The position numbers and the translations under genes were made by a program. A stretch of 64,000 nt of DNA from Clostridia bacterium (GTDB taxonomy: Bacteria; Bacillota; Clostridia; Oscillospirales; CAG-272), in contig CAAGGQ010000110.1 in assembly GCA_900769475.1 (NCBI GenBank), positions 1,173 through 65,172 of the forward strand, given 5' to 3'. Numbering within the stretch: position 1 is the first letter of the stretch; the number at the start of each line of letters is the position of its first letter. Shown one piece after another: positions 1 to 64,000 of this stretch. The notes below the pieces were generated by a model. The model made no database searches and had not been told where the DNA came from. It worked only from the letters and a program-made list of their open reading frames with translations.

Positions 1-133
1 GGAAGAACGCCTGGAAATCATGGACTTTCCACGTGCCGACATCTACGAGGAGGGTCTGACCGAGCGCGTCCGCGCCGCCAACGAGGCCATCCGTGCCTAT
101 CACGCCGCACAAGATGCAGAAAATCAAGAATAA
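1..133 (+). CDS. 3' end of a gene cut by the window edge; paralog of the next CDS (hypothetical membrane-anchored protein family)
   Basis: Frame 2 reads EERLEIMDFPRADIYEEGLTERVRAANEAIRAYHAAQDAENQE* with TAA at 131-133. It closely matches the C-terminus of CDS 165..989 (DDRLEIMDFPCADIYEDGLTERVRAANEAAQAYHAAQDGEKKE*) at protein and DNA level. Confidence 0.6.
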   Translation, partial: EERLEIMDFPRADIYEEGLTERVRAANEAIRAYHAAQDAENQE

Positions 134-164
134 ATCATTTCGCTTTCCGAAAGGAGAAGAATCC

Positions 165-989
165 ATGAAAAAACGCATTCTAAAAATATCCGCTTTCACG
201 ATAGCGCTGCTCCTGATCGTTGCCGTGGGATGGTTTGCCAATGCTTTGGTTGGAAATCCTCTCTCCAAGTGGATGGCGACCAATACCGCGCAAGCGCATT
301 TGAAAGAGAACTATGGAGATCAGGATTTTGTGCTTGATAGTGTCACGTTTAACTTTAAATTCGGTTATTATCACGCCCACGTTTCTTCTCCAAGCAGCAT
401 GGACAGTCATTTCACGTTGCTCATCGGCATGAACGGTCGACTGATCGAGGACACCTACCAAGATCGGGTGATCCACCGTTGGAACACCGCCGACCGCATT
501 GGACGGGAGTATCGCAACGCGGTGGACGCCGTCCTCAACAGCCCGGCATTCCCCTACCGTGAACACATCGGCTTTGGCGATCTGGCATTTGTTCCAATGG
601 AATACAAGGAGGATCCTTCGTCCCCCTATTATGCCATCATCATCGAGCATCTCACCCTGGACGCGTTCTATAACGTCTGCGAGCTTGGGGAAACCGCCGG
701 AAAGCTTACGATCTATTTGGAGGAAGAAACGGTTTCCTGCGAGCGTATGGCAGAGATTCTCCTGGATGTGAAGCGTATCTTTGACAATGCCGGTGTAAAA
801 TTCTGCGTCTTGGATTTCGTTTTGGAGCATCCAAAGTCCGAAGAGGGCCCCCATCCGGACGATCGCCTTGAAATCATGGACTTCCCCTGTGCCGACATCT
901 ACGAAGATGGCTTGACCGAGCGCGTCCGCGCCGCCAACGAGGCCGCCCAAGCCTATCACGCCGCGCAAGATGGGGAGAAAAAAGAATGA
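165..989 (+). CDS. hypothetical protein with N-terminal TM anchor
   Basis: ATG at 165 lies behind RBS AAAGGAGAAG. The N-terminus MKKRILKISAFTIALLLIVAVGWF is a signal-anchor helix. I recognise no family. The ORF-track start at 93 lacks an RBS. Confidence 0.7.
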   Translation: MKKRILKISAFTIALLLIVAVGWFANALVGNPLSKWMATNTAQAHLKENYGDQDFVLDSVTFNFKFGYYHAHVSSPSSMDSHFTLLIGMNGRLIEDTYQDRVIHRWNTADRIGREYRNAVDAVLNSPAFPYREHIGFGDLAFVPMEYKEDPSSPYYAIIIEHLTLDAFYNVCELGETAGKLTIYLEEETVSCERMAEILLDVKRIFDNAGVKFCVLDFVLEHPKSEEGPHPDDRLEIMDFPCADIYEDGLTERVRAANEAAQAYHAAQDGEKKE

Positions 990-1010
990 ACGCAAAAAAA
1001 TGCCCGGGAG

Positions 1011-1144
1011 GGTGACCTCCATAAAGCAGGTTGTTTCCTGCCGATAAATTCATTCCGTAGGGGCGTTCCGTGAACGCTCCCGTGGCAAAAAGGACAGAGA
1101 ATTTCACGTTCCCTGTCCTTTTTCACACTCCTTGCCCCGCAGGG
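1011..1144. repeat. intergenic repeat family A, copy 1 (conserved ends, variable hairpin core)
   Basis: The left end GGTGACCTCCATAAAGCAGGTT and right end TTTCACACTCCTTGCCCCGCAGGG recur at 4291-4386. The core holds hairpin AAAGGACAG..CTGTCCTTT, which on the minus strand is followed by a T-run. Confidence 0.55.
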
Positions 1145-1203
1145 GATATATCACCCTTACGGACGGTCGAAAAAAAAGATGACTCCACCGTAATGGTTGT
1201 GGG

Positions 1204-1232
1204 TTGCAAACACGGTCGATTTATGCTATAAT
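1204..1232 (+). promoter_or_regulatory. sigma-A type promoter (TTGCAA-17-TATAAT)
   Basis: TTGCAA at 1204-1209 and TATAAT at 1227-1232 with a 17-nt spacer, about 30 nt upstream of the GTG start at 1262. Confidence 0.6.
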
Positions 1233-1261
1233 AGTACCATCCTGTACCGGGAGGTATAACC

Positions 1262-2365
1262 GTGAACGAAAGCATTTCCAAAAATCTCAAGCGGCTTCGA
1301 AAAGAACGGTCTCTGACCCAGGAGCAGCTGGCCGAGGCTCTGGGTGTGACCACCGGGGCGGTCTACAAGTGGGAAAGCGGCAGAAGTCTTCCCGATCTTC
1401 CCATGCTTCTGCGCCTGGCCGATCTGTTCGAGCTTTCGCTGGATGCCCTGGTGGGCTACGGCGTGCAGCACGGCGGGGTGACGGCTCTGGAGGAACGGAT
1501 CAACGCGCTGCAACGCGAAAAGAAATACGATGCGGCCGCGGACGAAGTCGAAAAGGCCCTGTTGCGCTTTCCCAACGATTTCCGCATCGTTTACCGTGCG
1601 GGCGAGCTGTACGCCGTGGCCGGGTTAGAGCTCTCGGATCCTCCCAAAGCCCGCCGCGCCATTGCCCTGCTGGAGCGCGCGATCCTGCTCCTCTCCCAAA
1701 ACACCGATCCCAAGATCAGCGAGGGTTCCATCCAAAGAACGGTGGCGGAATGTTATCTTCTTCTCAACAAAACTGAAAAAGCCCTGGAGATCCTGAAAGC
1801 TCACAACGTGTGCGGCGTTCACAATCCCCTGATCGCCTTTTTTTACTCCCAATCCGATCAACCGCTCAAAAACGCCGAGCCCTATCTGACAGATGCCCTG
1901 GACGATCTGATTCCCGCCGCCATTCGAACTATGCTGGCCTACGCCAATTATTACACAAGGCAAAAACGCTACGCCTCGGCGCGGGATGCCCTCCTGTATT
2001 TGATCGGCCTTTTGGAAGGGCTGAAATGCGATGTGGAGCAGGTGGCCTACGTGGACAAGCTCATTGCGCCCTGCTATTCGGATTGTGCCTGCACCTCTTG
2101 GCTGCTGGGAGAACACGAGCGCGTAGAGACCTTCCTGCGTCAAGCCGCTCACGTGGCGCATCGCTATGACGCCGCGCCCCTTTGCAGCATAGAGAACCTC
2201 AAATTTCGCGTTGCAGACCGCTCCAACACCACGTTCTACGATGATCTTGGAGAATCCGCCGTAGCCGCGGTGGAAAAACAGCTTACGCAAAGCGACGGCA
2301 ACCGCGAGATCTTTGCCCTCTGGAAGCAGATCCTTGCCCGGGAAAGAAAGGAGTATAGAATATGA
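1262..2365 (+). CDS. XRE-family HTH transcriptional regulator with helical-repeat (TPR-like) C-terminal domain
   Basis: GTG start follows RBS GGGAGGT. The N-terminus LKRLRKERSLTQEQLAEALGVTTGAVYKWESGRSLPDLPMLLRLADLFELSLDALVG is a canonical HTH_3. The rest is helical and repeat-like. Confidence 0.85.
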   Translation: MNESISKNLKRLRKERSLTQEQLAEALGVTTGAVYKWESGRSLPDLPMLLRLADLFELSLDALVGYGVQHGGVTALEERINALQREKKYDAAADEVEKALLRFPNDFRIVYRAGELYAVAGLELSDPPKARRAIALLERAILLLSQNTDPKISEGSIQRTVAECYLLLNKTEKALEILKAHNVCGVHNPLIAFFYSQSDQPLKNAEPYLTDALDDLIPAAIRTMLAYANYYTRQKRYASARDALLYLIGLLEGLKCDVEQVAYVDKLIAPCYSDCACTSWLLGEHERVETFLRQAAHVAHRYDAAPLCSIENLKFRVADRSNTTFYDDLGESAVAAVEKQLTQSDGNREIFALWKQILARERKEYRI

Positions 2366-4080
2366 AAAACGGAGAAATCGATATTCGTCCGTATACCAGA
2401 CAATTTTACAAAGGAAACGTTCTCTGTTTCCTTTTCGCCTTGTGTGAAACCCTACTTATGTCCATCGGTGCATTGCTCGTTTCCTGGCTGATGCAACAGT
2501 TGATCGACCTGATCGGCGGCTATGAGATTGGGTTTACACTGCCTCAGCTTACCGTCATCACCTTGGTGCTGATCGGGGGCACGGCCATCACCTATATGAT
2601 CTCTTACTCCTCCAAGCCAAAATTTATCACACGGGGAATTTCCGGATATAAGGAATATGTGTTTGGGGAGCTCACAAAGAAGAACATCTCCGCCTTTTCC
2701 GGGGAAAATACCTCCACCTATATTTCCGCGCTCACCAATGATATTTCGGTAATCGAACAGGGCTATTTGCGAGTTCCCTTCTCCATAGCAGAGAGCCTGC
2801 TTCCCTTTCTCGGCGCCCTGGGATTGATGATTTGGTATAGCCCCCTGCTCACGTTGATTGCCATCGGTCTTTCCCTGCTTCCCCTGATCGCCGCCATTCT
2901 GACGGGCAACAAGGTTGCAGAGGAAGAGAAGAAGGTGTCCGATCGCAACGAGGCCTACACCTCCACGTTAAGGGATAGCCTAAGCGGATTCTCGGTGGTC
3001 AAAGCCTTTCGGGCAGAAGCCCAGATGCTTCGCATTTTCAAAGAAAACGTACGGGAGCTGGCAAAGGCACAATGCGGAAAACAGAAAATGAATATTCTCG
3101 TTGAGATGTTCGGTTCGGTTGCCGGAATCACGGCACAGCTGGGAGTGTTTCTCTTTGGTGCGTATCTTGCCATGTCCGGAAAAGGCATTACGGCGGGTAC
3201 CACGTTGATCTTCGTTCAGCTAATGAATTACGTCCTCAGCCCCATCGGCACGATCCCCACTTGCATTGCAGAACGAAAAGCGGCCAAGGCTTTGATTCAA
3301 AAAATAGCGATTGCCCTCAATGCCAACGTCAGGGAGGAAGGCAACACCGAATACAAGGAGCTGGCGCATGGCATCACCGTAAGGGATCTTTCTTTTGGCT
3401 ACGAACCCGAACAGCAGGTCCTTAAAAACCTTAACTGCCGGTTTGAGCTTGGGAAAAAGTACGCCATCGTTGGTGCATCGGGGAGTGGAAAATCAACTCT
3501 ACTCCATCTGCTGATGGCGTCGTATCCCAATTACAACGGAAAGATCTACTATGACGATACCGAGCTGCGAGAGATCCGCAGCAGTCATCTGTACGAGATG
3601 GAAAGCATCATTCAGCAGAACGTGTTCGTTTTCAACGCCACGATCAAGGAGAATATCACCATGTTCCGCGAGTTCTCCGAGGAGGAGATCCACGAGGCCA
3701 TTCGTCTTTCCGGTCTTTCCGCATTGATCGAGGAAAAGGGCGCCGATTATTTATGCGGGGAAAACGGAAGCGGCCTTTCGGGAGGAGAAAAGCAACGCAT
3801 TTCCATTGCGCGAAGCCTGCTGCAAAGATCCCGGGTGCTCCTGGTAGATGAGGCCACCGCCGCCCTGGACCGCGAAACCGCGTACCAGGTATCCAACGCG
3901 ATCCTTCACCTGGACGGGATCACCGCCATCGTGGTGACTCATTCCCTGGACGAGGGGCTCCTGCGGCAATACGACGCCATCCTCACCCTAAAGAACGGAA
4001 CGGTTTTGGAAAGCGGAAGCTTTGACGAGCTGATCGCGAAAAAGGGCTATTTTTATTCCCTGTTCACCGTAGCACAATGA
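2362..4080 (+). CDS. ABC transporter, fused permease/ATP-binding protein (type I exporter)
   Basis: TM-rich N-terminal half. NBD has Walker A GASGSGKST, signature LSGGEKQR and Walker B LLVDEATAALD. ATGA start/stop overlap with the upstream regulator. Confidence 0.9.
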   Translation: MKNGEIDIRPYTRQFYKGNVLCFLFALCETLLMSIGALLVSWLMQQLIDLIGGYEIGFTLPQLTVITLVLIGGTAITYMISYSSKPKFITRGISGYKEYVFGELTKKNISAFSGENTSTYISALTNDISVIEQGYLRVPFSIAESLLPFLGALGLMIWYSPLLTLIAIGLSLLPLIAAILTGNKVAEEEKKVSDRNEAYTSTLRDSLSGFSVVKAFRAEAQMLRIFKENVRELAKAQCGKQKMNILVEMFGSVAGITAQLGVFLFGAYLAMSGKGITAGTTLIFVQLMNYVLSPIGTIPTCIAERKAAKALIQKIAIALNANVREEGNTEYKELAHGITVRDLSFGYEPEQQVLKNLNCRFELGKKYAIVGASGSGKSTLLHLLMASYPNYNGKIYYDDTELREIRSSHLYEMESIIQQNVFVFNATIKENITMFREFSEEEIHEAIRLSGLSALIEEKGADYLCGENGSGLSGGEKQRISIARSLLQRSRVLLVDEATAALDRETAYQVSNAILHLDGITAIVVTHSLDEGLLRQYDAILTLKNGTVLESGSFDELIAKKGYFYSLFTVAQ

Positions 4081-4137
4081 GAAAATCAACGGAAGCCAAA
4101 CCTTCAAGAAAGCGCATCATACCGTCTTTTAGAGCCT

Positions 4138-4158
4138 CCCATCGGAGAGTCTGAACTC
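4138..4158 (-). other. orphan copy of the tRNA-Lys 3' end (T-arm/acceptor segment); candidate att-type direct repeat
   Basis: CCCATCGGAGAGTCTGAACTC here versus CCCATCGGAGAGTCGAACTC at 5276-5295 inside the tRNA-Lys gene. Same orientation with a single 1-nt indel. The flanks do not fold into a tRNA. Confidence 0.6.
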
Positions 4159-4290
4159 AAGCGTGCGCAGCTGTGCAATAAGATTCCCTTCTGCCTCCTG
4201 CCGCGCGCTATGGCATAATCCTCGCAAGCTCGGATTTGCAGAGCTCGACTCGTGAAAAATCATCAAACAACAGAAAAAGGATCGCCAAGG

Positions 4291-4386
4291 GGTGTCTTCC
4301 ATAAAGCAGGTTTTACCTACCGAAAAAAGCAAAAGGAGTACGGACAATTTGTTCGTACTCCTTTTCACACTCCTTGCCCCGCAAGG
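4291..4386. repeat. intergenic repeat family A, copy 2
   Basis: GGTGTCTTCCATAAAGCAGGTT ... hairpin GGAGTACG..CGTACTCC ... TTTCACACTCCTTGCCCCGCAAGG. The ends match copy 1 at 1011-1144. Confidence 0.55.
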
Positions 4387-4430
4387 TATAGTGTGTTACA
4401 CCTTTTTGGTGTACTGTCGGGCAGTGATAA

Positions 4431-4522
4431 GCCTCCCTTGTGTAAAGGGAGGTGGCTCGCGTAAGCGAGTCGGAGGGATTGTAAAAGTAAAAACTTCATC
4501 GTAAGACAATCCCTCAGTCACC
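4431..4522. repeat. REP-like palindromic units (family B, GGGAGG/CCCTCAGTC type)
   Basis: Hairpins GCCTCCCTT..AAGGGAGGTGGC and GGAGGGATTGT..ACAATCCCTC. The CCCTCAGTC and GGGAGG-palindrome motifs recur at 22196-22377. Confidence 0.5.
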
Positions 4523-4525
4523 TTT

Positions 4526-4747
4526 ATGGGTATACGTGGGATTGCGAATGTAGGCAGTATCATCGAGAATGACGGCGAGGAATCCGAGGAAGAAAAGCGT
4601 GAGCGAGAAGCAAGACACGCAGGAGAAGCGGTGGGAGTTCTCGTGGGTGGTGCTATCGGCTTTGCCATTGGACTGACCGAAAAGAAACCTACTCCGACGG
4701 ATGACGTTGACGATGGTGAGGAGCAAGGCATGGGAATGACGATGTGA
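4526..4747 (+). CDS. possible small acidic protein with one TM segment (weak call)
   Basis: 73-aa ORF with a hydrophobic stretch AVGVLVGGAIGFAIGL and acidic flanks. No convincing RBS. Its stop overlaps the next ORF. Confidence 0.25.
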   Translation: MGIRGIANVGSIIENDGEESEEEKREREARHAGEAVGVLVGGAIGFAIGLTEKKPTPTDDVDDGEEQGMGMTM

Positions 4748-4761
4748 GAAAGGATGAGGAT

Positions 4762-5175
4762 ATGACTTGGAAAAAGTTTTGGAAGCGAGTCAACGCTCTG
4801 CTTCACGATAACCGCACGGTGCTTCGTGAGGGTGAGGACATCGAGGACTGGGAAGAAGTTCAGCGCAAGCAACGTGAGATAGAAGCGGAAAGGCAGAGGA
4901 AAGAACAAGAGATTCTCGCTACGTGGTTTCTCCGCGAGGAATATCTCAATGCAGGTTGGTTCAAACGATTCCTCCTTCGCCTTGAATTTCTTTTCCGTGA
5001 TACGCGCGGAGAGAGTCACATTCCACAGATACCGGAACACATCCGCATGGAGATTGCTCGTTGCCTTTTGCCCGATATCGTTGCTTACTTTGAATCCGAG
5101 CAGGGGCAGAGAGAGTTTGCGGAATGGCAAGCACAGCAAGAGGCTGATAAAAAGGAAAAGAGCGAGGTCGCGTGA
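4762..5175 (+). CDS. hypothetical charged/coiled-coil protein
   Basis: ATG at 4762 follows GAAAGGATGAGG. The composition looks protein-like (EEVQRKQREIEAERQRKEQE..., ...IARCLLPDIVAYFESEQGQREFAEW). No family recognised. It lies inside the islet bounded by the tRNA-Lys repeat. Confidence 0.5.
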   Translation: MTWKKFWKRVNALLHDNRTVLREGEDIEDWEEVQRKQREIEAERQRKEQEILATWFLREEYLNAGWFKRFLLRLEFLFRDTRGESHIPQIPEHIRMEIARCLLPDIVAYFESEQGQREFAEWQAQQEADKKEKSEVA

Positions 5176-5269
5176 CCTCGCTCCTAAACAGCGTCAGATT
5201 TTAAGTTTAATAGTAAAAAACAAATCCGAACCAATTTCGATTTACGAAATAGTTCGGATTTGTTACGTT

Positions 5270-5345
5270 TGGTGACCCATCGGAGAGTCGAACTCCGGAC
5301 ACCATGATTAAAAGTCATGTGCTCTGCCATCTGAGCTAATGGGTC
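5270..5345 (-). tRNA. tRNA-Lys (anticodon UUU), CCA encoded
   Basis: The reverse complement is GACCCATTAGCTCAGATGGCAGAGCACATGACTTTTAATCATGGTGTCCGGAGTTCGACTCTCCGATGGGTCACCA. This gives a 7-bp acceptor stem, anticodon stem CATGA/TCATG with loop CTTTTAA, T-arm CGGAG-TTCGACT-CTCCG and terminal CCA. Confidence 0.95.
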
Positions 5346-5374
5346 ATTTGGCAAGCTTTTAGGCTTACCAAATT

Positions 5375-5403
5375 ATTATAGCATATTTGCCTCGGTTTGT
5401 CAA
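5375..5403 (-). promoter_or_regulatory. consensus promoter for tRNA-Lys (TTGACA-17-TATAAT)
   Basis: On the minus strand, TTGACA is at 5403-5398 and TATAAT at 5380-5375 with a 17-nt spacer, about 30 nt upstream of the tRNA 5' end. Confidence 0.75.
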
Positions 5404-5475
5404 TATTTTTCCAATCGGCAAAATGACGAAAACAAGGTCTTCTTCATTTTCTTATTTTGTGCAGGTTCTCCAGGA

Positions 5476-5994
5476 TTATTCCATGACCTTGCGGCGCACG
5501 TCGGCGGCCAGCTTCTCGATATTTTCAGGCAAAATTCCGGGCATGGAAGGCGTATATTCCCCATCCTCGATATCGCTCTCCGCAATGGCAGAACGGATCG
5601 ACTTTACCAGCATTTTCTCCACGAAAGGAAGTCCGTCGGTACGCAGGGAACCGCCAAAATACACGGTGGCAAAGGCGTGTTGGCGCAGCGTTTTAGGGAA
5701 CAGCACCTCGCTGTAATACTCGTTCTCATGGGTCAGACCACAGCAAAAGAAGAGGGCCAGCGGACGCTTAAGCAGCTCCTCCCCCTGAGTCTTGAACAGC
5801 CTTCGGAGGCTCTTTTGCAGCCGACCGAAGCGCACGCAACCGCCCAGAATACAAAGATCGTATTCCGATACCTGCACGTCGTGGGCATTGAGATCCACCG
5901 CCTCCACGGCCACGTGCCCCATGGCGCGTTCAAAGCGCTCCACGCACTCCTTGGTGGTGCCGTTTTTGCCGGCGTAGGCAATTAAAATCTTCAT
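5476..5994 (-). CDS. flavodoxin-domain protein
   Basis: The MKILIAYAGKNGTTKE N-terminus is a flavodoxin-type phosphate-binding loop. The protein is about 170 aa with an alternating alpha/beta pattern. Confidence 0.75.
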   Translation of the reverse strand: MKILIAYAGKNGTTKECVERFERAMGHVAVEAVDLNAHDVQVSEYDLCILGGCVRFGRLQKSLRRLFKTQGEELLKRPLALFFCCGLTHENEYYSEVLFPKTLRQHAFATVYFGGSLRTDGLPFVEKMLVKSIRSAIAESDIEDGEYTPSMPGILPENIEKLAADVRRKVME

Positions 5995-6078
5995 TCCTTT
6001 CCCCCCTTTTAGAGAAAACGACCGCTCTGCAACACAGAACGGTCATTTCTTTTCCAAATGTCAAAGTATCTCCAGAAA

Positions 6079-6324
6079 TTAGTCAGCCAGAATGCTGATC
6101 TTGTTGCTGGTGATCTCGGTTACCAGGTCAAGAACCCAGAAAACGAAGCTGATGGGGGGAATGACAGCCAGGATGCCAACGATCAGAGTAACAATATTCT
6201 TGGTCTCTACGAAACGAAGAATTCTGTAAATGCCGCCAACGATAGCGCCCAGGAGGATCTGCAGGATCACTTTTACGATCTTGGGAAGAGCTTCGTATGC
6301 GCCGGTAATGCTGTTGTTTGCCAT
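6079..6324 (-). CDS. small integral membrane protein (2 TM), unknown function
   Basis: 81 aa with RBS AGGAGAT 7 nt upstream. Two hydrophobic helices (ILQILLGAIVGGIY and IVTLIVGILAVIPPISFVFWVLDLV). Confidence 0.65.
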   Translation of the reverse strand: MANNSITGAYEALPKIVKVILQILLGAIVGGIYRILRFVETKNIVTLIVGILAVIPPISFVFWVLDLVTEITSNKISILAD

Positions 6325-6347
6325 GTTCGTATCTCCTATCTATGTAT

Positions 6348-6367
6348 TTGTGAAACGATATTCACAA
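6348..6367. promoter_or_regulatory. perfect inverted repeat TTGTGAA-N6-TTCACAA (candidate operator) in the leader of the small membrane protein gene
   Basis: The 7-6-7 palindrome lies just downstream of a minus-strand promoter (TTGACT 6401-6396, TATACT 6378-6373). A third TTCACAA half-site is at 6409-6415, upstream of the -35. Confidence 0.5.
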
Positions 6368-6499
6368 TAAGTAGTATAGCATACTTCTCCGCAAAAGTCA
6401 ACAAGAAATTCACAATTTGGCCAAGCTTTTGTAAAAGGAACTCATTTTTGATTGCATCTTAAACTCCCTCAGATCCGGGGGCTGATATTCGTTCCGTTT

Positions 6500-7243
6500 T
6501 TACTCGCAATATTTCTCGGCAAACGCGATCAGAGGCGTGTTGTCCTCGATGCCGTGGGGATGGTGATCACAGCCCGGCTTGAGGATCTCCTCAAAGGGGA
6601 CGTCGCTCGCCCGATAGGCCCGGGCCAGGTGGGCGCCGTTCTCAAGGTAAGGCACCACCTTATCTGCGTCACCGCAAATCAGAAACACGGGAATCTTATG
6701 GTCAATCAAATGTTCGATATGATCAAAGGGCTGGTTGCGATCGTTGATGAGATCGGTCACGGTACGTCCCGTCTTCTCCACGAATTCGCGGTACATCTTC
6801 TCCCACTTGGGATTCTCGCTTCCAAGACCGATGCCGCAGGGACAGCTGAGCAGGTTCAGCACGGGAGCGTCCAGATAGAGCGCCGCCACGTACTCGGGGT
6901 ACATGGAGGCGAAATAGACTCCCTGCATACCACCGCAGCTCATGCCCACGGGCAAGCATTTTTGGGCAAATCCAAATTCCCTTTGCAAAAAATCGCAGAA
7001 GGGCTTCTTTGCCTCTATGTCCCCGGGATTGACCCAACGGGTGCTGTTTGCGATGTGTGCCAGGCCCCATCCGCGGGAGAGCATGTCCAGCTCAAAGGAC
7101 GGAAACGCGCCAAAATACTCGGTCTTAAGCATCCAACGACCGGCCGGATCCTTCTCTTTGGGAAGCACCACAATGGCCTTTCGTCCCTCAAAGAGGAAAT
7201 CCAAACGCTCGTAGCCGTTCCACTCACTCTTGATATATTCCAT
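6500..7243 (-). CDS. alpha/beta hydrolase (esterase-like)
   Basis: Nucleophile elbow GMSCGG (G-x-S-x-G), and a late DADKV...HHPHG consistent with an Asp/His triad. RBS GGAGGAG. Confidence 0.75.
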   Translation of the reverse strand: MEYIKSEWNGYERLDFLFEGRKAIVVLPKEKDPAGRWMLKTEYFGAFPSFELDMLSRGWGLAHIANSTRWVNPGDIEAKKPFCDFLQREFGFAQKCLPVGMSCGGMQGVYFASMYPEYVAALYLDAPVLNLLSCPCGIGLGSENPKWEKMYREFVEKTGRTVTDLINDRNQPFDHIEHLIDHKIPVFLICGDADKVVPYLENGAHLARAYRASDVPFEEILKPGCDHHPHGIEDNTPLIAFAEKYCE

Positions 7244-7244
7244 A

Positions 7245-8234
7245 TCAGATCTCCTCCAGGAAGATGTTACGGATCCGATCCATTTCCTCCTCGGTAACGC
7301 CGCAGGCCTTCAAAAATCCAACAGCGGCCTCTTGGGTGCCCTCGCCGTAGGCATGCAAACCCTTGAGGAATTCCCCAAACTGCTCGGAATAGCGGGAACG
7401 ACGGTTCCAGCGGGAGAAGGAGGACATTTCGTAATCCAACTCCAGATCGTCCTTAGAAACGCCCAGCATGGCACCCAGGATATAGAGCCAGCAGCCGGTG
7501 CGGTCAATGCCGCCCCAGCAATGGCAGATGATGGGATAGCTCTCGGCGTCGAGAAGAACGTCAAAGGTCTCGCGGTAGCGCTTCATTTGCTCCTCGTTAT
7601 AGATCTCTCCGTAGGCCGCCAGAGCAACGTTGATCCATTTGACCCGCTCGGTATCCAGGGCAGGGGCGCGAAATTCGTCCTTGATGCCGCGAATATCCAG
7701 ATCGGTGCGGACGCCGAGATCGTAGAAGGTCTGCTTCCCCTCCTCGGTAATGGTGACGTGAGTATCCATTTCGGAGGTGCGGTACAGGAGACCCTGACGC
7801 ACTCGATGCTTGCCGTCGGCCGTTTGGAATCCGCCAAAGTCCCGCACGTTGGAAATGCCGTCCACGTAGAGCATACGGGGAACCTGGGGATCGGTGTGGA
7901 AGGATCTGATCTCGGAGATCTCCTCTCCAATCTTTACGCACCATTCGTACGCGGCGCCAATGAGGAAGTTGGGAATATCCGCTTCGCCGCCCACGGCTTG
8001 AAACGCCATCTTTTTTTCATTTCCCTTCTCCCAAACCAGGATCTCGCCGTCCACGGCGGGGGTATAGGAGAAATGCACGGGGCGAGGATAGGAAAGGTCA
8101 TCCTGCACCACACGCAGATTCAGCCAGTCCACGCGGTCGGTGGGATCGTTGGTGGGCTTTGCGATATAGCTCAGGTGCTTGTCCTGCAAGAGGGCAACGG
8201 TCTCGCCGTTTTGAGGGGTCAATAATTCGATCAT
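7245..8234 (-). CDS. protein-tyrosine-phosphatase-like protein (Y_phosphatase3-type) with N-terminal beta-rich domain
   Basis: CX5R P-loop HCWGGIDRTG. An upstream NVRDFGG motif is typical of this family. RBS AAGGAG. Confidence 0.75.
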   Translation of the reverse strand: MIELLTPQNGETVALLQDKHLSYIAKPTNDPTDRVDWLNLRVVQDDLSYPRPVHFSYTPAVDGEILVWEKGNEKKMAFQAVGGEADIPNFLIGAAYEWCVKIGEEISEIRSFHTDPQVPRMLYVDGISNVRDFGGFQTADGKHRVRQGLLYRTSEMDTHVTITEEGKQTFYDLGVRTDLDIRGIKDEFRAPALDTERVKWINVALAAYGEIYNEEQMKRYRETFDVLLDAESYPIICHCWGGIDRTGCWLYILGAMLGVSKDDLELDYEMSSFSRWNRRSRYSEQFGEFLKGLHAYGEGTQEAAVGFLKACGVTEEEMDRIRNIFLEEI

Positions 8235-8249
8235 ATCGGTAAAATCTCC

Positions 8250-9500
8250 TTAAATACTTTGGGCGGTGGCCTCGCCCTCCAGCTCCACGGCTACCACGGT
8301 ATCGTCGGCATCGGGGCAGACCTCGGGCAGGAAGATATACAAGCGGTGCTCGTCACGGCCGGGCTCGTAGGATTGGGAATACTTGAGATCGCGGCCGTCG
8401 GCCATCAGCTTGACCGTGCGAACCTTAGTCTCCAGTCCCGTGAGCAGAATACGGTAGGGAAATTCGGGATATTTCTTGACATGGAAATACAGCGTTTTGC
8501 GAGTGGCGCTGTAGGTCAGATCACCCCAAGTCAAAAGATAGGGGAAGTTGGGAATATTGGTGGTTCCAAAGATGCTATCCCCATACTGCTCCAGCCACTC
8601 GCCGGCGCGATCCAGGGCATCGGTACAGACCTTGGGAGAACAGCCGTTTTCGTCGGGGCCCAGGTTGAGCAGCAGGTTTCCGCCCTTGCCCACGATGCGG
8701 ACCAGATTCTGCAACACGTCGGCCGAGGATTTGGAGCTTTTGTCCCGCTTGATGTAGCCCCAGGAGCTGTTCATAGTCATGGGAGATTCCCAAACATCGG
8801 CGCGGGAGAGGACGGGAATGGTGTTGTCCGCCACCTCACGGAAATCGCCAAGGCCATAGCCGATGCGTCCGTTGATAAGGCAATCGGGCTGACACTCGTG
8901 CACCACGTTGGCCAGCTCCCGGCAAAGATCCTTGGGCATATCGTAGGGGGTATCGAACCAGATCATGCCGATCTTACCATAGTTGGTGAGAAGCTCCTTG
9001 ACCTGGGGCACGCACTTGTTGTAGAAATAGCGCTTGAAATCCTTCTTGGATTTATCAAAATCCCAGGTGTTTCCGTTACCGTCGGGATCTTCCCAGTCCT
9101 GCATTTGGGAATAGTAGAGGCAGAAGGTGAGTCCCTCCTCGGCGCAGGCGTCGGCAAATTGCTTCACGATGTCCTTGCCGTAGGGGGTATTCATCACGTT
9201 GTAATCCGACACCTTGGTATCGTACATGGCAAAGCCGTCGTGATGCTTTGCGGTAAACGTTAAATACTTCATGCCCCACTTTTTGGCGTTGCGCACGTAG
9301 TAGTAGGGATCAAACTGCTGCGGATTGAACTCCTTGGCCAGCTCCTTGTATTCGGCAAAGGGGATCTGCATGTTCTTCATGATCCACTCACTGCCGTGGG
9401 GGGCGGGGTGCCCCTTCCATTCCCCGCCGGGAATAGCGTAGATTCCCCAGTGAATAAACAATCCGTATTTTGCTTCGCGGAACCAATCAAATTTACTCAT
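8250..9500 (-). CDS. alpha-L-fucosidase, GH29
   Basis: FDWFREAKYGLFIHWGIYAIPGGEW and TAKHHDGFAMYDT are classic GH29 motifs. The start at 9500 (MSKFDW) is preferred because of GAGG 8 nt upstream. The ORF could extend to 9527. Confidence 0.9.
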   Translation of the reverse strand: MSKFDWFREAKYGLFIHWGIYAIPGGEWKGHPAPHGSEWIMKNMQIPFAEYKELAKEFNPQQFDPYYYVRNAKKWGMKYLTFTAKHHDGFAMYDTKVSDYNVMNTPYGKDIVKQFADACAEEGLTFCLYYSQMQDWEDPDGNGNTWDFDKSKKDFKRYFYNKCVPQVKELLTNYGKIGMIWFDTPYDMPKDLCRELANVVHECQPDCLINGRIGYGLGDFREVADNTIPVLSRADVWESPMTMNSSWGYIKRDKSSKSSADVLQNLVRIVGKGGNLLLNLGPDENGCSPKVCTDALDRAGEWLEQYGDSIFGTTNIPNFPYLLTWGDLTYSATRKTLYFHVKKYPEFPYRILLTGLETKVRTVKLMADGRDLKYSQSYEPGRDEHRLYIFLPEVCPDADDTVVAVELEGEATAQSI

Positions 9501-9529
9501 AACCGTTACCTCTGTGTTTTCTGTCATCG

Positions 9530-10309
9530 TTATATTTTTTTCATTGCCTGGGTGGGAGAGGCTCCCATCATTTTCTTAAAGGCAATGCGAAAGGCGTTCT
9601 CGCTCTGGTAGCCGCACAGGGCCGCGGTTTCGGACACCGACTTCCCCTCCCGCAAGAAATTCAAGGCGTGCTCGATGCGGCATTGGGTAAGATAGAGATA
9701 GGGGGAGGTATCCAGATACCGCCCGAACAGGCGGATCAGATAGCGGGAATCAATGTGGAGCACCTTGGCAATGTCTTCGTTGCGAAGGCGCTCGGCGTAG
9801 TGCTCCTCAATGAAGCGGATGGCCCCCTCCAGCTTGGGGTTTTCCACCACGCGCACATTGTACTTTTGCTGGTAGTGCTTTACGATCAGCTCCAAAAGAG
9901 GCTGCACGGTATCCATTTCGGGATCCTTCCGATGAATGTCCTCCCGTCCCTTGGTGCGCAGGGTCTCTTGCACCAGCGCCTCCACGGCCTTGATCAGATA
10001 ATACAAATAGGGGTCCTTGGCAAACTCCACCTCCAGCACTTCCCGGGTGAGTAGAGGCGGAATGGTTTGAAAATCCAGATATAAATGGTAGTACCCGTAT
10101 CCGGGAAGCACCTCAAAGCTCTGGGAGCTGCTGTTGATCATAAAATAGACCGAGCCCTCGTCCAGTAGCTTTTCTCCACTCATATCGCTACAGATCATCT
10201 TTCCCTTGATGGGAACGTGGATCCGATTGGTGCGGTAGGGGGTGGTCTTCCAGGTTTCCACGGACGGGCCCTTCATACCCACGGCAGACGGACGAATTCG
10301 ACAGCGCAT
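9530..10309 (-). CDS. AraC-family transcriptional regulator
   Basis: The C-terminal double HTH (IAKVLHIDSRYLIRLFGRYLDTSPYLYLTQCRIEHALNFLREGKSVSETAALCGYQSENAFRIAFKKMMGASP) is AraC-type. The N-terminus is cupin-like. The start codon is uncertain. Confidence 0.85.
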   Translation of the reverse strand: MRCRIRPSAVGMKGPSVETWKTTPYRTNRIHVPIKGKMICSDMSGEKLLDEGSVYFMINSSSQSFEVLPGYGYYHLYLDFQTIPPLLTREVLEVEFAKDPYLYYLIKAVEALVQETLRTKGREDIHRKDPEMDTVQPLLELIVKHYQQKYNVRVVENPKLEGAIRFIEEHYAERLRNEDIAKVLHIDSRYLIRLFGRYLDTSPYLYLTQCRIEHALNFLREGKSVSETAALCGYQSENAFRIAFKKMMGASPTQAMKKI

Positions 10310-10327
10310 AGGAGTCCCCGCCCTTTC

Positions 10328-12319
10328 TTACCCTTGGTAATCCAGAACGACCATGGCGTGCAGATCCACTTTGGGCACCGTGAAACGAATCCCCTCCTCG
10401 GTCACCTCAAAGGCGATCGCCTCTCCCGTGGGAGCAAGATAGGCTCTTTGGATCTTCTTATCGGTGCGAAGCTCTACAGGAACGTGATAGAGGGGAACGA
10501 TGTCCTCGATGATCTCCAGCTTCTTTTCTCCCCGGGTATTGGTAGGGGCATAAACAAGGTGCAGCACCAAACGATTCTCGTTCTTCTGATCCATCAGGGT
10601 CATGGCTGCGCCGGAGGGCATAGTAACCTCGACGGATCTGCCCTTGCCGATGCAGGCGTTGATCACGGCCTCCATCATGCGTTTGGCAAAAATTTGCCCC
10701 ATCATGGCGTATTCCCGGAAGGGGAAGGCCACGTAGGCACCGTCCTTGCCCATGCAGGCACCGATTCCCGAGGTCTCGGGGCTCTCGGGGGCGTGCTGAT
10801 GGGAGCAGAAGTGGAAGCGGTTGCGCTCAAAGTAGGGATCGGCCATGGTAGCCAACACCTCGCCTCCGGCAAGCTCCACCTGCTCGGTGCGCTGATAGAG
10901 AACGTAGCCGGCCGTACCAATGTCCCCCAAATCCACCGTAGGTGTCATATAGGCGGGAGAAAGCTTCCGCTTCCCCTGATAGGTGGCTCCAAAATCAAAG
11001 GCGAAGGCGGGGGTGTCACTTCCCATAGTCAGGCCCGAGGTACCGGTGGCCATCAGCTTTCCGCCACCTGCCAGGTAGGCATCCAGCTTTTCCTTCAGCA
11101 CTTCGTCAATACCGATGGCATCGGGCAGGATCACCAGCTTGTAGGGGGTCAGATCCGATTCGTAATCCACAATATCAAAGAGGTAATGTCCCTCGGAAAG
11201 AATGCGACGGGCACCGATATCGGTGTGCTTGCGATTGGCATCCGCCAGCATGCACTCGGGATGCTTGGTGAGCCAGGCATCGTAGGAGAAGAGAGCAATA
11301 TCCGAGATCGAACGAACCCCCTCCAGCCAAGGCTCCTTGGCCTCCACCTCGGCATAAGCCTTGCCGATCATGCGATAGGTCTCGGGATCCATTTTCCCTC
11401 TGGGATGGAGCTGGTCGCCAATGGAGCATTTGGCACCGTGGGCCACCGTGAGGGCCATTTCATAGCGGAGCGCGTTTGCATGCTTGTAGCCGCCAAACTC
11501 GCCCCAGGTACCGTGGAATTTTCCCGTCATTCCCAGGTAGCTCTGCCCGGTGGGCTGAACGTATCTGGCAATGGTGGGTAGGTTATCGTAGCCCCAGCCC
11601 CCCGTGGGAAGGGATTCGATCTCGATATGAGAGTTGCGCGCCATGAGATCGCGACGGCCGCGCGGCGTTCTGCCCGCATTATGGAAGATGGGCAGTCCGG
11701 GCTTGATGGATTCCACCACTGCCTTAACGGCCTCGGTATAATTTGCATAGGTGCGCTCGGCAAGCTCGCTGTTGTAAGCGGGATCGAACAGATCCTTCCC
11801 CTCCGCCTTGGCCACCCGCGCACAGTTGCGGCAGTAGCAGGTGCGAGGGCCAACGATGTCCAGGAACAGTCCGTCGATATCGTAGTTGGTCACGGTCTCC
11901 CGAATCTGCTCCAGGAGCACCTGCAGATAGGGAGAGTTCATGCAGAACAGATGCCAACCGGCCTCCGAAAAGCCCTTATTGTGGTAGGTCTGCTCGTTCT
12001 CCCGACGGGTGATCCACTCGGGATGCTCGTCGGCCAGCTTTTCATCGTAGCCCGCGGAGATGTAGCCAACGGCGTTGACTCCGATCTCGTGAGCCGCCTC
12101 GATCTGGGCGCCAAAGAGATCAAAATCCAGATGGGGGTGCATAATATTGGCCTTGGTGGGATGGTATGCCCAGCCGTGATGGCACTTGGAAAACACGGTA
12201 ATAGAATCCACGTGGCCTTCCTTCAGCATAGCTTGGAACTGTTCCTTGGAAAAGTCCGCTCCAATGCCGGGAATGTGCTCACTGGTGTGAAAATCAAGAT
12301 GTACCTGACGAAAACGCAT
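10328..12319 (-). CDS. putative glycoside hydrolase (GHL6 / beta-galactosidase-trimerisation-domain-like)
   Basis: N-terminal MRFRQVHLDFHTSEHIPGIG...CHHGWAYHPT resembles the hypothetical glycosyl hydrolase 6 TIM barrel. Strong RBS AGGAGG before the MRFRQ start at 12319. Co-directional with AraC and GH29. Confidence 0.55.
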   Translation of the reverse strand: MRFRQVHLDFHTSEHIPGIGADFSKEQFQAMLKEGHVDSITVFSKCHHGWAYHPTKANIMHPHLDFDLFGAQIEAAHEIGVNAVGYISAGYDEKLADEHPEWITRRENEQTYHNKGFSEAGWHLFCMNSPYLQVLLEQIRETVTNYDIDGLFLDIVGPRTCYCRNCARVAKAEGKDLFDPAYNSELAERTYANYTEAVKAVVESIKPGLPIFHNAGRTPRGRRDLMARNSHIEIESLPTGGWGYDNLPTIARYVQPTGQSYLGMTGKFHGTWGEFGGYKHANALRYEMALTVAHGAKCSIGDQLHPRGKMDPETYRMIGKAYAEVEAKEPWLEGVRSISDIALFSYDAWLTKHPECMLADANRKHTDIGARRILSEGHYLFDIVDYESDLTPYKLVILPDAIGIDEVLKEKLDAYLAGGGKLMATGTSGLTMGSDTPAFAFDFGATYQGKRKLSPAYMTPTVDLGDIGTAGYVLYQRTEQVELAGGEVLATMADPYFERNRFHFCSHQHAPESPETSGIGACMGKDGAYVAFPFREYAMMGQIFAKRMMEAVINACIGKGRSVEVTMPSGAAMTLMDQKNENRLVLHLVYAPTNTRGEKKLEIIEDIVPLYHVPVELRTDKKIQRAYLAPTGEAIAFEVTEEGIRFTVPKVDLHAMVVLDYQG

Positions 12320-12463
12320 AAAAGCCTCCTTCAATCCTGCTCCCTTTCCGAAAGGGCGTATTTCTTTACTTCTATTTTACCATAAAGAAACCGATAATTC
12401 TACAGAGAAAGGTATCAAAAAACTTAAAAATAGTAACCTGTTTGAAACAAAAAGCCGTACAGA

Positions 12464-13597
12464 TCAGGAAAGCGCCTTGCGGGCGATCTCCTCCCCGGCA
12501 CGCTCCAGAAGCGCGTCGGCGTTGGCCATGCAGTAGGCTCCACGCTCTTCGACAGGGACCTCCTCTGCCAAATCGGTCAGAGCCACCACCGAGGCGATCC
12601 CGTGCTCCAGCAGAGCCTCCCAGCCCTCACCGAGGCATCCGGAAGCCACGTAGACCGGGATCTTTTGCGCCCGCGCGTGCTCGGCTACGCCGCTGATGGC
12701 TTTGCCGTAGCAGGACTGTGCGTCCACTCTTCCCTCCCCCGTGATCACAAAGGAAACGCCCTCCAACAGCTGGTCAAAGTGGTAGGACTCCAGCACCGAT
12801 TCGATGCCCGAGCGAATACGAACGTGGCAAAAGGCCAGCAGAGGGGTGATCAGACCGCCCCCAGCGCCACAGCCGGGTTGGGTGGCCACCTTCTTGCCGC
12901 AGGCCGCTTCCAGGCAGGCGGCGTATTGGGTCATGCCGGCCTCCAGGACCTCTCGTAGAGCCGCGTCGGCCCCCTTTTGCGCGCCGTAGACCATGGTGGC
13001 CCCCAGTTCTCCCAACAGAGGGTTGGTCACGTCGCTGGCCACGGTAAAGGTGCACTCCGAAAGACGGGGATCCAGTCCCGAGGCATCCACCCGCGCCACC
13101 TTTCCAAGGCAGGCACCGCCTCCCTCCAGAGGGTTGCCGCTCTCATCCAGTAGACGGCCGCCCAGGGCACAGAACATGCCGCTGCCGCCATCGTTGGTTC
13201 CGCTGCCGCCCACCGTAAGAAGGATCTCACGGCAGCCCGCGTCCAGAGCGTGGAGGATCAATTCGCCCACCCCGTAGGTGGACGCAAGGAGGGGATCCCG
13301 CTCCTCGACGGGAACCAGCGTCAGTCCCGCCGCGCGAGCCATTTCGATCACGGCCGTGCCGTTGCGAATCCCGAATTCCGCCTCTACGGGGGCGCCGTTG
13401 GTGCCGCGCACGGTCACGCGACGCATCTCCTCGGGCGTTACCAAGGTATCCAGCGTTCCCTCGCCACCGTCGGCAATGGGAAGGCAAAGACATTCCGTAC
13501 CGGGAGCCACGCGCTCCACGCCCCGCGCCAGGGCCCGCGCCGCCAGCTGCGCCGAAAGACTCCCCTTGTAGGAATCGGGGGCAATGATGATTTTCAT
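12464..13597 (-). CDS. glxK: glycerate kinase
   Basis: MKIIIAPDSYKGSLSA N-terminus, LPIADGGEGT and ITGEGRVDAQSCYGKA motifs of the GlxK/GarK family. RBS AGGAGGAG before the ATG at 13597. Confidence 0.9.
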   Translation of the reverse strand: MKIIIAPDSYKGSLSAQLAARALARGVERVAPGTECLCLPIADGGEGTLDTLVTPEEMRRVTVRGTNGAPVEAEFGIRNGTAVIEMARAAGLTLVPVEERDPLLASTYGVGELILHALDAGCREILLTVGGSGTNDGGSGMFCALGGRLLDESGNPLEGGGACLGKVARVDASGLDPRLSECTFTVASDVTNPLLGELGATMVYGAQKGADAALREVLEAGMTQYAACLEAACGKKVATQPGCGAGGGLITPLLAFCHVRIRSGIESVLESYHFDQLLEGVSFVITGEGRVDAQSCYGKAISGVAEHARAQKIPVYVASGCLGEGWEALLEHGIASVVALTDLAEEVPVEERGAYCMANADALLERAGEEIARKALS

Positions 13598-13733
13598 AGG
13601 TTCTCCTCCTGGTTTTTTCATCTTTGCTTCATTGTATCACGGAAACCCCGTTCTGTCAAGAAAATAGGAAGGTTTTTCATGGGAAAAGAACAAAAAACAT
13701 TCCTTATTGTATGAAAAAAGCGGCGCCTCCCCC

Positions 13734-13762
13734 TTGACAATCCCCCGGGGCTGTGGTATAAT
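13734..13762 (+). promoter_or_regulatory. consensus extended -10 promoter (TTGACA-17-TGgTATAAT)
   Basis: TTGACA at 13734-13739 and TATAAT at 13757-13762 preceded by TGG. Confidence 0.7.
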
Positions 13763-13766
13763 ACCG

Positions 13767-13787
13767 ATTTGAGAATGATTCTCAAAT
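13767..13787. promoter_or_regulatory. perfect 10-1-10 palindrome ATTTGAGAAT-G-ATTCTCAAAT; Fur-family (7-1-7 type) operator
   Basis: The core TGAGAAT-G-ATTCTCA has the 7-1-7 architecture of Firmicute Fur/PerR/Zur boxes. It lies immediately downstream of the -10 and 19 nt before the Fur-family gene. Confidence 0.7.
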
Positions 13788-13805
13788 TAAAGCAAAGGAA
13801 CCAAT

Positions 13806-14231
13806 ATGACAAACCGTAAAAACTACAACACCGAGGGGCGTTCCACTCTGCTTCGCTTTCTCTCGGAGCATCCCGACCGCCAATTCAGCGCCGACGAGCT
13901 CTGCTTGGCTCTCAATCACGATCCCCAAAAGGGGAAAAGCAGCATCTACCGCCGCCTGACCCTGCTTTGCCGGGAGAATGCGGTGCGCAAATTTCAAACC
14001 GACGCGGGGCACAGCGTCTTTCAATACGTGGGACAGGGCTGTGACTGTGACCGTCACTTTCACGAAAAGTGCCTGTCCTGCGGCAAGATCGAGCATCTGG
14101 ACTGCCACGCCTCGGCCGAATTCTTCCAGCATTTGTTAAAGGAGCACGGCTTTGAGGTGCATTGCGGACAGTCGATCCTCTACGGCCTTTGCGCCGCCTG
14201 CCGCAAAAAGGAGGATGCCTCCCATGCTTAA
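13806..14231 (+). CDS. Fur-family metalloregulator
   Basis: 141 aa with a winged-helix N-terminus (STLLRFLSEHPDRQFSADELC...SSIYRRL). Has HFHEKCLSCGK and CAAC CxxC pairs. Confidence 0.85.
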   Translation: MTNRKNYNTEGRSTLLRFLSEHPDRQFSADELCLALNHDPQKGKSSIYRRLTLLCRENAVRKFQTDAGHSVFQYVGQGCDCDRHFHEKCLSCGKIEHLDCHASAEFFQHLLKEHGFEVHCGQSILYGLCAACRKKEDASHA

Positions 14232-15147
14232 CGTATTCTTTCTTCATGCCCACGCCGAGGAAGGCAACCCCTGGCTCTCGGTGGGGGTGGACGCTCTGCT
14301 GGATACCTTGAAGCTGCTTCCCTTCCTCTTTCTTTCCTATCTTTTGATGGAGTACCTGGAGCACCGTTCGGGGGATGCCACCCAAAATTGGCTGCGCCGC
14401 GCGGGCAGGATCGGCCCCCTGCTGGGCGGAGGCCTTGGAGTGCTTCCCCAATGCGGCTTTTCCACCGCCGCCTCGGGCCTTTACACCGGGCGCATGATCA
14501 CCACGGGAACCCTCCTGGCGGTCTACCTCTCCACCTCGGACGAGATGCTCCCCATTCTGATCTCCGAGGGCGCTGCGCCCCTGCGGATCCTCAAGCTCCT
14601 TGCCACCAAGCTGGTGATCGGCGTTGCCGCCGGCTTTTTGGTAGACCTGGCAGCCACCCTCCTGCGCCGTTGCCGCGCCCAGACGCCACCCGAGCCCAAA
14701 ATCGAGGAGCTTTGTGAGCGAGAAGGCTGCCGATGCGGCGAGAGCTTCTTCCTCTCGGCCCTCCGTCACACCCTCCACGTATCCCTCTTTTTGTTGCTGT
14801 TCAATCTGGTACTGGGCGCCGGAATCCTCCTCATTGGCGAGGAGCACCTGGGGGAGATCATTCTGAACCGTCCCATTTTGAGCAACCTCCTCTCGGCGGT
14901 GGTGGGTCTGATCCCCAACTGCGCCTCCTCGGTGCTTCTGACCAAGCTCCACCTGGACGGCGTGCTGAGCGTGGGAGCCATGCTCTCGGGACTTCTGGTC
15001 AACGCCGGCGTAGGTCTGGCCCTCCTCTTTCGCAACAACCGCCCTCTGAAGGACTCCTTCCGCATCCTGCTCCTGCTCTTTTCCATTGGTCTGCTCTGCG
15101 GCATTTTGATCGACATCACCCCGTTGGCGGGATGGCTGGCACAGTAA
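14224..15147 (+). CDS. polytopic membrane permease, ArsP_2 / putative manganese-transporter-like
   Basis: ATG at 14224 overlaps the Fur-family stop (ATGCTTAA). Multi-TM protein containing the GVLPQCGFS motif I associate with that family. Confidence 0.6.
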   Translation: MLNVFFLHAHAEEGNPWLSVGVDALLDTLKLLPFLFLSYLLMEYLEHRSGDATQNWLRRAGRIGPLLGGGLGVLPQCGFSTAASGLYTGRMITTGTLLAVYLSTSDEMLPILISEGAAPLRILKLLATKLVIGVAAGFLVDLAATLLRRCRAQTPPEPKIEELCEREGCRCGESFFLSALRHTLHVSLFLLLFNLVLGAGILLIGEEHLGEIILNRPILSNLLSAVVGLIPNCASSVLLTKLHLDGVLSVGAMLSGLLVNAGVGLALLFRNNRPLKDSFRILLLLFSIGLLCGILIDITPLAGWLAQ

Positions 15148-15165
15148 GGGAACCTTCACAGACGT

Positions 15166-15210
15166 AAAAAAAGAGAACCGTTTACACCGAAACGGTTCTC
15201 TTTCTCTTTT
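15166..15210. terminator. bidirectional rho-independent terminator
   Basis: AAAAAAGAGAACCGTTT-acaccg-AAACGGTTCTCTTTCTCTTTT, located between convergent genes. Confidence 0.8.
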
Positions 15211-15211
15211 C

Positions 15212-15502
15212 TTACTTCAGCGCCATTTCCAGCCAAACGAGGCCGATGCTGAAGGCGTCGTGCAGGCCCTTTTTCATGCCCTGCTTAATGATCTTGGTGG
15301 GATCCTTGGAATCGATGACCTGGATCAAAACATCTCCCGGCAACTGCTTGCCGTCCACCTCCTTATAAGACATGATCTCTAAAATGAGAATGCACTTTTC
15401 ATTCAAATCACCGTAGCAAATGGTGTTTTCCTCACGTACCAACGGCTTATCCAAGTATTCCAAAAACTTGCCTTCCACCATGGGTCTGGTATCCTGTGCC
15501 AT
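15212..15502 (-). CDS. hypothetical protein (96 aa)
   Basis: RBS GAAGGAGGA. It has its own consensus promoter on the minus strand (TTGACA 15591-15586, TATAAT 15568-15563). No family recognised. Confidence 0.6.
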   Translation of the reverse strand: MAQDTRPMVEGKFLEYLDKPLVREENTICYGDLNEKCILILEIMSYKEVDGKQLPGDVLIQVIDSKDPTKIIKQGMKKGLHDAFSIGLVWLEMALK

Positions 15503-15607
15503 ACCGTTTTTTCCTCCTTCTTTCTGTTATCGTCAGCCCGTAGGCATAATGCTCTAACGTATATTATACTATATTTTTCCGCGCTTGTCAATAATTATTT
15601 TCGTTTT

Positions 15608-16804
15608 TCAGGATTCTTCCCCTCGGATTGTAGGATTTTGCCTCCAGAGCGCATCCCCGGGATGGATCCGCGGCATGCAAAGGGCGTACAGTCCGTACGC
15701 TCGCTCCTCCCACGCGGCTTGACGGGCGGCCTCGGGAGTGAAGGGCAGATCGGCACGGCGGGTGACCACGGGGATCTCCCCCTCCCTGCGACACCGGGAC
15801 AGAAAGCTCCTCCCCCGCGGCCCCAGAGCCAGCAGGCGGACGTACGCCGGGCGAGTGTGCAAATCCTCTCGCGCGGTTCCCGTCAGAGCGAACAGAATGC
15901 CGCGCCGCAGGCGAGAACGGGGATACTTCTTGGTCTCGGCCAAGGAGAGCAGGATCTCCAGAGAATCAGCGCGGTGGGCAGCCTCTACCAGGCGGTTGCC
16001 CAGCCCTCCCGAAAGCTCGGCGATTCCCTCGGCCGCCGAGGGGGAAAGGGTACGCAGATGTCCCAAAATCAGCCGCTCGGCCATGGAAAGGGTGGCGGGA
16101 GCTCGTCCCTGAGCAACGCAAGGGGTCAGCACCGCCTCGGCACCTGCCGGGAAATACCGAAGCACGGCCTCCAGCCCCTCCTCCAGCCAACAGCGCCGCA
16201 GGGCGGTGGCCGACGGAAAGCCCTGCGCCTCCAGTGCCTCGGCGCGGTAATCGCTTCCCTGCCGCTTCACGGTCACGGGGCGCATCCCGGCACCTTGATC
16301 CTTCAGAGCACGCAGATAGGAAATGGCCAAAATATCGTTGGAACGGCAGGGCGCCTCATCGCCGCAGATCTCTTGCAGACAGGAAAAGAAAGCCTTGGCG
16401 GTTCCCTCGTTCCCTGCGGCGGTCTTGGCGTAACGCTCCCGAAAGGCAGGAGAATCCACGGCCTCGGCCAGGAAACGCAGGCGCGGAAGATCGCCGCACT
16501 CCGATCCAAACCAAAGCTCGGTAACCCCCAGACGTTCCAGGATCGATACCCCCGCGGCGGCAAAGAACTCGGCTCCCGCGGCGGCATAGGGAAAGGGCAA
16601 CTCCAAAACCACATCGGCGCCCCCCAGCAGCAGGATCTCGGCCCGCGCCATGGGATCGGCAATGGCGGCGTCCCCCCGTTGCACAAAGCAGCCGCTCATG
16701 AGCGCTACCACCACGTCGGCCCCCGCGCTCCTGGCACAGGAGATCAGATATTCGTGCCCCCCGTGGAAGGGATTGCATTCGCAGATGATTCCGGCAATCT
16801 TCAT
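15608..16804 (-). CDS. tmcAL: tRNA(Met) cytidine acetate ligase (YlbM/UPF0348 family)
   Basis: N-terminus MKIAGIICECNPFHGGHEYLI carries the HxGH nucleotidyltransferase motif. Length is about 400 aa. RBS AAAGGAG. Confidence 0.8.
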   Translation of the reverse strand: MKIAGIICECNPFHGGHEYLISCARSAGADVVVALMSGCFVQRGDAAIADPMARAEILLLGGADVVLELPFPYAAAGAEFFAAAGVSILERLGVTELWFGSECGDLPRLRFLAEAVDSPAFRERYAKTAAGNEGTAKAFFSCLQEICGDEAPCRSNDILAISYLRALKDQGAGMRPVTVKRQGSDYRAEALEAQGFPSATALRRCWLEEGLEAVLRYFPAGAEAVLTPCVAQGRAPATLSMAERLILGHLRTLSPSAAEGIAELSGGLGNRLVEAAHRADSLEILLSLAETKKYPRSRLRRGILFALTGTAREDLHTRPAYVRLLALGPRGRSFLSRCRREGEIPVVTRRADLPFTPEAARQAAWEERAYGLYALCMPRIHPGDALWRQNPTIRGEES

Positions 16805-16914
16805 AAACGGCTCCTTTCGGTTTTTCTTACCTTCATTATATCACCTTTGGAGCGCCTTGTCAATCAAAAATCCCCTTTTGAAAAATAGTTTGGAGAGAAA
16901 ATGTAAAAAAACTA

Positions 16915-16943
16915 TTGACAAAAGAAGGGAAAAGGGTTATAAT
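16915..16943 (+). promoter_or_regulatory. consensus promoter (TTGACA-17-TATAAT) for yceD-rpmF
   Basis: TTGACA at 16915-16920 and TATAAT at 16938-16943. Confidence 0.7.
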
Positions 16944-16989
16944 AGATACTGTCGCATTTTATGTCAACCAAAAACCGGAGGTGGATACA

Positions 16990-17511
16990 ATGATCTTGGA
17001 TATGCGCCCCATGCTGCGAGGCGAGGTAGACCACATCCACATTGATTATCTGCTCACTCCTGATCTTCCGGATGGCGCGGAATTTGACGGTGACGCGCAC
17101 GTGATCGGAGATATTGTGGACGAGGCCGGCTATATGCGCCTGACCTTGACCGCATCGGTCACCTATCACGCCGAGTGCGCCCGCTGCTTGGAGCCCGTTA
17201 GCGGAGACTTTGCCGTTCAGCTGGAACGCACGGTCGCTGCGGAGGGCACCCTGACGGAGGAACAACTGGAGGAAAACGTGGACGAGTACGCCGTAATCCA
17301 TGACGGCACGCTCGACTTGGACGAGGAGATCCGCGAGGAGTTGATCCTCTCCTTCCCCATGCGTATCCTTTGCCGAGAGGATTGCCCCGGTCTGTGCCCC
17401 AAATGCGGAAAACCCAAGAGCCTTGGCGATTGCGGTTGCCCCACCTGGGAGCCCGATCCGCGGCTTGCCGTACTGAAACAGTTGCTTGACAAAAATGAGG
17501 AAGAGAAGTAA
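16990..17511 (+). CDS. yceD: YceD/DUF177 family protein
   Basis: C-terminal CREDCPGLCPKCGKPKSLGDCGC zinc-ribbon motif and the conserved position upstream of rpmF. ATG at 16990 follows GGAGGTGG. Confidence 0.85.
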   Translation: MILDMRPMLRGEVDHIHIDYLLTPDLPDGAEFDGDAHVIGDIVDEAGYMRLTLTASVTYHAECARCLEPVSGDFAVQLERTVAAEGTLTEEQLEENVDEYAVIHDGTLDLDEEIREELILSFPMRILCREDCPGLCPKCGKPKSLGDCGCPTWEPDPRLAVLKQLLDKNEEEK

Positions 17512-17554
17512 ATTATGACGTGAAATAGAGATTCACGCAAGAGGAGGTGTAGAC

Positions 17555-17749
17555 ATGGCAGTACCAAAGAAAAAAGTATCGAAAGCACGCAGAGACAAGA
17601 GACGCTCCAACAACAGCAAGCTCTCCATGCCCGGCATGAACAAGTGCTCTAACCCTGCATGTGATGCATTCGTAAAGAACCACTGCGTATGCAAAGTTTG
17701 CGGTTTCTATAACGGCAAAAAGGTTCTGGACGTTAAGGCTGACGCTTAA
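17555..17749 (+). CDS. rpmF: 50S ribosomal protein L32
   Basis: MAVPKKKVSKARRDKRRS... N-terminus and CxxC...CxxC zinc ribbon. Confidence 0.95.
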   Translation: MAVPKKKVSKARRDKRRSNNSKLSMPGMNKCSNPACDAFVKNHCVCKVCGFYNGKKVLDVKADA

Positions 17750-17793
17750 TTGTCATCACAAACGCTTTCTGAATGGGGAGATCCCCGCGGAAA

Positions 17794-17836
17794 AGAGAGT
17801 CGCGAATCCAACGATTCGCGACTCTCTTTTTCTTTT
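17794..17836. terminator. rho-independent terminator (bidirectional)
   Basis: AGAGAGTCGCGAATC-caac-GATTCGCGACTCTCT followed by TTTTCTTTTT, with an A-run on the other side. Confidence 0.85.
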
Positions 17837-17859
17837 TCACGCAACAGGCCACCTCGGCC

Positions 17860-18363
17860 TCATTCCGTCCCGTTCTGTTTCTCAAATCCATGCACAAAGC
17901 CCGAAACGTCGGCTGAGCAGATGTCTCCACCAATCACTCGATTGCGCCAGACCAGCACGTTGGCCCACACCGTTCCCTCGTACCCCTCGTAATTGGTGAC
18001 GGCAAAGGTGTAGCGCATGACCTCCTTGTTCTTATACTTGGAAAGATTGAGCCCCTGGGCCTTTTGCAGCTCGTTGTAAGCCGCAAACACCTTGTCGAAT
18101 TCCCCGGGAATGGTCACCGTTTTTACCTCCAGAGGCGTTTCCTCCACCTTCCATCCAAACTGGGTCAGGAACGCGGCGGCATCCTGCGGGGTCTTGATCT
18201 TATCGTAGGAGTATTCGGCGTTGCCGTTCCCTACCCCCGCCGAGGTCTGGGACGAAATGGCATACGTTGGCACGAACGCGATAAGAGTAATGAGCACGGT
18301 AAGAGCCACGCAAACCACGCCTACAAGCTTGATGGTGCTGGCACGCAAAGAATAAACGAACAT
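17860..18363 (-). CDS. DUF4830 domain protein (membrane-anchored)
   Basis: N-terminal TM helix, then PQDAAAFLTQFGWKVEETPLEVKTVTIPGEFDKVFAAYNELQKAQGLNL typical of DUF4830. Confidence 0.75.
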   Translation of the reverse strand: MFVYSLRASTIKLVGVVCVALTVLITLIAFVPTYAISSQTSAGVGNGNAEYSYDKIKTPQDAAAFLTQFGWKVEETPLEVKTVTIPGEFDKVFAAYNELQKAQGLNLSKYKNKEVMRYTFAVTNYEGYEGTVWANVLVWRNRVIGGDICSADVSGFVHGFEKQNGTE

Positions 18364-18433
18364 AAACAGCGCCTCCCGGATTCATATATTTCTGGTAAAC
18401 TATATGAATCCGAGGGGCGCTTTATTCCAATTT

Positions 18434-19609
18434 TTATTTTCCTTCCCACAGGGAAAGATCCATGTCCAATCCCCCGCGTCGCTCGGCATCCCGCACGCCC
18501 TTGGAATGGGCGTACACGTTGTGCAAGAGTCCCAGCATCATAAAGGTGGCCAGCATGGAGGAGCCTCCGCAGGAAAGCAGGGGCAGGGTGATGCCCACCG
18601 TGGGAAGCATGGCAAAGCACATGCCAATGTTCTCTAAAATCTGCACCACGAACATAGCACCCACCCCGGCACAGATCAAGCCGCCGCAATCCGAGCGGCT
18701 GGCCGAGCGGGCAATGATAAAGATCCGCACCACCATAACCATAAAGATCAGAATGACCAGGGTTCCCCCCAGGAATCCGAACTTTTCACAAATGGTGGAA
18801 AAAATGAAGTCGGTATGAGAGGCGGGAAGCTGCTCGTAGTAGGAACCTCCCAAAATGCCGTGCCCAAAGAAGCCGCCCGCGGCAATGGCGGTTCGGCTGA
18901 GTAGGGGCTGCCATCCGTAGCCCTCGGGATCCAGCTCGGGGTCAAAACCCACGATGATTCGCATCTGCTGATAGAGGGCCAGGTGCTCCCAAAGATACGG
19001 GGCCAGCAGAACCACCACCAGGATGGCTCCCACAAAATACAGGGGATGCAGTCCCGCGCAAAAGAGCATCAGAGCGATCAGACCCACATACACCAGAGCC
19101 ACGCCCAGGTCCCCCGTGAGGAGGATGAGCCCCACGATCAAGCCCGCGTGGGCGGCAAGTCCCAGCACGGTCAGGGGCTTGTTGATCTTCTCCTGCACCT
19201 GGAACAGATGCTTGGAGAAGGTGCAAACAAAGGTGAATTTGATAAACTCGGAGGGCTGAACCATAAAACCGGTACCGGGAATCTTGAGCCAGCTCTTGTT
19301 ACCCGTTTCCATGTTCACACCGCTCTCTCCAAACAAGAGGGTCAGGATCATGAGCAACGCTGAGCCCACCAGCATGGGGATCCACAGCTTGTCCACGATC
19401 ACGCGGTAATCCACAAAGGCAATGATCACCGTAACGAAGATCCCCACCAAAAAGATGGCCACCTGCATTTTGAGCTTGGACATGCCAAAGTTATCCACCG
19501 CGCCGTAAATGGTGACGATACTGATCAGGGAAAGAAGCGTTGCGCAGATAAACAGCACAGGATCAATATTCTTAACGGCTTCTTTCACAATGCTCCAGGT
19601 CTTTTCCAC
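18434..19609 (-). CDS. FtsW/RodA/SpoVE (SEDS) family peptidoglycan glycosyltransferase
   Basis: About 10 TM segments and conserved SEDS motifs (GVNMETGNKSWLKIPGTGFMVQPSEFIKF; LPTVGITLPLLSCGGSSM). GTG start follows AAAGGAG. Confidence 0.9.
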   Translation of the reverse strand: MEKTWSIVKEAVKNIDPVLFICATLLSLISIVTIYGAVDNFGMSKLKMQVAIFLVGIFVTVIIAFVDYRVIVDKLWIPMLVGSALLMILTLLFGESGVNMETGNKSWLKIPGTGFMVQPSEFIKFTFVCTFSKHLFQVQEKINKPLTVLGLAAHAGLIVGLILLTGDLGVALVYVGLIALMLFCAGLHPLYFVGAILVVVLLAPYLWEHLALYQQMRIIVGFDPELDPEGYGWQPLLSRTAIAAGGFFGHGILGGSYYEQLPASHTDFIFSTICEKFGFLGGTLVILIFMVMVVRIFIIARSASRSDCGGLICAGVGAMFVVQILENIGMCFAMLPTVGITLPLLSCGGSSMLATFMMLGLLHNVYAHSKGVRDAERRGGLDMDLSLWEGK

Positions 19610-19649
19610 GGCAAACTCCTTTCCGAAAATAATCTTTTTGAAAGCTTTG

Positions 19650-19703
19650 AAGGGTTAGGGGTGCGGGGGAAGGGAAACTTTTTCAAAAGTTTTCCTTCCC
19701 CCG
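19650..19703 (-). repeat. repeat family D copy 1 (GGGGGAAGG hairpin + ACCCCTAACCCT tail); serves as proS terminator
   Basis: The plus strand reads AGGGTTAGGGGTGCGGGGGAAGGGAAACTTTTTCAAAAGTTTTCCTTCCCCC. It is the reverse complement in pattern of 62334-62399. Confidence 0.6.
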
Positions 19704-19718
19704 TCAAAAATATCAATA

Positions 19719-21161
19719 TTAATACTGTCTGCCCCAGATGACCATGTGCTTGGCGGGCTTGCCGCAGCAAACGCAAACATCGGAAAGGTGCTCCTGCACG
19801 AAGGGGATGCAACGGGACTTCACGCCGCCGGTCTCCTCCTTGATCTTCTCCTCGCACTCGGTCTCGCCGCACCACATGGCCTTAACGTAGCCCGATTTGT
19901 TGGCGGCAATGTCCAGCATCTCCTCGTAGGAGCGTGCCTCGTAGGTACGGTTGGTGCGGTTCTCCAAGGCTCTCTGATAGAGCTCGTCGTGCACCTTCTT
20001 CAAGGCCTTCTCCACTTCCTCGGCCAGATTGTCCAGGGAAACGAAGGTCTTCTCGCGGGTCACGCGGCTGACCAGCACGCAGGAGTTGTTTTCGATGTCG
20101 CGGGGACCGATCTCCAAACGGAGGGGAACGCCCTTCATCTCGTACTGGCTGAACTTCCAGCCGGTGGAATTATCGCTGTCATCCAACTTGACGCGGAACT
20201 GCTTGGAAAGCGCATTCTTGATCTCGTTTGCCTTCTCCAGCACGCCCTCCTTGTGCTGTGCCACGGGAATGATGGCCAGCTGAATGGGTGCGATGGCGGG
20301 AGGCAGGATCAGACCGTTGTCGTCGCCGTGGGTCATAATGATGGCGCCGATCATACGGGTGGATACGCCCCAAGAGGTTTGGTGGGGATACTTTTGGGTG
20401 TTATCCCGACCGGTGAACATAATGTCAAAAGCCTTGGCAAAGCCGTCACCAAAGTAGTGGGTGGTGCCGCCCTGGAGGGCAACACCGTTGTGCATCATAG
20501 GCTCGATGGTATAGGTCTCCTCGGCACCGGCAAACTTCTCCTTCTCGGTCTTGCGGCCGGTGTAGGCGGGAATGGCCAGAGATTCGGCATAGAAGTCCTC
20601 GTAAACCTTGAGCATTTGCAGGGTCTCCTCCCGTGCCTCCTCCTCGGTCTCGTGCATGGTGTGTCCCTCCTGCCAGAGGAACTCGGAGGTGCGGAGGAAG
20701 GGACGGGTGGTCTTTTCCCAACGAACCACGTTACACCACTGGTTGTAGAGCTTGGGAAGATCCCGATAGGACTGAATAATATTGCGGAAGTGCTCGCAGA
20801 ACAGGGTCTCGGAGGTAGGACGAACGATCAAACGCTCGCTCAGCTTGGTGCCGCCGCCCATGGTAACAATGGCGCACTCGGGGGCAAAGCCTTCTACGTG
20901 ATCCTTCTCCTTTTGGAGCAGAGATTCGGGAATGAACATGGGCATGTACACGTTTTCATGTCCCAGCGCCTTGAAGCGCGCGTCCAGATCCTTTTGAATA
21001 TTTTCCCAAATGGCGTAGCCGTAAGGACGGATGATCATACATCCCTTCACGCCGGAGTAATCCACCAGCTCGGCCTTTTTCACTACGTCGGTGTACCATT
21101 GAGCAAAATCCACGTCCATAGAGGTGATCTGCTCTACCATTTTTGCATTGTTCTTTGCCAT
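19719..21161 (-). CDS. proS: proline--tRNA ligase (archaeal/eukaryote-like type)
   Basis: [35 protein letters not shown], class II motifs and the C-terminal ...[16 protein letters not shown]. The start at MAKNN (21161) is preferred because of its RBS. The ORF extends to 21188. Confidence 0.92.
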
Positions 21162-21234
21162 ACCAAAAACCTTTCTTGATTCCATCATTTCTCAAAGGGT
21201 CGCCCGCATGAGAACAGAATTTTACATTATACTA

Positions 21235-21263
21235 ATTATACTCCAAGGGGAGGAAATTGTCAA
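21235..21263 (-). promoter_or_regulatory. consensus promoter for proS (TTGACA-17-TATAAT)
   Basis: On the minus strand, TTGACA is at 21263-21258 and TATAAT at 21240-21235. The leader is short and carries no T-box. Confidence 0.7.
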
Positions 21264-21345
21264 GGGATTTTTATGGGCAATTCGCATAGGATTCCTTGAA
21301 ATTCCCCGCCTTTCTCTGCCAAAAACGAAAAAAAGGAGAAAAACC

Positions 21346-22086
21346 ATGGATCAAATCACCCTTTGCGGCGTCCTCATCCACGATCTGACGCGGGAGCAAG
21401 CCCTGGCCGAAGCCCTGCGGGAGCGCCCGGCGCCCTGCGTGGTGGTGACCCCCAACGCCCTGATGCTGGAACGTTGCCGCCGCACTCCGCACTATGCAGC
21501 CCTCCTCAACCGTGCCACCCTCTCCCTGCCCGACGGCAGCGGCGTTCTACGGGCGGCGCGACGTTGCGGAACGCCCCTGCGGGAACGGATCCCCGGCATC
21601 GAATTTGGAGAGGCGCTCTTGCAGGCGGCCGCCGAGCGCGGGGATCGGATCTTTCTCCTGGGAGGAGCCCCCGGGGTGGCCGCCCGCGCTGCCCAACGGC
21701 TGATCCAACGCTACCCCGGTCTTGCCATTTGCGGGACCCACCACGGCTACTTTGCCAAGGAGGGGGAGGAAAATCGCCGGGTGATCGAGGTCGTCCAACG
21801 CGCCGCCCCCGAGATCCTCTTCGTTTGCTTCGGCTTTCCCCTCCAGGAGGAATGGATGGAGCAAAATCTGGAGCAGCTCCCTTCCCTCCGCCTGGCGGCG
21901 GGGCTTGGCGGAAGCCTGGACGTTTGGGCGGGAGACCTGCGCCGCGCCCCTTCGTTTCTCGGAAATCTCGGCTTGGAATGGGCCTGGCGCATGCTGTGGG
22001 AGCCCAAGAGATGGAAACAGTTCCCCCTCCTTCTCCGGTTTGCCCTCCACAGCGGAAAAGTCCTGCAAGACGAACCACAGCGGTAG
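21346..22086 (+). CDS. WecB/TagA/CpsF-family glycosyltransferase
   Basis: ATG at 21346 follows AAAGGAG. Motifs LSLPDGSGV, IFLLGGAPGVA, ILFVCFGFPLQEEW and LEWAWR are typical of the family. Confidence 0.85.
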   Translation: MDQITLCGVLIHDLTREQALAEALRERPAPCVVVTPNALMLERCRRTPHYAALLNRATLSLPDGSGVLRAARRCGTPLRERIPGIEFGEALLQAAAERGDRIFLLGGAPGVAARAAQRLIQRYPGLAICGTHHGYFAKEGEENRRVIEVVQRAAPEILFVCFGFPLQEEWMEQNLEQLPSLRLAAGLGGSLDVWAGDLRRAPSFLGNLGLEWAWRMLWEPKRWKQFPLLLRFALHSGKVLQDEPQR

Positions 22087-22143
22087 TGCTTAAAAAACAA
22101 AAGCCACCTGCTCGCCTCTCCATTCTTAGCAGAGAAAACACAA

Positions 22144-22175
22144 ACACCGCCAAAGAGCTTTGGTGGTGTTTTTAT
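22144..22175 (+). terminator. rho-independent terminator
   Basis: ACACCGCCAAAG-agc-TTTGGTGGTGT followed by TTTTAT. Confidence 0.8.
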
Positions 22176-22195
22176 ATTGGCGGTAGCTTTCCAAA

Positions 22196-22377
22196 GCCTC
22201 CCTCCGAGAGGGAGGGGGACCGCGGCGGGGTTCCCCGAAACGAATGAAATGAGTTTTGGGGGTTCTCGCGTTGGCGGTGGAAGGAGCCTGCGTGACTTTT
22301 GGTTTTTGATAAGCTTTATTGTAACGCGCTCTCCCTCAGTCGTCTTCGGCGCCAGCTCCCTCCCGGAGGGAGCCTTT
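22196..22377. repeat. REP-like palindromic units (family B)
   Basis: GCCTCCCTCCGAGAGGGAGGG and CTCCCTCAGTCGTCTTCGGCGCCAGCTCCCTCCCGGAGGGAGCC. These share the GGGAGG-palindrome and CCCTCAGTC motifs with 4431-4522. Confidence 0.5.
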
Positions 22378-22655
22378 GTATATTATTCCTCTGCGGATAG
22401 TGGGTTCGGGCTTCTGCCCGATATTGTCCCAGAGCGAGCGCAGGGACGATAAGAGACGGGCGCGCCAATTTGGCGGTGGACATCCACGCGCTATGCTTGC
22501 CCCAGACGCAAGCGTCGGGAAAGCGGTCAATTCAATCTTTCTACAATCAGTTGAACCCCTCAACCAAAACTCAAATATCAAGTTATTGTTTTGCAAAATG
22601 AAATGCTGTATAATATAAGCGTAGCTACAATACATCCCGAAAGGAGAATTTTTAT

Positions 22656-23723
22656 ATGAGTATCCATTTAGGTGAAAAACTGAAAAGTCTTCGAAAAAGT
22701 AAAAATATATCGCAAGAAAAATTAGCGCAATATTTGAACGTCTCATTTCAAGCAGTAAGCAAATGGGAAAATGCCAGCACATATCCCGACATTGAGCTTT
22801 TACCCGAACTTGCACGCTTTTTCGGAATTACCGTTGACGAGCTTCTTGGCGCGGAGCAAATTGATGAGAAAAAGATCTATGAGGAATATGAGGCAAGAGC
22901 AGCCGAACTCTATCGTAATGGCGATATTTCAAAGACTTTACCGATTTGGCAGGAGGCATATCATAAGCTCCCCAACAACATCCAAGTCAAGGAAATGCTG
23001 ATGTCAATTTATTTTGACATTGACAAAGTAAAGTATCAAAAAGAAATCGTAGAACTTGGTACAGAAATTTATAATGGCAACGGTGGCTCATATGATAAAG
23101 GGCAAGCGATATGGCAGATCGCTCGTACCTACGCCGCTTGTGACAATAAGGCGATGGCAGAAAAATGGGCGTTGAAATCACATCAATTAAATCATTCGAT
23201 GGAATTTCTGTTTGTACAAATAACCGATGATGGTGAGGAAATGCTTTCGCAATTTCGATTCGCAAACTATTGGTATCTCCATAATCTGTTTTATATGAGC
23301 GCCAAGATTGCAGGCTGTGAAAACATTCCGGGCGGCACGAAATATGTTCAAGCGGTAAGCAAAGCCGTAACGCGAATGTATGAACTCGTTTTTCCAAATG
23401 ATGATATGGGATTTGAGGACCTTCAACGTATGTGTATGGAGCACAGAAGCATAGCCGAGGATGAGATTGCTTTGAAGAAAAATGAAGAAGTGATAAAACA
23501 TCATCTGACACGCGCACTTGAATGTGCCGAGAAATCCGTTTCGGTGAAAGATCACGATTTGAAATATCCTCTCGTTATGGGCTGGCACGTATATGATGCG
23601 CCGTCGGATAACAAGCAAGTTGCTCGCCTTTTGAAAAAGGAGTTGGCTTGGGAATGTTTTGATGAATACCGAAATAAAGATTGGTTTATGGATATTGAAA
23701 ACAGATTGAGCAAATTACTTTAA
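22656..23723 (+). CDS. XRE-family HTH regulator with TPR-like C-terminal domain (RRNPP-like architecture); visibly AT-rich
   Basis: LKSLRKSKNISQEKLAQYLNVSFQAVSKWENASTYPDIELLPELARFFGITVDELLG is an HTH_3. The C-terminal ~280 aa is helical-repeat. Codon usage is much more AT-rich than neighbouring genes. Confidence 0.8.
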   Translation: MSIHLGEKLKSLRKSKNISQEKLAQYLNVSFQAVSKWENASTYPDIELLPELARFFGITVDELLGAEQIDEKKIYEEYEARAAELYRNGDISKTLPIWQEAYHKLPNNIQVKEMLMSIYFDIDKVKYQKEIVELGTEIYNGNGGSYDKGQAIWQIARTYAACDNKAMAEKWALKSHQLNHSMEFLFVQITDDGEEMLSQFRFANYWYLHNLFYMSAKIAGCENIPGGTKYVQAVSKAVTRMYELVFPNDDMGFEDLQRMCMEHRSIAEDEIALKKNEEVIKHHLTRALECAEKSVSVKDHDLKYPLVMGWHVYDAPSDNKQVARLLKKELAWECFDEYRNKDWFMDIENRLSKLL

Positions 23724-23728
23724 TCCTC

Positions 23729-23755
23729 GCCCCGCCACGCGCGGGGCTTTTCTTT
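23729..23755 (+). terminator. rho-independent terminator
   Basis: GCCCCGC-cacgc-GCGGGGC followed by TTTTCTTT. Confidence 0.8.
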
Positions 23756-23859
23756 GGTTTTTGCATATCAAAAAGCCACCACGAAAATCATGGTGGCTCA
23801 TTTCATTTTACCGCCAATTTCGCAGACGCTCCCGCAGGCGATTTGTAGATTCAGACAAA

Positions 23860-24141
23860 TTACCGAGCCGCGGGGGCGGTGTTCTCCGCCGTTCCTTCGG
23901 TGGTGGGGAAGGTCACAATGGGAAGCTCGATGGCGGGACGGGTTTGGGTGGGGGCATCGGTCAACGAAGTCGACTCCGGCGTGGCCGCAGGCTCCTCGGT
24001 GGTCGCCTCGGGAAGGATCCCCTCGGGGGGGCTGACCGAAGCCGCGGGATCGGCAGTCTGTAACGTCCCCTCCCCCGCTCCGCAGGAGGCAAAGAATACA
24101 GCGGCAACCAAAAGCCATGCCAACACGTGCGCTTTTTTCAT
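23860..24141 (-). CDS. small Pro/Thr/Glu-rich lipoprotein
   Basis: MKKAHVLAWLLVAAVFFASCG is a signal peptide with a lipobox. RBS AAGGAG lies 7 nt before the ATG at 24141. The ORF-track start at 24261 is rejected. Confidence 0.65.
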   Translation of the reverse strand: MKKAHVLAWLLVAAVFFASCGAGEGTLQTADPAASVSPPEGILPEATTEEPAATPESTSLTDAPTQTRPAIELPIVTFPTTEGTAENTAPAAR

Positions 24142-24276
24142 ACCCATTCTCCTTTTCCTTGTTCGTTCATTCCTATTCCCCATTATTATAACACAAATGA
24201 CGGGTTTGTCAAGAAGGGAGAAGAAAAAAGAGGGGGCCAAGCATTCACTTAGCCCCCTCAAAACACGGTACGTTCT

Positions 24277-25500
24277 TTATTCTTCTCCCTTTGCCGAAGC
24301 AAGCAAACTTTGTTTTCGCTGCAGCAGAGCCTCCTCCATGGCCTGCAGATCCTCCATATGCTCGGCCTCAAAGGCGGCAAAGAAGGTGTCCTTGGCCGCG
24401 TTGACGGCGGCCTCCATTTCGGCAGCCTTGGCGGTCAGCTCGGCTTGAATATCATCGCTGAAGGCTTCCTCCAGGGCAACCAGACGCTCCTCGCAGGCGC
24501 GCAGAGTCTGAAGGAGAGCATCCATGGCGGCATTGGCCGTCTCCCCCATTTTTTCATAGGCCGCCAAAGCCGCCTCGTATTCCTTCTCCCGCAGCTGCAG
24601 GGTGGCCTCCGCGGTTCCGCAATCCTCGCCGTTGACCTTCATGGTTGCCACGTAGGAGCGTTGCTGCAACAGCTCCACCTTGGCATCTCGCAGGGCAGCA
24701 AGATTCTTTTGATATTGGGAATCGGGGGAAAGCAGAGTCTGGTAGCGCAGCTCCTCCAGAGAGTTAATGGCCTCCTGATATAGGCTCAGGGCCGTTTGAT
24801 AACCGGCGTGCACCAGGGTATACACACCGCCCATGGCCTGAATGACCTTGGCGGTCGCCTCTCTTTGCGCAAAAGCGATCCGATGCTCCTTGGCGGCATA
24901 GTAGGCTTCCCGCATCTCGGCAGTCAGAAGAGCGGCGGTCTCCACCCGTCCGGCGGCGATCACACGGTACAGCTCCTCGGCCGACATGGCGTTAGCCTCC
25001 TCCTCACTCACCAGCGCAGTGGACAATGCCAGGGCGCGCAGAGCATCTATCCCCAGCGCCTCGCAGGCCTCCACCTTGCCCTCTAGATCCAGGGACTTCA
25101 TCGCCTCGGTCAGGCGATCGCTGATCCGCACCTCCAGAGCCTCGGCATAGCGGGAATCTCCCGAAACCGAGATCTGCACATTGCTCTCAACCTTCTCGTC
25201 CGCGGCCAAATAGCCCATCTCTACCGCCAGGCGAAGGAGATGCTCGGTGGCCTCCTCTGGAGTCTTGCCCACCAGATCCTCGCCCACCAGCAAAATAGCG
25301 GCGTCATCGTTCAGCCCGGTCACGGAAAGAACCTTGTTTTGATCGTCCACCATCAGCTCCACCCCGGGATTGATCTGCAGGGTGACGCGAGTCACCGTTC
25401 CCTCGGGAGCTTGGGGAATTCCCTTTGTACACGCACCTAAGGAAAGGCTTCCAAGCAGCAAAGTCATCACTAAAAACAGGCAAAAAACGCTTTTTTTCAT
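24277..25500 (-). CDS. lipoprotein with N-terminal beta domain and long coiled-coil region
   Basis: MKKSVFCLFLVMTLLLGSLSLGAC is a signal peptide with a lipobox. VTLQINPGVELMVDDQNKVLSVTGLNDDA resembles the extracytoplasmic domain seen in RsgI-type anti-sigma factors. The remainder is Ala/Glu/Leu-rich and helical. Confidence 0.7.
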   Translation of the reverse strand: MKKSVFCLFLVMTLLLGSLSLGACTKGIPQAPEGTVTRVTLQINPGVELMVDDQNKVLSVTGLNDDAAILLVGEDLVGKTPEEATEHLLRLAVEMGYLAADEKVESNVQISVSGDSRYAEALEVRISDRLTEAMKSLDLEGKVEACEALGIDALRALALSTALVSEEEANAMSAEELYRVIAAGRVETAALLTAEMREAYYAAKEHRIAFAQREATAKVIQAMGGVYTLVHAGYQTALSLYQEAINSLEELRYQTLLSPDSQYQKNLAALRDAKVELLQQRSYVATMKVNGEDCGTAEATLQLREKEYEAALAAYEKMGETANAAMDALLQTLRACEERLVALEEAFSDDIQAELTAKAAEMEAAVNAAKDTFFAAFEAEHMEDLQAMEEALLQRKQSLLASAKGEE

Positions 25501-25773
25501 AATCCATTCCTCCGTAGAAATTGGTTTTGATACCCAAAAGCCACCGTTATTATAACAAAAAAAGCCTTATTTGTCAAGATTTATTTGCAAATCGCACAAA
25601 AAGAAGCTCGTAATTGGGAGATTTTAAATAGAAAGTTACAAAATTGATAAAATTTCGGCAAAGCCCTTGTATATTTTGGAAAAATGAGGTAAAATATAGA
25701 ATGTATGGATAGGTTTATCCCGATCCAAAACAAGGAAAACAAAAAAATCATATATTAACGGAGGATTATTCCA

Positions 25774-26793
25774 ATGGCAAACGTAAAAGTTGCAATCAAC
25801 GGCTTCGGCCGCATCGGTCGTCTGGCATTCCGTCAGATGTTCGGCGCAAAGGGTTATCAGGTAGTTGCTATTAACGACCTTACCAAGCCCTCCATGCTTG
25901 CTCACCTTCTCAAGTACGACACTGCTCAGGGCAGATACAACCACGACGTGGTTGCTGACGATGAGGCAAGCACCATCACCGTTGACGGCAAGACCATCAA
26001 GATCTATTCTGAAAAGGACGCTGTAAACCTTCCTTGGAAGAAGCTGAAGGTTGACGTTGTTCTCGAGTGCACCGGCTTCTACTGCACCCAGGAGAAGTCC
26101 ATGGCTCACATCACTGCAGGCGCAAAGAAGGTTGTTATCTCTGCTCCCGCTGACAAGGCTACCAAGACCGTTGTTTACAGCGTAAACGAGAACATCCTCA
26201 CTCCCGATGACAAGATCATCTCCGCTGCATCCTGCACCACCAACTGCCTGGCTCCCATGGCAAAGGCCCTCAATGACTACGCTCCCATTCAGAGCGGTAT
26301 CATGACCACCGTTCACGCTTACACCGGCGACCAGATGATCCTGGACGGCCCCCACAGAAAGGGTGACCTCCGCCGTGCACGTGCAGGCGCACAGAACATC
26401 GTTCCCAACTCCACCGGTGCCGCTAAGGCAATCGGCCTGGTTATTCCCGAGCTCGACGGCAAGCTGATCGGCTCCGCTCAGAGAGTTCCCACCTGCACCG
26501 GTTCCACCACCATTCTGGTAGCCGTTGTTAAGGGCAAGGACATCACTAAGGAAGGCATCAACGAGGCTATGAAGGCTGCTGCTTCCGCATCCTTTGGTTA
26601 CAACACCGATCCCATTGTTTCTTCCGACGTGATCGGTATCACCTACGGTTCTCTGTTCGATGCTACCCAGACCATGGTTGCTAAGATTGACGACGATACC
26701 TACCAGGTACAGGTTGTTTCTTGGTACGACAACGAGAACTCCTACACCAGCCAGATGGTTCGCACCATTAAGTACTTTGCTGAGCTGGCATAA
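25774..26793 (+). CDS. gap: type I glyceraldehyde-3-phosphate dehydrogenase
   Basis: INGFGRIGR dinucleotide fold and active-site [10 protein letters not shown]. 339 aa. Confidence 0.97.
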
Positions 26794-26813
26794 TTAAAAA
26801 CCACCGTGTTTCC

Positions 26814-26844
26814 GGCCGGGGCGCATGTCGCCCCGGCCTTTTTT
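26814..26844 (+). terminator. rho-independent terminator
   Basis: GGCCGGGGCG-catgt-CGCCCCGGCC followed by TTTTTT. Confidence 0.9.
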
Positions 26845-26924
26845 GCCTCCCCTCAAAGGCTTTTTCGCTCCCAAAAAACAAATATTCACTTTCACAGTTT
26901 TGATTCTCTCTGTTTTCACTAAAA

Positions 26925-26940
26925 ATGAATATTTATTCAT
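26925..26940. promoter_or_regulatory. ARG box (ArgR/AhrC operator) 1
   Basis: ATGAATATTTATTCAT matches the TGAAT-wwww-ATTCA core of ARG boxes. Confidence 0.65.
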
Positions 26941-26977
26941 TGTATTCCCCGATTAAATTAACAAAATCGCAAAAATG

Positions 26978-26999
26978 CTGAATATTTTTTCACATTCAG
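26978..26999. promoter_or_regulatory. ARG box-like element 2, abutting the -35
   Basis: CTGAATATTTTTTCACATTCAG contains TGAAT...TTCA and ATTCA half-sites in an inverted arrangement, directly upstream of TTGACA at 27002. Confidence 0.5.
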
Positions 27000-27001
27000 T
27001 A

Positions 27002-27030
27002 TTGACAAACCAGGGGGCTTTGAGTATAAT
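27002..27030 (+). promoter_or_regulatory. consensus promoter of the arg operon (TTGACA-17-TATAAT)
   Basis: TTGACA at 27002-27007 and TATAAT at 27025-27030. Confidence 0.7.
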
Positions 27031-27093
27031 ATAAGATATTATTAAAATGGGGGGATGATTTTGCTTTTCCCCGTGCCAGAAAGGAACCCCACT

Positions 27094-28017
27094 ATGACCA
27101 AAGTGTTTATCGACGGCAGCGCCGGAACCACCGGCCTGCGCATCAATGAACGGCTGGCAAACCGCCCGGATCTAGAGTTGACCCGCCTTCCCGAAGCCCT
27201 GCGAAAGGATACCGAAGCACGACGCGCGGCCCTCAACGAAGCCGACATTGCTTTCCTGTGCCTTCCCGACGCCGCCGCCATCGAAGCGGTGTCTCTGGTC
27301 ACCAATCCCAACACGGTGATCATCGATACCTCCACGGCGCATCGCACTGCTCCCGGCTGGACCTATGGTTTCCCCGAACTGGAGGGCCAGAGAGAAAAAA
27401 TCCAAGCCTCTCGCCGCATTGCCAACCCCGGCTGTCACGCCAGCGGCTTCATTGCCTTGGTAGCTCCTTTGGTCAGAGCGGGATTGCTTTCCCCGGACAC
27501 CCCTTTGACCGCCTTCTCCCTCACCGGCTACTCGGGCGGCGGCAAGAGCATGATCGCCGAGTACGAGAACGCCGAGCACGATCCCCTTTTGGACGCGCCT
27601 CGGATGTATGGTCTGACCCAAAAGCACAAGCATCTGCCGGAAATGGTAGCCATCTGCGGACTGTCCCAAGCCCCCGTCTTCTGTCCCATCGTAGCTCCCT
27701 ACTACGCGGGGATGGAGGTCACCGTGCCCCTCTTCAAAGAGCAGCTCAAAGGAACCCTTGAGGACGTGAAGAACGCCTACCGGGCGCTGGCCGGCAAGGG
27801 TCTGGTTCGCTTTGCGGAAACGGCCGACGAGAACGGCTTCCTCTCGGGCAACGCTCTGGAGGGACGGGACGATATGCAGATCACGGTGAGCGGAAACGAG
27901 GATCGCATCCTTCTGGTGGCTCGCTTTGATAATCTTGGCAAGGGCGCCTCGGGTGCCGCCATTCAAAACATGAACCTGGTGCTCGGCGTTCCCGAGTCCA
28001 CGGGACTGAACGTATAA
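27094..28017 (+). CDS. argC: N-acetyl-gamma-glutamyl-phosphate reductase (short type)
   Basis: MTKVFIDGSAGTTGLRI N-terminus and active-site NPGCHASG. The start at 27094 is preferred over the ORF-track 27055. Confidence 0.9.
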   Translation: MTKVFIDGSAGTTGLRINERLANRPDLELTRLPEALRKDTEARRAALNEADIAFLCLPDAAAIEAVSLVTNPNTVIIDTSTAHRTAPGWTYGFPELEGQREKIQASRRIANPGCHASGFIALVAPLVRAGLLSPDTPLTAFSLTGYSGGGKSMIAEYENAEHDPLLDAPRMYGLTQKHKHLPEMVAICGLSQAPVFCPIVAPYYAGMEVTVPLFKEQLKGTLEDVKNAYRALAGKGLVRFAETADENGFLSGNALEGRDDMQITVSGNEDRILLVARFDNLGKGASGAAIQNMNLVLGVPESTGLNV

Positions 28018-28042
28018 AAAGCATCGAAAGGATAACACGAAC

Positions 28043-29257
28043 ATGAAACTGATATCTGGCGGCGTTTGCGCCGCAAAGGGCTTTACCGCCAACGGCATTC
28101 ACTGCGGGATCCGCAAAAACAAGACCAAACGGGATCTGGCGCTGATCTACAGTGCCTGCCCCGCCGCCGCGGCCGCCGTTTATACCACCAACCTGGTCAA
28201 AGGTGCTCCTTTGTTGGTCACCAAGGACCATCTTGCCAACGGTCGGGCCCAGGCCGTGATCTGCAACAGTGGAAACGCCAACACCTGCAACGCCAACGGT
28301 ATTGAGATCGCTGAGGAAATGAGCGCTTGCCTGGCCAAAGCCCTGGGCATGAATGCCAACGACGTGGTGGTTGCCTCCACGGGAGTCATCGGTCAACCTC
28401 TGAATATCGAACCCATTGCCGCGGGCATTCCCACGCTGGTAGCCGGTCTTTCCACCGAGGGCGGAGAAGCCGCCGCCGAGGGCATTATGACCACCGATAC
28501 CGTAAAAAAGGAAATAGCAGTGGAATTTGAGATTGGCGGCAAGATCTGCCATCTGGGCGGCATTGCCAAGGGGAGCGGCATGATCCATCCCAACATGGCC
28601 ACCATGCTGGTGTTCATCACCTCCGACGTTGCCATTTCCCCCGCGCTTCTGCAAAAGGCCCTCTCGGGGGACATTGCCAACACCTTTAACATGGTGAGCG
28701 TGGACGGCGATACCTCCACCAACGATATGGTCACCGTTCTTGCCAACGGCATGGCCGGCAATCCCGAGATCAAGGAAGAAAACGAGGATTTTGCCACCTT
28801 TATGAAGGCACTCAACACGGTTACCGTAGCCCTCTGCCGCAAGATCGCTGGAGACGGTGAGGGTGCCACGAAGCTCCTGGAGTGCAATGTCACCGGCGCC
28901 AAGGATATTCCCACCGCCAAGACCGTGGCCAAGAGCGTGATCTGCTCCAGCCTGCTCAAGGCGGCCATGTTCGGCGCCGATGCCAACTGGGGTCGCGTGC
29001 TCTGCGCCATCGGCTATAGCGGTGCCGACGTTGACGTAAACGCCGTGGACGTTGCCTTCCGCAGTACCAAGGGCACCGTAGAGGTATGCAAGAACGGTGC
29101 GGGCGTGGAATTCTCCGAAGAGACGGCCAAGGAGATCCTCCTGGAAAAGGAGATCGAAATTCTGGTGTCCCTTGGCACGGGCGAGGGCACAGCCACCGCC
29201 TGGGGCTGTGATCTGACCTACGATTACGTGAAGATCAACGGCGATTACCGTACGTGA
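28043..29257 (+). CDS. argJ: bifunctional ornithine acetyltransferase / N-acetylglutamate synthase
   Basis: About 400 aa with the autoprocessing-site motif PNMATMLVFITSD. Confidence 0.93.
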   Translation: MKLISGGVCAAKGFTANGIHCGIRKNKTKRDLALIYSACPAAAAAVYTTNLVKGAPLLVTKDHLANGRAQAVICNSGNANTCNANGIEIAEEMSACLAKALGMNANDVVVASTGVIGQPLNIEPIAAGIPTLVAGLSTEGGEAAAEGIMTTDTVKKEIAVEFEIGGKICHLGGIAKGSGMIHPNMATMLVFITSDVAISPALLQKALSGDIANTFNMVSVDGDTSTNDMVTVLANGMAGNPEIKEENEDFATFMKALNTVTVALCRKIAGDGEGATKLLECNVTGAKDIPTAKTVAKSVICSSLLKAAMFGADANWGRVLCAIGYSGADVDVNAVDVAFRSTKGTVEVCKNGAGVEFSEETAKEILLEKEIEILVSLGTGEGTATAWGCDLTYDYVKINGDYRT

Positions 29258-29277
29258 TACGGATTTTTAGATGATAT

Positions 29278-29329
29278 AAACTCCTTAGCCGCTTTTTCTT
29301 TTGACACCATAGGCGCAAAAGAAAAAGCT
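29278..29329. repeat. repeat family C copy 1 (13-bp-stem hairpin GCTTTTTCTTTTG...CAAAAGAAAAAGC)
   Basis: AAACTCCTTAGCCGCTTTTTCTTTTGACACCATAGGCGCAAAAGAAAAAGCT is near-identical to 44019-44071. It sits inside the arg operon between argJ and argB. Confidence 0.65.
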
Positions 29330-29466
29330 ACCAAAAAGAAAACGCCGAGGATATTTCGCCGTCTGCGGACGGCGAGGAGGCTTACGCAGCCTCCACTGCG
29401 CCACCTTTTGAAAAAGGTGGACGAAAACTTTTACAGAAGAACATCATCCATCTGAAAGGATCTATC

Positions 29467-30336
29467 ATGAGCATCGATTTTTCCAACGCACAGCGCGCCG
29501 AGGTACTGACCGAGGCGCTCCCCTACATCAAACGCTACACGGGCAAAACCGTGGTGGTCAAATACGGCGGCAACGCCATGATCAACGAAGAACTCAAAAT
29601 GCAGGTCATGGAGGACATCGTCCTTCTTTGGCTCATCGGTGTGAAGGTCGTGCTGGTGCATGGCGGCGGCCCCGAGATCAGCGATTTGATGAACCGCCTG
29701 GGCAAAAAAGCCGAATTTGTGGACGGACTTCGGGTTACCGATAAGGAAACCGTGGACATCGTTCAAATGGTTCTGGCCGGCAAGGTCAACAAGACCCTGG
29801 TCAACCTTCTGGAAATGAAGGGCGGCAAAGCCATGGGCATCTCGGGCATGGACGGTCGCCTCATCGAATCCAAGGTCAAGGACGAGCGTCTGGGATACGT
29901 GGGGGAGATCACCAAGATCCATATCCAGCCCGTGGTCGACCTTTTGGAAAAGGGCTACATCCCCGTGATCTCCACCGTGGGCTGTGACAAGCAGGGCAAC
30001 ACCTACAACATCAACGGCGACACCGCCGCCGCTCATATTGCCGGGGCACTCAACGCCGCCCGACTGATCATGATGACCGATATTGCCGGCGTTCTGCGGG
30101 ATAAGGATGATCCCTCCTCTCTGATCCCCGAGATCACCGTGGCCGACGCCAAGGAGCTGCAGAACAGCGGCGTCATCTCGGGGGGCATGATCCCCAAAGT
30201 GGAGTGCTGTGTGGAGGCCATTCAAAAAGGAGTGCAAAACGTGATCATTATGGACGGTCGCGTTCCCCACTCGATCCTCATGGAGCTGCTCACCGACGAG
30301 GGTGCCGGCACCATGGTTACCGGAGGCACCAAATGA
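29467..30336 (+). CDS. argB: acetylglutamate kinase
   Basis: VVKYGGNAM and VLVHGGGPEI amino-acid-kinase motifs. 289 aa. Confidence 0.95.
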   Translation: MSIDFSNAQRAEVLTEALPYIKRYTGKTVVVKYGGNAMINEELKMQVMEDIVLLWLIGVKVVLVHGGGPEISDLMNRLGKKAEFVDGLRVTDKETVDIVQMVLAGKVNKTLVNLLEMKGGKAMGISGMDGRLIESKVKDERLGYVGEITKIHIQPVVDLLEKGYIPVISTVGCDKQGNTYNINGDTAAAHIAGALNAARLIMMTDIAGVLRDKDDPSSLIPEITVADAKELQNSGVISGGMIPKVECCVEAIQKGVQNVIIMDGRVPHSILMELLTDEGAGTMVTGGTK

Positions 30337-31511
30337 ATCAACTGCAACAAACCGACAACACCTACGTGGCCCACACCTACGCCCGCTTCCCCGTAGAGAT
30401 TCTTTCGGGCAAGGGCTCCGAGGTCTTTGACGAAACCGGAAAACGCTATATCGACATGGGATCGGGCATAGGAGTGACCGCCTTCGGCATTGCCGATGAC
30501 GAATGGGTCAAGGCGGTTACCGCCCAGCTGAACAAGATTCAGCATATGTCCAATCTTTACTATACCGAGCCCTGCGCCAATCTGGCACAGCTGCTTTGCC
30601 AGCGAACCGGCATGAAGAAGGTCTTCTTTTCCAACTCGGGGGCCGAGGCCAACGAATGTGCCATCAAGGCGGCACGCAAATATGCCGCCGAGAAAAAGGG
30701 GTCCGAATACAACGTGATCGTCACCCTGGAAAATAGCTTCCACGGCAGAACCCTGACCACCCTGGCCGCCACAGGACAGGCAAAGTTCCACGAGCTCTTT
30801 CAGCCTCTGACCCCCGGCTTCCTCTCGGTGCCCGCCAACGATCCGGACGCCATGAAGGAGGTACTCTCCACCCACAAGGTGGCGGGGATCCTGATGGAAT
30901 GTGTGCAAGGCGAGGGGGGCGTCATCGCCCTGGAACCCGATTACGTGCGTGAGGTAGCTCGATTGGCACGGGAGCAGGACGTGCTCCTGATGATCGACGA
31001 GGTACAAACCGGCAACGGCCGCACCGGCGAGCTTTACGCCTTCCAGCACTTTGGCATCACCCCCGACGTGGTGTCCACCGCCAAGGGATTGGGCGGCGGT
31101 CTGCCCCTGGGTGCCACCCTCTTGGGAGAGAAGGTGGAGAACATCTTCGCTCCCGGGGATCACGGCTCCACCTTTGGCGGCAATCCCGTGGCCTGCGCGG
31201 GGGCCGTCAATCTCATTTCGCGCATGGATGATCGGCTGTTGAACGAAGTAAAAGAAAAGAGCAACTATATCTTCAACACGCTGAAGGACTGCAAAGGCAT
31301 TGAGAGCGTGAGCGGTCTGGGACTAATGATCGGCATTCAAACCGCCCGTCCCGCCGCCGACGTGATCCGCGAATGCATGGAGGCAGGAGTCCTCTGTCTG
31401 AGTGCCAAAACCAAGGTGCGTCTGCTTCCCGCCCTAAATATCCCCATGAATACCCTGAAGGAAGCCATTGAAATTATCAAACGCGTTTGCGCCAAGGAGG
31501 CTACCGTATGA
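30333..31511 (+). CDS. argD: acetylornithine aminotransferase
   Basis: ATGA overlap with argB. Class III aminotransferase motifs [18 protein letters not shown] and STAKGLGGG. Confidence 0.92.
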
Positions 31512-32494
31512 ATCTCAAAGGAAAGCATTTCTTAAAGCTGTTGGATTTTACTCCCGCGGAGATCGAGGGGCTTCTCGATCTGGCCGCAAAGCTGAAAGCC
31601 GAAAAAAAGAAGCGCATCCCCCACAAGCTCTTTTCCGACAAGAGCATTGCTCTGGTATTTGAAAAGACAAGCACCCGCACCCGTTGCGCCTTTGAGGTAG
31701 CGGCGGCAGATCTGGGAATGCACCCCGTCTATCTGGATCCCACGGGCTCCCAGATCGGCAAAAAGGAAAGCATTGCCGACACGGCCCGGGTTCTTGGCAG
31801 AATGTTTGACGGCATCGAATACCGTGGCTTTGGCCAGGAAATCGTGGAGGAGCTGGCCGCTCACGCAGGCGTTCCCGTATGGAATGGTCTGACCAACGAG
31901 TTCCACCCCACCCAGATTCTTGCTGACTTTTTGACCATCCGTGAGATCTTCGGCTCTCTCAAGGGCAAAAAGCTGGTCTACATGGGAGACGCCCGCTACA
32001 ACATGGGCAACTCTCTGATGGTGGGCTGTGCCAAGATGGGCATGCACTTCGTTGCCTGCGCTCCCAAAAAGTACTTCCCCAACCAAGAATTGGTGAACAC
32101 CTGTCAGGCGATCGCGGCAGAAACCGGTGCCACCCTGGAATTCATTGAGGATCCCATGGTTGCCACCAAGGGTGCCCACGTGATCTACACCGACGTTTGG
32201 GTCTCCATGGGCGAGCCCGACAGCGTGTGGCAGGAGCGGATCGAGGAGCTTTCCCCCTACCGCGTGACCATGGAGCTGATGAACAACGCGGGGGACGCGT
32301 GCCGCTTTATGCACTGCCTGCCCGCCTTCCACGATCTGAAAACTACCATTGGTAAGCAGATCTACGAAAAATTCGGAATCACCTGCATGGAGGTGACCGA
32401 CGAGGTCTTTGAAAGCAACCGCTCGGTGGTCTTTGACGAGGCCGAGAACCGTTTGCACACCATCAAGGCCGTCATGGCCGCCACTCTGGTCTGA
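31508..32494 (+). CDS. argF: ornithine carbamoyltransferase
   Basis: ATGA overlap with arg[10 protein letters not shown] carbamoyl-phosphate motif and HCLPAFH. Confidence 0.95.
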
Positions 32495-32637
32495 TTTTTA
32501 TCCAAACAACCAACGGTTGAGCGTTTTTTCACCAAATGGTTGACCCAAAACAACCGTTGTTCCCTTCCCTTTTGATCCACTGCTTGCTATCATAGTCGTA
32601 CAGGCCTCCTACGGTCTGGGAAAGGATGGTACCAAAA

Positions 32638-33129
32638 ATGAATCAAACTCTTGGAAACCGCATTGCCGAAAAACGCCGTGCCGCAGGACTCAAGCAGGAC
32701 GAGGTGGCGGAGCGCCTGGGAGTATCGCCCCAGGCCGTCTCCAAATGGGAGAACGATATCTCTGCCCCCGACATCTCCCTGCTTCCCCCTCTGGCCGCTC
32801 TCTTGGGCTGCACCGTGGATACTCTGCTCTCGGGAGAAAAGTCTCCCGCGGTCAAGCTGCTCCCCTCCGAGGAGCGCAAATCCTTTGACGAAATGATGCT
32901 CCGCATCCTGGTCAACTCCGCCGATGGAGAAAAGGTGAAGGTCAATCTTCCCCTCTCCTTGGTCAAAATGGGGATCTCTTTGGGCATGACCGCACAGCTG
33001 ACCAACAACAACGCCATGAACAAAATTGACGTGGAGCAGATCCTGGCTCTGGTGGATCAGGGTCTGGTGGGCAAGCTGGTGGAGATCGAGAGCGGAGACG
33101 GCAACACCGTGGAAATCTGGGTGGAATAA
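32638..33129 (+). CDS. XRE-family HTH protein with uncharacterised C-terminal domain
   Basis: LGNRIAEKRRAAGLKQDEVAERLGVSPQAVSKWENDISAPDISLLPPLAALLGCTVDTLL is an HTH_3. The C-terminal domain ends ...KLVEIESGDGNTVEIWVE. An alternative start exists at 32626. Confidence 0.8.
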   Translation: MNQTLGNRIAEKRRAAGLKQDEVAERLGVSPQAVSKWENDISAPDISLLPPLAALLGCTVDTLLSGEKSPAVKLLPSEERKSFDEMMLRILVNSADGEKVKVNLPLSLVKMGISLGMTAQLTNNNAMNKIDVEQILALVDQGLVGKLVEIESGDGNTVEIWVE

Positions 33130-33407
33130 TGCAGATCCGCGTCGATCGTCCCCAACACAGAAGGATCCGTATTCTTCTTCCCAACGGGCTTTTGATGAAC
33201 CGCCTGACCGCGTTCCTGATCGCTCAGGCGCAAAAGAAATCGGCCAAGGAAGCAAAAGGCTCCTCGGAGGAGCCCGTCCTCACCGCGCGTCAGCTGTATG
33301 CCCTCTTTCGGGAGATCAAGCGGCTCAAAAAGGCTCTTCCCACCCCCGAATGGAATTTGGTCGAGGTCGAAGGTGCCGACGGCGAGACCGTGATCCTTCG
33401 CTTTTGA
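33129..33407 (+). CDS. hypothetical small protein resembling the C-terminal domain of the preceding HTH protein
   Basis: TAATG stop/start overlap. It shares RIRILLPNG... and ...NLVEVEGADGETVILRF with the upstream protein's LRILVNSADG... and ...KLVEIESGDGNTVEIWVE. Confidence 0.55.
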   Translation: MQIRVDRPQHRRIRILLPNGLLMNRLTAFLIAQAQKKSAKEAKGSSEEPVLTARQLYALFREIKRLKKALPTPEWNLVEVEGADGETVILRF

Positions 33408-33499
33408 TCCCCACCGCCACCAACCAAGAATTACCGATGCTCCCGCGCCATGGCGCGTTCCCTGTTGTTTCACTGGATAAACCTTAGGCAAGATCGGTG

Positions 33500-33539
33500 A
33501 GGGTTGTTGCAAATTTTGCAACAGCCCTACCGCTTTTTT
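33500..33539 (+). terminator. rho-independent terminator
   Basis: AGGGTTGTTGCAAA-TTTTGCAACAGCCCT followed by ACCGCTTTTTT. Confidence 0.8.
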
Positions 33540-33550
33540 ATCAAAAGCTA

Positions 33551-33579
33551 TTGACTTTTACACTTTAATGTGCTAAAAT
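33551..33579 (+). promoter_or_regulatory. his operon promoter (TTGACT-17-TGcTAAAAT)
   Basis: TTGACT at 33551-33556 and TAAAAT at 33574-33579 with an upstream TG. The spacer carries the imperfect inverted repeat TTTTACAC..GTGCTAAAA. Confidence 0.6.
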
Positions 33580-33610
33580 GGTAAACAATTAAAATAAAGG
33601 CGGTAAAACC

Positions 33611-33916
33611 ATGGTAAAAAGACCCATCGACGAGGCTGAGCCCTTGTTTCAAGCCATTCTCAAGCTAAACGATATTGAGGAGTGCAAGGCCTTCTTTGAC
33701 GACCTTTGCACCATCAAAGAAATTCAAGATCTTTCTCAGCGCTACGACGTGGCCTGTATGCTGGATGAAGGAAAGAACTATCAAGAGATCTCCCGCTCCA
33801 CGGGAGCCAGCACGGCCACCATTTGCAGAGTGAACAAATGCCTCAACTACGGCAGTCGGGGATACCGCATGATCCTGGACCGCCTCAAGGAAGGCGAGGA
33901 GAGCAACGATGATTGA
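33611..33916 (+). CDS. YerC/YecD-family TrpR-like DNA-binding protein
   Basis: FFDDLCTIKEIQDLSQRYDVACMLDEGKNYQEISRSTGASTATICRVNKCLNYG is the TrpR-related YerC fold. Its stop overlaps the hisZ start. Confidence 0.8.
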   Translation: MVKRPIDEAEPLFQAILKLNDIEECKAFFDDLCTIKEIQDLSQRYDVACMLDEGKNYQEISRSTGASTATICRVNKCLNYGSRGYRMILDRLKEGEESNDD

Positions 33917-35021
33917 AAAGAATCTGTTAAAGAATGAAGAAAGCGCCATTTTTGCATTGCGCAGGCTGTACCAATCCTTTGGCTACCAGCAATTCAAAAT
34001 GAGTAAATTTGAAGAATACGACCTCTACCTTCGCAACAAGGATTTTCTGGTTTCGGATCACGTGATCACCTTTACCGATACCAACGGTCGCCTCATGGCC
34101 CTCAAACCCGACGTGACCCTTTCCATCGTAAAGAACAGCAAGGATACCCCCGGTTGCGTTCAAAAGGTCTACTATAACGAAAACGTCTACCGCGTGTCGG
34201 AAAGCAGTCATTCCTACAAGGAGATCATGCAGGTGGGACTGGAATGTCTTGGCGATGTGGATGACTACGCCATTGCCGAGGTGGTGACCCTGGCCGCTCG
34301 CAGCTTGCTGGAGGTAAGCACCGAATCGATCCTGGACGTTTCGGACTTGGGGCTTCTTTCCGCCGCCATTGAGGAAACCGGGATCACCGGGGACGCCCGC
34401 AAGGCCCTGCTGCGTTGCGTGGGCGAAAAGAACCTCCACGGCATGACCGATATTTGCACCGCGGCCGGCGTGGAGCCCGCCAAAATCCTTCCCCTCAAGG
34501 CCCTGATGTCGGCCTACGGAACCCCTTCTCGGGTGCTTGCTACCCTGAAGGAGCAGCTTCCCGGTGCCCATTGGCAAACCAAGCTGGCTCGCCTGGAGCG
34601 GATCCTGGCCGTGGCCACCGTACCCAACCTGCGCCTGGATTTCTCGGTGGTGGGCGACATGAACTACTACAACGGCATCGTCTTTAAGGGCTTTGTCAGC
34701 GGCATTCCCCAAAGCGTCCTCTCGGGCGGACAGTACGATCTGCTCCTGCAAAAATCGGGACGGAGCGCGGGAGCCATCGGCTTTGCCCTCTACATGGATC
34801 TTTTGGAGGACTGGCTCACCCCCCGGGTGACCTACGACGTGGACGTGGTCCTGCTCTACGATCCCGCAACCGATCTGCAGCGTCTGTCCGCGGTAGTGAA
34901 CGAGCTGACCGCCCAAGGCCTCAGCGTGACCGCCCAGCGATCGGTGCCCGAAAAGATGAAATATCGTCAGCTCATGCAGCTGACCGGAAGCGAGGTGAAG
35001 ATCCTTGAAGCCCATGCTTAA
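33909..35021 (+). CDS. hisZ: ATP phosphoribosyltransferase regulatory subunit
   Basis: HisRS-like catalytic-core paralog of about 370 aa, immediately upstream of and overlapping a short-form hisG. Confidence 0.85.
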   Translation: MIEKNLLKNEESAIFALRRLYQSFGYQQFKMSKFEEYDLYLRNKDFLVSDHVITFTDTNGRLMALKPDVTLSIVKNSKDTPGCVQKVYYNENVYRVSESSHSYKEIMQVGLECLGDVDDYAIAEVVTLAARSLLEVSTESILDVSDLGLLSAAIEETGITGDARKALLRCVGEKNLHGMTDICTAAGVEPAKILPLKALMSAYGTPSRVLATLKEQLPGAHWQTKLARLERILAVATVPNLRLDFSVVGDMNYYNGIVFKGFVSGIPQSVLSGGQYDLLLQKSGRSAGAIGFALYMDLLEDWLTPRVTYDVDVVLLYDPATDLQRLSAVVNELTAQGLSVTAQRSVPEKMKYRQLMQLTGSEVKILEAHA

Positions 35022-35640
35022 TATCGCCCTGCCCAAGGGACGTCTTGGGGAAAAGGTCTACGCCATGTTTGAAAAGGCCGGCTTTGCCTGCCCTGCCATC
35101 AAGGAAAACACCCGCAAGCTGATTTTTGAAAACGAGGAATGTGGTGTGCGCTACTTTTGGGCCAAGCCCTCGGACGTAGCCATCTACGTTGCGCGCGGAG
35201 CCGCCGACATCGGTGTGGCCGGCAAGGACATCCTCCTGGAATACAAGCCCGACATCTACGAGCTCCTGGATCTGAAGACCGGCAACTGCCGCATGGCCGT
35301 AGCCGCCCCCAAGGGCTTCCGCGACGATCCCCGCCGCACCCTAAAGGTTGCCACCAAATTTTCCAACATTGCCGGCGCCTATTACGCCTCCCTGGGGCGC
35401 GAGATCGACATTATTCATCTCAACGGCTCCATTGAGCTGGCACCTATTCTCGGGCTTTCCGACGTGATCGTGGACATTGTAGAGACCGGCACCACCCTGA
35501 AGGAGAACGATCTGGAGGTCTTTGAAACCATCGTCCCCATCAGCGCCCGTCTGATTGCCAACAAGGCAAGCTTTAAATTCAAGAGCGAGCAGATCGAACG
35601 GCTGGTTCAGAGCATCGCCGAACAGTTACAGGAGGGATAA
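35014..35640 (+). CDS. hisG: ATP phosphoribosyltransferase (short form)
   Basis: MLNIALPKGRLGEKVY N-terminus, about 208 aa. ATG at 35014 overlaps the hisZ stop. A TTG start at 35005 is the alternative. Confidence 0.92.
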   Translation: MLNIALPKGRLGEKVYAMFEKAGFACPAIKENTRKLIFENEECGVRYFWAKPSDVAIYVARGAADIGVAGKDILLEYKPDIYELLDLKTGNCRMAVAAPKGFRDDPRRTLKVATKFSNIAGAYYASLGREIDIIHLNGSIELAPILGLSDVIVDIVETGTTLKENDLEVFETIVPISARLIANKASFKFKSEQIERLVQSIAEQLQEG

Positions 35641-35644
35641 TCCC

Positions 35645-36928
35645 ATGATTCAGATTTTAACCTACGGCTCCGTGCCCAACAGCCAAATCTTTGCCCGCAC
35701 CGAGCCCAAGATCAACGTGGAGCAAACGGTAGCCGATATTCTCGCCGCCGTCCGCGAACGCGGCGACGCCGCTCTTTATGAATTCTGTGAGAAATTCGAC
35801 CACGCCAAGCTCTCCTCCCTGGCGGTGACCCCCGAGGAGATCGACGAGGCCGTGGCGGCGGTGGAGCCCCGCTTCCTGGAGGTTTTGGAAAAGGCCGCCA
35901 AGAATATTCGCGCCTTCCACGAAAAGCAGGTGCGCAACAGCTTTATCATCAATAACGAAAACGGCATCGTAGTAGGACAAAAGATCATTCCCGTGGATCG
36001 CGCCGGCCTTTACGTGCCCGGCGGCACGGCGGCCTATCCCTCCACCGTGCTCATGGATGCCATTCCCGCCAAGATCGCAGGCTGCCGCGAGGTGGTCATG
36101 GTCTCGCCTCCCAACAAGGAGGGCAAGATCAATCCCGTGATCCTGGCCGCCGCCAAGATCGCCGGCATCGACCGCATCTTCAAAGTGGGCGGTGCCCAGG
36201 CCGTGGCCGCATTGGCCTTTGGAACCGAGAGCATCCCCAAGGTGGATAAGATCGTGGGCCCCGGCAACGCCTTTGTGGCCGAAGCCAAAAAGCAGGTCTT
36301 TGGCATGGTATCCATTGATATGATCGCCGGCCCCAGCGAGATCCTGGTGGTGGCCGACGGAACGTCCAATCCCCGCCACGTGGCGGCCGATCTCCTCTCC
36401 CAGGCCGAGCACGATAAGATGGCCAGCGCGGTGCTGGTGACCGATTCCCAAGACCTGGCTCTGGCAGTACAGGCCGAGCTGGAGCGGCAGATCCCCCTGT
36501 TGGAGCGTGCCGAGATCGCTCGTGCCTCCATTGACGACAACGGCAAGATCATCGTGGCTCCCACTCTGAACGTGGCCATCGACATTGCCAACGAGCTGGC
36601 CCCCGAGCACCTGGAACTTTGCGTAGACAATCCCTTTGATTATCTGGATAGCATCCGTCACGCGGGATCCATCTTTATGGGGCGCAACTGTCCCGAGGCG
36701 CTGGGCGACTATTTTGCAGGTCCCAATCACACGCTACCTACCAGCGGCACCGCAAAATTCTCCAGTCCCCTCTCGGTGGACGACTTTATTAAAAAGACCC
36801 AATACACCTATTACACCAAGGACGCCCTGGAGCGCGTAGCCCGCGACGTGGCCTTCTTTGCCTCCCAGGAGGGCCTGACCGCCCATGCCAAGAGTGCCAC
36901 GGTGCGCCTGGAGGACGAGGAACCATGA
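35645..36928 (+). CDS. hisD: histidinol dehydrogenase
   Basis: Motifs VPGGTAAYPSTVLM, IAGPSEILV and QAEHD. The start at 35645 (MIQIL) is preferred over the ORF-track 35555. Confidence 0.95.
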   Translation: MIQILTYGSVPNSQIFARTEPKINVEQTVADILAAVRERGDAALYEFCEKFDHAKLSSLAVTPEEIDEAVAAVEPRFLEVLEKAAKNIRAFHEKQVRNSFIINNENGIVVGQKIIPVDRAGLYVPGGTAAYPSTVLMDAIPAKIAGCREVVMVSPPNKEGKINPVILAAAKIAGIDRIFKVGGAQAVAALAFGTESIPKVDKIVGPGNAFVAEAKKQVFGMVSIDMIAGPSEILVVADGTSNPRHVAADLLSQAEHDKMASAVLVTDSQDLALAVQAELERQIPLLERAEIARASIDDNGKIIVAPTLNVAIDIANELAPEHLELCVDNPFDYLDSIRHAGSIFMGRNCPEALGDYFAGPNHTLPTSGTAKFSSPLSVDDFIKKTQYTYYTKDALERVARDVAFFASQEGLTAHAKSATVRLEDEEP

Positions 36929-37986
36929 GTCGCTTTTTCAGTTCAAAATATGCGAGTCTGAAGCCCTACACCCCCGGGGAACAGCCCAAGGAGATGCAGT
37001 ACGTAAAGCTCAACACCAACGAGTCGCCCTTCCCGCCCTCCAAAAAAGCGCAGGAGGAAGCGGCCAAGGCCGCGGCGTCGCTCCAGCTCTATTCCGACCC
37101 CACCTGCAAAAAAACCACCGAGGCCTTGGCAAAGACCCTTGGCGTAGAACCCGACGAGGTGCTCCTCACCAACGGCTCGGACGAGATCCTCAACTTTGCC
37201 TTCATGGCCTTTTGCGACGAGCACACCCCCGCCGCCTTTGCCGACATCACCTACGGCTTTTACAAGGTCTTTGCACAGATCAACCGTTTGCCCTATAAGA
37301 TCATTCCCCTCAAAGAGGATTTCACCATTGACGTCAAAGACTATTTCGGATTGGGACATACCGTCTTTCTTGCCAATCCCAACGCGCCCTCGGGCATTGC
37401 CCTGACGGTGGCCGAGATTGAGGAGATCCTGCAGGCTAACCCCAACAACGTGGTGGTGATCGATGAGGCCTACGTGGACTTTGGCACCGAGAGCTGTGTT
37501 CCCCTCATTCACAAATACGACAACCTATTGGTAACCCAGACATTTTCCAAATCCCGCTCCATGGCGGGAGCACGCCTGGGATTTGGCGTGGGCTGTAAGG
37601 CTCTGATCGCCGATCTCAACGCCATCAAATATTCCACCAATCCCTACAACGTCAACTCCATGACCCTGGCGACGGGCTACGGCACCCTGGCCGATCCCGA
37701 TTACACCGCCGCAAACTGCAAAACCATTATGGAAAACCGGGAACGAACCGCCAAGGCCTTGGCCGCTCTGGGCTTTTCCATGACCGAATCAAAGGCCAAC
37801 TTCCTCTTTGCCAAGCATCCGGATCTGGACGGCAAGGAGCTCTACCTGGAGCTGAAGCGTCGCGGAATTCTGGTACGCCACTTTGACGATCCCCGCATTT
37901 CCGACTACAACCGCATTACCGTGGGAACGCAGGAGCAAATGGAGATCCTGCTCGCGGCCATCCGCGCAATCCTGGAGGCGTGCTGA
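36925..37986 (+). CDS. hisC: histidinol-phosphate aminotransferase
   Basis: Class II aminotransferase with YSDP..., NPNAPSG and TFSKSRSMAGARLG (PLP lysine). ATGA overlap with hisD. Confidence 0.92.
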   Translation: MSRFFSSKYASLKPYTPGEQPKEMQYVKLNTNESPFPPSKKAQEEAAKAAASLQLYSDPTCKKTTEALAKTLGVEPDEVLLTNGSDEILNFAFMAFCDEHTPAAFADITYGFYKVFAQINRLPYKIIPLKEDFTIDVKDYFGLGHTVFLANPNAPSGIALTVAEIEEILQANPNNVVVIDEAYVDFGTESCVPLIHKYDNLLVTQTFSKSRSMAGARLGFGVGCKALIADLNAIKYSTNPYNVNSMTLATGYGTLADPDYTAANCKTIMENRERTAKALAALGFSMTESKANFLFAKHPDLDGKELYLELKRRGILVRHFDDPRISDYNRITVGTQEQMEILLAAIRAILEAC

Positions 37987-37990
37987 CGTC

Positions 37991-39214
37991 ATGAAGCGCT
38001 CCTATCTGTCGGGAAAACAGCTGGCCTGGATCTTTACCCTGATCTATTTCTGCAGCTACACCTCCCGCATCAACTTTGCGGCCATCATTCAGGAGATCGT
38101 AACCTCCACCGGCTTTCCCAAGACCGCCCTCTCTGTGGTGTTGGTCAGTCTTTCGGTCACCTACGGCATCGGCATGGTGGTCAACGGCAAGATTGGAGAC
38201 CATGTCAAGCCGCAAAACCTGATCCTCTGCGGCCTGCTCTCCACCACCCTGATCAACCTGCTTTTTCCCTTTTTCTCTGCTTCGGTCACGGCAATGGCGA
38301 TCCTTTGGGGCTTCAACGGCTTTGCCCAGGCCATGATGTGGCCCCCCATCGTCCGGATCCTGGTGGCCAACACCAACGATGAATCCTACGGCTACGCCGT
38401 GGTGCGGGTCTCCTGGGGCTCCTCCTTTGGAACCATCTTCGTTTATCTCACCGCTCCGCTGATTATTTCCCTTCTGGGCTGGAAGGCGGTGTTCGGTCTC
38501 TCGGCCCTCATCGGCATTGGCACAACGCTTCTTTGGATTCTCCTCAAGGGACGAATCCATGGCGAATCTGCCACGCCTTTGGAACAGAGTGCCGCCAAGA
38601 ACGCCTCCCCGCCCCGCTTTCCTCGGGCGGCGATCTTCCCCCTCTGCTTTATCGTGCTGGGCATCGTTCTCCAGGGCATGCTGCGGGACGGTGTGACCTC
38701 CTGGATGCCCACCTACCTTGCCGAGGTCTTTCAGCTAGGCAACCAAACCTCCATTCTGTGCACCGTGTCCCTGGCGGTGTTCAGCATCCTCAGCTTTAGC
38801 CTGGTGGGGGAGATCTACCGTCGCTTTTTCCGCAATGAGGTGGCCTGCGCGGCGGTGGTATACATCATCGCTTTTGCCTCGGCCCTAGTCCTCTTTCTCT
38901 TCTTTGACGCCGGCGCGATCCCGGCCATTGCCATGATGACCCTGTTGACGGGTTGCATGCACGCCGTGAATCTGATGCTGGTGACCCACGTTCCCAAGCG
39001 TTTTAAAAAATACGGCAATATTTCTACCATTTCGGGAGCCATCAACGCCTCCACCTACGCGGGCTCGGCCATTTCCAGCTACGGCGTTTCGGTGCTCTCG
39101 GAGGGCATCGGCTGGCAAAACACCGTAGGGGTGTGGGCCGTGATTGCCCTGCTGGGCATTGTGGTGTGCCTGGTGGCCACCCGCCCCTGGAAAGCTTTTG
39201 CCCTGGATTCTTGA
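37991..39214 (+). CDS. MFS transporter, organophosphate:Pi antiporter (GlpT/UhpT)-like
   Basis: 12-TM profile. FNGFAQAMMWPPIVR resembles the GlpT motif GWFQGMGWPPCGR. It is embedded between hisC and hisB with 4-nt and 24-nt gaps. Confidence 0.75.
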   Translation: MKRSYLSGKQLAWIFTLIYFCSYTSRINFAAIIQEIVTSTGFPKTALSVVLVSLSVTYGIGMVVNGKIGDHVKPQNLILCGLLSTTLINLLFPFFSASVTAMAILWGFNGFAQAMMWPPIVRILVANTNDESYGYAVVRVSWGSSFGTIFVYLTAPLIISLLGWKAVFGLSALIGIGTTLLWILLKGRIHGESATPLEQSAAKNASPPRFPRAAIFPLCFIVLGIVLQGMLRDGVTSWMPTYLAEVFQLGNQTSILCTVSLAVFSILSFSLVGEIYRRFFRNEVACAAVVYIIAFASALVLFLFFDAGAIPAIAMMTLLTGCMHAVNLMLVTHVPKRFKKYGNISTISGAINASTYAGSAISSYGVSVLSEGIGWQNTVGVWAVIALLGIVVCLVATRPWKAFALDS

Positions 39215-39238
39215 ACCAACATTTGAAAGGAACATTCC

Positions 39239-39826
39239 ATGAGAACATCAACCATACAACGCCGCACGGCGGAGACCGATATTTCCCTCACCCTTACCCT
39301 GGACGGTACGGGAGCATCCCGGATCGACAGCGGATGCGGCTTTCTTGACCACATGCTCACCCTGTTTGCCCGCCACGGTCGTTTTGATCTGACTCTTACC
39401 TGCAAGGGTGACACCTACGTGGACGACCACCACACGGCAGAAGATATTGGCATCGTGCTGGGCCGGGCCTTTGCCGAGGCCCTTGGCAACAAAAAGGGCA
39501 TCTGCCGCTACGGCTCCACGGTCCTTCCTATGGACGAGGCTCTGATCCTCTCGGCTGTCGATCTTTCGGGCCGCTCCTACCTGCGCTTTGACCTCTCAAT
39601 TCCCACCGAAAAGGTTGGAAGCTTTGACACCGAGCTGGTCAAGGAATTCTGGCTGGCCTTCACCCGGCAAGCCGAATGTACCCTGCACCTGCAACAGCTG
39701 GCGGGGGAAAACTCCCACCACATCATTGAGGGAGCCTTTAAATCGGTGGCGCGCTCCCTACGCGACGCAGTGGCCATTGACCCGGCGTTTGCCGATGAAA
39801 TTCCTTCCACGAAAGGGGTTCTCTGA
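39239..39826 (+). CDS. hisB: imidazoleglycerol-phosphate dehydratase (monofunctional)
   Basis: 195 aa with TGCGFLDHML, DDHHTAEDIGI and NSHHIIEGAFK motifs. No phosphatase domain. Confidence 0.95.
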   Translation: MRTSTIQRRTAETDISLTLTLDGTGASRIDSGCGFLDHMLTLFARHGRFDLTLTCKGDTYVDDHHTAEDIGIVLGRAFAEALGNKKGICRYGSTVLPMDEALILSAVDLSGRSYLRFDLSIPTEKVGSFDTELVKEFWLAFTRQAECTLHLQQLAGENSHHIIEGAFKSVARSLRDAVAIDPAFADEIPSTKGVL

Positions 39827-40455
39827 TGGTTGGAATCGTTGATTACGGCGTGGGAAATCTCTTTTCCCTTCGCTCCTCCCTGGTGGCCATTGGCGCCGAC
39901 GCCTTTGTCAGCTCGGAGCCCGAGGAGCTGACCAAAGCCGACCGCATCCTGCTCCCCGGAGTGGGGGCCTTTGGGGACGCCGCCGAAAAACTCCGCAGCA
40001 GCGGTCTTGCCGACTTCATCAAGGAAGAAGCCCGGCGCGGCAAGCCCCTCCTTGGTATTTGCCTTGGCATGCAGCTGTTGTTTGAAAAAAGCTTTGAATA
40101 CGGCGAGCACGAGGGTTTGGGACTCATCGAGGGCGAGATCCGTCCCATTGCCGACGTGATCCCCGCGGATTACAAGATCCCACACATCGGGTGGAACGCC
40201 CTGCACTTTGAAAAGACCGACTGTCCTCTCTTTCGATATCTGAAGGAGGGAGACCACGTTTATTTCGTTCACTCCTTTTACGCCACCAACTGTGACGACG
40301 CCGTGGTGGCAACGTCCGAGTACGGCGCACCCCTCACGGCCGCCGTGGCTAAAAACAACGTTTTTGGTTGCCAGTTCCATCCCGAAAAAAGCGGAAACGT
40401 AGGGTTGAATATTCTGCGCGCCTTTTGCGAAACGGAGGATTTAACCCTATGCTGA
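39826..40455 (+). CDS. hisH: imidazole glycerol phosphate synthase, glutamine amidotransferase subunit
   Basis: Class I GATase with GICLGMQLL (catalytic Cys) and FHPEKS. Confidence 0.95.
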   Translation: MVGIVDYGVGNLFSLRSSLVAIGADAFVSSEPEELTKADRILLPGVGAFGDAAEKLRSSGLADFIKEEARRGKPLLGICLGMQLLFEKSFEYGEHEGLGLIEGEIRPIADVIPADYKIPHIGWNALHFEKTDCPLFRYLKEGDHVYFVHSFYATNCDDAVVATSEYGAPLTAAVAKNNVFGCQFHPEKSGNVGLNILRAFCETEDLTLC

Positions 40456-41162
40456 TCTTTCCCGCAATCGATTTATACGAGGGCAAGGCCGTGCGCCTCT
40501 TGCGCGGTGACTACGCCCAAATGACGGTGTATAGTGAGCACCCCGAAGAGATCGCTCTGGCCTTTGCCAAGGCGGGAGCCACCTGGATCCATCTGGTGGA
40601 TCTGGAGGGCGCCAAGAGCGGCGAGACCCCCAACCTGGAAACCGTGAAGAAGATCGTTTCGGTCTCGGGCCTTTCGGCCGAGGTAGGCGGCGGGATCCGC
40701 CGTATGGAAACCGTCAAGACCTATCTAGAGGCGGGCGTGAGCCGAGTGATCCTCGGCACCGCCGCCGTGACCGATGAAGCCTTCCTCAAAGAAGCCCTTT
40801 CCACCTACGTGGAAAAGATCGCCGTGGGTGTGGACATCAAGGACGGCAAGGTGGCCATCAAGGGATGGACCGTCGCCTCGGAGCTGGAGGCTATCCCCTT
40901 TTGCGAAAAACTTCAAAAGCTGGGCGTACGCACCATCATCTGCACCGACATCTCCAAGGACGGCGCCATGATGGGAACCAATCATGCGCTCTATCAGGAG
41001 CTTTCCCGCCGCTTTGATCTGCAGATTATCGCCTCGGGGGGCGTTTCCTCCATGGAGGACGTGGAAAAGCTGGCAAAGCTGGATCTCTACGGTGCCATCA
41101 TCGGCAAAGCCTACTACACGGGAGCCATTGATCTCCCCGGAGCGATCGAGGTGGCCAAATGA
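40449..41162 (+). CDS. hisA: 1-(5-phosphoribosyl)-5-[(5-phosphoribosylamino)methylideneamino]imidazole-4-carboxamide isomerase
   Basis: MLIFPAIDLYEGKAVRL N-terminus and a GGGIR motif. The start at 40449 overlaps the hisH end. Confidence 0.93.
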   Translation: MLIFPAIDLYEGKAVRLLRGDYAQMTVYSEHPEEIALAFAKAGATWIHLVDLEGAKSGETPNLETVKKIVSVSGLSAEVGGGIRRMETVKTYLEAGVSRVILGTAAVTDEAFLKEALSTYVEKIAVGVDIKDGKVAIKGWTVASELEAIPFCEKLQKLGVRTIICTDISKDGAMMGTNHALYQELSRRFDLQIIASGGVSSMEDVEKLAKLDLYGAIIGKAYYTGAIDLPGAIEVAK

Positions 41163-41917
41163 TTACCAAACGCATTATTCCCTGCCTGGACGTCAAAAAC
41201 GGACGGGTAGTCAAGGGAGTGAATTTCCTGGGACTTTCCGACGTTTCCTCCCCCGTGGAGCTGGCCAAGTTCTACAGCGACAACGGCGCCGACGAGCTGG
41301 TGTTTTACGACATCACCGCCTCCGCCGAAGGACGTCAGCTCTTTACCGATATTCTCTGTGAAGCCGCAGGAACCGTCTTCATTCCCCTCACCGTGGGCGG
41401 CGGCATCAACACGGTAGAGGATTTTGACCGCGTCCTCAAATGCGGTGCCGACAAAGTGAGCGTTAACTCGGGGGCCATCCGCAATCCCTCCCTCATCGGG
41501 GAGGCTGCCAAGCGCTACGGCGACCAATGCGTGGTACTCTCGGTGGACGTCAAACGAGTCGACGGCGTCTTTCGCGTCTTTGCCAAGGGCGGACGGGTAA
41601 ATACCGGCATGGAGGCCATTGAGTGGATCAAGCGAGGCGTCGATGCGGGTGCCGGCGAGATCGTGGTCAATTCCATCGACACCGACGGCGTGAAGAAGGG
41701 CTTCGATCTGGAAATGCTGGACGCGGTCTGCAACGCCGTATCGGTTCCCGTCATCGCCTCGGGCGGCGCGGGATGCATCGATCACTTCACCACCCTCTTC
41801 AAGAACCTTCCCAAGGTGGATGCGGGTCTGGCGGCCTCGATCTTCCATTTTGGCGAGGTCAAAATCAGCGACCTGAAGCGGGAGTTGCGCGCCCAAGGCA
41901 TTCCCATGCGTATTTGA
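41159..41917 (+). CDS. hisF: imidazole glycerol phosphate synthase cyclase subunit
   Basis: KRIIPCLDVKNGRVVKGVNF N-terminus, TVGGGI and ASGGAG motifs. Confidence 0.96.
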   Translation: MITKRIIPCLDVKNGRVVKGVNFLGLSDVSSPVELAKFYSDNGADELVFYDITASAEGRQLFTDILCEAAGTVFIPLTVGGGINTVEDFDRVLKCGADKVSVNSGAIRNPSLIGEAAKRYGDQCVVLSVDVKRVDGVFRVFAKGGRVNTGMEAIEWIKRGVDAGAGEIVVNSIDTDGVKKGFDLEMLDAVCNAVSVPVIASGGAGCIDHFTTLFKNLPKVDAGLAASIFHFGEVKISDLKRELRAQGIPMRI

Positions 41918-41939
41918 TTTTTGAAAGGATATACCAACC

Positions 41940-42590
41940 ATGCTAAACATTGACGAACTGAAATTTGACGAAAAGGGCCTGATCCCCGCCATCGTAGTGG
42001 ACGCCATCTCCAAAAAGGTGCTCACCCTGGCATATATGAATCGGGAGAGCCTACAGATCTCCATGGAAAAGGGGCTGACCTGCTTTTGGAGCCGCTCCCG
42101 TCAGGAGCTTTGGCTCAAGGGCGAGACCAGCGGAAACTACCAGCACATCGTTTCCATCACCGCCGACTGCGATCATGACGCGCTGGTGGTCATGGTAGAG
42201 CCCGACGGCCCTGCCTGCCATCTGGGAACCACCTCCTGCTTCGAGAACCCCGTATGGGAAAGCGACGAGCTCCACGAGTTCTCCCTGGAGGGACTGATGA
42301 AGCTGATCGAGGGCCGTAAAATTGAAAAAAAGGAGGGCTCCTACACCACCTACCTCTTTGAAAAGGGCATTGATAAGATCCTGAAGAAGGTGGGCGAGGA
42401 ATGTACCGAGGTCATCATCGCCGGCAAGGCCGACGATAAAAAGGAGACCATCTACGAGATCGCCGACCTGGCCTACCACACCATGGTACTCATGATCCAG
42501 ATGGGCATTTCTCTGGAGGACATCCACAAGGAGCTGGCTTCCCGCCACGTGATCGACCACAAGGTCAAGCAGGAAAAAATGACGAAATAA
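41940..42590 (+). CDS. hisIE: bifunctional phosphoribosyl-AMP cyclohydrolase / phosphoribosyl-ATP diphosphatase
   Basis: LIPAIVVD...[17 protein letters not shown] (HisI) followed by [25 protein letters not shown] (HisE). Confidence 0.93.
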
Positions 42591-42599
42591 GCCGAAAAC

Positions 42600-42640
42600 A
42601 GGGGAACCCTCCGACGCGGTGCAGGAGGTTCCCCTTCGTT
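42600..42640 (+). terminator. terminator-like hairpin after the his operon
   Basis: GGGGAACCCTCC-gacgcggtgca-GGAGGTTCCCC followed by TTCGTT (weak U-tract). Confidence 0.6.
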
Positions 42641-42759
42641 ATATCCTACAAAAATGATGAATAAAATTTTAATTTTACCAAAGAGTCCTTGCCTGCCGCC
42701 ATCGAATATGCTATGATGTATCTGTCCGACCATTCCATGCTCTCCCTCGGAGGTAATCT

Positions 42760-43311
42760 ATGAAACTGCGCCTACTCTCCCTTTTATTGCTTTGCCTCAT
42801 GCTTTCCTCCTGTTTCTCTCTGCTCCCGCCCCTGGAGCCCCTGCCCACCGATGAGAACGGGACGCTATCCCCCCGACCGCCCTCCCCTGCCATCTCCGAG
42901 GAAGCCCCCGCCGCCCCGCGCTTGGAGCTCCGTGGCGAATATTTGTACTTTGTGGACGAGGGCGAAAACCAATGGGGGACCGGTCTCTCCCATATCCGAT
43001 CCCTGAAAGCCTCCCACGCGGCAGACCAAGCCCTTTGGGAATCGGATCCCTCTCAGATTTTTTCCATCCTCTTTTCCAACAGCCCCATTTCCATGTACGC
43101 GGTCTCCGAAAAGGACATCGAGAATCTGGAGCTTCAAACCGGCTTTCTCACCGTTCTCCAATTTGGCGATCCGGCGATCCCCGACCCGCTGTTGGAGCTC
43201 TCTTTGACCAATTCCGGGATCTTGATCTACCGGCATGCTTCGGGCGTGTATTTTCGCTCCACCGAGGGGGTAGTCAACACTCGCCGCGTGCATCGGCTGC
43301 TGGGCTGGTGA
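42760..43311 (+). CDS. lipoprotein, unknown function (paralog 1)
   Basis: MKLRLLSLLLLCLMLSSCFSLLPPLEPL is a signal peptide with a lipobox. RBS GGAGGT. Confidence 0.7.
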   Translation: MKLRLLSLLLLCLMLSSCFSLLPPLEPLPTDENGTLSPRPPSPAISEEAPAAPRLELRGEYLYFVDEGENQWGTGLSHIRSLKASHAADQALWESDPSQIFSILFSNSPISMYAVSEKDIENLELQTGFLTVLQFGDPAIPDPLLELSLTNSGILIYRHASGVYFRSTEGVVNTRRVHRLLGW

Positions 43312-43345
43312 CACGCCCCCATCTTACCGTAAAGGAGAATCGTTT

Positions 43346-43948
43346 ATGAAACCCTACCGCAAGCTTCTGCTCCCCCTTTTGTTGTTGGGGATCGCTCTGC
43401 TCTGCACCTCCTGCTTCTCTCTGCTCCCGCCCCTGGAGCCCCTCTCTCCGGACGATACCCGTGAGGTGTTCCATGACCGCATCACCTCCCCACCCTTTTC
43501 TTATATTCCCGCGCCCGGCATTTCGGAGGACCCCGACTCCATCGAGGATCTGCGGATCTATATCCGTGGCAAGGCGATCCTGGTTTCCACGGTGAGGGAG
43601 GATCTCCCCCTGTACAAGGGCGCGCTGGATCTTTTGGTACGCACCAACTGCTACCGCGGTGAGGAAAAATCCCTGGCCACCCACCAGCAACCCTCCCCTC
43701 TCCTGACCTATTTGTTTGAGAATGAGATCCGCTTTTCTCCCATCCCTTTGGACAATTTCGTCGCCCTTCAAAAAGAGGATGACGTGATCTGCATCCATTT
43801 TCTGGAGAAAGACAACGATACTCCCTCTCTGGAGTTCTTCCTCCTCCCCGACGGCATCCTGCTTTATCAAAGCCCCGAGAACGGCTACTACGCCTCCACC
43901 ACCACCGTGGATGTGATGCAGGTCAATCGCATTATCAACTGGAAATAA
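43346..43948 (+). CDS. lipoprotein, unknown function (paralog 2)
   Basis: MKPYRKLLLPLLLLGIALLCTSCFSLLPPLEPL. The C-terminal ...DGILLYQSPENGYYASTTTVDVMQVNRIINW parallels paralog 1's ...SGILIYRHASGVYFRSTEGVVNTRRVHRLLGW. Confidence 0.7.
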   Translation: MKPYRKLLLPLLLLGIALLCTSCFSLLPPLEPLSPDDTREVFHDRITSPPFSYIPAPGISEDPDSIEDLRIYIRGKAILVSTVREDLPLYKGALDLLVRTNCYRGEEKSLATHQQPSPLLTYLFENEIRFSPIPLDNFVALQKEDDVICIHFLEKDNDTPSLEFFLLPDGILLYQSPENGYYASTTTVDVMQVNRIINWK

Positions 43949-44018
43949 GAAAATATCATAGCATAACAAGAACGGCGATCCTCGCCGTTCTTGTTTTGTA
44001 ACGCTCCTTTCCGTTGCG

Positions 44019-44071
44019 AAAACTCCTTCGCCGCTTTTTCTTTTGACCATATAGGCGCAAAAGAAAAAGCT
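44019..44071. repeat. repeat family C copy 2
   Basis: AAAACTCCTTCGCCGCTTTTTCTTTTGACCATATAGGCGCAAAAGAAAAAGCT is near-identical to 29278-29329. Confidence 0.65.
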
Positions 44072-44131
44072 TGGCCAAAACGTTCACTGCGTGGAAAATC
44101 TTTGTTTTATCCACTATTTGCAAAATACATC

Positions 44132-44160
44132 TTGATTTTTTCTCTGCTTTTTGCTATAAT
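44132..44160 (+). promoter_or_regulatory. promoter for metY-metA (TTGATT-17-TGcTATAAT)
   Basis: TTGATT at 44132-44137 and TATAAT at 44155-44160 with an upstream TG. Confidence 0.65.
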
Positions 44161-44223
44161 AAAAAAGTTAACATTATTTTTAAGCGATGCGATGTTTTGA
44201 AACCGCACCCAAGGAGGTTCATC

Positions 44224-45507
44224 ATGAGCAACTTTAAGATCGGAACAAAATGCGTTCAGGGTGGCTACCGCCCCGGTAACGGCGAACCCAGACAGATCCC
44301 CATCATTCAGAGCACCACCTTTAAGTACGATACCGGTGACGCCATGGGCAAGCTCTTTGATCTGGAAGCCAGCGGCTATTTCTATACCCGCCTGCAAAAC
44401 CCCACCAGCGACTCGGTGGCCGCAAAGATCTGCGAAATGGAAGGCGGAAGCGCCGCCATGCTCACCTCCTCGGGAATGGCTGCCTCCTTCCTGGCCGTGT
44501 TTAACATCTGCTCCTGCGGAGATCATTTCATCTCCTCCTCTGCCATCTACGGCGGCACCTACAACCTCTTCTCGGTCACCCTGAAGCGCATGGGCATTGA
44601 CGCGACTTTCGTTTCCCCCGATTGCACCGAGGAAGAGCTGCAGGCGGCCTTTCGTCCCAACACCAAGCTGGTCTTTGGCGAAACCATCGCCAACCCCGCC
44701 CTCAAGGTTCTGGACATTGAAAAATTCGCCAAGGTGGCTCACGCCAACGGCGTTCCGCTGATCATCGACAACACCTTCCCCACCCCCGTGGGCTGCCGTC
44801 CCTTTGAGTTCGGTGCCGACATCGTGACCCACGCCACCACCAAGTACATGGACGGTCACGGATCTGCCGTGGGCGGTGCTATTGTGGACTCCGGCAACTT
44901 TGACTGGATGGCCCACGCCGAGAAATTCCCCGGCCTCTGCACCCCTGACGAAAGCTACCATGGAATTACCTACGCCGAGCGTTTTGGAAAGGAAGGTGCC
45001 TACATTACCAAGGCCACCGCGCAGCTGATGCGTGACCTGGGTGTGACCCCCGCCCCCATGAACTCCTTCCTGCTCAACCTGGGCCTGGAGAGCCTGCACG
45101 TGCGCATGAAGCAGCATTGCGCCAACGGTCTGGCCGTTGCGCAGTACCTGGAAAACCATCCCAAGGTGGCCTGGGTCAACTATCCCGGTCTTGCCTCCTC
45201 CCCCGACTATGCACTGACGCAGAAGTATATGCCTCACGGCACCTGCGGTGTAGTCAGCTTTGGCGTGAAGGGTGGCAGAGAAGCTGCCTCCAAGTTCATG
45301 GAAAGCTTGAACATCATCGCCATTGAGACCCACGTGGCCGATGCTCGCTCCTGCTGCCTGCATCCCGCCACCACCACCCACCGCCAGCTCAGCGACGCCG
45401 ATCTTGTCGCCGCGGGTGTAGGTCCCGACCTCATTCGCGTTTCCCTGGGTCTGGAGGACACCGCTGACCTGATCGCCGACATCGAGCAGGCTCTGGCAAA
45501 CGTATAA
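44224..45507 (+). CDS. metY: O-acetylhomoserine aminocarboxypropyltransferase / sulfhydrylase
   Basis: Cys/Met-metabolism PLP family with GYRPGNGEPRQIPIIQSTTFKYD and ATTKYMDGHG (PLP Lys). ATG at 44224 follows AAGGAGG. Confidence 0.9.
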   Translation: MSNFKIGTKCVQGGYRPGNGEPRQIPIIQSTTFKYDTGDAMGKLFDLEASGYFYTRLQNPTSDSVAAKICEMEGGSAAMLTSSGMAASFLAVFNICSCGDHFISSSAIYGGTYNLFSVTLKRMGIDATFVSPDCTEEELQAAFRPNTKLVFGETIANPALKVLDIEKFAKVAHANGVPLIIDNTFPTPVGCRPFEFGADIVTHATTKYMDGHGSAVGGAIVDSGNFDWMAHAEKFPGLCTPDESYHGITYAERFGKEGAYITKATAQLMRDLGVTPAPMNSFLLNLGLESLHVRMKQHCANGLAVAQYLENHPKVAWVNYPGLASSPDYALTQKYMPHGTCGVVSFGVKGGREAASKFMESLNIIAIETHVADARSCCLHPATTTHRQLSDADLVAAGVGPDLIRVSLGLEDTADLIADIEQALANV

Positions 45508-45525
45508 CACAGGAGAATTATCAAC

Positions 45526-46461
45526 ATGCCCATTAAGATCCCCAATGATCTGCCCGCCGTGCAGACCCTGGCCGATGAAAATATTTTTGTAATGACCGAG
45601 ACACGAGCCATCACCCAAGACATTCGTCCTCTGCGCATCGTGCTTCTCAATCTCATGCCCAAAAAGATCGAAACCGAAACCCAGATCTCCCGCATCCTGG
45701 GAAACACCCCCCTGCAGATCGAACTCACCCTCATTCGCACCAAAACTCATCAGTCCCAAAACACCGCCCAAGAGCATCTTCTTGCCTTCTACAAGACCTT
45801 TGACGACATCAAGGATCAAAAGTTTGACGGCATGATCATCACGGGTGCTCCCGTGGAGCTCAAGGAATTTGAGGACGTGGACTACTGGGAGGAGCTGTGC
45901 GAGATCATGGACTGGTCCAAGACCAACGTTCACAGCACCATGCACATCTGCTGGGGCGCTCAGGCGGGGCTTTACCATCACTTCGGAATCAAAAAATATC
46001 AGTTGGATAGGAAGCTCTTTGGCGTTTTCCCCCACAAGGCGGACTATGCCAAGTCCATGCTTCTGCGCGGCTTTGACGGCGTGTTCCACGTTCCTCATTC
46101 CCGCTACACCGCGGTCAAGCGCGAGGAGATCGAGGCCATTCCCGAGCTGCGTATTCTTGCCTCCTCCCAGGAGGCGGGCGTCCACATCGTGGGTGCCATT
46201 GGCGGCAGACAGTTCTTCATTATGGGTCACGCCGAGTACGATCCCCTGACGCTGGACGCCGAATACCGCCGCGATGCCGCCGCGGGACTTGGAACCCTGC
46301 CCCCCGAAAACTACTATCCCAACAACGATCCCTCCAAGGAGCCCATCATCACCTGGCGCGCCCACGGAAGTCTGCTCTTTATCAACTGGCTAAACTATTT
46401 CGTTTATCAGTCCACTCCCTACGATCTTAAGGACCTCAAATCCCAGGAAAAGGAACCCTGA
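45526..46461 (+). CDS. metA: homoserine O-acyltransferase (MetA family)
   Basis: [11 protein letters not shown]...ENIFVM...[13 protein letters not shown]-terminus, ICWGAQA catalytic Cys region and HSRY motif. Confidence 0.92.
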
Positions 46462-46486
46462 TTTTCGATTTTTTTCAAGAAACCTA

Positions 46487-46515
46487 TTGACAAACGGTCA
46501 AAATTGTGATATGAT
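46487..46515 (+). promoter_or_regulatory. promoter of T-box leader 1 (TTGACA-17-TATGAT)
   Basis: TTGACA at 46487-46492 and TATGAT at 46510-46515. Confidence 0.6.
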
Positions 46516-46531
46516 AATGCCAATTTCCAAA

Positions 46532-46790
46532 GGCTATGACGAAGACGGCCGAAAAAGATCGTTTCCAGAGAACCGACGGTTGGTGCGAGTCGGTAACGGG
46601 ATTTTTCAAAGGCCCATCCCTTCCGAGCCGGAAGCCCGAAAGACTGCGAGTAGGCGCTCCCCGTGATTGCTGCGTAAATGCATAAGGATTGTTGGATCCT
46701 GAGTGACGGCGTCTGCCGTAATTTGAGTGGTACCGCGAGTGTTGATTCACCCGTCTCAAAGAAAATCTTTGAGACGGGTATTTTTATTTT
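46532..46790 (+). promoter_or_regulatory. T-box riboswitch leader 1; positional specifier AUC (Ile)
   Basis: The Stem I base has a K-turn (GGC-UAU-GA...GA-GCC), an AGAGA bulge and a GGUUGGUGCGAG distal loop. The T-box sequence AATTTGAGTGGTACCGCG is at about 46720-46737. Terminator CCCGTCTCAAAG..CTTTGAGACGGG plus a T-run is at 46749-46790. The codon at -4..-2 before the base helix is ATC (46616-46618). Confidence 0.8.
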
Positions 46791-46810
46791 CCAAGAGGAG
46801 GAAACAAACC

Positions 46811-49078
46811 ATGGCTACACTGGAAACCCAAAAACTGTTGGAGGTTGCCGGACGTATCCGCGAAATGCGCGAGATCTTTGGCTTTAGTCCCGAGGAAATG
46901 GCGCAAAAAACCGAGGTATCGGTGATCGAATATCAAGAATATGAAAAGGGACGCAAGGACTTCCCCTTTACCTTTATTCATAAATGTGCCCTGGCCTTTG
47001 GAGTGGGCATTACCGACCTCTTGGAGGGTCAGAGTGCCCGCCTGCATTCCTACACCATTACACGCAAGGGTGAAGGGCAGCAAACCGCCAAGGAGGACGG
47101 TATTGAGATCAAAAATCTGGCCCCCCTCTTCCGCAAAAAGATCGCAGAACCCTACTGGGTTCGCTATGAATTCAACGAAGAGCTGCAGAATAAGCCCATT
47201 CATCTGACCAAGCACTCGGGCCAGGAATTCGACTTTGTAATGAAAGGTCGCCTCAAGATCCAGATCGGTGACAACGTAGAATATTTGAGCGAGGGCGACA
47301 GCATCTACTACAACTCCTCCACCCCTCACGGTATGATCGCCGTGGACGGCAGCGAGTGCTTGTTCGTAGCCGTGGTCCTGCCCGGCGAAAACGAGGCCGA
47401 GGAGGTTCTGCGCGATACCATCATCTCTGCGCACTCGGGAGATAAGAAGCTGGTTTGCGCCGACTTTGTGGACACGGTGGAGGACGAGAACGGCTATCCT
47501 CTTTCCATCAACTTCAAAAACGAGGAACGCTTCAACTTTGCCTTTGACGTGGTGGATGCCTTGGCCAAGCGAGAGCCCAACAAGCTGGCCATGATCCACA
47601 TTGATCGGGAAAAGAACGAGCGCCGCTTCACCTTTAACGATATGAAGCGCCGCTCCAATCAGTGTGCCAACTACTTCAAGTCCCTGGGCATCAAGCAGGG
47701 GGATCGGGTCATGCTGGTGCTCAAGCGGCACTATCAGTTCTGGTTCGCGATCCTGGGTCTGCACAAGCTGGGTGCCATCGTCATCCCCGCCACCAACCAG
47801 CTCCAGGAGCACGACTTCGAGTACCGCTTCAATGCGGCCGACGTGAGCGCCATTCTCTGCACCGCCGACGGTGACGTGGCGCATCAGGTGGAGCTGGCCG
47901 CCGCCAAGTGCCCTTCCCTGAAAACCAAGATCCTGGTGGGCGGCGCTCGGGAGGGCTGGAAGTCCTTCGACGAGGAATTCTCCCTCTTCAGCACCCACTA
48001 CTACCGCACCGAGGATACCCCCTGCGGCAGCGATCTGATGCTCATGTTCTTTACCTCGGGCACCACGGGCTACCCCAAGATCGCCGCTCACAACTACAAA
48101 TATCCGCTGGGGCACTACGTCACCGCCAAATACTGGCATGGCGTCAGCTCGGGCGGTCTGCACTTCACCATCTCGGATACCGGCTGGGGCAAGGCTCTGT
48201 GGGGCAAGCTCTACGGCCAATGGCTCTGCGAGGGTGCGGTCTTTACCTATGACTTTGACCGCTTCGACGCCGCCGACATCCTTCCCATGTTCGCCAAATA
48301 CGGCATCACCACCTTCTGTGCTCCTCCCACCATGCTCCGCATGATGGTCAAGGAGGACATCTCCAAATACGATCTCTCCTCGGTGCGCCATATGACCACC
48401 GCGGGCGAGGCACTCAATCCCGAGGTCTACCGTCAATTTGAGGAAGCCACGGGTCTGCAAACCATGGAAGGCTTTGGACAAACCGAGCTGACCCTGACCA
48501 TTGCCAACCTGATGGGTGGCTCCCATAAGCTGGGCTCCATGGGCAAGCCGGTGCCGATCTATGACGTTGACATTGTGGATCCCGACGGCAATCCCGTGGC
48601 CGACGGTGAGGTGGGTGAGATCATTGTTCGCACCGATAAAAAGGTTCCCTGCGGACTCTTTGAGGGCTATTATCGCAATGAGGAAAAGACCCGCGAGGTA
48701 TGGCACGACGGCATGTACCACACCGGCGACACCGCATGGCGGGATGAGGACGGCTTCTATTGGTACGTGGGGCGCGTAGACGACGTGATCAAGTCCTCGG
48801 GCTACCGCATCGGTCCCTTCGAGATCGAGAGCGTGATCATGGAGCTTCCCTACGTGCTGGAATGCGGCGTTTCCGCCGCTCCCGACGAGCTCCGCGGTCA
48901 GGTGGTCAAGGCCAGCATCGTGCTCACCAAGGGTACTCAGCCCTCCGAGGAGCTGAAGAAGGAGATCCAAAACTATGTCAAGCAACACACGGCTCCCTAC
49001 AAGTATCCCCGTATCGTAGTCTTCCGGGATGAGCTGCCCAAAACCATCAGCGGAAAAATCCAACGCAACAAGCTGTAA
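46811..49078 (+). CDS. fusion protein: XRE-HTH + cupin N-terminal module / AMP-forming medium- or branched-chain acyl-CoA synthetase
   Basis: ATG at 46811 follows AGGAGG. Residues 1-~70 are an HTH_3 (FSPEEMAQKTEVSVIEYQEYEKGRKDFPFTFIHKCALAFGVGITDLLEG). Residues ~120-200 are a cupin (HSGQEFDFVMKG...GDSIYYNSSTPHGM). The ligase part has FFTSGTTGYPK, EGFGQTE, YHTGD, GRVDDVIKSSGYRIGPFEIES and SGKIQRNKL. Confidence 0.88.
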   Translation: MATLETQKLLEVAGRIREMREIFGFSPEEMAQKTEVSVIEYQEYEKGRKDFPFTFIHKCALAFGVGITDLLEGQSARLHSYTITRKGEGQQTAKEDGIEIKNLAPLFRKKIAEPYWVRYEFNEELQNKPIHLTKHSGQEFDFVMKGRLKIQIGDNVEYLSEGDSIYYNSSTPHGMIAVDGSECLFVAVVLPGENEAEEVLRDTIISAHSGDKKLVCADFVDTVEDENGYPLSINFKNEERFNFAFDVVDALAKREPNKLAMIHIDREKNERRFTFNDMKRRSNQCANYFKSLGIKQGDRVMLVLKRHYQFWFAILGLHKLGAIVIPATNQLQEHDFEYRFNAADVSAILCTADGDVAHQVELAAAKCPSLKTKILVGGAREGWKSFDEEFSLFSTHYYRTEDTPCGSDLMLMFFTSGTTGYPKIAAHNYKYPLGHYVTAKYWHGVSSGGLHFTISDTGWGKALWGKLYGQWLCEGAVFTYDFDRFDAADILPMFAKYGITTFCAPPTMLRMMVKEDISKYDLSSVRHMTTAGEALNPEVYRQFEEATGLQTMEGFGQTELTLTIANLMGGSHKLGSMGKPVPIYDVDIVDPDGNPVADGEVGEIIVRTDKKVPCGLFEGYYRNEEKTREVWHDGMYHTGDTAWRDEDGFYWYVGRVDDVIKSSGYRIGPFEIESVIMELPYVLECGVSAAPDELRGQVVKASIVLTKGTQPSEELKKEIQNYVKQHTAPYKYPRIVVFRDELPKTISGKIQRNKL

Positions 49079-49118
49079 TTTATTACAAAATAAGGAAAGA
49101 AAAAAATCAAAAATCATA

Positions 49119-49148
49119 TTGACAAATCCCTTTGTTTGTGCTATAATA
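49119..49148 (+). promoter_or_regulatory. promoter of T-box leader 2 (TTGACA-18-TATAAT)
   Basis: TTGACA at 49119-49124 and TATAAT at 49143-49148. Confidence 0.6.
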
Positions 49149-49164
49149 ACACATATTTTAAAAT

Positions 49165-49436
49165 AGCTTTGACGAAGAGTGATACGGGAGCGTGCCCTGC
49201 AGAGAGATGACGGTTGGTGCAAGCTCATCAAAAGCATTCCCCGTGTTTGTAGCTTCTGAGCTGAGAGGAAGAACGCCTATGGCAAGTAGAACCTCTCCGT
49301 GATTGCTGCGTAAAGGCATACGGATTGTACTGATCCTGAGTGGCGGCGTCCTGCCGCAATTTGAGTGGTACCGCGGGTCAACCTGAATTATCAGGCGCTC
49401 GTCTCAAAGTCACATGCTTTGGGGCGAGCGCTTTTT
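49165..49436 (+). promoter_or_regulatory. T-box riboswitch leader 2; positional specifier GUA (Val)
   Basis: K-turn base (AGC-UUU-GA...GA-GCU), AGAGAG bulge and GGUUGGUGCAAG distal loop. The specifier-loop 3' side is GUUUGUAG with GTA at 49249-49251 followed by a purine. T-box AATTTGAGTGGTACCGCG is at about 49358-49376. Terminator GCGCTCGTCTCAAAG..CTTTGGGGCGAGCGC plus TTTTTT is at 49395-49436. Confidence 0.82.
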
Positions 49437-49458
49437 TCGTCCCGGAAAAGGAGTACAT

Positions 49459-51750
49459 ATGGAACAGATCACAGGTCTTGATTACAAAATTCAAGAAATG
49501 GCGCGACGCATTCGGGAATTGCGCGACATCGAGGGCTTTACCCCCGAGGAGATGGCGCAAAAGACCAACGTTTCGGTAGCCGAATACCTGGATTGCGAAA
49601 ACGGCAGAAGCGATTTGAACTTTGCCTTTATCTACCGCTGCGCCATGGCGCTCAAGGTCAACGTGACCGATATCATCGAGGGCTACAGCCCCAAGCTCCG
49701 CTCCTACACCGTTACCCGCAGCGGCAGCGGCCAGGAGATCGCCAAGGCTCACGGAATGACCTACTACAATATGGCCTACGACTTTAAAAACCGTATTGCC
49801 GAGCCTCTGTTCGTTAAGATCGATTACAACGAGAACAGCGCCCATAAGGACATCGAGCTCACCACCCACACGGGTCAGGAGTGTGACATCGTGATCGACG
49901 GTCAGCTCATGGTGCAGATCGGCGAGCACCGGGAGGTGCTGGGTCCCGGGGACAGCATTTATTACAACAGTGAAACGCCCCACGGCATGATCGCCACGGG
50001 CGGTCGGGATTGCACCTTCTACGCCATCGTTCTCAATCCCTCGGGCGAGCCCATTGCCGAGCTCATGCCCACCCAAGCGGTTACCAACGTCAAGGCTGTG
50101 GCCAAGAAGGACGAGAAGGATCGCATCTGGCACAACTACATCGACGTGGTGGAGAGCGAGACCGGACATCCCACCTCCATCACCTTCAAGAACACCGAGC
50201 ACTTTAACTTCGCCTTTGACCTGGTGGACGCCCTGGCCGATCGGGAACCCGAAAAACTGGCCATGCTCCACATTGCCAAGGACAAGACCGAACGCCGCTT
50301 CACCTTCAAGGATATGAAGCGGGAATCCAACCGCTGTGCCAACTACTTTAAGGCCATTGGCATCAAGCGGGGAGATCGGGTCATGCTTATCCTCAAGCGG
50401 CACTACCAGTTCTGGTTCGCCATGCTGGGTCTGCACAAGCTGGGCGCCATCGCCATTCCCGCGGTCAACCAGCTTCAGGAGCACGATCTGGAATACCGCT
50501 TCCAATCCGCCGGAGTTTCGGCCATCGTTTGCACCGCCGACGATGACGTGGCGCATCAGGTGGATCTGGCGGCACGGACCTGCCCCGGTCTCACCAATAA
50601 GATCCTGGTAAACGGCACGCGGGAGGGCTGGAGATGCTTTGACGAGGAATACACCATGTACAGCACCCATTACAACCGCCCTGCGGACGCTCCCGGCGGC
50701 GAGGATCTGATGCTGATGTATTTCACCTCGGGCACCTCAGGCTATCCCAAGATCGCGGCACACAACTACAAATACGTGCTGGGCCACTTCCACACCGCCA
50801 AGTACTGGCACACCGTGGATCCCGACGGCCTGCACTTTACCATTTCGGATACCGGCTGGGCCAAGGCCATGTGGGGCAAGCTCTACGGCCAATGGCTCTG
50901 CGAGGCAGCCACCTTTGTTTACGACTTTGACCGATTTGATGCCGCCGACATCCTTCCAATGTTCGCAAAGCATCACATCACCACCTTCTGCGCACCTCCC
51001 ACCATGCTCCGCATGATGGTAAAGCAGGATATTTCCAAGTACGACCTCTCCTCGGTCCAGCACATGACCACCGCAGGCGAGGCACTGAACCCCGAGGTCT
51101 ACCGTCAATTTGAAAAGCTGACGGGTCTGCAGATCCACGAGGGCTTTGGACAAAGCGAGAGCACCATGATCATTGGTAACCTGGTGGGTGCCCCCCACAA
51201 GATTGGCTCCATGGGCAAGCCGGCTCCCACCTACGACGTTTCCCTGGTGGATGCCGACGGCAATCCCGTCAAGGCCAGCGAGGTGGGTGAGATCGTGGTC
51301 AACATCAAGAACGGGATCCCCTGCGGTCTTGCCGTTGGCTACTATGGTGACGAAGAAAAGACCGCCGAAACCTGGAAGGACGGCCTCTACCACACCGGCG
51401 ACACCGCTTGGCGTGACGAGGACGGCTACTTCTGGTACGTGGGCCGCGTAGACGACGTGATCAAGTCCTCGGGCTACCGCATCGGTCCCTTTGAGATCGA
51501 GAGCGTGATCATGGAGCTTCCTTACGTGCTGGAGTGCGGCGTTTCGGCCGTGCCCGACGAGGTAAGAGGCCAGATCGTAAAGGCCAGCATCGTGCTGGTC
51601 GATGGCACCGAGCCCTCCGAGGATCTGAAGAAGGAAATTCAAACCTACGTCAAAGAAAAGACCGCGCCCTACAAGTACCCCCGTATCGTGGTCTTCCGCG
51701 AGAGCCTTCCCAAAACGGCCAGCGGCAAGATCCAGCGGAACAAGCTGTAA
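49459..51750 (+). CDS. fusion protein: XRE-HTH + cupin N-terminal module / AMP-forming acyl-CoA synthetase (paralog of 46811..49078)
   Basis: ATG at 49459 follows AAAAGGAG. Same architecture and the same ligase motifs (YFTSGTSGYPK, EGFGQSE, YHTGD, GRVDDVIKSSGYRIGPFEIES, SGKIQRNKL). The ligase domain is clearly paralogous to the upstream gene. Confidence 0.88.
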   Translation: MEQITGLDYKIQEMARRIRELRDIEGFTPEEMAQKTNVSVAEYLDCENGRSDLNFAFIYRCAMALKVNVTDIIEGYSPKLRSYTVTRSGSGQEIAKAHGMTYYNMAYDFKNRIAEPLFVKIDYNENSAHKDIELTTHTGQECDIVIDGQLMVQIGEHREVLGPGDSIYYNSETPHGMIATGGRDCTFYAIVLNPSGEPIAELMPTQAVTNVKAVAKKDEKDRIWHNYIDVVESETGHPTSITFKNTEHFNFAFDLVDALADREPEKLAMLHIAKDKTERRFTFKDMKRESNRCANYFKAIGIKRGDRVMLILKRHYQFWFAMLGLHKLGAIAIPAVNQLQEHDLEYRFQSAGVSAIVCTADDDVAHQVDLAARTCPGLTNKILVNGTREGWRCFDEEYTMYSTHYNRPADAPGGEDLMLMYFTSGTSGYPKIAAHNYKYVLGHFHTAKYWHTVDPDGLHFTISDTGWAKAMWGKLYGQWLCEAATFVYDFDRFDAADILPMFAKHHITTFCAPPTMLRMMVKQDISKYDLSSVQHMTTAGEALNPEVYRQFEKLTGLQIHEGFGQSESTMIIGNLVGAPHKIGSMGKPAPTYDVSLVDADGNPVKASEVGEIVVNIKNGIPCGLAVGYYGDEEKTAETWKDGLYHTGDTAWRDEDGYFWYVGRVDDVIKSSGYRIGPFEIESVIMELPYVLECGVSAVPDEVRGQIVKASIVLVDGTEPSEDLKKEIQTYVKEKTAPYKYPRIVVFRESLPKTASGKIQRNKL

Positions 51751-51762
51751 AGGAGCCCGCGG

Positions 51763-52428
51763 ATGAATACAAGCAAGCGCATTACCCTTCTCTGCGGTCA
51801 CTACGGCAGCGGAAAGACCAACGTGGCGGTCAATCTCGCCCTGCGGGAACGAACCCTCTACGAAAAGGTTGCGGTGGCCGATTTGGACATCGTAAACCCC
51901 TATTTCCGTACTAAGGACAGCAGCGCGGAGTTTGAGGCGGCAGGCATTCGCCTGATCTGCTCGGACTACGCCAACACCAACGTGGACATCCCCGCTCTCC
52001 CCCCGGATCTCTACGCCATTACCGACGACAAGAGCATTCGCGTGCTCATCGACGTGGGCGGCGATGATCGGGGTGCCCTTGCCCTGGGACGTCTGGCTCC
52101 CTCCATTTTGGAGGAGGACAGCTATGAGATGCTCATGGTCATCAACGGCTACCGTCCCCTGACCCGGGACGCTGCCTCCACCCTGGAGGTATTGCAGGAG
52201 ATCGAGGCCGCCTGCGGAATCCCATTCACGGGCCTGGTCAACAACTCCAACCTGGGAAACGACACCACCGCCGATGACGTGCTCGCCTCTTTGGCCTACG
52301 CCGAGGAGGTCTCCCGCATCACGGGGCTTCCCGTGGTCATGACCGCCTTCCACGAGGATCTGCTCCCCGCGCTTGGGGATAAGGTTCCTCATCCCTTCCC
52401 TTTGGCACTGCAAAAGAAAATCATATAA
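51763..52428 (+). CDS. P-loop NTPase (MinD/ParA/CooC-like SIMIBI class), unknown role
   Basis: Deviant Walker A LLCGHYGSGKTN and Walker B-like VLIDVGGDD. RBS AAAGGAG. 12-nt gap after the ligase gene with no terminator. Confidence 0.7.
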   Translation: MNTSKRITLLCGHYGSGKTNVAVNLALRERTLYEKVAVADLDIVNPYFRTKDSSAEFEAAGIRLICSDYANTNVDIPALPPDLYAITDDKSIRVLIDVGGDDRGALALGRLAPSILEEDSYEMLMVINGYRPLTRDAASTLEVLQEIEAACGIPFTGLVNNSNLGNDTTADDVLASLAYAEEVSRITGLPVVMTAFHEDLLPALGDKVPHPFPLALQKKII

Positions 52429-52473
52429 ATCATCGATTGACCCCGGCGTCAACCGAAAAAGGAGCGATGTAAT

Positions 52474-52680
52474 ATGGCAAAATTAACCTTTAAGACCGAC
52501 AACTGCAAGGGTTGCGGCCTGTGCGTGGATGCCTGCCCGAAGAAGATCCTTCGCCTGGCCTCCAACAAGATCAACAAAAAAGGACATCATCCGGTAGAAA
52601 TGACAGATGAATCGGCTTGCATTGGCTGTGCCTTCTGCGCCACCATGTGCCCCGATTGTATTATTAAGGTAGAGAGGTGA
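52474..52680 (+). CDS. 2-oxoacid:ferredoxin oxidoreductase delta subunit (2x[4Fe-4S] ferredoxin)
   Basis: 68 aa with CKGCGLCVDACP and CIGCAFCATMCP cluster motifs. Confidence 0.9.
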   Translation: MAKLTFKTDNCKGCGLCVDACPKKILRLASNKINKKGHHPVEMTDESACIGCAFCATMCPDCIIKVER

Positions 52681-52685
52681 TCAAC

Positions 52686-53741
52686 ATGGCAGAAAAAGTA
52701 TTGATGAAGGGCAACGAGGCCATTGCCGAGGCCGCCATCCTTGCGGGATGCCGCCACTACTTTGGTTACCCCATTACCCCCCAAACCGAAATTGCCGCCT
52801 ATATGGCAAAGAAAATGCCCAAGATCGGCGGTACCTTCCTCCAGGCCGAGAGTGAGATCGCGGCCATCAACATGGTCTATGGCGTGGCCTCCACGGGTCT
52901 GCGCGTTATGACTTCCTCCTCCTCTCCCGGAATCTCCCTGAAAAGCGAAGGCCTTTCCTATCTGGCCGGTGCTGATCTGCCCTCTTTGGTTGTAAACGTA
53001 CAGCGCGGCGGCCCGGGTCTGGGCGGTATTCAGCCCAGCCAGTCCGACTACTTCCAGGCCACTCGCGCGGCAGGACACGGCGACTTCCACATGATCGTTC
53101 TGGCTCCCGCCTCGGTGCAGGAGATGGCAGAGCTGACCGTGAAGGGCTTTGAGCTGGCCGACACCTACCGCATGACCTCTATGATCCTGGCCGACGGTAC
53201 CATGGGTCAGATGATGGAGCCCGTGGAGCTGAACTTTGACGTGAAGCCCATGCCCGAAAAGCCCTGGGCCACCACCGGCACCAAGCTGGAGCGCAAGCAC
53301 AACATCGTCAACTCCCTCTCCCTGGTTCCCGAGGAGCTGGAGCAGCTCAACTTTGCCCGCTTTGAGAGATATCGTCAGATCGAAGAAAACGAGCCCATGT
53401 GGGAAGAGTACATGATGGAGGACGCCGAGATCTGCATTGCCGCCTTTGGCATTGCCTCCCGCGTTTCCAAGAACGCCATCAACGAGGCCCGCAAGCAGGG
53501 CATTAAGGTGGGCCTGATCCGTCCCATCACCCTTTGGCCCTTCCCCAAAAAGGCATTCCAAAAGGCCGCTGAGCAGGTGAAGGCATTCATCTCCGTGGAG
53601 CTTTCCATGGGTCAGATGATCGACGACGTCCGCCTGGCCAGCGAATGTAAGGTACCCGTTACTCTGTGCAACCGTGCGGGCGGTATGATTCCCTCCCCCG
53701 AGCAGGTACTGGCAGAAATTAAAAAGGTTGCAGGAAAGTGA
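52686..53741 (+). CDS. 2-oxoacid:ferredoxin oxidoreductase alpha subunit (VorB/KorA-like)
   Basis: KGNEAIAEAAILAGCRHYFGYPITPQTEI N-terminus is typical of OFOR alpha subunits. ATG at 52686 follows GAGAGGTGA. Confidence 0.88.
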   Translation: MAEKVLMKGNEAIAEAAILAGCRHYFGYPITPQTEIAAYMAKKMPKIGGTFLQAESEIAAINMVYGVASTGLRVMTSSSSPGISLKSEGLSYLAGADLPSLVVNVQRGGPGLGGIQPSQSDYFQATRAAGHGDFHMIVLAPASVQEMAELTVKGFELADTYRMTSMILADGTMGQMMEPVELNFDVKPMPEKPWATTGTKLERKHNIVNSLSLVPEELEQLNFARFERYRQIEENEPMWEEYMMEDAEICIAAFGIASRVSKNAINEARKQGIKVGLIRPITLWPFPKKAFQKAAEQVKAFISVELSMGQMIDDVRLASECKVPVTLCNRAGGMIPSPEQVLAEIKKVAGK

Positions 53742-53752
53742 GGCATGGAACC

Positions 53753-54508
53753 ATGGTAGTATTTGATAAACCCCACGCATTGGCAGATATGCCCTTGCAT
53801 TATTGCCCCGGTTGCACCCACGGCATCATCCACCGCCTGGTGGCAGAGGTCATGGACGAGCTGGGAATTGAAGGAAAGACCATTGGCATCGCCCCCGTGG
53901 GATGCTCGGTAATGGCCTACAATTATTTCAACTGTGACATGATCGAGGCGGCCCACGGACGGGCTCCCGCCATTGCCACCGGCGTAAAGCGCGCCAATCC
54001 CGAGAACATCGTGTTCACCTATCAGGGTGACGGCGACCTGGCCTCCATTGGTATGGCAGAAACGGTGCACTCCGCCGCCAGAAACGAGAACATCACCGTG
54101 ATCTTCGTAAACAATGCCATTTACGGTATGACCGGCGGTCAGATGGCTCCCACCTCCCTCCCCGGACAGATCACCCAGACCTCTCCCTACGGCCGTGACG
54201 TAAATCATTGCGGCTATCCCATCCGCGTTTGCGAAATGCTCTCTCAGCTGGAAAGCCCTCAGTACCTGGAGCGCGTGACTGTGAACAGTGTAAAGAACAT
54301 CAAGAACGCCAAGAAGGCGATCAAGAAGGCCTTCCAGAACCAGATCGACGGCAAGGGCTTCTCCCTGGTCGAGGTTCTCTCCACCTGCCCCACCAACTGG
54401 GGTATGACACCTCAGGCGGCGCTGAAGTGGATCGATGATAAGATGATCCCCTACTATCCTCTGGGCGTTTACAAGGACAAATCCGCACAACAGGAGGAAA
54501 GCAAATGA
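53753..54508 (+). CDS. 2-oxoacid:ferredoxin oxidoreductase beta subunit (TPP-binding)
   Basis: HYCPGCTHGI Cys motif and the GDGD...N TPP-binding region (YQGDGDLASIG...NNAIYGMTGGQ). A start at 53738 (GTG) is the alternative. Confidence 0.88.
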   Translation: MVVFDKPHALADMPLHYCPGCTHGIIHRLVAEVMDELGIEGKTIGIAPVGCSVMAYNYFNCDMIEAAHGRAPAIATGVKRANPENIVFTYQGDGDLASIGMAETVHSAARNENITVIFVNNAIYGMTGGQMAPTSLPGQITQTSPYGRDVNHCGYPIRVCEMLSQLESPQYLERVTVNSVKNIKNAKKAIKKAFQNQIDGKGFSLVEVLSTCPTNWGMTPQAALKWIDDKMIPYYPLGVYKDKSAQQEESK

Positions 54509-55038
54509 GCACCCAAAACTATCTCCTCTCGGGCTTTGGCGGACAGGGCATCCTGTTCTCCGGCAAATTCCTGGCCTACAAGGGCCTGACCGCGGGTAAG
54601 CAGGTGAGCTGGCTCCCCTCCTACGGTCCCGAAATGCGCGGCGGTACCGCCAGCTGCAGCGTGATCGTGAGCGACGAGCCCGTGGGCTCTCCCATCGTAT
54701 CCAATCCCGACATTCTGGTGGCCATGAACCTGCCCTCCTTTGATAAGTTTGAGGCCAGCGTGGTGCCCGGCGGCATGATCTTTGCCGATTCCACCCTCAT
54801 TGAGCGGAAATCTGAGCGCACCGACGTAACCGTGCACTACATTCCCGCAACCCAGCTGGCCAGCGACAACGGCTTTCCCACTCTGGCCAACATGATCATT
54901 GTTGGTAAGATCCTCAAGGAGCTGGGCGAATTCGACGAGGACGCCCTGCGCGTAGCCCTTGGCAAGGTCATCTCCGCCAAGCGTGCCGACATGCTGGAAA
55001 CCAACCTCAAGGCCATGAAGATCGGCGCGGAATATTAA
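54505..55038 (+). CDS. 2-oxoacid:ferredoxin oxidoreductase gamma subunit
   Basis: LLSGFGGQGILFSGKFLA N-terminus and SYGPEMRGGTA motif. ATGA overlap with the beta subunit. Confidence 0.88.
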   Translation: MSTQNYLLSGFGGQGILFSGKFLAYKGLTAGKQVSWLPSYGPEMRGGTASCSVIVSDEPVGSPIVSNPDILVAMNLPSFDKFEASVVPGGMIFADSTLIERKSERTDVTVHYIPATQLASDNGFPTLANMIIVGKILKELGEFDEDALRVALGKVISAKRADMLETNLKAMKIGAEY

Positions 55039-55276
55039 GCGGAATATTAGAAGGATGCGTTTTTGTCAGAACCTTTTTTGGAAAAAAGGTTCCGACACCT
55101 CCAAAAAACTTCCCTAACAGTTTTTATAAATCAACCGGGATGTTCCGTCTCCTTTCCACAGGTACTCCCGATAGCGGTTAGGGACCACTACCCTAACCGC
55201 TCCAAAAAGTTAGTTTCATTCAAGACGATATTTTTAGTTCGATTTTAAAGAACAAACAGAAAGAAGATTACGTAAA

Positions 55277-56338
55277 ATGGATATCAAGATCATCAAAACA
55301 ACCACTCCCAAGGAAAAGCCCGATGCCTCTACGCTGGGCTTTGGTAAGATCTTTACCGATCATATGTTCATCATGGATTATGAAGCAGGAAAGGGCTGGC
55401 ACGATGCTCGCATCGTTCCCTTTGAGAACATCTCCCTTCACCCCGCCTCCACCGTTCTGCACTACGGCTCCGAGATCTTTGAGGGTCTGAAGGCCTACCG
55501 CCGTGCCGACGGCAAGGTGCAGCTCTTCCGTCCCATGGAGAACGTTCGCCGTCTGAATTCCTCGGCCGACCGTCTCTGTCTGCCCCTGCTCCCCGAGGAT
55601 ATGGCTATGGAAGCCCTCACCGCCTTCGTGCGCACCGAAGAGGCCTGGACCCCCTCTGCTCCCGGCACCTCCCTCTATCTCCGTCCCTTCCTGTTTGGAA
55701 ATGACGAGAGCCTGGGCGTGCACACGGTGCAAAACGCCAAGTTTGTAATCATCGCCTCCCCCGTGGGAAGCTACTACAAGGAAGGCATCAACCCTGTAAA
55801 GATCATGATCGAGGACGAGGACGTGCGTGCCGTAAAGGGTGGCACCGGCTACACCAAGTGCGGCGGTAACTACGCCGCCAGCAACCGTGCCGGCGAGCGC
55901 GCCGCACAAAAGGGCTACTCTCAGGTGCTCTGGCTGGACGGTGTACACAGAAAGTACATTGAGGAAGTAGGCGCCATGAACGTCATGTTCAAGATCGCGG
56001 GCGAGATCGTGACTCCCATGCTTTCGGGCTCAATTCTTCCCGGCATTACCAGAAAATCCTGCATTGAGATCCTTCAGAAAGAGGGCTACAAGGTCAGCGA
56101 GCGCCTGCTCAGCATCGACGAGCTGGAACAGGCTATGGCTGACGGCACCCTGGAAGAAGCCTGGGGCACCGGCACCGCAGCCGTTGTTTCTCCCATTGGT
56201 GAGCTTTGCTACAAGGATCAAAAGTACACCGTTGGCGGCGGCAAGATCGGAGAGGTTACCCAGCACCTGTACGATACCCTCACCGGAATTCAGTGGGGCA
56301 AAACCGAGGACACCTTTGGTTGGACCATGCCTCTTTGA
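55277..56338 (+). CDS. ilvE: branched-chain amino acid aminotransferase
   Basis: Class IV aminotransferase with FEGLKAYR, GTGYTKCGGNYAAS and ILPGITR motifs. 353 aa. Confidence 0.93.
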   Translation: MDIKIIKTTTPKEKPDASTLGFGKIFTDHMFIMDYEAGKGWHDARIVPFENISLHPASTVLHYGSEIFEGLKAYRRADGKVQLFRPMENVRRLNSSADRLCLPLLPEDMAMEALTAFVRTEEAWTPSAPGTSLYLRPFLFGNDESLGVHTVQNAKFVIIASPVGSYYKEGINPVKIMIEDEDVRAVKGGTGYTKCGGNYAASNRAGERAAQKGYSQVLWLDGVHRKYIEEVGAMNVMFKIAGEIVTPMLSGSILPGITRKSCIEILQKEGYKVSERLLSIDELEQAMADGTLEEAWGTGTAAVVSPIGELCYKDQKYTVGGGKIGEVTQHLYDTLTGIQWGKTEDTFGWTMPL

Positions 56339-56389
56339 TCTCTTCAGCAGAACAGAACTATCAAAGTTTGATTTGAGAGGAACGCGAAA

Positions 56390-57952
56390 ATGAAAAATCT
56401 TTTTCGTATTCTGATTGCGTTTTTGGCAATCCCGATTTTGTTGGCGTCCTGTCAAGCCACTCCCAAGGAGATGGACGAGACATCCGCTATTACAACGGGG
56501 ACCACCGCAACGGAGGAAGCACCTACTGCTACAACGGGATCAACCTCAACGGAGAGCAATCCCGGTACGCCGAGTGTGGAGCCGCCCGCAGAGATACGCG
56601 TAGCAACCTTCAACGTACAATCCTCTCTTTCCACTACCGAAAAGGGCGATTTGACGGCGGCATCGCAGGTTCGTTTGGATGCTCTGATCAAGGAGATCCT
56701 TTCCTATGATTTAGACGTTATCAGCCTGCAAGAGGATGCCGAAAAAATAAATGAATTGCTTTCCGCGGAGCTGGTGTCGGCAGGCTACGCCTGTTATGCC
56801 GATCCTGTTCCGGGCTCCGGTGAGGATCAGCGTTGCGGCATCTACTACCGCGCGGAGCGCTTTGAGCTGTTGGAGTCGGGAGTGAAAGACCTTCCCCACG
56901 GAACCTTTAAGGGAACCATTGGCACCCATAAAAACCTGAATTCTTCTCACCATTTCTTTCTCCGTTACGTCATTCTTCGTGATAAGGAGACCGGCAAATC
57001 CTTTTTAAGCGCCAACACCCACCTCATTTCTCGCAACCAGAACACCCTTGGTATTTTCCAAACCGCGACCCGTATTCAGGCAAGGATCCATCAAATTGTC
57101 GGATATGAGGAGATGATTGACGCCTTGCGCGTGGGCGAGTACGTAGGCATTCCCGTTTGCGTGACCGGAGATATGAACACGGTGGCATCCGCATCCTTTG
57201 AATTTCACGATACCCTTGAAAACGCCAAGGCGTTTGGCGTTCCGGAGCTTACCGTAGGCGCAACCGGTGTTCTAAAGGTTCCTTATCACTGTTTGGATAA
57301 TGATACCAATTCCGCCGTGGAGCTTCCTTACGAGATTACCAAGGTCACAGGAACGGACGTATATTTTAAGATTCAGTCCCCCACTTACTCCCGTTTGACC
57401 GCCAACCTGAAGGATAGCTTTGTCGTTGCCAAAAAGACAAACGCCACCGATACCAATTACGGCTCGTGGAACAGCTACCTTGGCAGCAAGGCAGGAAAAA
57501 ACAAATCCACCGAGCGTTTGGACTACATTTTGACCGACAACGGTTTTACCGTGGAGGAGTATCAAATTGGTGACGGCTATGCCACCTATCTGCGAGACAA
57601 CAACGGGGTGGACGAGCTGAAGCTCTTTGAGGAGGATCTTCTTGCCGCACTTTCGGGTACTTTGACCTCTGCCAACGCAAAATTCGCCTACGACTTTGTT
57701 AAGAACGGTTCGTCTTATACCGCTACCAAGCTTCCGGATTGGTTGACCGATAACGGCGGTATTTATGCTTATTGCTACACCAATGATACCGGAGAGGTGA
57801 ATACCGTGCCGCGAACCTTCTTCAACTATCTTTCCTATTGCGCTTACTACACCCTCACGCCGGGGAAAAACGTAAAGGGAACCGCAGACCGCATTGAGGT
57901 TTGTACCTCGGATCATCTGTGCAGCATTGCCGTGCTTTCCTTTGCGGAATAA
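56390..57952 (+). CDS. secreted lipoprotein of the endonuclease/exonuclease/phosphatase (EEP) family
   Basis: MKNLFRILIAFLAIPILLASC is a signal peptide with a lipobox. A Thr-rich linker follows. RVATFNVQ and DVISLQED are EEP motifs. Confidence 0.75.
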   Translation: MKNLFRILIAFLAIPILLASCQATPKEMDETSAITTGTTATEEAPTATTGSTSTESNPGTPSVEPPAEIRVATFNVQSSLSTTEKGDLTAASQVRLDALIKEILSYDLDVISLQEDAEKINELLSAELVSAGYACYADPVPGSGEDQRCGIYYRAERFELLESGVKDLPHGTFKGTIGTHKNLNSSHHFFLRYVILRDKETGKSFLSANTHLISRNQNTLGIFQTATRIQARIHQIVGYEEMIDALRVGEYVGIPVCVTGDMNTVASASFEFHDTLENAKAFGVPELTVGATGVLKVPYHCLDNDTNSAVELPYEITKVTGTDVYFKIQSPTYSRLTANLKDSFVVAKKTNATDTNYGSWNSYLGSKAGKNKSTERLDYILTDNGFTVEEYQIGDGYATYLRDNNGVDELKLFEEDLLAALSGTLTSANAKFAYDFVKNGSSYTATKLPDWLTDNGGIYAYCYTNDTGEVNTVPRTFFNYLSYCAYYTLTPGKNVKGTADRIEVCTSDHLCSIAVLSFAE

Positions 57953-57975
57953 AATACAACAAAACAAAAGCTTGT

Positions 57976-58015
57976 GGCGTCTCAAACTCCGTTTGGTTTG
58001 AGACGCCGCGTTTTT
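57976..58015 (+). terminator. rho-independent terminator
   Basis: GGCGTCTCAAAC-tccgtttg-GTTTGAGACGCC followed by GCGTTTTT. Confidence 0.85.
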
Positions 58016-58048
58016 ATTGATAATTTTTCAAAAAAATCAAAAAACCCG

Positions 58049-58077
58049 TTGACAAACCAAAAAAATCATGTTATAAT
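58049..58077 (+). promoter_or_regulatory. promoter of T-box leader 3 (TTGACA-17-TATAAT)
   Basis: TTGACA at 58049-58054 and TATAAT at 58072-58077. Confidence 0.65.
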
Positions 58078-58097
58078 ACACCATATTTTATTTTAAA

Positions 58098-58365
58098 TGC
58101 ATTGATGGAATTATTCTCTATCCCAAGTTCACCCCAGAGAGTCGGCGGAGGGTGCGAGCCGACGTGGACCGACAGAGAAGTCTCGTTCCGGAGCAGAGTT
58201 GCCCAACCCATATGGCAGTAAGCGACTACGGCGTGCCCCGTTACCAAGGCAAAGGGCTTGTCAGAGCCCCAATGAGTTGACCGTAGTTTTACGGTAAACA
58301 GGGTGGTACCGCGAAGATTGTTCGTCCCTGAAGCTGATGTATCAGCTTCAGGGACTGTTTGTTTT
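58098..58365 (+). promoter_or_regulatory. T-box riboswitch leader 3; specifier CUC (Leu)
   Basis: K-turn base (UGC-AUU-GA...GA-GCA), AGAGAG bulge and GGAGGGUGCGAG distal loop. The specifier-loop 3' side is AGUCUCG with CTC at 58182-58184 followed by G. T-box AAACAGGGTGGTACCGCG is at about 58297-58313. Terminator GTCCCTGAAGCTGAT..ATCAGCTTCAGGGAC plus TGTTTGTTTT is at 58324-58365. Confidence 0.85.
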
Positions 58366-58416
58366 CTATACCCCCGCGCTCTGTACGCCTCGCAAACAGA
58401 AAGGAAAACGATCCAA

Positions 58417-59802
58417 ATGAAACACATTCAAATTGCAGACACCACACTTTGCAGAGAGGGCAAGGCCTTTAGCTTTAAGGAAAAGCTGGAGATTGCCCGT
58501 CAGCTGGAAAAGCTGAACGTAGATGTGATCGAGCTCCCCGAGATCCATACGCCTAAGACCGACATCCTCTTTGTGCGTACCGCCTCCTCCTTTGTAAAGC
58601 AAAGCACTCTCTCGGTCGCTGCCGGAAAGACCCCGGAAAGCATTTCCAACGCCTTGGCCGCGTTAGGCAATACCGCCAATCCTTGCGTGCGCATTGAGCT
58701 GCCCGTATCCCCCGTGGGCATGGAATACATCTGTCACAAAAAGCCGCCCAAGATGCTGGAGTGGATCACGCAGGCTGTCCACACCGCCAAGAAAGGCTGT
58801 TCCAACGTGGAATTTTGCGCCGTGGATGCCACCCGCGCCGAAAAGGACTTTTTGAAGGAGGCCCTTCTGGCCGCACAAGTGGCAGGTGCCACCTCCATTT
58901 CGATCTGCGATAGCGCCGCCGAAATGCTCCCCGACGATTTTGCCACCTTCGTGGAGGAGATCCTCTCTTGGGTGGATTTGCCCGTGGGTGTTCGTTGCTC
59001 CAACCTCAACGGCCTCTCGGTGGCCGCCTCCATTCTTTCGGTGCGTCACGGAGCCTCCTGCGTAAAGACCAACGTAGACGGTGCCGACGCTCCGCTGGAG
59101 GCCTTTTGCACCATGCTCCGCAACTGCGGCAACAGCTATGGCTTCACCTCCTCTCTGCGTTACACCGAGCTCTACCGCATTGTAAAACAGATCCTGCGCA
59201 TTACCGATGCGGCCTCCAAGAGCGACAAGATTCTTGCTGTGCAGGGCAGCGCCAACTCGGACATCCACCTGGATCGCAACGATTCCCAGGATGCAGTCAT
59301 TGCCGCCGTGGCCAAGCTGGGCTATGATCTCTCCGAGGAGGATCAAAAGAACGTGTACGAGGAATTCCTCCGCGTGGCCGAAAAGAAGAAGGTGGGCTCC
59401 AAGGAGCTGGACGCCATCATTGCCACCGCCGCCCTCCAAGTCCCCTCCACCTATCGCTTGGAGAACTATGTGATCAACACAGGCAGTGTTCTCAGCGCCA
59501 GCGCCCAGATCATAATGACCCGCGGCGAGGAGACCGTGCAGGGTATTTGCGTAGGAGACGGCCCCATTGACGCCGCCTTCCGCGCCATGGAGCAGATCCT
59601 GGGCCGCCATTACGAGTTGGATGATTTTCAAATCCAGGCTGTGACCGAGGGTAAGGAAGCCATGGGCTCGGCAGTGGTCAAGCTTCGTCGGGACGGCAAG
59701 CTCTACTCGGGCAACGGTCTTTCCACCGACATCATCGGTGCCAGCATCCGCGCCTATCTCAACGCCGTGAACAAAATCATCTATGAGGAGGAACAGGCAT
59801 GA
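58417..59802 (+). CDS. 2-isopropylmalate-synthase-like protein with degenerate catalytic motifs and an intact C-terminal LeuA regulatory/dimerisation domain
   Basis: The HMGL-like barrel is recognisable (IQIADTTL..KEKLEIARQLEKLNVDVIE). However, DTTLRDGEQ is replaced by DTTLCREGK and HxHND by RCSNLN, and GIGERAGN is missing. The C-terminal YELDDFQIQAVTEGKEAMGSAVVKLRRDGKLYSGNGLSTDIIGASIRAYLNAVNK is a well-conserved LeuA_dimer domain. Confidence 0.75.
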   Translation: MKHIQIADTTLCREGKAFSFKEKLEIARQLEKLNVDVIELPEIHTPKTDILFVRTASSFVKQSTLSVAAGKTPESISNALAALGNTANPCVRIELPVSPVGMEYICHKKPPKMLEWITQAVHTAKKGCSNVEFCAVDATRAEKDFLKEALLAAQVAGATSISICDSAAEMLPDDFATFVEEILSWVDLPVGVRCSNLNGLSVAASILSVRHGASCVKTNVDGADAPLEAFCTMLRNCGNSYGFTSSLRYTELYRIVKQILRITDAASKSDKILAVQGSANSDIHLDRNDSQDAVIAAVAKLGYDLSEEDQKNVYEEFLRVAEKKKVGSKELDAIIATAALQVPSTYRLENYVINTGSVLSASAQIIMTRGEETVQGICVGDGPIDAAFRAMEQILGRHYELDDFQIQAVTEGKEAMGSAVVKLRRDGKLYSGNGLSTDIIGASIRAYLNAVNKIIYEEEQA

Positions 59803-62324
59803 AGCTTTCCTTTTCTACCAAGGGCTGGCATCACAGCTCCTTTGACGAATTTTGCGAGATTGCCAATGACCTCCACTTTGAGGGTATTGAGCTTCACAAT
59901 ATCTATAATCCTATTTTTACCGACAAGGACGGTGCCTTTCACAACTACACCGCTGCGGTGACCCGCCGTCACCTCTTTGAAAAACACTTGCAGATCCCCT
60001 GCATCGATACCGTTGGTGACATTGCCGAGGCCGAAACCGAGGATCTGACGGTGAAGGAGCTGGAGCGTTGCTTTGAGATCGCCTCCAATCTTCACATTCC
60101 CCACATCCGCCTGCGCGCCAACGCTCGCGAGAACGCCGAGGAAGGCGTGGAGCAGGTGGCCTCCCTCATTGGCAAGATCCTGCCCCTGGCCGAGGAGAAG
60201 AACATCACCCTTCTGATCGAAACCTCGGGGCTCTTTAGCAATACCGCTACTCTGCGGGATCTGCTGGTACGCTTTGCCTGCGATCATCTGGGTGCCCTTT
60301 GGAATCTCTCCGCCGCCTACTTTGAGTGTGGGGAGGATGCCGAAACCGTGATCAAGAACCTGGGGGCTTACGTCCGTCACGTGCATTTTCATGATGCCAA
60401 GAAAACGTTCGACGGCGTAGAATACTGCCTGGCCGGCGAGGGCGAGATGCCCGTAAAAGATATGATGCTGGCGCTACGTTCGGTGAACTACGACGGCTAT
60501 ATCTCCCTGGTTTGGGATCCCTCCTGGTGCGAGGAGCTGGACGACATGGAGATCATCTTCTCCCAGTTTGTGGGCTACATGAAGCAATTCAGTAACCCCT
60601 CCCGCAACGAAGCTACCCTGTACAGCAACAAGACCCACACGGGCAAGTTCGTATGGAAAAAGGACCTTCTCATCGACCACACCTTCTCTCAGGTGCTGGA
60701 TCGTATGGTCGCCGAATTCCCCGACCAGTACGCCTTCAAATACACCACCCTGGACTACACCCGCACCTACAGCCAATTCCGGGATGACGTGGACGAATTC
60801 GCTCGCGTGCTCATTGACCTGGGAGTCAAGGCCGGCACTCACGTGGCGGTCTGGGCCTCCAACGTGCCCCAATGGTACATTGCCTTTTGGGCCACCGTAA
60901 AGCTGGGCGCGGTGCTGGTGACCGTAAACACCTCCTACAAGATCCACGAAGCCGAATACCTCTTTAAGCAATCGGATACCCACACCATCATTATGACCGA
61001 GGGCTCCAAGGATTGCAGCTACGGCGAGATCGTTGCCGAGCTCTGCCCCGAGCTGGCCACCACCAAGCCCGGAAAGCCTCTCCATGCCAAGCGTCTGCCC
61101 TTCTTGCGCAACGTCATCACCGTTGGCTTCCGTCAAAAGGGATGTCTGGAATGGAACGATGCCCTGGAGCGCGCCTCCAATGTCCCCGTAGAAGAGGTTT
61201 ATCGCATGGCTGCCGCCGTGAACAAGGACGACGTTTGCAACATGCAGTACACCTCAGGCACCACCGGCTTCCCCAAGGGCGTTATGCTCACCCACTACAA
61301 CATCGTCAACAACGGCAAGTGCATTGGCGACCGCATGGATCTTTCCACCGCCGACCGCATGATGATCCAGGTTCCCATGTTCCATTGCTTTGGCATGGTA
61401 CTGGCCATGACCGCCGCCATGACCCACGGAGGAACCCTGCTTCCCCTGCCCTATTTCTCTCCCAAGCCGGCCCTGGCCTGCATCCACAACGAGCACATCA
61501 CCGCCTTCCACGGCGTGCCCACCATGTTCATTGCCCTTTTGGAGCATCCTGACTTTGAAAAGACCGATTTCTCCTACATGCGTACCGGTATTATGGCGGG
61601 AAGCCCCTGCCCCATCTCGGCCATGCGCCAGGTGGTGGAGAAAATGAACATGCGGGAAATCACCATTGTGTACGGCCAGACCGAAGCCTCTCCCGGATGC
61701 ACCATGAGCTCCACCGACGATCCCATTGAGGTTCGCGTGGGCACCGTTGGTAGACCTCTGCCCGAGATCGAGTGCAAGATCGTTAATCCCGAAACCGGAG
61801 AAGAATGCCCCGATGAGGTGACGGGCGAATTCGTGGCCCGTGGCTACAACCTGATGAAGGGCTACTACAAGATGCCCAAAGCCACCGCCGCCGCCATTGA
61901 CGCCGAGGGCTGGCTCCACACGGGCGACCTTGCCTGCCGCACTCCCGAAGGAAACTTCCGTATTACGGGACGCCTCAAGGATATGATCATCCGCGGCGGC
62001 GAGAACATCTATCCCAAGGAAATCGAAGAATTCATCTACACCCATCCTAAGGTGAGCGACGTACAGGTCATCGGCGTGCCCGACGAGCAGTACGGCGAAG
62101 AGATCATGGCCTGCATCATCCTCAAAGAGGGCGAAACCATGACCGCTGACGAAATGAAGGCCTATATCGGTGCCAATATGGCCCGCCATAAAGTCCCCCG
62201 CTATATCGACTTTGTGGACGCCTTCCCCATGAACGCCGCCGGTAAGATCCTCAAGTATAAAATGCGCGAGGACGCCGTGGAAAAACTCGGCCTGCACAAA
62301 GCCAACAATATTGTAACTGCGTAA
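59799..62324 (+). CDS. fusion protein: xylose-isomerase-like TIM barrel (AP_endonuc_2 type) / AMP-dependent acyl-CoA ligase (FadD-like)
   Basis: ATGA overlap with the LeuA-like gene. The N-terminal ~265 aa (FEGIELHN..., LLIETSG, VRHVHFHDAK, DGYISLVWDP) is a sugar-phosphate isomerase/epimerase-type barrel. The C-terminal ~560 aa has MQYTSGTTGFPKGVMLTH, YGQTEASPG, LHTGDL, GRLKDMIIRGGENIYPKEIE and AAGKILKYKMR. Confidence 0.85.
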   Translation: MKLSFSTKGWHHSSFDEFCEIANDLHFEGIELHNIYNPIFTDKDGAFHNYTAAVTRRHLFEKHLQIPCIDTVGDIAEAETEDLTVKELERCFEIASNLHIPHIRLRANARENAEEGVEQVASLIGKILPLAEEKNITLLIETSGLFSNTATLRDLLVRFACDHLGALWNLSAAYFECGEDAETVIKNLGAYVRHVHFHDAKKTFDGVEYCLAGEGEMPVKDMMLALRSVNYDGYISLVWDPSWCEELDDMEIIFSQFVGYMKQFSNPSRNEATLYSNKTHTGKFVWKKDLLIDHTFSQVLDRMVAEFPDQYAFKYTTLDYTRTYSQFRDDVDEFARVLIDLGVKAGTHVAVWASNVPQWYIAFWATVKLGAVLVTVNTSYKIHEAEYLFKQSDTHTIIMTEGSKDCSYGEIVAELCPELATTKPGKPLHAKRLPFLRNVITVGFRQKGCLEWNDALERASNVPVEEVYRMAAAVNKDDVCNMQYTSGTTGFPKGVMLTHYNIVNNGKCIGDRMDLSTADRMMIQVPMFHCFGMVLAMTAAMTHGGTLLPLPYFSPKPALACIHNEHITAFHGVPTMFIALLEHPDFEKTDFSYMRTGIMAGSPCPISAMRQVVEKMNMREITIVYGQTEASPGCTMSSTDDPIEVRVGTVGRPLPEIECKIVNPETGEECPDEVTGEFVARGYNLMKGYYKMPKATAAAIDAEGWLHTGDLACRTPEGNFRITGRLKDMIIRGGENIYPKEIEEFIYTHPKVSDVQVIGVPDEQYGEEIMACIILKEGETMTADEMKAYIGANMARHKVPRYIDFVDAFPMNAAGKILKYKMREDAVEKLGLHKANNIVTA

Positions 62325-62333
62325 TTAAGACCT

Positions 62334-62399
62334 CGGGGGAAGGAGAACACTTCTTTCAAGAAGTGTTCTCCTTCCCCCGAACCCCTACCCTCTTTCCGG
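62334..62399 (+). repeat. repeat family D copy 2 (GGGGGAAGG hairpin + ACCCCTACCCT tail)
   Basis: CGGGGGAAGGAGAACACTTC-tttcaa-GAAGTGTTCTCCTTCCCCCGAACCCCTACCCTCTTTCCGG. It shows the same pattern as the minus strand of 19650-19703. Confidence 0.6.
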
Positions 62400-62466
62400 A
62401 ACTTCTCATAAAAAAGAAATAGCGTTGCATTGAAAAACTGTTTCAAAGCAACGCTATTTTGTTGTT

Positions 62467-63657
62467 TTAGTTGACTAAATCATCTGCGTATTTTCGAAGC
62501 TGATGGACATCCTCCATAATTCGCTCACTATTTGTGTTTGCTTTTTCTAACAAAGCCGCTTGCATATTGGATGCAGATATAATTGAGTTTTTAACGCCTT
62601 GCACTTTTCCGCCCAACTCTTCCACTCCGGAATATAAAATTCTTTGCGAATTTTCGAGCATATCCAATCGGAAAGAAATTTGGCTTGTAGAGTGCTGTAT
62701 AGTATTACAAATCCGCGTACCAATCTCCTTCATTACAGAGATTAATTCGCCATGTCGTACCAATTCATCCGTTTGCCTTAGTGCATCTTGAATAGATAAA
62801 GCGCGCGATGTTTCAAACATATAGATTATTACATCCAGGTATTTCCAGTCTTGAACATTCAAGAACCCATTAAAATGTTCAATAAGGGTTTGGAAAATAT
62901 ATTTTCCTTCATTAACTAAATTGTTTATTTGTTCATCGTAATAACTGTCAGCCTTCAAATTCAATATTTCTCTTTCTGCATCTTCAACAATTGAGGGAAA
63001 AGAACTTAATTTATCCTTGCATCGTGTATAATCAATTGTTTTTTTAGTCAAAACCGATATTTTTTTGTTTTCCTCATTTATTAATTCATCTTTTTCTCTT
63101 TGAATTTTTTCCAAATCACCATTAGAAATGTTTTTTGTACTTAGGACAACAAATAACAGTAATTCAACTGCTACCAGCGACCACCAAAGCCACATCAATG
63201 GTTCAGGACATATAGAACGAAATGATATTGTAATTACGCCTATTAAAACCACAAACAAAAGGAAATATCGCAACAAAGAGTTTCTCTTTAGAAGAGCAGA
63301 TTTTTCCCTTTCAATATTATGAATAGTTATTTTGGCTCTCGATATCGCTTCATTGTTTTTTTCATCGCTATAATTCTCAACTACTGTTTTAGAATTTTGA
63401 TATTTCTTTTTTAATGTTTTTAATTTGGCTTTTTTTTCGTTTTTTATTTTGTTATTTTCTTTTTTTTCTTTTATTATCAATTCAACTTGATCATGTTTTC
63501 TGGATATTTCCGAAATCCCAGCACGCAAGGTATATAAATTATCAAGAATCCGCCCTTTTATATTTCCTCCCGAAAAGTCATTTTCAACACATTCACTTCC
63601 GCAAATAAGGCATTTCTCAAACTCCGACTGTGTTCCACATTTCGAGCAGTAATACAT
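62467..63657 (-). CDS. hypothetical zinc-ribbon / coiled-coil / 2-TM membrane protein; strongly AT-rich (likely foreign)
   Basis: ATG at 63657 follows AAAGGAGAG. N-terminus MYYCSKCGTQSEFEKCLICGSEC is a CxxC...CxxC ribbon. A Lys/Glu/Asn-rich coiled coil follows, then two TM helices (LLRYFLLFVVLIGVITISF and LMWLWWSLVAVELLLFVVLS) and a ~200-aa C-terminal domain. Terminator hairpin AATAGCGTTGC..GCAACGCTATT lies downstream. Confidence 0.7.
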   Translation of the reverse strand: MYYCSKCGTQSEFEKCLICGSECVENDFSGGNIKGRILDNLYTLRAGISEISRKHDQVELIIKEKKENNKIKNEKKAKLKTLKKKYQNSKTVVENYSDEKNNEAISRAKITIHNIEREKSALLKRNSLLRYFLLFVVLIGVITISFRSICPEPLMWLWWSLVAVELLLFVVLSTKNISNGDLEKIQREKDELINEENKKISVLTKKTIDYTRCKDKLSSFPSIVEDAEREILNLKADSYYDEQINNLVNEGKYIFQTLIEHFNGFLNVQDWKYLDVIIYMFETSRALSIQDALRQTDELVRHGELISVMKEIGTRICNTIQHSTSQISFRLDMLENSQRILYSGVEELGGKVQGVKNSIISASNMQAALLEKANTNSERIMEDVHQLRKYADDLVN

Positions 63658-63961
63658 AATTCTCTCCTTTATAAAATAAAAAATACGCCAACTGAAATCA
63701 GCGCATAAAAGCCACACATACTTCAAGCGTTGTTGCACTATTCGGTTTTATTTGACACATTTATTATACCACAGTTGTTCTTTTATGTCAATAATTACTC
63801 GTTTTTTTCTATTCTCAAAAAGAAACCTCGCAACTTCTCTCCAAAAAACAGGGCTGCACGCAAATTGCGTACAGCCCTTTATACGGACGCCGGAAGCATG
63901 AACCCGGCGGTGGTTTCATCATAGCAGTATGTATGATAAATTCCGTGTTTCGGAAAAAGAA

Positions 63962-64000
63962 TTACTTCGCGTAGTCTACAGCGCGCGTCTCTCGGATCAG
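63962..64000 (-). CDS. 3' end of an unidentified gene continuing beyond the window
   Basis: The reverse strand reads ...LIRETRAVDYAK* with stop at 63964-63962. A hairpin AGGGCTGCACGCAA-ATTGCGTACAGCCCT (about 63851-63879) lies downstream. Too short to identify. Confidence 0.35.
   Translation of the reverse strand: MIRETRAVDYAK

Follow-up and report, generated by a model that had tools for sequence, protein, structure and literature searches.

T-box leaders of isoleucine, valine and leucine class at a conserved clostridial locus for the putative salvage of branched-chain acids by reductive carboxylation

Results

Organization of the locus and its T-box leaders

The window is a stretch of 64,000 nucleotides from a clostridial genome (gut or rumen), and all positions refer to it. 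The locus carried three tRNA-sensing T-box leaders, of Ile, Val and Leu class:

46487..46515, + strand: promoter 1 (TTGACA, 17 nt spacer, TATGAT, extended -10 TG)
46527..46761, + strand: T-box leader 1, Ile class (RF00230, 84 bits, E 4.9e-18)
46616-46618, + strand: specifier AUC (Ile), leader 1
46749..46790, + strand: intrinsic terminator of leader 1 (14-bp stem and U tract)
49119..49147, + strand: promoter 2 (12/12 consensus, extended -10)
49160..49409, + strand: T-box leader 2, Val class (RF00230, 71.8 bits, E 7e-15)
49249-49251, + strand: specifier GUA (Val), leader 2
49393..49443, + strand: intrinsic terminator of leader 2 (18-bp stem and U tract)
58049..58077, + strand: promoter 3 (12/12 consensus, extended -10)
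58093..58332, + strand: T-box leader 3, Leu class (RF00230, 114.5 bits, E 1.4e-24)
58182-58184, + strand: specifier CUC (Leu), leader 3
58324..58365, + strand: intrinsic terminator of leader 3

The Rfam check proposed in the initial annotation showed that all three leaders matched the full RF00230 model (positions 1-219). Leader 3 scored above the gathering score of 93 and leaders 1 and 2 below it, and routine annotation would therefore overlook the latter two. The promoter, T-box fold and terminator claimed earlier for each leader were all recovered by scans. Sigma-70 promoter scores were 11-12 of 12, with an extended -10 TG in each case, and at the place of promoter 1 related loci kept a TTGACAA box and TGnTAnAAT. 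UGGU, pairing with the A73 discriminator, was present in 3/3 leaders, and each terminator competes with an antiterminator; in leader 1, the 5′ arm of the terminator overlaps the 3′ arm of the antiterminator. Alignment of leaders 1 and 2 revealed that they are nearly identical from Stem II onward.

Conservation was assessed on 80 loci from GTDB species genomes, and the same leaders were found upstream of the same genes in about 80 related species. The Ile, Val and Leu specifiers read earlier were upheld across these species, each being invariant or changed only synonymously. The Ile-class specifier was ATC in 61/61 parsed orthologous leaders, with a following base of A in 30, C in 27, G in 4 and U in none. 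Orthologous Val-class leaders had GTA (41) or GTC (4, and 3 more read by eye), while the Leu-class leaders 5′ of the LeuA-like gene had CTC in most cases and CTG in 4. The base helix showed compensatory changes (GAAG/CTTC, GAGG/CCTC, GGAG/CTCC, GATA/TATC and others). Covariation was also seen in the helix immediately above the Ile-class specifier loop.

Like class-I T-boxes of branched-chain amino acid (BCAA) genes in Firmicutes, the leaders are built for transcription attenuation, with an antiterminator that competes with the terminator, a UGGN T-box bulge and a Stem I that comprises K-turn, specifier loop, AG bulge and distal loop; the specifier codons are also the same (B. subtilis ilv-leu with CUC; ileS, valS, leuS). 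They differ in that two fall below the Rfam gathering threshold, and that the internal loop holding the Ile-class specifier is minimal (5′ AC, 3′ Y-AUC-N) and has no S-turn. Their targets differ as well, being acyl-CoA ligases and a ferredoxin oxidoreductase rather than aminoacyl-tRNA synthetases, ilv/leu genes or transporters.

The gene list of the initial annotation was borne out, with corrections concerning fused domains, the motifs of the LeuA-like protein and an intervening lipoprotein gene. The whole cluster was syntenic in relatives, which kept the gene order already described: ligase, P-loop protein, vorDABG, ilvE, and the LeuA-like gene with ligase 3.

Acyl-CoA ligases behind the Ile and Val leaders

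46811..49078, + strand: ligase 1, fusion of HTH_3, Cupin_2 and Macs/MbcS-type AMP-forming acyl-CoA synthetase, 755 aa (Pfam)
49459..51750, + strand: ligase 2, fusion of HTH_3, Cupin_2 and Macs-type AMP-binding domain, 763 aa (Pfam)

Ligases 1 and 2 shared 69% identity and, by sequence comparison, are members of the Macs/MbcS class. Ligase 1 matched MacsMa (PDB 3ETC) with 627 bits, and across the complete ligase domain both ligases were ~58% identical to this enzyme. The best NCBIfam match of both was MbcS, although the score of 430 bits for ligase 1 lies under the equivalog cut-off of 850. The GFGQTE and GFGQSE pocket motifs reported earlier were present. As in MacsMa and MbcS, Gly replaces the pocket Trp of Acs, and an alternative Trp (AKYW) is retained. 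A further pocket motif was GWGK in ligase 1, as in the two characterized enzymes, but GWAK in ligase 2; both ligases also differ from these enzymes in having an N-terminal HTH and cupin module of ~230 aa.

The variable position of GW[G/A]K aligned with Val310 of S. enterica Acs, which is reported to be an acetate-pocket residue (Gulick 2003 and Ingram-Smith 2006). Gly460 of ligase 1 was invariant in 79/79 orthologs and Ala468 of ligase 2 in 50/50, and Gly or Ala at this single putative acyl-pocket position separates the Ile-gated from the Val-gated paralog. MacsMa prefers 2-methylbutyrate (PMC10455477), and S. aureus MbcS activates 2-methylbutyrate and isobutyrate, and isovalerate hardly (PMC10026030). 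The substrate of ligase 1 would be 2-methylbutyrate and that of ligase 2 isobutyrate. Since MacsMa and MbcS take more than one branched acid, and 18/20 paralog-discriminating positions fell in the N-terminal module and two in the ligase domain, this specificity may be partial.

One T-box per ligase, as first described, was the commonest layout among relatives, but it was not universal. In some species the gene set was served by one or two T-boxes; in several with a single ligase, an Ile T-box runs everything, and in one locus (L010) a single Ile T-box drives all genes, including three ligases. All three ligases were contiguous in L020, L024 and L054. These single-T-box arrangements lend some weight to a tentative alternative, that ligases 1 and 2 both take 2-methylbutyrate and isobutyrate and that the duplicated T-box gives regulatory redundancy, with either shortage raising the common activity. 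It would agree with the multiple acids reported for MacsMa and for MbcS, and with ligase domains that were 72% identical between paralog groups, compared with 76-78% within groups. We nevertheless favor distinct substrates, because the pocket Gly/Ala is invariant in each group and tracks the specifier, and because ligases 1 and 2 were both kept side by side in most species.

The Val operon

51763..52428, + strand: uncharacterized P-loop NTPase, SIMIBI class, 221 aa (structure comparison, synteny)
52474..55038, + strand: four-subunit 2-oxoacid:ferredoxin oxidoreductase (Pfam Fer4, POR_N with PFOR_II, TPP_enzyme_C, POR)
52474-52680, + strand: oxidoreductase delta
52677-53741, + strand: oxidoreductase alpha
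53738-54508, + strand: oxidoreductase beta
54505-55038, + strand: oxidoreductase gamma
55277..56338, + strand: IlvE, class IV branched-chain amino acid aminotransferase (NF009897, 477.7 bits, above the cut-off of 307)
56390-57952, between ilvE and leader 3: Exo_endo_phos lipoprotein gene, 520 aa
57973-58010: terminator of the lipoprotein gene

The P-loop NTPase gave no Pfam or NCBIfam match at threshold, and source annotations were hypothetical or a weak CbiA match. Its AF2 model (pLDDT 86) was nearest to SRP GTPase NG domains and ATPase-type HypB (TM 0.5-0.6), and in related loci its gene always lay immediately 5′ of vorD. The starts and stops of the oxidoreductase subunit genes overlapped. 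The alpha subunit scored 541.9 bits against NF005507 VorB, above the cut-off of 399; this match assigns a subfamily at the level of annotation and does not amount to a specificity test. The four subunits (delta, alpha, beta, gamma) are those of archaeal 2-ketoisovalerate:ferredoxin oxidoreductase (VOR), and IlvE follows here.

The terminator scan, which placed the leader terminators at 46749-46779, 49393-49433 and 58324-58355, found no convincing + strand terminator between 49433 and 57973. The vorG-ilvE spacer was 239 nt, compared with ~18-50 nt in most relatives, and the lipoprotein gene, an unrelated one, was absent from 80/80 related loci. VOR and IlvE had been proposed as a core shared by the three ligases. 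The core does stand next to the ligases, but it is gated by the Val T-box alone, so that a shortage of Ile or Leu by itself would leave it uninduced. Basal read-through, concurrent starvation or another copy elsewhere could provide exceptions.

The Leu operon

58417..59802, + strand: LeuA-derived pseudoenzyme, degenerate HMGL-like barrel with LeuA_dimer, 461 aa (Pfam)
59799..62324, + strand: ligase 3, xylose-isomerase-like TIM barrel fused to FadD/PRK12583-class AMP-forming acyl-CoA ligase, 841 aa
62333..62380, scan call on - strand: 20-bp hairpin terminator ending the Leu operon, just beyond the ligase 3 stop

The pseudo-LeuA gene is translationally coupled to that of ligase 3, with a 4-nt overlap between the stop of the former and the start of the latter, and in related loci the two genes were always paired. 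The LeuA-like protein has the LeuA-derived fold, with the HMGL-like barrel and a well conserved leucine-regulatory LeuA_dimer domain that keeps the loops G-x-G-P-x-D-A and G-N-G-x-S-T-D-I, but it is a catalytically dead paralog and not an isopropylmalate synthase. Of its catalytic motifs, RDGEQ was deleted and the HxH metal ligands were replaced by R-C-S; this loss extended to 26 orthologs and 108 clusters (50% identity), every member examined. The protein is also shorter (~460 aa against ~510 for LeuA), and scored below every NCBIfam LeuA cut-off.

The N-terminal TIM barrel of ligase 3 had gone unnoticed earlier. The best PDB matches of ligase 3 were generic FadD, feruloyl and malonyl ligases, among which no characterized close homolog was found, and the PRK12583 score was below cut-off. 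From context, its substrate would be isovalerate. This lack of a characterized close relative, together with two extra barrels that have no role in converting isovalerate to isovaleryl-CoA and 2-oxoisocaproate, would suit an operon that acts on another leucine-related acid or serves mainly as a leucine-responsive regulatory device, with no activation of isovalerate. We consider that reading doubtful: the pair always lay within or beside the VOR/IlvE cluster, the Leu specifier is conserved, and both extra barrels look catalytically degenerate. In addition, isovalerate is a poor substrate for Macs/MbcS enzymes, so that a ligase of another family is expected for Leu.

The HTH-cupin module

The N-terminal module of ligases 1 and 2, in which paralog divergence is concentrated, was also missed in the initial annotation. 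Its HTH_3 and Cupin_2 domains scored at or near the Pfam cut-offs, and module identity within each orthogroup was 59-72%. These scores, the retention within orthogroups, the concentration of discriminating positions and an architecture matching that of the HTH_3 regulator 1Y9Q raise the question of whether the ligases are "trigger enzymes", in which an XRE-type HTH binds DNA and the protein doubles as a transcription factor, with the acyl-adenylate or acid as co-effector. BirA likewise joins a helix-turn-helix module to an adenylating enzyme, but ligases 1 and 2 have no sequence relationship to it. Such a role appears unlikely, as an alignment of ~120 promoter regions preceding the leaders contained no conserved palindrome or operator, and no close stand-alone homologs of the module were seen, the matches being fragments of fusion proteins. 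HTH-like and cupin domains are also combined in the non-DNA-binding enzymes HppE, HEPD and MPnS. As in HppE, an HTH-like alpha domain is followed by a cupin with an invariant His-x3-Glu ... His, a putative metal site; Foldseek TM-scores to HppE and 1Y9Q were only 0.3-0.4, and the resemblance is therefore architectural.

Discussion

The locus probably encodes a biosynthetic salvage regulon, controlled by attenuation at the three class-I leaders, in which exogenous 2-methylbutyrate, isobutyrate and isovalerate are turned into Ile, Val and Leu. T-boxes induce on uncharged tRNA, and AMP-forming ligases run towards acyl-CoA. Uncharged tRNA-Ile, tRNA-Val or tRNA-Leu would stabilize the matching antiterminator and switch on the matching ligase, which would convert the branched-chain acid to its acyl-CoA. 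The oxidoreductase, with reduced ferredoxin, would reductively carboxylate the acyl-CoA to the 2-oxo acid, and IlvE would transaminate this to the amino acid. The fused HTH-cupin modules and pseudo-LeuA probably form a second, post-transcriptional layer of control. A T-box and ligase unit may have been duplicated in tandem to give ligases 1 and 2, after which Stem I would have been re-specified from Ile to Val; T-boxes are known to evolve by duplication with altered specificity, according to work cited in PMC3766115.

Despite the precedent of the S. aureus MbcS family and the reversibility of VOR reactions, it is highly improbable that the main use of the acyl-CoAs is to prime branched-chain membrane fatty acids, or that the cluster is catabolic (BCAA to acids), without amino-acid synthesis. 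Regulation by tRNA-Ile, tRNA-Val and tRNA-Leu suits genes that provide those amino acids rather than lipid primers or breakdown, AMP-forming ligases do not serve in ATP-yielding acid production, IlvE is predicted to be co-transcribed, and the surroundings are biosynthetic (his, arg and met genes). The role proposed here for ligases 1 and 2, T-box-controlled amino-acid synthesis, thus differs from the lipid priming of their characterized relatives.

Rumen and gut anaerobes convert branched-chain acids to BCAAs by reductive carboxylation, as established by Allison, Bryant and Robinson, and the chemistry predicted here is the same (acid, acyl-CoA, 2-oxo acid, amino acid). To our knowledge, neither particular ligase genes nor a mode of regulation had been assigned to that physiology, whereas here the genes, their order and the predicted tRNA-dependent control are explicit. 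The wiring of one T-box per ligase had been put forward as not known to be described, and a literature search likewise found no prior account. T-box control of the salvage of branched-chain acids by reductive carboxylation, for which we infer the substrates, is a real, conserved and apparently undescribed variant, and its layout supplies testable candidate genes for an old nutritional observation on branched-chain acids.

T-box Leaders and Gene Organization

The best-supported reading of the cluster was a salvage regulon for branched-chain acids, with three acyl-CoA ligases behind T-box leaders of the Ile, Val, and Leu class. Its features were as follows.

46527-46761, + strand: leader 1, Ile-class T-box (RF00230, 84 bits, E 4.9e-18; below 93)
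46811-49078: ligase 1, HTH_3 and Cupin_2 N-terminal to the AMP-binding domains
49160-49409, + strand: leader 2, Val-class T-box (RF00230, 71.8 bits, E 7e-15; below 93)
49459-51750: ligase 2, HTH_3 and Cupin_2 N-terminal to the AMP-binding domains
51763-52428: P-loop protein, 221 aa
52474-55038, + strand: vorDABG, four-subunit 2-oxoacid:ferredoxin oxidoreductase (VOR)
55277-56338, + strand: ilvE
56390-57952, + strand: Exo_endo_phos protein of 520 aa with a lipoprotein-type signal peptide
57973-58010: terminator after the lipoprotein gene (consensus scan)
58093-58332, + strand: leader 3, Leu-class T-box (RF00230, 114.5 bits, E 1.4e-24; above the gathering score of 93)
58417-59802, + strand: pseudo-LeuA, a LeuA-like protein (HMGL-like PF00682, 96.9 bits; LeuA_dimer PF08502, 104.7 bits)
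59799-62324, + strand: ligase 3, xylose-isomerase-like TIM barrel and FadD/PRK12583-class ligase
62333-62380: terminator (consensus scan)

The initial annotation had proposed three complete T-box leaders, and the RF00230 covariance model gave significant matches to all three, each spanning the full model (positions 1-219), with one of the three above the gathering score. A scan of the window at the gathering threshold returned leader 3 only, leaders 1 and 2 being recovered by a permissive scan of 46300-49500; both matches are far from anything chance would give, but as they fall below the curated score, routine annotation would miss them. Rfam alignments of the three leaders contained the Stem I elements K-turn, specifier loop, AG bulge, and distal loop, and the canonical S-turn of the specifier loop (AGUA/GAA) was missing from leader 1. 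This minimal loop may be the reason for the low score of the Ile-class leader. All three leaders had the T-box sequence GUGGUACCGCG in common, whose UGGU pairs with the A73 discriminator, and in each an intrinsic terminator overlapped the 3' arm of the antiterminator. In a consensus scan, the three top-scoring promoters of the region lay directly 5' of the leaders (11-12 of 12, extended -10 TG), and each leader ended in a strong hairpin with a U tract, in agreement with the promoter and terminator claimed per leader. The same scan found no convincing + strand terminator at 49433-57973, as had been proposed for the stretch from ligase 2 through the VOR genes. Because MFE folds of Stem I alone were uninformative (z ~0, with the canonical fold from leader 3 only), the covariance model and comparative data were relied on instead.

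Specifier Codons

The 3' side of the leader 3 specifier loop was aligned by Rfam as GAAG-U-CUC-G, leading into the base helix UUCC, and the same positional rule gave AUC at 46616-46618 in leader 1 and GUA at 49249-49251 in leader 2. Since the Rfam alignment of leader 2 Stem I was weak and leader 1 had no S-turn, the codon register was tested comparatively on 80 loci from GTDB species genomes, with ligase 1 as the query. At least 594 relatives of ligase 1 were found, with 69-83% identity, all from gut or rumen MAGs labeled Acutalibacteraceae, Oscillospiraceae, Christensenellaceae, or Eubacteriales. The loci were scanned for the T-box core, and a Stem I parse was accepted only with a K-turn and base-helix arms that were complementary; leaders failing the parse were read by eye, and an nhmmer pass was added.

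In the Rfam alignments and across the 80 loci, the codon lay one nt ahead of the base helix. Leaders 5' of ligase 1 orthologs carried ATC in 61 of 61 parsed cases, followed by A (30), C (27), G (4), or U (0). Those 5' of ligase 2 orthologs carried GTA (41) or GTC (4, plus three by eye), and those 5' of the LeuA-like gene carried CTC, or CTG in four species. Specifier substitutions among the surveyed leaders were synonymous only and the base helix covaried, with compensatory variants such as GAGG/CCTC, GGAG/CTCC, GATA/TATC, and GTGG/CCAC among others, which bore out the specifiers AUC, GUA, and CUC of the initial annotation. A Pro specifier (CCC/CCU) was considered for leader 1, where ccc or cct precedes AUC in 55 of 61 leaders, and was rejected: two of the three bases are paired, their partner being a conserved GG in the helix just above the loop, six leaders have non-Pro triplets, and AUC is invariant and correctly spaced from the base helix for a canonical specifier. 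The helix above the loop covaries freely (GGTC/GACC, GGTT/AACC, GGCT/AGCC, GAAC/GTTC), which excludes the Pro reading and explains the conserved CC-pyrimidine before AUC. Judged from the aligned loci, the Ile-class leader has a minimal internal loop, with 5' AC and 3' Y-AUC-N.

Ligases 1 and 2 and Their N-terminal Modules

The assignment of ligases 1 and 2 as acyl-CoA ligases held for their AMP-binding and AMP-binding_C domains, but neither is a plain ligase, given the N-terminal HTH_3 and Cupin_2. The two proteins were 69% identical, and their leaders were near-identical in alignment from Stem II on, which indicates a tandem duplication of T-box and ligase followed by re-specification of Stem I. 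Glycine at the position of the Acs pocket Trp was confirmed (EGFGQTE or EGFGQSE), and the alternative Trp was kept (AKYW). The ligase domain matched PDB 3ETC with 627 bits and ~58% identity; this is MacsMa of Methanosarcina acetivorans, which prefers 2-methylbutyrate and has Gly for the Acs pocket Trp (PMC10455477). The top NCBIfam model for both ligases was Staphylococcus aureus MbcS (430 and 427 bits, under the equivalog cut-off of 850), an enzyme that activates 2-methylbutyrate and isobutyrate, with isovalerate a poor substrate (PMC10026030).

Comparison of 79 ligase 1 and 50 ligase 2 orthologs yielded only two paralog-discriminating positions in the ligase domain, one of them invariant in both groups, with GWGK in ligase 1 orthologs and GWAK in ligase 2 orthologs. 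MacsMa has GWGK, the same as ligase 1, whereas ligase 2 differs. Through a common D-x-G-W anchor, this Gly/Ala position aligned with Val310 of Salmonella enterica Acs, the numbering of which was confirmed. In published work on Acs, Val310 is counted among the residues of the acetate pocket; a smaller pocket in the Val-gated ligase 2 would fit isobutyrate as opposed to 2-methylbutyrate, and the invariant Gly/Ala split is indirect evidence for such a preference.

The N-terminal modules scored above the cut-offs for HTH_3 (25.9 and 24.3 bits for ligases 1 and 2, cut-off 23) and Cupin_2 (40.4 and 44.8 bits, cut-off 27.2). The two domains are common to these modules and to PuuR-like XRE-cupin regulators, but here the module was always fused to a ligase. 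Of 20 positions with a clean split between the paralogs, 18 fell in this module, and its identity was 59-72% within orthogroups versus 43-52% between them, compared with 76-78% and 72% for the ligase domain. These alignments place the functional divergence of the paralogs in the HTH-cupin module, which may bind DNA, a metal, or an amino acid. Cupin residues His135, Glu139, and His173 were invariant. An AF2 model of the module (pLDDT 76) had HppE and the regulator 1Y9Q as top Foldseek matches, at TM 0.3-0.4, values at which enzyme and regulator are not separable, and the likeness to HppE-type enzymes and to the HTH_3 regulator 1Y9Q is architectural only. Neither an operator nor a conserved palindrome was found in ~120 promoter regions upstream of the leaders, aligned on the K-turn; the features common to these were limited to the -35 box and the extended -10, preceded by an A-rich stretch.

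VOR, IlvE, and Accessory Genes

Downstream of ligase 2 the genes were ordered P-loop protein, VOR delta-alpha-beta-gamma, IlvE, and lipoprotein, the VOR subunits having Fer4, POR_N/PFOR_II, TPP_C, and POR domains. The proposed VOR and IlvE core was supported by the alpha subunit, which passed the VorB subfamily cut-off (NF005507, 541.9 bits vs 399), and by IlvE, a class IV aminotransferase that passed two equivalog cut-offs (NF009897, 477.7 bits vs 307; TIGR01123, 395 vs 250). The beta, gamma, and delta subunits matched generic OFOR models only, under the cut-offs.

The P-loop protein had no Pfam or NCBIfam assignment and is named hypothetical in its sources, with more than 8000 database relatives; in the surveyed loci it was always directly 5' of vorD. 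A confident AF2 model puts it in the SIMIBI class of NTPases, and the nearest structures by Foldseek were those of SRP GTPases and ATPase-type HypB; a role as VOR maturation factor is plausible. Some copies are named 'EcfA2' at JGI, which looks like a mis-annotation.

The lipoprotein gene, between ilvE and leader 3, was missing from all 80 related loci and hence looks like a lineage-specific insertion. The vorG-ilvE spacer (55039-55276) was 239 nt long, compared to ~18-50 nt in most relatives, and contained two perfectly paired hairpins, GAACCTTTTTTGGAAAAAAGGTTC at about 55070 and CGGTTAGGG...CCCTAACCG at about 55175. The spacer could represent a small repeat or a site of processing.

Leu Operon

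Pseudo-LeuA has the domain layout of LeuA (2-isopropylmalate synthase) but has lost its catalytic motifs. It scored under every curated LeuA cut-off (best NCBIfam score 274 vs 532), and against solved LeuA structures a four-residue deletion removes RDGEQ, while R-C-S stands in place of the HxH metal ligands. Both motifs were missing in all 26 full-length orthologs from the related loci, and the same loss was seen in 108 of the 110 full-length sequences that the top 150 representatives included in a search of 1.84 billion proteins, where LeuA proteins with catalytic motifs appeared only at ~200 bits. The LeuA-like family numbered 108 or more clusters (50% identity), of ~455-480 aa, all without RDGEQ and HxH and with the regulatory domain kept (including proteins P0361-P0484). 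That domain was by far the best-conserved part of pseudo-LeuA, with GDGPIDAAF and GNG-x-STDI among its conserved motifs. On these sequences, the family is a pseudoenzyme clade that had gone unrecognised. The pseudo-LeuA stop overlapped the ligase 3 start by 4 nt. The TIM barrel of ligase 3 was poorly conserved, with one expected metal Glu variable and weak sequence matches in the PDB.

Conservation and Wiring Variants

The recurrent order in the 80 loci was T-box-ligase 1, T-box-ligase 2-P-loop-vorDABG-ilvE, and T-box-pseudoLeuA-ligase 3, with the Leu pair 5' of ligase 1 in some loci. One T-box per ligase, as initially claimed, was the commonest state, three T-boxes being present in most species surveyed, but several species differed. 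One Ile T-box drove all genes in locus L010; ligase 2 came straight after ligase 1 in L016; and pseudoLeuA, ligase 3, ligase 1, and ligase 2 were contiguous in L020, L024, and L054, internal leaders being missing from such contiguous arrangements in some related species. Six loci (L040, L051, L060, L065, L070, and L071) had a single Gly-type ligase with an Ile T-box, followed by the P-loop gene and those for VOR. The state with one T-box for each ligase is thus probably derived, and the variants form a natural series for the study of T-box gain and re-specification.

Proposed Salvage Pathway and Its Control

In the salvage regulon, uncharged tRNA-Ile, tRNA-Val, or tRNA-Leu would stabilize the matching antiterminator, and the ligase so induced would activate 2-methylbutyrate, isobutyrate, or isovalerate. 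VOR would then reductively carboxylate the acyl-CoA and IlvE transaminate the product. Leader anatomy, specifier codons, synteny, and enzyme families are observed here; substrates, induction, and the biosynthetic direction of VOR are inferred, the last with support from the T-box logic, the AMP-forming ligases, and the biosynthetic neighborhood, where the his operon, argJ, argD, metA, and a gene for a Cys/Met PLP enzyme lie. The shared VOR and IlvE of the initial annotation face a wiring problem: both are transcribed behind the Val T-box only. A shortage confined to Ile or Leu would switch on a ligase but not the enzymes that act after it, unless these are supplied through basal read-through, by starvation for valine at the same time, or from a further VOR/IlvE copy.

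Protein-based sensing of end products as a second layer of control atop the T-boxes, with pseudo-LeuA and the HTH-cupin modules as sensors, is a tentative and rather doubtful extension of the salvage reading. Pseudo-LeuA, with its predicted dead barrel, would be a leucine sensor subunit, translationally coupled to ligase 3, that senses leucine via the conserved regulatory domain and shuts down the isovalerate ligase. Its counterparts on ligases 1 and 2 would be the HTH-cupin modules, as Ile-, Val- (or acid-) specific allosteric or DNA-binding sensors. If true, the entry step for each acid would be under double control, with tRNA charging acting on the RNA and the free amino acid on the enzyme, and the LeuA-like family would form a new class of pseudoenzymes that sense amino acids.

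Other Features of the Window

A histidine biosynthesis operon (33909-42590, + strand) contained HisZ-like, hisD, hisC, hisB, hisF, and other genes, with an MFS transporter gene (~37883-39214) embedded between hisC and hisB. A tRNA gene at 5273-5345 (- strand, 66.7 bits), with the anticodon loop CU-UUU-AA, is probably tRNA-Lys(UUU). Very long antisense ORFs at 44107-46365 (- strand, 752 aa) and 46784-49237 (- strand, 817 aa), each across from real genes, had no family matches and are shadow ORFs of a moderately GC-rich genome, not genes. The ORFs flanking the cluster, at 62467-63738 (- strand, 423 aa) and 42760-44050 (candidates of 183, 200, and 258 aa), had no Pfam match at E 1e-3.

Novelty and Significance

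Each ingredient is known separately: attenuation by T-boxes and their re-specification once duplicated, ligases of the Macs/MbcS type, VOR, and the reductive carboxylation of branched acids. It is their combination that appears undescribed so far. Full-text literature searches for T-boxes with acyl-CoA ligases, VOR, or reductive carboxylation found nothing, in line with the initial annotation, which was aware of no description of one T-box per ligase, and such genes were absent from the main text of open T-box regulon surveys.

Many fiber-degrading Clostridia of the rumen and gut require isobutyrate, 2-methylbutyrate, or isovalerate, and dairy cattle receive branched-chain volatile fatty acids for this requirement. 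To our knowledge, the genes for uptake and activation of these acids, and their control, are largely unassigned to date. The cluster provides gene candidates, namely three ligases, VOR, IlvE, and an accessory NTPase, and each ligase has a specificity label written in RNA, which gives computational assignment of substrates an unusually direct starting point. It also offers a clean case of T-box duplication with re-specification from Ile to Val, in which the change in RNA specificity is paired with a single substitution in the enzyme pocket. With two of the three leaders under the Rfam threshold, standard annotation misses T-box regulons in salvage chemistry. Finally, the cluster exposes two uncharacterised families, the HTH-cupin-ligase fusions and a large LeuA pseudoenzyme clade.

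Follow-up and report, generated by a model that had tools for sequence, protein, structure and literature searches.

An HTH-cupin module fused or adjacent to T-box-controlled acyl-CoA synthetases: a possible accessory domain of the enzyme

RESULTS

Two fused ligases, their promoters, and their leaders

The window (the whole 64,000-nucleotide stretch of DNA analyzed here) contains two consecutive genes, ORF A (46811-49078, 755 aa) and ORF B (49459-51750, 763 aa), each of which encodes HTH_3/HTH_19, Cupin_2, AMP-binding, and AMP-binding_C domains according to Pfam (Table 1). The initial annotation had described an HTH-cupin architecture in front of a full-length ligase, in two paralogous copies, and Pfam agreed for both proteins. 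Identity between the two is 69% for the complete proteins, N-terminal module included, and 52 to 53% for the HTH-cupin module alone. The likely start of ORF A is the ATG at 46811, with the ribosome-binding site GAGGAGG 7 to 13 nt upstream, and that of ORF B is the ATG at 49459, with the ribosome-binding site AAGGAG. Longer mechanical ORFs from 46727 (A) and 49414 (B) were rejected, as their starts would fall within the T-box terminators.

In the AF2 model of residues 1 to 210 of protein A (pLDDT, 85.9), five helices (residues 4 to 23, 27 to 34, 38 to 45, 53 to 63, and 67 to 72) are followed by a cupin barrel. The full-length model (pLDDT, 61; pTM, 0.35) was uninformative on the contact between module and ligase. 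The linker, first put at about 15 residues, has about 25 to 30 unconserved residues: the cupin ends near residue 192, homology to 3ETC begins at residue 217, and AF2 confidence is low at residues 199 to 210. Linker identity was 37% within A-type proteins, 51% within B-type proteins, and 26% between paralogs, and the distance from PHG to FNFAFD ranged from 67 to 78 residues.

Both genes lie behind a promoter and a T-box leader. The layout TTGACA-17-TGnTATAAT and an A-rich upstream tract were kept in 32 orthologous A-type loci, with the spacer itself unconserved. The layout of promoter B was kept in 34 B-type loci, where the spacer contains a weakly conserved, nonpalindromic 'caaa.tt'. The T-box layer assumed at the outset was recovered by Rfam model RF00230 (A, 84 bits, E = 5e-18; B, 71.8 bits, E = 7e-15), though below the gathering score of 93; the matches cover the full length of the model, and both leaders have terminator hairpins with U-runs. 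The specifier ATC was invariant in 37 of 37 A-type leaders, while B-type leaders carried GTA or the synonymous GTC. Gene A would be expressed on uncharged tRNA-Ile and gene B on uncharged tRNA-Val.

Table 1. Features of the locus, with coordinates in the window
Feature	Residues	Coordinates	Strand	Details and basis
Promoter A		46487..46515	+	-35 TTGACA 46487-46492, 17-nt spacer, -10 TATGAT 46510-46515; sequence reading
T-box leader A		46527..46795 (Rfam 46527-46761)	+	Specifier AUC (Ile); terminator hairpin and U-run to about 46795
Protein A, XRE-type five-helix HTH-like domain	1-75	46811..47035	+	Pfam HTH_3/HTH_19, AF2
Protein A, HTH_19/HTH_3	15-73			HTH_3 25.9 bits, cutoff 23 (Pfam)
Protein A, cupin barrel	88-192	47072..47386	+	Pfam Cupin_2, AF2, Foldseek
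Protein A, Cupin_2	134-188			40.4 bits, cutoff 27.2 (Pfam)
Protein A, inter-domain linker, poorly conserved	193-232	47387..47506	+	Identity, AF2
Protein A, Macs/MbcS-type AMP-forming acyl-CoA synthetase	233-755	47507..49078	+	Pfam, 3ETC, NCBIfam
Protein A, AMP-binding	252-621			224 bits (Pfam)
Protein A, AMP-binding_C	671-749			77 bits (Pfam)
Promoter B		49119..49147	+	-35 TTGACA 49119-49124, 17-nt spacer, -10 TATAAT 49142-49147; sequence reading
T-box leader B		49160..49445 (Rfam 49160-49409)	+	Specifier GUA (Val); terminator
Protein B, second HTH-cupin module copy	1-194	49459..50040	+	Pfam
Protein B, linker and Macs/MbcS-type ligase		50041..51750	+	Pfam, NCBIfam, alignment to A
Protein B, domains as in A				HTH_3 24.3, Cupin_2 44.8, AMP-binding 208, AMP-binding_C 77 bits (Pfam)
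P-loop NTPase, 221 aa, weakly MinD/NUBPL-like		51763..52428	+	Weak matches only
4Fe-4S ferredoxin		52474-52680	+	Pfam Fer4
VorB alpha, 2-oxoisovalerate:ferredoxin oxidoreductase		52677-53741	+	POR_N/PFOR_II; NCBIfam VorB
2-Oxoisovalerate:ferredoxin oxidoreductase beta subunit		53738-54508	+	Pfam TPP_enzyme_C
2-Oxoisovalerate:ferredoxin oxidoreductase gamma subunit		54505-55038	+	Pfam POR
Branched-chain amino acid aminotransferase (BCAT)		55277..56338	+	Pfam Aminotran_4; NCBIfam BCAT

Salvage pathway and predicted ligase substrates

The assignments of VorB and BCAT were above the NCBIfam cutoffs (542 bits against 399 and 478 bits against 307, respectively). The P-loop NTPase gene, placed after ligase B and before the oxidoreductase genes, was found at 50 to 79% identity in most orthologous loci. 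The route from a fatty acid via acyl-CoA and reductive carboxylation to an amino acid is classically known from rumen bacteria, and rumen nutrition has long recognized a need for branched-chain volatile fatty acids. The ferredoxin, VorB-type oxidoreductase, and BCAT genes after gene B point to a salvage pathway in which branched fatty acids are turned into branched-chain amino acids. Acyl-CoAs would be reductively carboxylated by the cotranscribed, ferredoxin-dependent VorB-type oxidoreductase and then converted by BCAT to Ile and Val.

The ligase core motifs TSGTTGYPK, GFGQTE, YHTGD, GRVDDVIKSSGYRIGPFEIE, and PKTISGKIQR are present in the translations, and the ligase part matched MacsMa (PDB 3ETC) at E = 4e-188 over 537 residues. 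MbcS was the best NCBIfam model, with 430 and 427 bits for the window proteins against a cutoff of 850. Thus, the window ligases belong to a related subfamily rather than being MbcS equivalogs. MacsMa as crystallized (a 580-residue chain) aligned with the ligase part and not with the module, and a search of the MbcS paper (PMC13584741) turned up no mention of a cupin or HTH partner, which suggests that the module is accessory to catalysis and optional.

The pocket signature reads DTGW-G-KALW / GFGQ-T-E in ligase A and DTGW-A-KAMW / GFGQ-S-E in ligase B. The DTGW-G-K of ligase A aligns with DSGW-G-K of MacsMa, pocket Trp included; in MacsMa, Trp259 is critical (numbering subject to an expression-tag offset; PMC10455477). 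Beside this Trp, the G/A and T/S signature tracked the specifier in three independent lineages or units. MacsMa and the MbcS of S. aureus prefer 2-methylbutyrate and/or isobutyrate (PMC10455477, PMC13584741). On the basis of specifier and pocket signature, the predicted substrate is most likely 2-methylbutyrate for ligase A (Ile) and most likely isobutyrate for ligase B (Val), and W-G…Q-T-E versus W-A…Q-S-E offers a testable substrate predictor.

Fused and split forms of one two-part unit

If the fusion came from a frameshift or assembly artifact, regulator and ligase would in truth be separate genes. The fusion is no such artifact. In two full-length searches, all matches listed (120 in each, 743 to 757 aa) contained Cupin_2, AMP-binding, and AMP-binding_C, and they came from many independent assemblies. 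The 80 loci fetched from named genomes yielded 122 complete in-frame fused ORFs of 736 to 775 aa, and in 80 of 80 the module was fused in frame to the ligase wherever the contig permitted. One interrupted copy (L078) was found among about 125. The module was present in at least 597 species genomes of Oscillospiraceae and relatives, including many gut and rumen bacteria, and database matches exceeded 8000.

The gene context was then checked for nine module homologs with 37 to 51% identity (P0272, P0271, P0289, P0390, P0396, P0301, P0185, P0173, and P0242). The stand-alone homologs had 185 to 198 aa, and P0242 is a CMK-module fusion. In eight of the nine, an AMP-binding ligase of 545 to 556 aa lay directly downstream on the same strand, with a gap of -8 to +21 nt; the exception was the stand-alone homolog P0173, with no adjacent ligase. 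The split ligases checked were 54 to 60% identical to the ligase of A, the neighbors beyond the module-ligase pair were otherwise unrelated, and one contig (L089) carried one fused and one split unit. Thus, fused and split forms represent one conserved two-part unit, whose module is in other Clostridia a small protein cotranslated with the ligase. No literature on this HTH-cupin/ligase unit was found, and the equivalence of its split and fused forms is new.

Two split pairs lay behind T-boxes that reached the gathering score, with specifier GTC (Val) in L089 and ATC (Ile) in L090. The small protein would therefore be coinduced with the ligase rather than repressing it, and a putative repressor at these two loci would be made only after the operon had been induced. 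Since the pair of enzyme and module, fused or adjacent, recurs in hundreds of bacteria, the module more likely acts on the enzyme than on DNA.

Conservation and divergence of the module

Within-paralog identity was 0.77 in the cupin, 0.76 in the ligase N-domain, 0.66 to 0.71 in the HTH, and 0.37 in the linker. Judged by these values, the module is under purifying selection, the fold of the HTH included. The narrow gaps of the split genes make fusion mechanistically easy: a lost stop codon could have joined a neighboring regulator gene to the ligase and left a module that does nothing today. Yet within each paralog the conservation of the module matches that of the catalytic domain, the module is kept in both paralogs and in at least 597 species, and one copy in about 125 was interrupted. 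A vestigial fusion is highly improbable.

The differences between A and B are concentrated in the module. Among 23 positions that discriminate the paralogs, 19 fell within its 192 positions and 4 within the 523 outside, a 14-fold enrichment (Fisher P = 2e-8). Many of those in the HTH are conservative core swaps (L/I, M/L, and F/L). In the split forms, the 19 module positions did not track the Ile or Val specifier and were lineage specific instead, which gives no support to a universal distinction of Ile from Val by the cupin pocket.

A purely structural module, which dimerizes or stabilizes the ligase and perhaps prevents mixed A/B oligomers without sensing a ligand, would account for this pattern: lineage-specific enrichment and conservative core swaps are what interface insulation after duplication should produce, and dimers are the usual state of cupins and of XRE-cupin proteins (PMC7901475). 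However, a mere scaffold does not need an invariant polar cluster at the metal or ligand positions of the cupin (described below), in fused and split forms alike, and MacsMa was stable enough to be crystallized without any module. We consider this explanation unlikely, though it deserves some weight.

The cupin site

The 2-His-1-Glu positions of the cupin (H135, E139, and H173) were invariant across fused and split forms. Also invariant or nearly so in both forms were R15, R20, Y41, E45, G47, E113, D163, and S169, and Q138 and D141 of the cupin were nearly invariant. In our alignment, the H/E/H columns were conserved in PuuR too, so the metal triad does not discriminate between the readings. 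The top Foldseek match of the module was HppE (1ZZ9; E = 5e-14; TM-score, 0.53), followed by the uncharacterized HTH_3-family regulator 1Y9Q (E = 1e-13). The structural neighbors HppE, Psf4, HEPD, and MPnS ranged from E = 5e-14 to 1e-9, with TM-scores of about 0.5.

These neighbors and the invariant triad would fit a catalytic cupin of HppE/HEPD/MPnS type, a metal-dependent enzyme or substrate-handling domain for, e.g., carboxylate capture or the processing of acyl-adenylate or acyl-CoA. MacsMa is reported to release acyl-AMP made from nonpreferred substrates (PMC10455477), so proofreading or hand-off by the cupin is conceivable. On the other hand, similarity to HppE by sequence was marginal (phmmer E = 0.19 to 0.7), the TM-scores are modest at the values above, the triad columns recur in the regulator PuuR, and the pathway needs no extra chemical step. 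In addition, the hosts are presumably strict anaerobes, which makes O2-dependent Fe(II) chemistry implausible. A catalytic role is thus very unlikely in our judgment.

The HTH-like domain and the search for an operator

The HTH had been called intact. This holds for its fold, in which the R15-E45 pair, R20, Y41, G47, and the hydrophobic core are invariant, but not for the first turn of helix 3, which is unlike that of DNA-binding relatives. Helix 3 begins with V-I-E in protein A and with the consensus V/L-E-E in the family (125 fused and 106 stand-alone copies); E or D occupied the two Glu positions in 74% and 90% of the 125 fused copies, and the turn has no conserved basic or polar donor. The corresponding residues are THSA in PuuR, QQS in the 434 repressor, and TRQA and SPQA in XRE proteins of the same clade and the same window. 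Net charge and the helix-2 "EE" are not diagnostic against DNA binding, since a same-clade XRE control was equally acidic.

Despite the conservation of helix 3, neither the spacers nor the flanks of the 32 A-type promoters showed a position-conserved palindrome or operator, and no conserved palindrome was detected at the promoters that the initial annotation had named as targets. The mean arm of inverted repeats at the promoters was 5.5, compared with 5.0 in shuffles, a slight excess confounded by A/T tracts. The module had also been likened to PuuR-type regulators. The architecture is indeed alike; family membership was not borne out, as the NCBIfam PuuR model (NF007408; cutoff, 211) gave scores of 14.3 and 16.4 bits and identity to E. 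coli PuuR was 16%.

Together, these results bear on a trigger enzyme or autorepressor, in which a dimer would occupy an operator, either in the promoter of its own gene or in that of another, until cupin or ligase binds substrate, adding control of initiation on top of the T-box. DdrO is a DNA binder despite an atypical helix 3 (SVPY), and the best PDB sequence matches of the HTH are DNA binders, DdrO and the 434 repressor. The conserved, selected HTH fold, the weak 'caaa.tt' of the B-type spacers, and the slight excess of inverted repeats point the same way, and XRE-cupin local repressors, which share the architecture, regulate adjacent metabolic genes and are known as first-gene autorepressors (PMC7901475). 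Against this stand the hydrophobic-Glu-Glu turn of helix 3, the A-type promoters without a position-conserved palindrome, an inverted-repeat excess that A/T tracts can explain, the failed PuuR membership, and split genes that were always co-directional first genes at minimal distance from the ligase. Helix 3 and the promoters, above all, disfavor this reading, and the sequences make a moderate case against DNA binding by the module. Overall, repression of this kind appears decidedly unlikely. In a one-component variant, the module would bind DNA despite its atypical helix 3, and the state of the attached ligase, catalytic or liganded, would switch this binding; with branched fatty acids read at the promoter and tRNA charging at the T-box, the salvage operon would have a two-input AND gate. 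This variant is if anything a little more doubtful.

DISCUSSION

An accessory domain on the ligase

The initial annotation had offered two functions, a trigger enzyme and a ligand-sensing domain that acts on the ligase. The second fits better, given the split cassettes and the coinduction of module and ligase. Our best explanation, which we consider about as likely as not, is that the module assists or regulates the ligase at the protein level and is not a repressor. It may descend from an XRE-cupin regulator and may serve today as a domain or subunit of the enzyme. H135/E139/H173/E113/D163 would form the site at which the cupin binds a metal, a small molecule, or both, the HTH-like domain would provide a structural or contact surface, as in HppE, and the flexible linker would let the module reach the ligase and tune the ATP-consuming first step. 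The cognate amino acid is an attractive but rather improbable guess for the ligand.

If the module acts on the enzyme, a clade of proteins now labeled "XRE family transcriptional regulator" or "cupin domain-containing protein" comprises accessory subunits or domains of branched short-chain acyl-CoA synthetases, across at least 597 species that include many abundant gut and rumen Oscillospiraceae. A transcription factor architecture would then have been exapted for enzyme control, and counting these HTH-cupin genes as regulators would make regulon prediction in such genomes misleading. The operon also provides a genetic handle on the conversion of isobutyrate to valine and of 2-methylbutyrate to isoleucine in gut and rumen bacteria, with the ligase paralogs gated separately by a Val T-box (B) and an Ile T-box (A).

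Comparison with known systems

The module resembles the XRE-cupin transcription factors PuuR, ErfA, PsdR, and PauR in its N-terminal XRE-type HTH, its C-terminal cupin, and the H/E/H positions, and its stand-alone forms resemble them in size (about 185 to 195 aa) and in adjoining a functionally linked metabolic gene (PMC7901475). Unlike them, it is fused to an enzyme or encoded by a nearly overlapping, co-directional first gene, sometimes behind a T-box, and the first turn of helix 3 is acidic/hydrophobic with no conserved palindromic operator. In trigger enzymes such as PutA, BirA, and NadR, too, a single chain contains an enzyme together with a domain of DNA-binding type. Their DNA binding has been demonstrated, and the surface is canonical; the module, by contrast, has an atypical recognition helix, and the search for an operator was negative.

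The best structural matches, HppE, Psf4, HEPD, and MPnS, share an HTH-like helical domain and a cupin 2-His-1-Glu site with the module. In HppE-type enzymes, the HTH-like domain is not known to bind DNA and helps to form the active site and the oligomer. These enzymes, however, belong to antibiotic pathways and depend on Fe(II) and O2, a chemistry that nothing in the operon context here calls for. With the feedback-regulatory domains of branched-chain amino acid synthesis (the ACT domains of IlvN and IlvA and the C-terminal domain of LeuA), there would be a functional analogy only, namely, a ligand-binding domain on the first committed, energy-costly enzyme of a pathway for which RNA provides a further layer of control; the fold is unrelated, and across lineages the paralog-specific residues of the module follow neither Ile nor Val. 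As for MacsMa and MbcS, the crystallized chain of the former aligned outside the HTH-cupin front end, and the paper searched on the latter names no such partner. Rather than supply fatty acid primers, the window ligases would serve amino acid salvage under the control of T-boxes.

Two tandem acyl-CoA synthetases carry an N-terminal HTH-cupin module

Proteins A and B are encoded by tandem long ORFs on the plus strand of the window (table). Their ATG starts were judged plausible; a Shine-Dalgarno sequence precedes each, and a terminator hairpin lies just 5'. The two proteins are 69% identical end to end and share one Pfam architecture: HTH_19/HTH_3 (residues ~15-73), Cupin_2 (~132-190), AMP-binding (~252-621), and AMP-binding_C (~671-757). 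An AlphaFold2 model of residues 1-210 of protein A (41 sequences) was confident (pLDDT 85.9) and placed five helices before a cupin barrel. Thus, Pfam and the model bear out the HTH and cupin module that the initial annotation had placed at 46811-47420 and 49459-~50060. A full-length model for module-ligase docking, based on a shallow alignment, was uninformative (pLDDT 61, pTM 0.35).

The fusion is widespread. Full-length searches with the two proteins gave at least 8000 matches each. Domain content was taken from the 120 matches listed per search (743-757 aa, from many independent assemblies), and every one contained Cupin_2, AMP-binding, and AMP-binding_C. When one genome per species was scanned with a five-sequence alignment of the module, it was found in at least 597 species genomes, the best 80 of which were gut and rumen MAGs of Oscillospiraceae, Acutalibacteraceae, Ruminococcaceae, and Eubacteriales; the closest of these 80 was from Oscillospiraceae SIG668 (91% identity). 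In these 80 loci the fusion was in frame wherever the contig permitted, giving 122 complete ORFs of 736-775 aa. Of the 72 loci that had complete ORFs, 50 contained both paralogs, with A invariably preceding B. These 122 complete, independent fused ORFs rule out the frameshift or assembly artefact, with regulator and ligase as separate ORFs, that had been raised at the outset. The only interrupted copy in the best 80 loci, at L078, may reflect pseudogenisation, a sequencing error, or recent splitting of the gene.

Features of the window and of homologous loci
Feature	Sequence	Positions	Strand	Description
Sulfhydrylase-type gene	Window	44071-45507		O-acetylhomoserine sulfhydrylase-type PLP enzyme, directly 5' of the gene A region
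Acyltransferase gene	Window	45526-46461		Homoserine O-acyltransferase, directly 5' of gene A
Gene A	Window	46811-49078	+	755 aa; start ATG 46811
Gene B promoter spacer	Window	49125-49141		'ctttgtttgtg' in place of 'caaa.tt'
Gene B	Window	49459-51750	+	763 aa; start ATG 49459
P-loop protein gene	Window	51763-52428		221 aa, GSGKT Walker A; located after ligase B and before the ferredoxin and VorB genes
Third T-box	Window	58093-58332		114.5 bits, above the Rfam gathering score; specifier CTC (Leu)
LeuA-like gene	Window	58303-59802		Divergent, 3' of the Leu T-box; isopropylmalate synthase models at 275 bits, under cutoffs
Second fusion	Window	After the LeuA-like gene, region to 62324		841 aa; xylose-isomerase-like TIM barrel (AP_endonuc_2) and AMP-binding ligase
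Low-GC region	Window	62001-64000		GC 0.378, against ~0.55 elsewhere
ORF	Window	62467-63738	-	423 aa; no family match
Fluoride riboswitch	L001	4598-4680		5' of a Na/H-exchanger gene that adjoins one split pair
Interrupted B-type copy	L078	3345-5630		Acutalibacteraceae MAG; in-frame stop ~100 codons into the module, ligase part in another ORF
Lysine riboswitch	L088	1885-2056		Near another split pair
Split pair and fusion	L089 (logan:SRR24991623_97)	1631-7242		One contig; the two units point away from each other
Fused unit of L089	L089		-	764 aa; Ile T-box, W-G pocket
Split unit of L089	L089		+	188-aa module and 551-aa ligase; Val T-box, W-A pocket
Kinase-module protein and ligase	L097	4001-6898		401-aa (d)CMP kinase-annotated protein with the HTH-cupin module C-terminal; 556-aa AMP-binding ligase 21 nt 3'

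Fused and split forms of one conserved unit

An exhaustive search with just the module returned 2299 cluster representatives, which included ~760-aa fusions and many stand-alone proteins of ~185-195 aa, homologous over the whole module at 32-47% identity. Genomic context was inspected for nine module homologs of 37-51% identity. In eight of them (P0272, P0271, P0289, P0390, P0396, P0301, P0185, and the CMP-kinase-module fusion P0242), an AMP-binding ligase of 545-556 aa lay directly 3' on the same strand, overlapping by up to 8 nt or up to 21 nt away, with otherwise unrelated genes around the pairs; the ninth, P0173, was without an adjacent ligase. The split ligases that were checked are 54-60% identical to the ligase of A. 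From these contexts, A and B represent a conserved two-component unit in its fused state; fused proteins and split pairs are thus one unit, which is the key new fact obtained here.

Two split pairs, one in L089 (Val specifier) and one in L090 (Ile specifier; 5001-5567 with 5585-7231), have a T-box above the gathering score 5' of them, so the small protein would be co-induced with the enzyme on amino acid starvation. L089, with a split pair and a fusion together, appears to capture a natural stage between the two states. The 401-aa protein of L097 is either a second kind of module fusion or a merged gene call. The fluoride and lysine riboswitches near two other split pairs appear unrelated to the module-ligase unit.

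Ligase identity, T-box leaders, and predicted pathway

The ligase part matches PDB 3ETC (MacsMa) with an E value of 4e-188. MacsMa prefers 2-methylbutyrate, and within its acyl pocket Trp259 is a critical residue (PMC10455477). The top NCBIfam model was MbcS of Staphylococcus aureus, at 430 and 427 bits, under the equivalog cutoff of 850. The preferred substrates of MbcS are isobutyrate and 2-methylbutyrate (PMC13584741). The A and B ligases are thus of the Macs/MbcS type, like MacsMa and MbcS, and are not MbcS equivalogs.

A and B are each preceded by a separate sigma-70-type promoter and T-box leader. The leaders of A and B cover the full model length at 84 and 71.8 bits (E = 5e-18 and 7e-15), under the Rfam gathering score of 93. 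The specifier is ATC (Ile) in all 37 leaders of A orthologs (A-type) and GTA, with synonymous GTC variants (Val), in those of B orthologs (B-type). The few ligase positions that discriminate the two types cluster in two motifs, DTGW-[G/A]-KA-[L/M]-W and directly past GFGQ-[T/S]-E, and the pocket Gly of MacsMa is A-type. In three further units the pocket signature follows the T-box specifier: W-G after the Trp and Q-T-E after GFGQ with Ile (L090 split, L089 fused), and W-A and Q-S-E with Val (L089 split).

Downstream of B lie genes for a 68-aa 2x[4Fe-4S] ferredoxin, the alpha, beta, and gamma subunits of a 2-oxoacid:ferredoxin oxidoreductase (alpha passing the NCBIfam VorB cutoff of 399 with 542 bits), and a branched-chain aminotransferase (478 bits against a cutoff of 307). 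Most likely, judging from sequence, A activates 2-methylbutyrate upon Ile starvation and B activates isobutyrate upon Val starvation. The acyl-CoA products would then undergo reductive carboxylation and transamination, a route classically described for rumen bacteria.

The P-loop protein encoded after B passed no family cutoff and had only weak MinD/NUBPL/CbiA matches. It is kept at 50-79% identity in most orthologous loci and may help the oxidoreductase mature or supply it with iron-sulfur clusters. With the sulfhydrylase-type and acyltransferase genes upstream of A, the region is a cluster of amino acid biosynthesis genes. The 841-aa fusion that follows the third T-box adds another type of ligase with an N-terminal extension to those under T-box control nearby; its ligase belongs to a different subfamily (PRK12583, 684 bits, under the 832 cutoff). 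The low-GC region at the window edge may be foreign or mobile DNA.

DNA binding by the HTH domain

The fold-defining residues of the HTH are invariant: R15 and E45, an Arg-Glu pair typical of XRE domains, together with Y41, G47, and the hydrophobic core. Within-paralog identity is 0.66-0.71 in the HTH versus 0.37-0.51 in the linker, which indicates purifying selection on the HTH. A vestigial module, as another reading, is hardly tenable. The invariant fold and the selection on it count in favor of a DNA-binding trigger enzyme, one of the two functions offered by the initial annotation. Its statement that the HTH looks intact holds for the fold residues and fails for the first turn of helix 3, which is V/L-E-E, with E or D at position 39 in 92 and at position 40 in 112 of 125 fused copies. 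This is unlike the matching positions of the 434 repressor (QQS), real Escherichia coli PuuR (THSA), a same-clade XRE protein (TRQA), and another XRE protein in the window (SPQA).

The 32 A-type promoters share a -35 element, an extended -10 element, and an A-rich upstream tract, with no conserved spacer or flank position fit for an operator. B-type spacers carry a weakly conserved, non-palindromic "caaa.tt" just 5' of the extended -10 element. No conserved palindrome was found at A- or B-type promoters; inverted repeats were barely above shuffles, an excess confounded by A/T tracts.

Two further arguments against DNA binding were discarded. The net charge of the HTH (-5.2/-5.9, versus +2.8 for six classical XRE domains) lost its force with a same-clade XRE control at -3, equal to protein A, and the helix-2 "EE" equals the HTH_3 consensus. 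Of these arguments, the helix 3 first turn alone is left, and DdrO binds DNA despite an odd helix 3, so the sequence evidence against DNA binding by the module is moderate, not strong. Overall, we consider a trigger enzyme quite unlikely.

Cupin site, paralog pattern, and role of the module

The 2-His-1-Glu positions H135, E139, and H173 are invariant in fused and split forms, as are E113, D163, and S169; Q138, D141, Y166, and C183 are nearly so. The best Foldseek matches were HppE (E 5e-14), the uncharacterised 1Y9Q, Psf4, and HEPD/MPnS, followed by single-domain cupins. The characterised HTH-like plus cupin proteins among them (HppE, Psf4, HEPD/MPnS) are enzymes, not DNA binders. A catalytic role of the cupin itself is nevertheless considered very unlikely.

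Nineteen of the 23 positions that cleanly separate A-type from B-type proteins fall within residues 1-192, and the other 4 within the ligase of 523 aa (Fisher p 2e-8); within-paralog identity is 0.77 for the cupin and 0.76 for the ligase. This concentration in the module suggested a paralog-specific sensor. A universal code in which the cupin pocket reads Ile versus Val was rejected, because in split forms the T-box specifier does not predict the discriminating residues. By this comparison they are lineage-specific, and they could equally represent insulation of the interfaces of the two paralogs, as would suit a pure oligomerisation or insulation domain, a role that we regard as unlikely. Electrostatic pairing of an acidic HTH with a basic surface on the ligase was also dismissed, since domain charges are the same for ligases with and without the partner.

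The fused and co-translated organisation, T-box co-induction, persistence of the fusion, and atypical recognition helix fit better with a module whose target or partner is the ligase than with a repressor. We give about even odds to a role as an accessory or regulatory domain, in which the cupin would provide a site for a metal or ligand and the HTH-like part a structural contact. Feedback by the cognate amino acid is speculative.

Comparison with known systems

No account of acyl-CoA synthetases fused to, or partnered by, an HTH-cupin protein was found in a full-text literature search. Sequence databases contain the fused architecture in abundance, generically named; the matches listed are labelled just "AMP-binding protein" or "cupin domain-containing protein". 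Being widespread, uncharacterised, and directly testable, the module-ligase unit is of moderate interest. The fold of the module resembles that of HppE-type proteins, with marginal sequence similarity. The likeness to PuuR-type regulators named in the initial annotation holds for the architecture, and membership of that family is not supported: the module fails the PuuR model and does not have the recognition helix expected of XRE-cupin regulators. By architecture, the module groups with the XRE-cupin proteins (PMC7901475).

Follow-up and report, generated by a model that had tools for sequence, protein, structure and literature searches.

The window analysed here, a 64,000-nucleotide stretch of DNA, contains at 58417..59802 on the forward strand a gene for a 461-aa paralog of the 2-isopropylmalate synthase LeuA. 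No leu genes are found elsewhere in this 64-kb window, and the next gene of the operon encodes an acyl-CoA ligase. What, then, can be the role of a LeuA-like protein in such a place? A preliminary description held that it has lost its catalytic motifs, retains the leucine-binding regulatory domain, is controlled by a Leu T-box and is translationally coupled to the ligase, and it suggested a dead leucine sensor acting on that partner. The four structural claims are borne out by the comparative data given below, and the functional suggestion is weighed against its alternatives.

A LeuA Paralog without the Catalytic Site

The open reading frame begins with MKHIQIADTTLCREGK, preceded by the ribosome-binding site AAAGGA, and its product consists of a degenerate HMGL-like TIM barrel (residues 1-255), a shortened linker (256-325), and a LeuA_dimer regulatory domain (326-461). 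In Pfam, residues 4-253 match HMGL-like (PF00682, E=1.7e-27) and residues 327-454 match LeuA_dimer (PF08502, E=4.4e-30, 104.7 bits); since the latter match spans model positions 3-130 of 131, the domain is full-length. Among the NCBIfam models, the protein stays below every equivalog cut-off: the best match is NF002086 with 274 bits (cut-off 532), followed by TIGR00973 with 231 bits (cut-off 599), and the scores with the CimA and NifV models are far under their cut-offs. The AF2 model (pLDDT 86.5) has the HMGL-like (beta/alpha)8 barrel of the DRE-TIM metallolyases. The top Foldseek matches are LeuA and MAM synthase, with the barrel fitting 3ewb at an rmsd of 1.8 A (TMt 0.91), and the search also gave DRE-TIM aldolases solved with a dehydrogenase partner (1nvm, 4jn6).

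Canonical 2-isopropylmalate and citramalate synthases are distinguished by three signatures: DTTLRDGEQ with the substrate Arg and the metal Asp, HxHND with two metal His, and GIGERAGN. All three are broken in the alignment with E. coli LeuA. DTTLRDGEQ reads DTTLCREG-, so that Arg is replaced by Cys and the RD pair by CR; VHTHDDLG reads VRCSNLNG, with RCS in place of HTH; and NGIGERAGN reads DG-----AD, with a five-residue gap in place of GERAG. In addition, SCED is changed to CAVD, the catalytic Glu giving way to Val, and PDT to CDS. A further lesion, absent from the preliminary description, is a 29-aa deletion that takes out AHSSGIHQDG... of subdomain I. By this alignment, the window protein has neither the substrate Arg, the catalytic Glu, the GERAGN loop, nor the His/Tyr segment of subdomain I. 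Alignments with PDB entries place its R and S at the positions of the two metal His, and by both kinds of alignment the Asp of the RD pair and the His of HxH are missing. The substitutions R80A/K and E218A destroy the activity of MtIPMS (review PMC10464499), and His379 and Tyr410 of subdomain I matter in both catalysis and allostery (PMC9860122).

The metal ligands could have been retained in a shifted register, a finding that would have overturned the preliminary description. This is ruled out, as the Pfam match (residues 4-253 corresponding to model positions 2-254 of HMGL-like) and the PDB and E. coli alignments give the same register. A new metal or Fe-S site built from the invariant cysteines C12, C164, and C194 was also considered and rejected as a family feature, because the first two differ among deeper members and the third corresponds to the ancestral cysteine of the HCH motif.

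The same losses recur throughout the family. When full-length relatives were clustered at 50% identity, 105 of the 111 representatives lacked the HxH pair, the Glu of GERAGN, and the His of subdomain I; none of these 105 has both HxH histidines together, and their barrels contain no conserved set of His or Asp anywhere. Relatives with barrels 36-40% identical to that of the window protein likewise lack HxH, GERAGN, and subdomain I, and the former active-site positions are essentially randomised across the clade. The gene belongs to a group of 82 orthologs (55-78% identity), and the recurrence of the pattern in these orthologs and in 105 representative clusters is far beyond what chance or one-off decay would be expected to give. 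Judging by these alignments, catalytic loss in the family is complete and ancient. The protein is best read as a pseudoenzyme descended from 2-isopropylmalate synthase, with a barrel predicted to be unable to bind metal or 2-oxoacid or to perform the Claisen condensation.

Leu T-Box Control and the Coupled Ligase Gene

A sigma-70-type promoter was read from the sequence at 58049..58077 (forward strand), with the -35 box TTGACA at 58049-58054, a 17-nt spacer, and the -10 box TATAAT at 58072-58077, just past the terminator of an upstream gene of the EEP family. It is followed by a T-box leader (58093..58367, forward strand) matching the full Rfam model RF00230 (positions 1-219) at 58093..58332 with 114.5 bits, above the gathering score of 93. 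The leader has a stem I with the specifier loop, where the codon CUC is followed by G, the UGGU variant of the UGGN bulge, and the terminator/antiterminator element, the intrinsic terminator hairpin and U-tract occupying 58326-58367. Leucine specificity is conserved: of the 79 orthologous loci whose upstream DNA is long enough for the comparison, 73 have the T-box core motif, and among these 73 aligned leaders 67 carry the specifier CUC and five CUG, with one left unresolved. The distant loci L090, L091, L095, and L096 likewise have CUG or CUC. In six of the 79 loci, no core motif stands directly upstream of the LeuA-like gene. The operon ends with a G+C-rich hairpin, also found by reading the sequence (62334..62380, forward strand), beyond which lies a region of 35% GC with a convergent gene.

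The second gene of the operon (59799..62324, forward strand) overlaps the first by the ATGA at 59799-59802, with GAGGAGGA just upstream. Its 841-aa product is a fusion of a xylose-isomerase-like TIM barrel (residues 1-270; AP_endonuc_2, PF01261, at 20-238) and an AMP-forming acyl-CoA ligase (296-841) with AMP-binding (PF00501, 314.5 bits) and AMP-binding_C (PF13193, 67.3 bits) domains; the best NCBIfam match is NF009233 (PRK12583) with 684 bits (cut-off 832). The ligase domain is 83% identical pairwise among orthologs. Modelled with AF2, the TIM domain reached a pLDDT of 90.9 and a Foldseek TM of about 0.75. The E-D-H-E metal tetrad of xylose-isomerase-like barrels is replaced in the window protein by E141-N169-H196-V238, and across the family it reads E-D-H-E in 26 and E-N-H-V in 22 of 73 proteins.

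The pairing of the two genes is strict. The TIM-ligase gene lies directly 3' of the LeuA-like gene in all loci with downstream DNA, mostly with a gap of a few nucleotides or an overlap, and the pair is still seen at 35-41% identity. In a reverse check, distant homologs of the TIM domain all had a LeuA-like gene directly upstream; that search gave truncated proteins only and serves for context, not for full architectures. By adjacency, coupling, and this reciprocal check, the inactive paralog is encoded with its predicted catalytic partner and appears to depend on it. On the contig of P0360 (locus L093), a relative of 34% identity, no ligase comes next. In 56 of 61 loci, an Amidohydro_2 gene comes after the ligase and three TIM-barrel-type proteins are co-transcribed; neither for the Amidohydro_2 protein nor for the ligase domain did the nearest relatives in NCBIfam and PDB give a functional clue.

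A Putative Three-Branch Cluster for Branched-Chain Acids

The neighborhood of the operon points to a substrate for the ligase. The window contains three T-boxes, each before one acyl-CoA ligase gene (all features below are on the forward strand). An Ile T-box leader with the specifier AUC (46527..46795; RF00230 84 bits, E=5e-18, full-length, under the gathering score) precedes ligA (46811..49078), and a Val T-box leader with the specifier GUA (49160..49409; RF00230 71.8 bits, E=7e-15) precedes ligB (49459..51750). Both leaders were missed at the Rfam gathering threshold and found with an E-value threshold only. The specifier AUC is present in four of four aligned loci and in L096, and the Val specifier is GUA in 19 and GUC in one of 20 loci. 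By Pfam and NCBIfam, LigA (755 aa) and LigB (763 aa) combine HTH_3, cupin_2, and an MbcS-like acyl-CoA synthetase, the best match of LigA being NF047394 MbcS with 430 bits (cut-off 850); in related loci the two were told apart from the third ligase by N-terminal coverage. We predict that ligA encodes a 2-methylbutyrate-CoA ligase and ligB an isobutyrate-CoA ligase. Good substrates of MbcS are 2-methylbutyrate and isobutyrate, whereas isovalerate is a poor one (PMC10026030).

Between these genes and the operon of the LeuA-like protein are a CbiA/ParA-like P-loop protein (51763..52428; weak Pfam matches), found at the same position in related loci that have the upstream cluster, and a four-subunit 2-oxoisovalerate:ferredoxin oxidoreductase of the VorDABC type (VOR, 52474..55038), identified by NCBIfam and the Pfam families of orthologs. 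The latter comprises delta ferredoxin (52474-52680), alpha (52677-53741), beta/TPP (53738-54508), and gamma (54505-55038) subunits, with VorB matching NF005507 at 542 bits (cut-off 399). A class IV branched-chain amino acid aminotransferase (BCAT, 55277..56338; PF01063; NF009897 478 bits, cut-off 307) follows. The three T-box/ligase units lie next to the VOR and BCAT genes.

Since the 1960s it has been known that anaerobes of the rumen and gut form leucine, valine, and isoleucine through carboxylation of isovalerate, isobutyrate, and 2-methylbutyrate (PMC7356843, citing Allison 1966); for isovalerate to leucine, this is established in the physiology of the rumen. The gene content of the cluster fits such a salvage of branched-chain fatty acids to branched-chain amino acids by reductive carboxylation. 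Three features together suggest isovalerate as the substrate of the TIM-ligase: its Leu T-box, the nearby VOR and BCAT genes, and the presence of Ile and Val T-boxes before the MbcS-like paralogs. The enzyme is therefore predicted to be an isovalerate-CoA ligase. Standing beside VOR and BCAT as one of three T-box-controlled ligases, it would catalyse the committed step of the predicted isovalerate-to-leucine route, and end-product feedback would be expected at that step.

Constraint Is Strongest in the Regulatory Domain

The C-terminal part of the protein has fared quite differently from the barrel. When NF002086 was scored on the regulatory domain only, the LeuA-like protein received 117 bits vs 112 for E. 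coli LeuA, and on the barrel only 128 bits vs 408. Pairwise identity among orthologs is 0.75 in the regulatory domain, about 0.57 in the barrel, and 0.50 in the linker; identity to distant members is 65-74% in the regulatory domain vs 36-40% in the barrel. Positions conserved at 90% or more in the deep alignment number 32 of 133 in the regulatory domain vs 16 of 255 in the barrel.

Both pocket-forming loops accompany the full-length LeuA_dimer domain. The loop G380-D-G-P-I-D385 aligns with G531-N-G-P-L-A536 of MtLeuA and GNGPVDA of E. coli, and GNG(I/L)STDIIGAS of the family aligns with GVGIAPSITTAS of MtLeuA; the basis of the comparison with MtLeuA is a profile search against PDB that gave weak alignments to 3f6g, 1sr9, and 3fig only, a single-sequence phmmer search with the domain having given nothing useful. 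GDGPID and STDI, invariant or nearly so, are the most invariant motifs of the whole protein. In MtLeuA, two helix N-termini flank the leucine carboxylate at the dimer interface (PMC11057210), and an isolated PF08502 domain is an autonomous amino-acid sensor (PMC13381585). As far as sequence comparison goes, the LeuA-type regulatory domain has remained intact, under stronger constraint than the rest of the protein. From the T-box alone we infer leucine as its ligand; another ligand is possible.

A Predicted Feedback Subunit and Its Alternatives

The explanation that we tentatively prefer, though at somewhat less than even probability, is that the protein is a non-catalytic leucine-sensing regulatory subunit of the predicted isovalerate-CoA ligase, analogous to HisZ. 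The three T-box ligases and the VOR/BCAT context make the sensor idea of the preliminary description more coherent. Translational coupling would provide the LeuA-like protein and the TIM-ligase in a fixed proportion, and the Leu T-box would allow both to be made only when tRNA-Leu is uncharged. The ligase would convert isovalerate to isovaleryl-CoA, the neighboring VOR would carboxylate it reductively to 2-oxoisocaproate, and the neighboring BCAT would transaminate the latter to leucine. The dead LeuA would dimerise via its regulatory domains, as LeuA does, and dock on the ligase, possibly via the degenerate TIM domain of the ligase itself. Free leucine would bind in the inter-subunit pocket of this dimer, and the leucine-bound form would switch the ligase down (or the leucine-free form would switch it up), so that the committed step of salvage would gain an end-product feedback like that exerted through LeuA on the de novo route. 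The loss of catalytic residues, the pattern of conservation, the T-box specificity, and the synteny are observed; the substrate of the ligase, the contact with it, the binding of leucine, and the direction of the effect are inferred.

Several observations are less easily fitted to a leucine sensor. Leucine control is already provided by the T-box, and a second layer is not strictly needed; the Amidohydro_2 gene and the TIM domain of the ligase have no role in such a scheme; and there remain the loci without the T-box core motif and the P0360 relative without a ligase. Moreover, the barrel has a patch of nine residues, D8, T10, S98, E103, Y104, K109, D137, R140, and D165, conserved at 90% or more across the 105 representatives. 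Such a patch is not required in a pure sensor and may serve for docking or as a new site of ligand binding.

Alternatively, the dead LeuA dimer could be an obligatory structural or activating subunit without leucine regulation, which scaffolds or activates the TIM-ligase or tethers it to VOR for channelling of isovaleryl-CoA, with the regulatory domain serving for dimerisation and docking. The strict synteny and translational coupling are compatible with such a role, as are the surface-like character of the patch and the Foldseek matches to aldolases complexed with a dehydrogenase, and HisZ likewise activates its partner (PMC10795190). The barrel and the ligase TIM domain also co-vary in rate, the mirror-tree partial r of 0.51 being weak and confounded by rate differences. 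However, the most invariant motifs are the helix-N-terminus pocket loops, which is expected of a ligand site more than of a mere interface, and the domain scores as a complete LeuA regulatory domain. We consider a purely structural subunit unlikely, with perhaps one chance in five.

In another reading, the barrel could have acquired a new function, namely metal-independent ligand binding or catalysis. It might act on isovaleryl-CoA, isovaleryl-AMP, or 2-oxoisocaproate, for instance, in a so far unrecognised reaction shared with the TIM domain and the Amidohydro_2 protein co-transcribed with it. The patch is made of polar and aromatic residues, of which E103, Y104, and K109 are not LeuA residues, and C12 is invariant in the close family. 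On the other hand, conservation of C12 does not extend to deeper members, it is the barrel that evolves fast, its old active-site positions are essentially scrambled clade-wide, and the acetyl-CoA/subdomain-I segment is deleted. A new catalytic or binding function of the barrel is accordingly rated as improbable. Slightly more improbable is a sensor of something other than leucine, be it 2-oxoisocaproate, isovalerate, isovaleryl-CoA, isoleucine, or valine. The ligand of PF08502 does vary, being leucine in LeuA and isoleucine in CimA (PMC13381585), but the pocket loop resembles that of LeuA (G-x-G-P) and not that of CimA (GDGGYDA in 3f6g), the only NCBIfam models matching the domain are those of LeuA, and the T-box is Leu-specific. 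Finally, despite the LeuA fold and the public name 2-isopropylmalate synthase given to the close homolog P0078 in one source, two further readings can be dismissed as extremely improbable. A synthase of 2-isopropylmalate or citramalate that still works with its ligands relocated is opposed by the lack of a conserved His/Asp set in the barrel and the scores below all equivalog cut-offs, and a decaying pseudogene by the intact reading frames in 82 of 82 orthologs and the highly conserved C-terminal domain.

Comparison with Known Systems

The predicted leucine-sensing subunit shares with the LeuA enzymes of known structure (1SR9/3FIG of M. tuberculosis, 3RMJ of N. meningitidis) the conserved pocket loops and a regulatory domain that scores as a genuine one. 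It differs from them by the loss of the metal ligands, substrate Arg, catalytic Glu, GERAGN loop, and a segment of subdomain I, and by its genomic context, where an acyl-CoA ligase takes the place of leuBCD. The closest functional parallel is HisZ of the short-form ATP phosphoribosyltransferase, a catalytically inactive HisRS paralog through which bound histidine exerts feedback on HisG (PMC10795190). The logic of an inactive paralog encoded beside its catalytic partner is the same; the fold is different, HisZ being of the class II aaRS type, and complex formation and ligand binding are proven for HisZ, whereas they are predicted for the LeuA-like protein. The small subunit IlvH/IlvN of acetohydroxyacid synthase is another separate sensing subunit giving branched-chain amino-acid feedback, and IlvH can also act as an autonomous sensor (PMC13381585). 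In contrast to the protein described here, it has the ACT fold (a valine sensor), is not a dead enzyme paralog, and serves a ThDP enzyme.

The chemistry proposed for the ligases is that of MbcS of S. aureus and of the rumen route, where branched short-chain acids are converted to acyl-CoA by an AMP-forming synthetase and then reductively carboxylated and transaminated (PMC7356843). LigA and LigB are MbcS-like. MbcS itself supplies fatty-acid synthesis and lacks a sensor subunit, and the Leu-controlled ligase belongs to another subfamily (NF009233, PRK12583) with an N-terminal TIM barrel. In the literature searched, we found no description of the activating enzymes of isovalerate, isobutyrate, and 2-methylbutyrate carboxylation or of their regulation, and nothing relevant on a system of a dead LeuA and a ligase. 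For each of the three activation steps, the locus provides a candidate gene marked by its own T-box specifier.

Extended to the whole family, the proposal is a little more tentative: the large and unannotated group of dead LeuA paralogs could possibly provide the committed enzyme of isovalerate carboxylation with its leucine feedback. LeuA, which catalyses the first committed step of de novo synthesis, would then have been relieved of its chemistry and recycled as a detachable allosteric subunit of an unrelated AMP-forming ligase. If confirmed, this would be a clear case of a regulatory domain carried between committed enzymes via a dead paralog, and the pathway would be controlled in two tiers, by tRNA charging through the T-boxes and by the free amino acid through sensor modules. 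Such knowledge would aid in reading the branched-chain volatile fatty acid requirements of fibre-degrading rumen bacteria, and the putative compact leucine-binding module of the protein could be of use in biosensor design. It would also correct the annotation of the family, which is seen in hundreds of species genomes and now called 'hypothetical protein' or, mistakenly, '2-isopropylmalate synthase'. Relatives of the protein were detected in at least 540 GTDB species genomes, and they occur in hundreds of uncultured Clostridia of the gut and rumen.

Loss of LeuA Chemistry in a Family of LeuA Paralogs

The ORF at 58417..59802 (+ strand; N-terminus MKHIQIADTTLCREGK, AAAGGA ribosome-binding site upstream) encodes a 461-aa LeuA-like protein with an HMGL-like barrel (residues 4-253, Pfam E=1.7e-27) and a LeuA allosteric/dimerisation domain (residues 327-454, E=4.4e-30). 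The preliminary description held that the catalytic motifs of LeuA are lost, and this is confirmed. The protein falls far below the curated cut-offs of all NCBIfam LeuA, CimA, and NifV models (top score 274 bits versus 532). In the alignment with E. coli LeuA, the metal/substrate motif DTTLRDGEQ is replaced by DTTLCREG-, the HxH motif VHTHDDLG by VRCSNLNG, the GERAGN loop NGIGERAGN by DG-----AD, SCED by CAVD, and PDT by CDS, and a 29-residue deletion removes AHSSGIHQDG..., the subdomain-I segment with the equivalent of MtIPMS His379. Substitutions known to destroy MtIPMS activity include R80A/K and E218A (PMC10464499), and both catalysis and allostery need subdomain I (PMC9860122). The register is identical in the PDB alignments to 3rmj and 3ewb, and metal ligands in a shifted register were not found there. 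AlphaFold models the protein with confidence (pLDDT 86.5, disorder at 266-281 only); the top Foldseek matches are LeuA and methylthioalkylmalate synthase, and the barrel superimposes on the Listeria LeuA structure at 1.8 A. Thus the motif losses, the subdomain-I deletion, and the structural matches together describe a LeuA fold from which the LeuA chemistry is gone.

The same state characterizes a large, unannotated family. A word-indexed search returned more than 100 homologs of 457-462 aa with 63-78% identity from Clostridia, Ruminococcaceae, and Oscillospiraceae MAGs, "hypothetical protein" being the commonest label among the few with a source name. Relatives occur in at least 540 GTDB species genomes, and among the best 80 of these matches Acutalibacteraceae or "Ruminococcus sp." of ruminant and human gut origin predominate. 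In an exhaustive HMMER search of 50%-identity cluster representatives, followed by a motif table, the dead clade comprised 105 of the 111 full-length representatives (453-497 aa). None of the 105 has both metal His together, and the GERAGN Glu and the subdomain-I His are absent from all of them; genuine LeuA (RDEQETHHDERNHH at the 14 sites) was seen only below about 204 bits. Three full-length paralogs of 503-516 aa (P0374, P0378, and P0388) have the catalytic set replaced only in part (e.g., CDEQETRYDKRCAH), and may either bridge active LeuA and the dead clade or have degenerated independently. Another homolog with 34% identity, P0360 (1287..2693 of locus L093), keeps the Arg-Asp pair and lacks HxH and GERAGN; it neighbors a tRNA gene and genes of phage-like character, no ligase lies downstream, and dead LeuA paralogs may have a second genomic context.

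Leucine T-Box and the Ligase Partner

Control by a leucine T-box, also claimed in the preliminary description, is supported by a full-length Rfam match at 58093..58332 (+ strand; 114.5 bits, gathering score 93). The specifier loop GAAG-u-CUC-G gives the Leu specifier CUC followed by a purine, and the T-box bulge is UGGU; a promoter (TTGACA/17 nt/TATAAT, 58049-58077, + strand) precedes the leader, and a terminator hairpin with U-tract is evident from the sequence at 58326-58367 (+ strand). Among 73 aligned orthologous leaders the specifier is CUC in 67, CUG in five, and unresolved in one.

The stop codon of the LeuA-like gene overlaps the start of the TIM-barrel/acyl-CoA ligase gene (TIM::ligase, 59799..62324, + strand) in the expected ATGA at 59799-59802, with GAGGAGGA immediately upstream. 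The 841-aa product combines a xylose-isomerase-like TIM barrel (20-238) with an AMP-forming acyl-CoA synthetase (301-816), whose best NCBIfam match is NF009233 (PRK12583). In a tblastn map of 83 non-redundant loci, TIM::ligase directly follows the LeuA-like gene in every locus with downstream DNA, the two being separated by a few nucleotides or overlapping in most. Divergent LeuA-like representatives (41%, 37%, and 35% identity) have a TIM or TIM::ligase gene next downstream. Conversely, a search with the TIM domain gave only 247 homologs, annotated as TIM alone or TIM plus AMP-binding, and in each of the three distant ones inspected (42-46% identity; one of them from a Synergistaceae bin) the next gene upstream is LeuA-like.

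Within TIM::ligase, conservation is 0.83 in the ligase domain versus 0.60 in the TIM domain. The latter is a generic barrel (AF2 pLDDT 90.9; best Foldseek matches AsbF, Art22, and SCO6571, TM about 0.75). Its tetrad is the canonical E-D-H-E in 26 of 73 family members and E-N-H-V in 22, including the window protein; since this replacement is correlated, the TIM domain (59799..60610) may, judging from its residues, also be losing catalysis.

Predicted Salvage of Branched-Chain Acids

An upstream cluster, present in the window and about half of the related loci, contains two HTH_3-cupin-AMP-ligase genes, a CbiA-like P-loop gene, a four-subunit 2-oxoisovalerate:ferredoxin oxidoreductase (VOR; VorB 542 bits, NCBIfam cut-off 399), and a branched-chain aminotransferase (BCAT; 478 bits, cut-off 307). 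The ligases ligA (46811..49078) and ligB (49459..51750) consist of XRE-type HTH_3 and cupin_2 domains fused to a synthetase with MbcS as best NCBIfam match, a subfamily distinct from that of the Leu-controlled ligase; the transcription-factor-like module may be a sensor or autoregulator. Full-length Ile and Val T-boxes, accepted by E-value and both under the Rfam gathering score, precede ligA (leader 46527..46795, Rfam match 46527..46761, 84 bits, E=5e-18) and ligB (49160..49409, 71.8 bits, E=7e-15). Their specifiers are AUC (Ile) in all four aligned orthologous leaders before ligA, also in locus L096, and GUA (19) or GUC (1), both Val, in the 20 before ligB. The specifier changes are synonymous, which suggests that the conserved trait of the leaders is amino-acid identity. 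The 16-kb cluster thus carries three amino-acid-specific riboswitches (Ile, Val, and Leu), each before an acyl-CoA ligase gene.

S. aureus MbcS activates 2-methylbutyrate and isobutyrate and is poor on isovalerate (PMC10026030), and conversion of branched-chain fatty acids to amino acids is long-known physiology of rumen bacteria (PMC7356843). The simplest reading is that three starvation-induced ligases activate 2-methylbutyrate, isobutyrate, and isovalerate for reductive carboxylation by VOR and amination by BCAT.

Proposed Leucine Sensing by the Dead Paralog

The 82 intact orthologs average pairwise identities of 0.565 in the barrel, 0.496 in the linker, and 0.754 in the regulatory domain. 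Three distant relatives (L090-L092) are 36-40% identical to the window protein in the barrel versus 65-74% in the regulatory domain, and positions at least 90% conserved over the 105 representatives number 32 of 133 in the regulatory domain and 16 of 255 in the barrel. Against the LeuA model NF002086, the regulatory domain scores 117.0 bits (E. coli LeuA, 112.0) and the barrel 128.3 (E. coli LeuA, 407.8), so the proposed retention of a LeuA-type regulatory domain stands. The top two invariant motifs, G380-D-G-P-I-D385 and G-N-G-(I/L)-S-T-D-I-I-G-A-S, align with 531-GNGPLA-536 and GVGIAPSITTAS of MtLeuA and with GNGPVDA and GLATDIVESS of E. coli. The MtLeuA leucine site is the regulatory-domain dimer interface, where the carboxylate lies between two helix N-termini (PMC11057210), and a PF08502 domain in isolation is capable of sensing amino acids autonomously (PMC13381585).

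We propose that a LeuA paralog lost its chemistry and retained its sensor, becoming a detachable leucine-sensing subunit of the predicted isovalerate-CoA ligase. In the de novo leucine route, end-product feedback is seated in the LeuA regulatory domain; isovalerate activation would be the committed, ATP-consuming step of salvage, and feedback is therefore expected there. Control could then act at two levels, the T-box sensing tRNA-Leu charging and dead LeuA sensing free leucine, with a possibly analogous role for the HTH-cupin modules of the Ile and Val ligases. The textbook precedent is HisZ: this inactive paralog of HisRS binds histidine and controls HisG (PMC10795190). The earlier leucine-sensor reading is partly supported: catalytic loss, domain-specific constraint, T-box specificity, and synteny are demonstrated here, while the ligase substrate, leucine binding, complex formation, and sign of regulation are what we infer.

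A scaffold or activator without leucine control, set against the constraint on the two invariant motifs, is an unlikely though serious alternative. Less easily fitted to the sensor mechanism is a patch of barrel residues at least 90% conserved clade-wide (D8, T10, S98, E103, Y104, K109, D137, R140, and D165), which may serve either for docking or for binding a new ligand. Neo-functionalisation of the barrel is rather improbable, the former active-site positions seeming randomised across the 105 representatives. Barrel distances track those of the TIM domain in TIM::ligase more closely (r=0.61; partial r=0.51 once the ligase domain is controlled for) than they track the distances of the ligase domain itself (partial r=0.07), a weak hint of barrel/TIM-domain co-evolution that is confounded by rate differences. 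Sensing of another ligand by the LeuA-like protein is a little harder still to credit beside its LeuA-type motifs and leucine-specific leaders, and an active synthase or a pseudogene, beside the catalytic losses and the domain-specific constraint, is scarcely credible.

The concept of a dead paralog as regulatory subunit is already known. Neither a non-catalytic LeuA paralog nor T-box control of branched-chain acid ligases is described in the literature searched, whose coverage is incomplete, so this is absence of evidence only. The biochemical hypothesis on the dead LeuA family is directly testable.

Other Genes of the Locus

The proposed leucine-sensor mechanism gives no part to the TIM domain or to the Amidohydro_2 (PF04909) protein, the usual third operon gene (e.g., 11909..12715 in locus L001), which comes after the ligase gene in 56 of 61 loci. 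This protein has no NCBIfam match, its closest solved structure is the uncharacterised protein 3irs, and it has no obvious part in the isovalerate-to-leucine route. The window lacks it: TIM::ligase is followed by a hairpin and, past this terminator, a sharp fall to 35% GC (62325..64000) with a convergent gene (62467..63738; 423 aa, GC3 0.30) for which no significant family match was found. Since it occupies the place of the Amidohydro_2 gene, this region is likely an insertion or replacement.

The P-loop gene (51763..52428) encodes a 221-aa CbiA/ParA/NUBPL-like protein with weak Pfam matches only and no NCBIfam match; in related cluster-bearing loci its gene immediately precedes that of the VOR ferredoxin subunit, and the protein may be a maturation factor. 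Between BCAT and the Leu T-box an inserted gene (56390..57952, lower GC of 0.505) encodes a 520-aa endonuclease/exonuclease/phosphatase-family protein with a lipoprotein-like N-terminus; most related loci have a few hundred bases separating BCAT or vorG from the LeuA-like gene.

Finally, the salvage cluster lies among arg, his, and met biosynthesis operons. The region 27055..46461 holds apparent arginine (families of argC, argJ, argB, argD, and argF), histidine (among them a tRNA-synt_His-family ORF, hisD, and an aminotransferase), and methionine genes (a Cys/Met PLP enzyme and a homoserine O-acyltransferase), and therefore the branched-chain cluster lies in an amino-acid-biosynthesis neighborhood. 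The tRNA-synt_His-family ORF (33909..35021) is probably HisZ.
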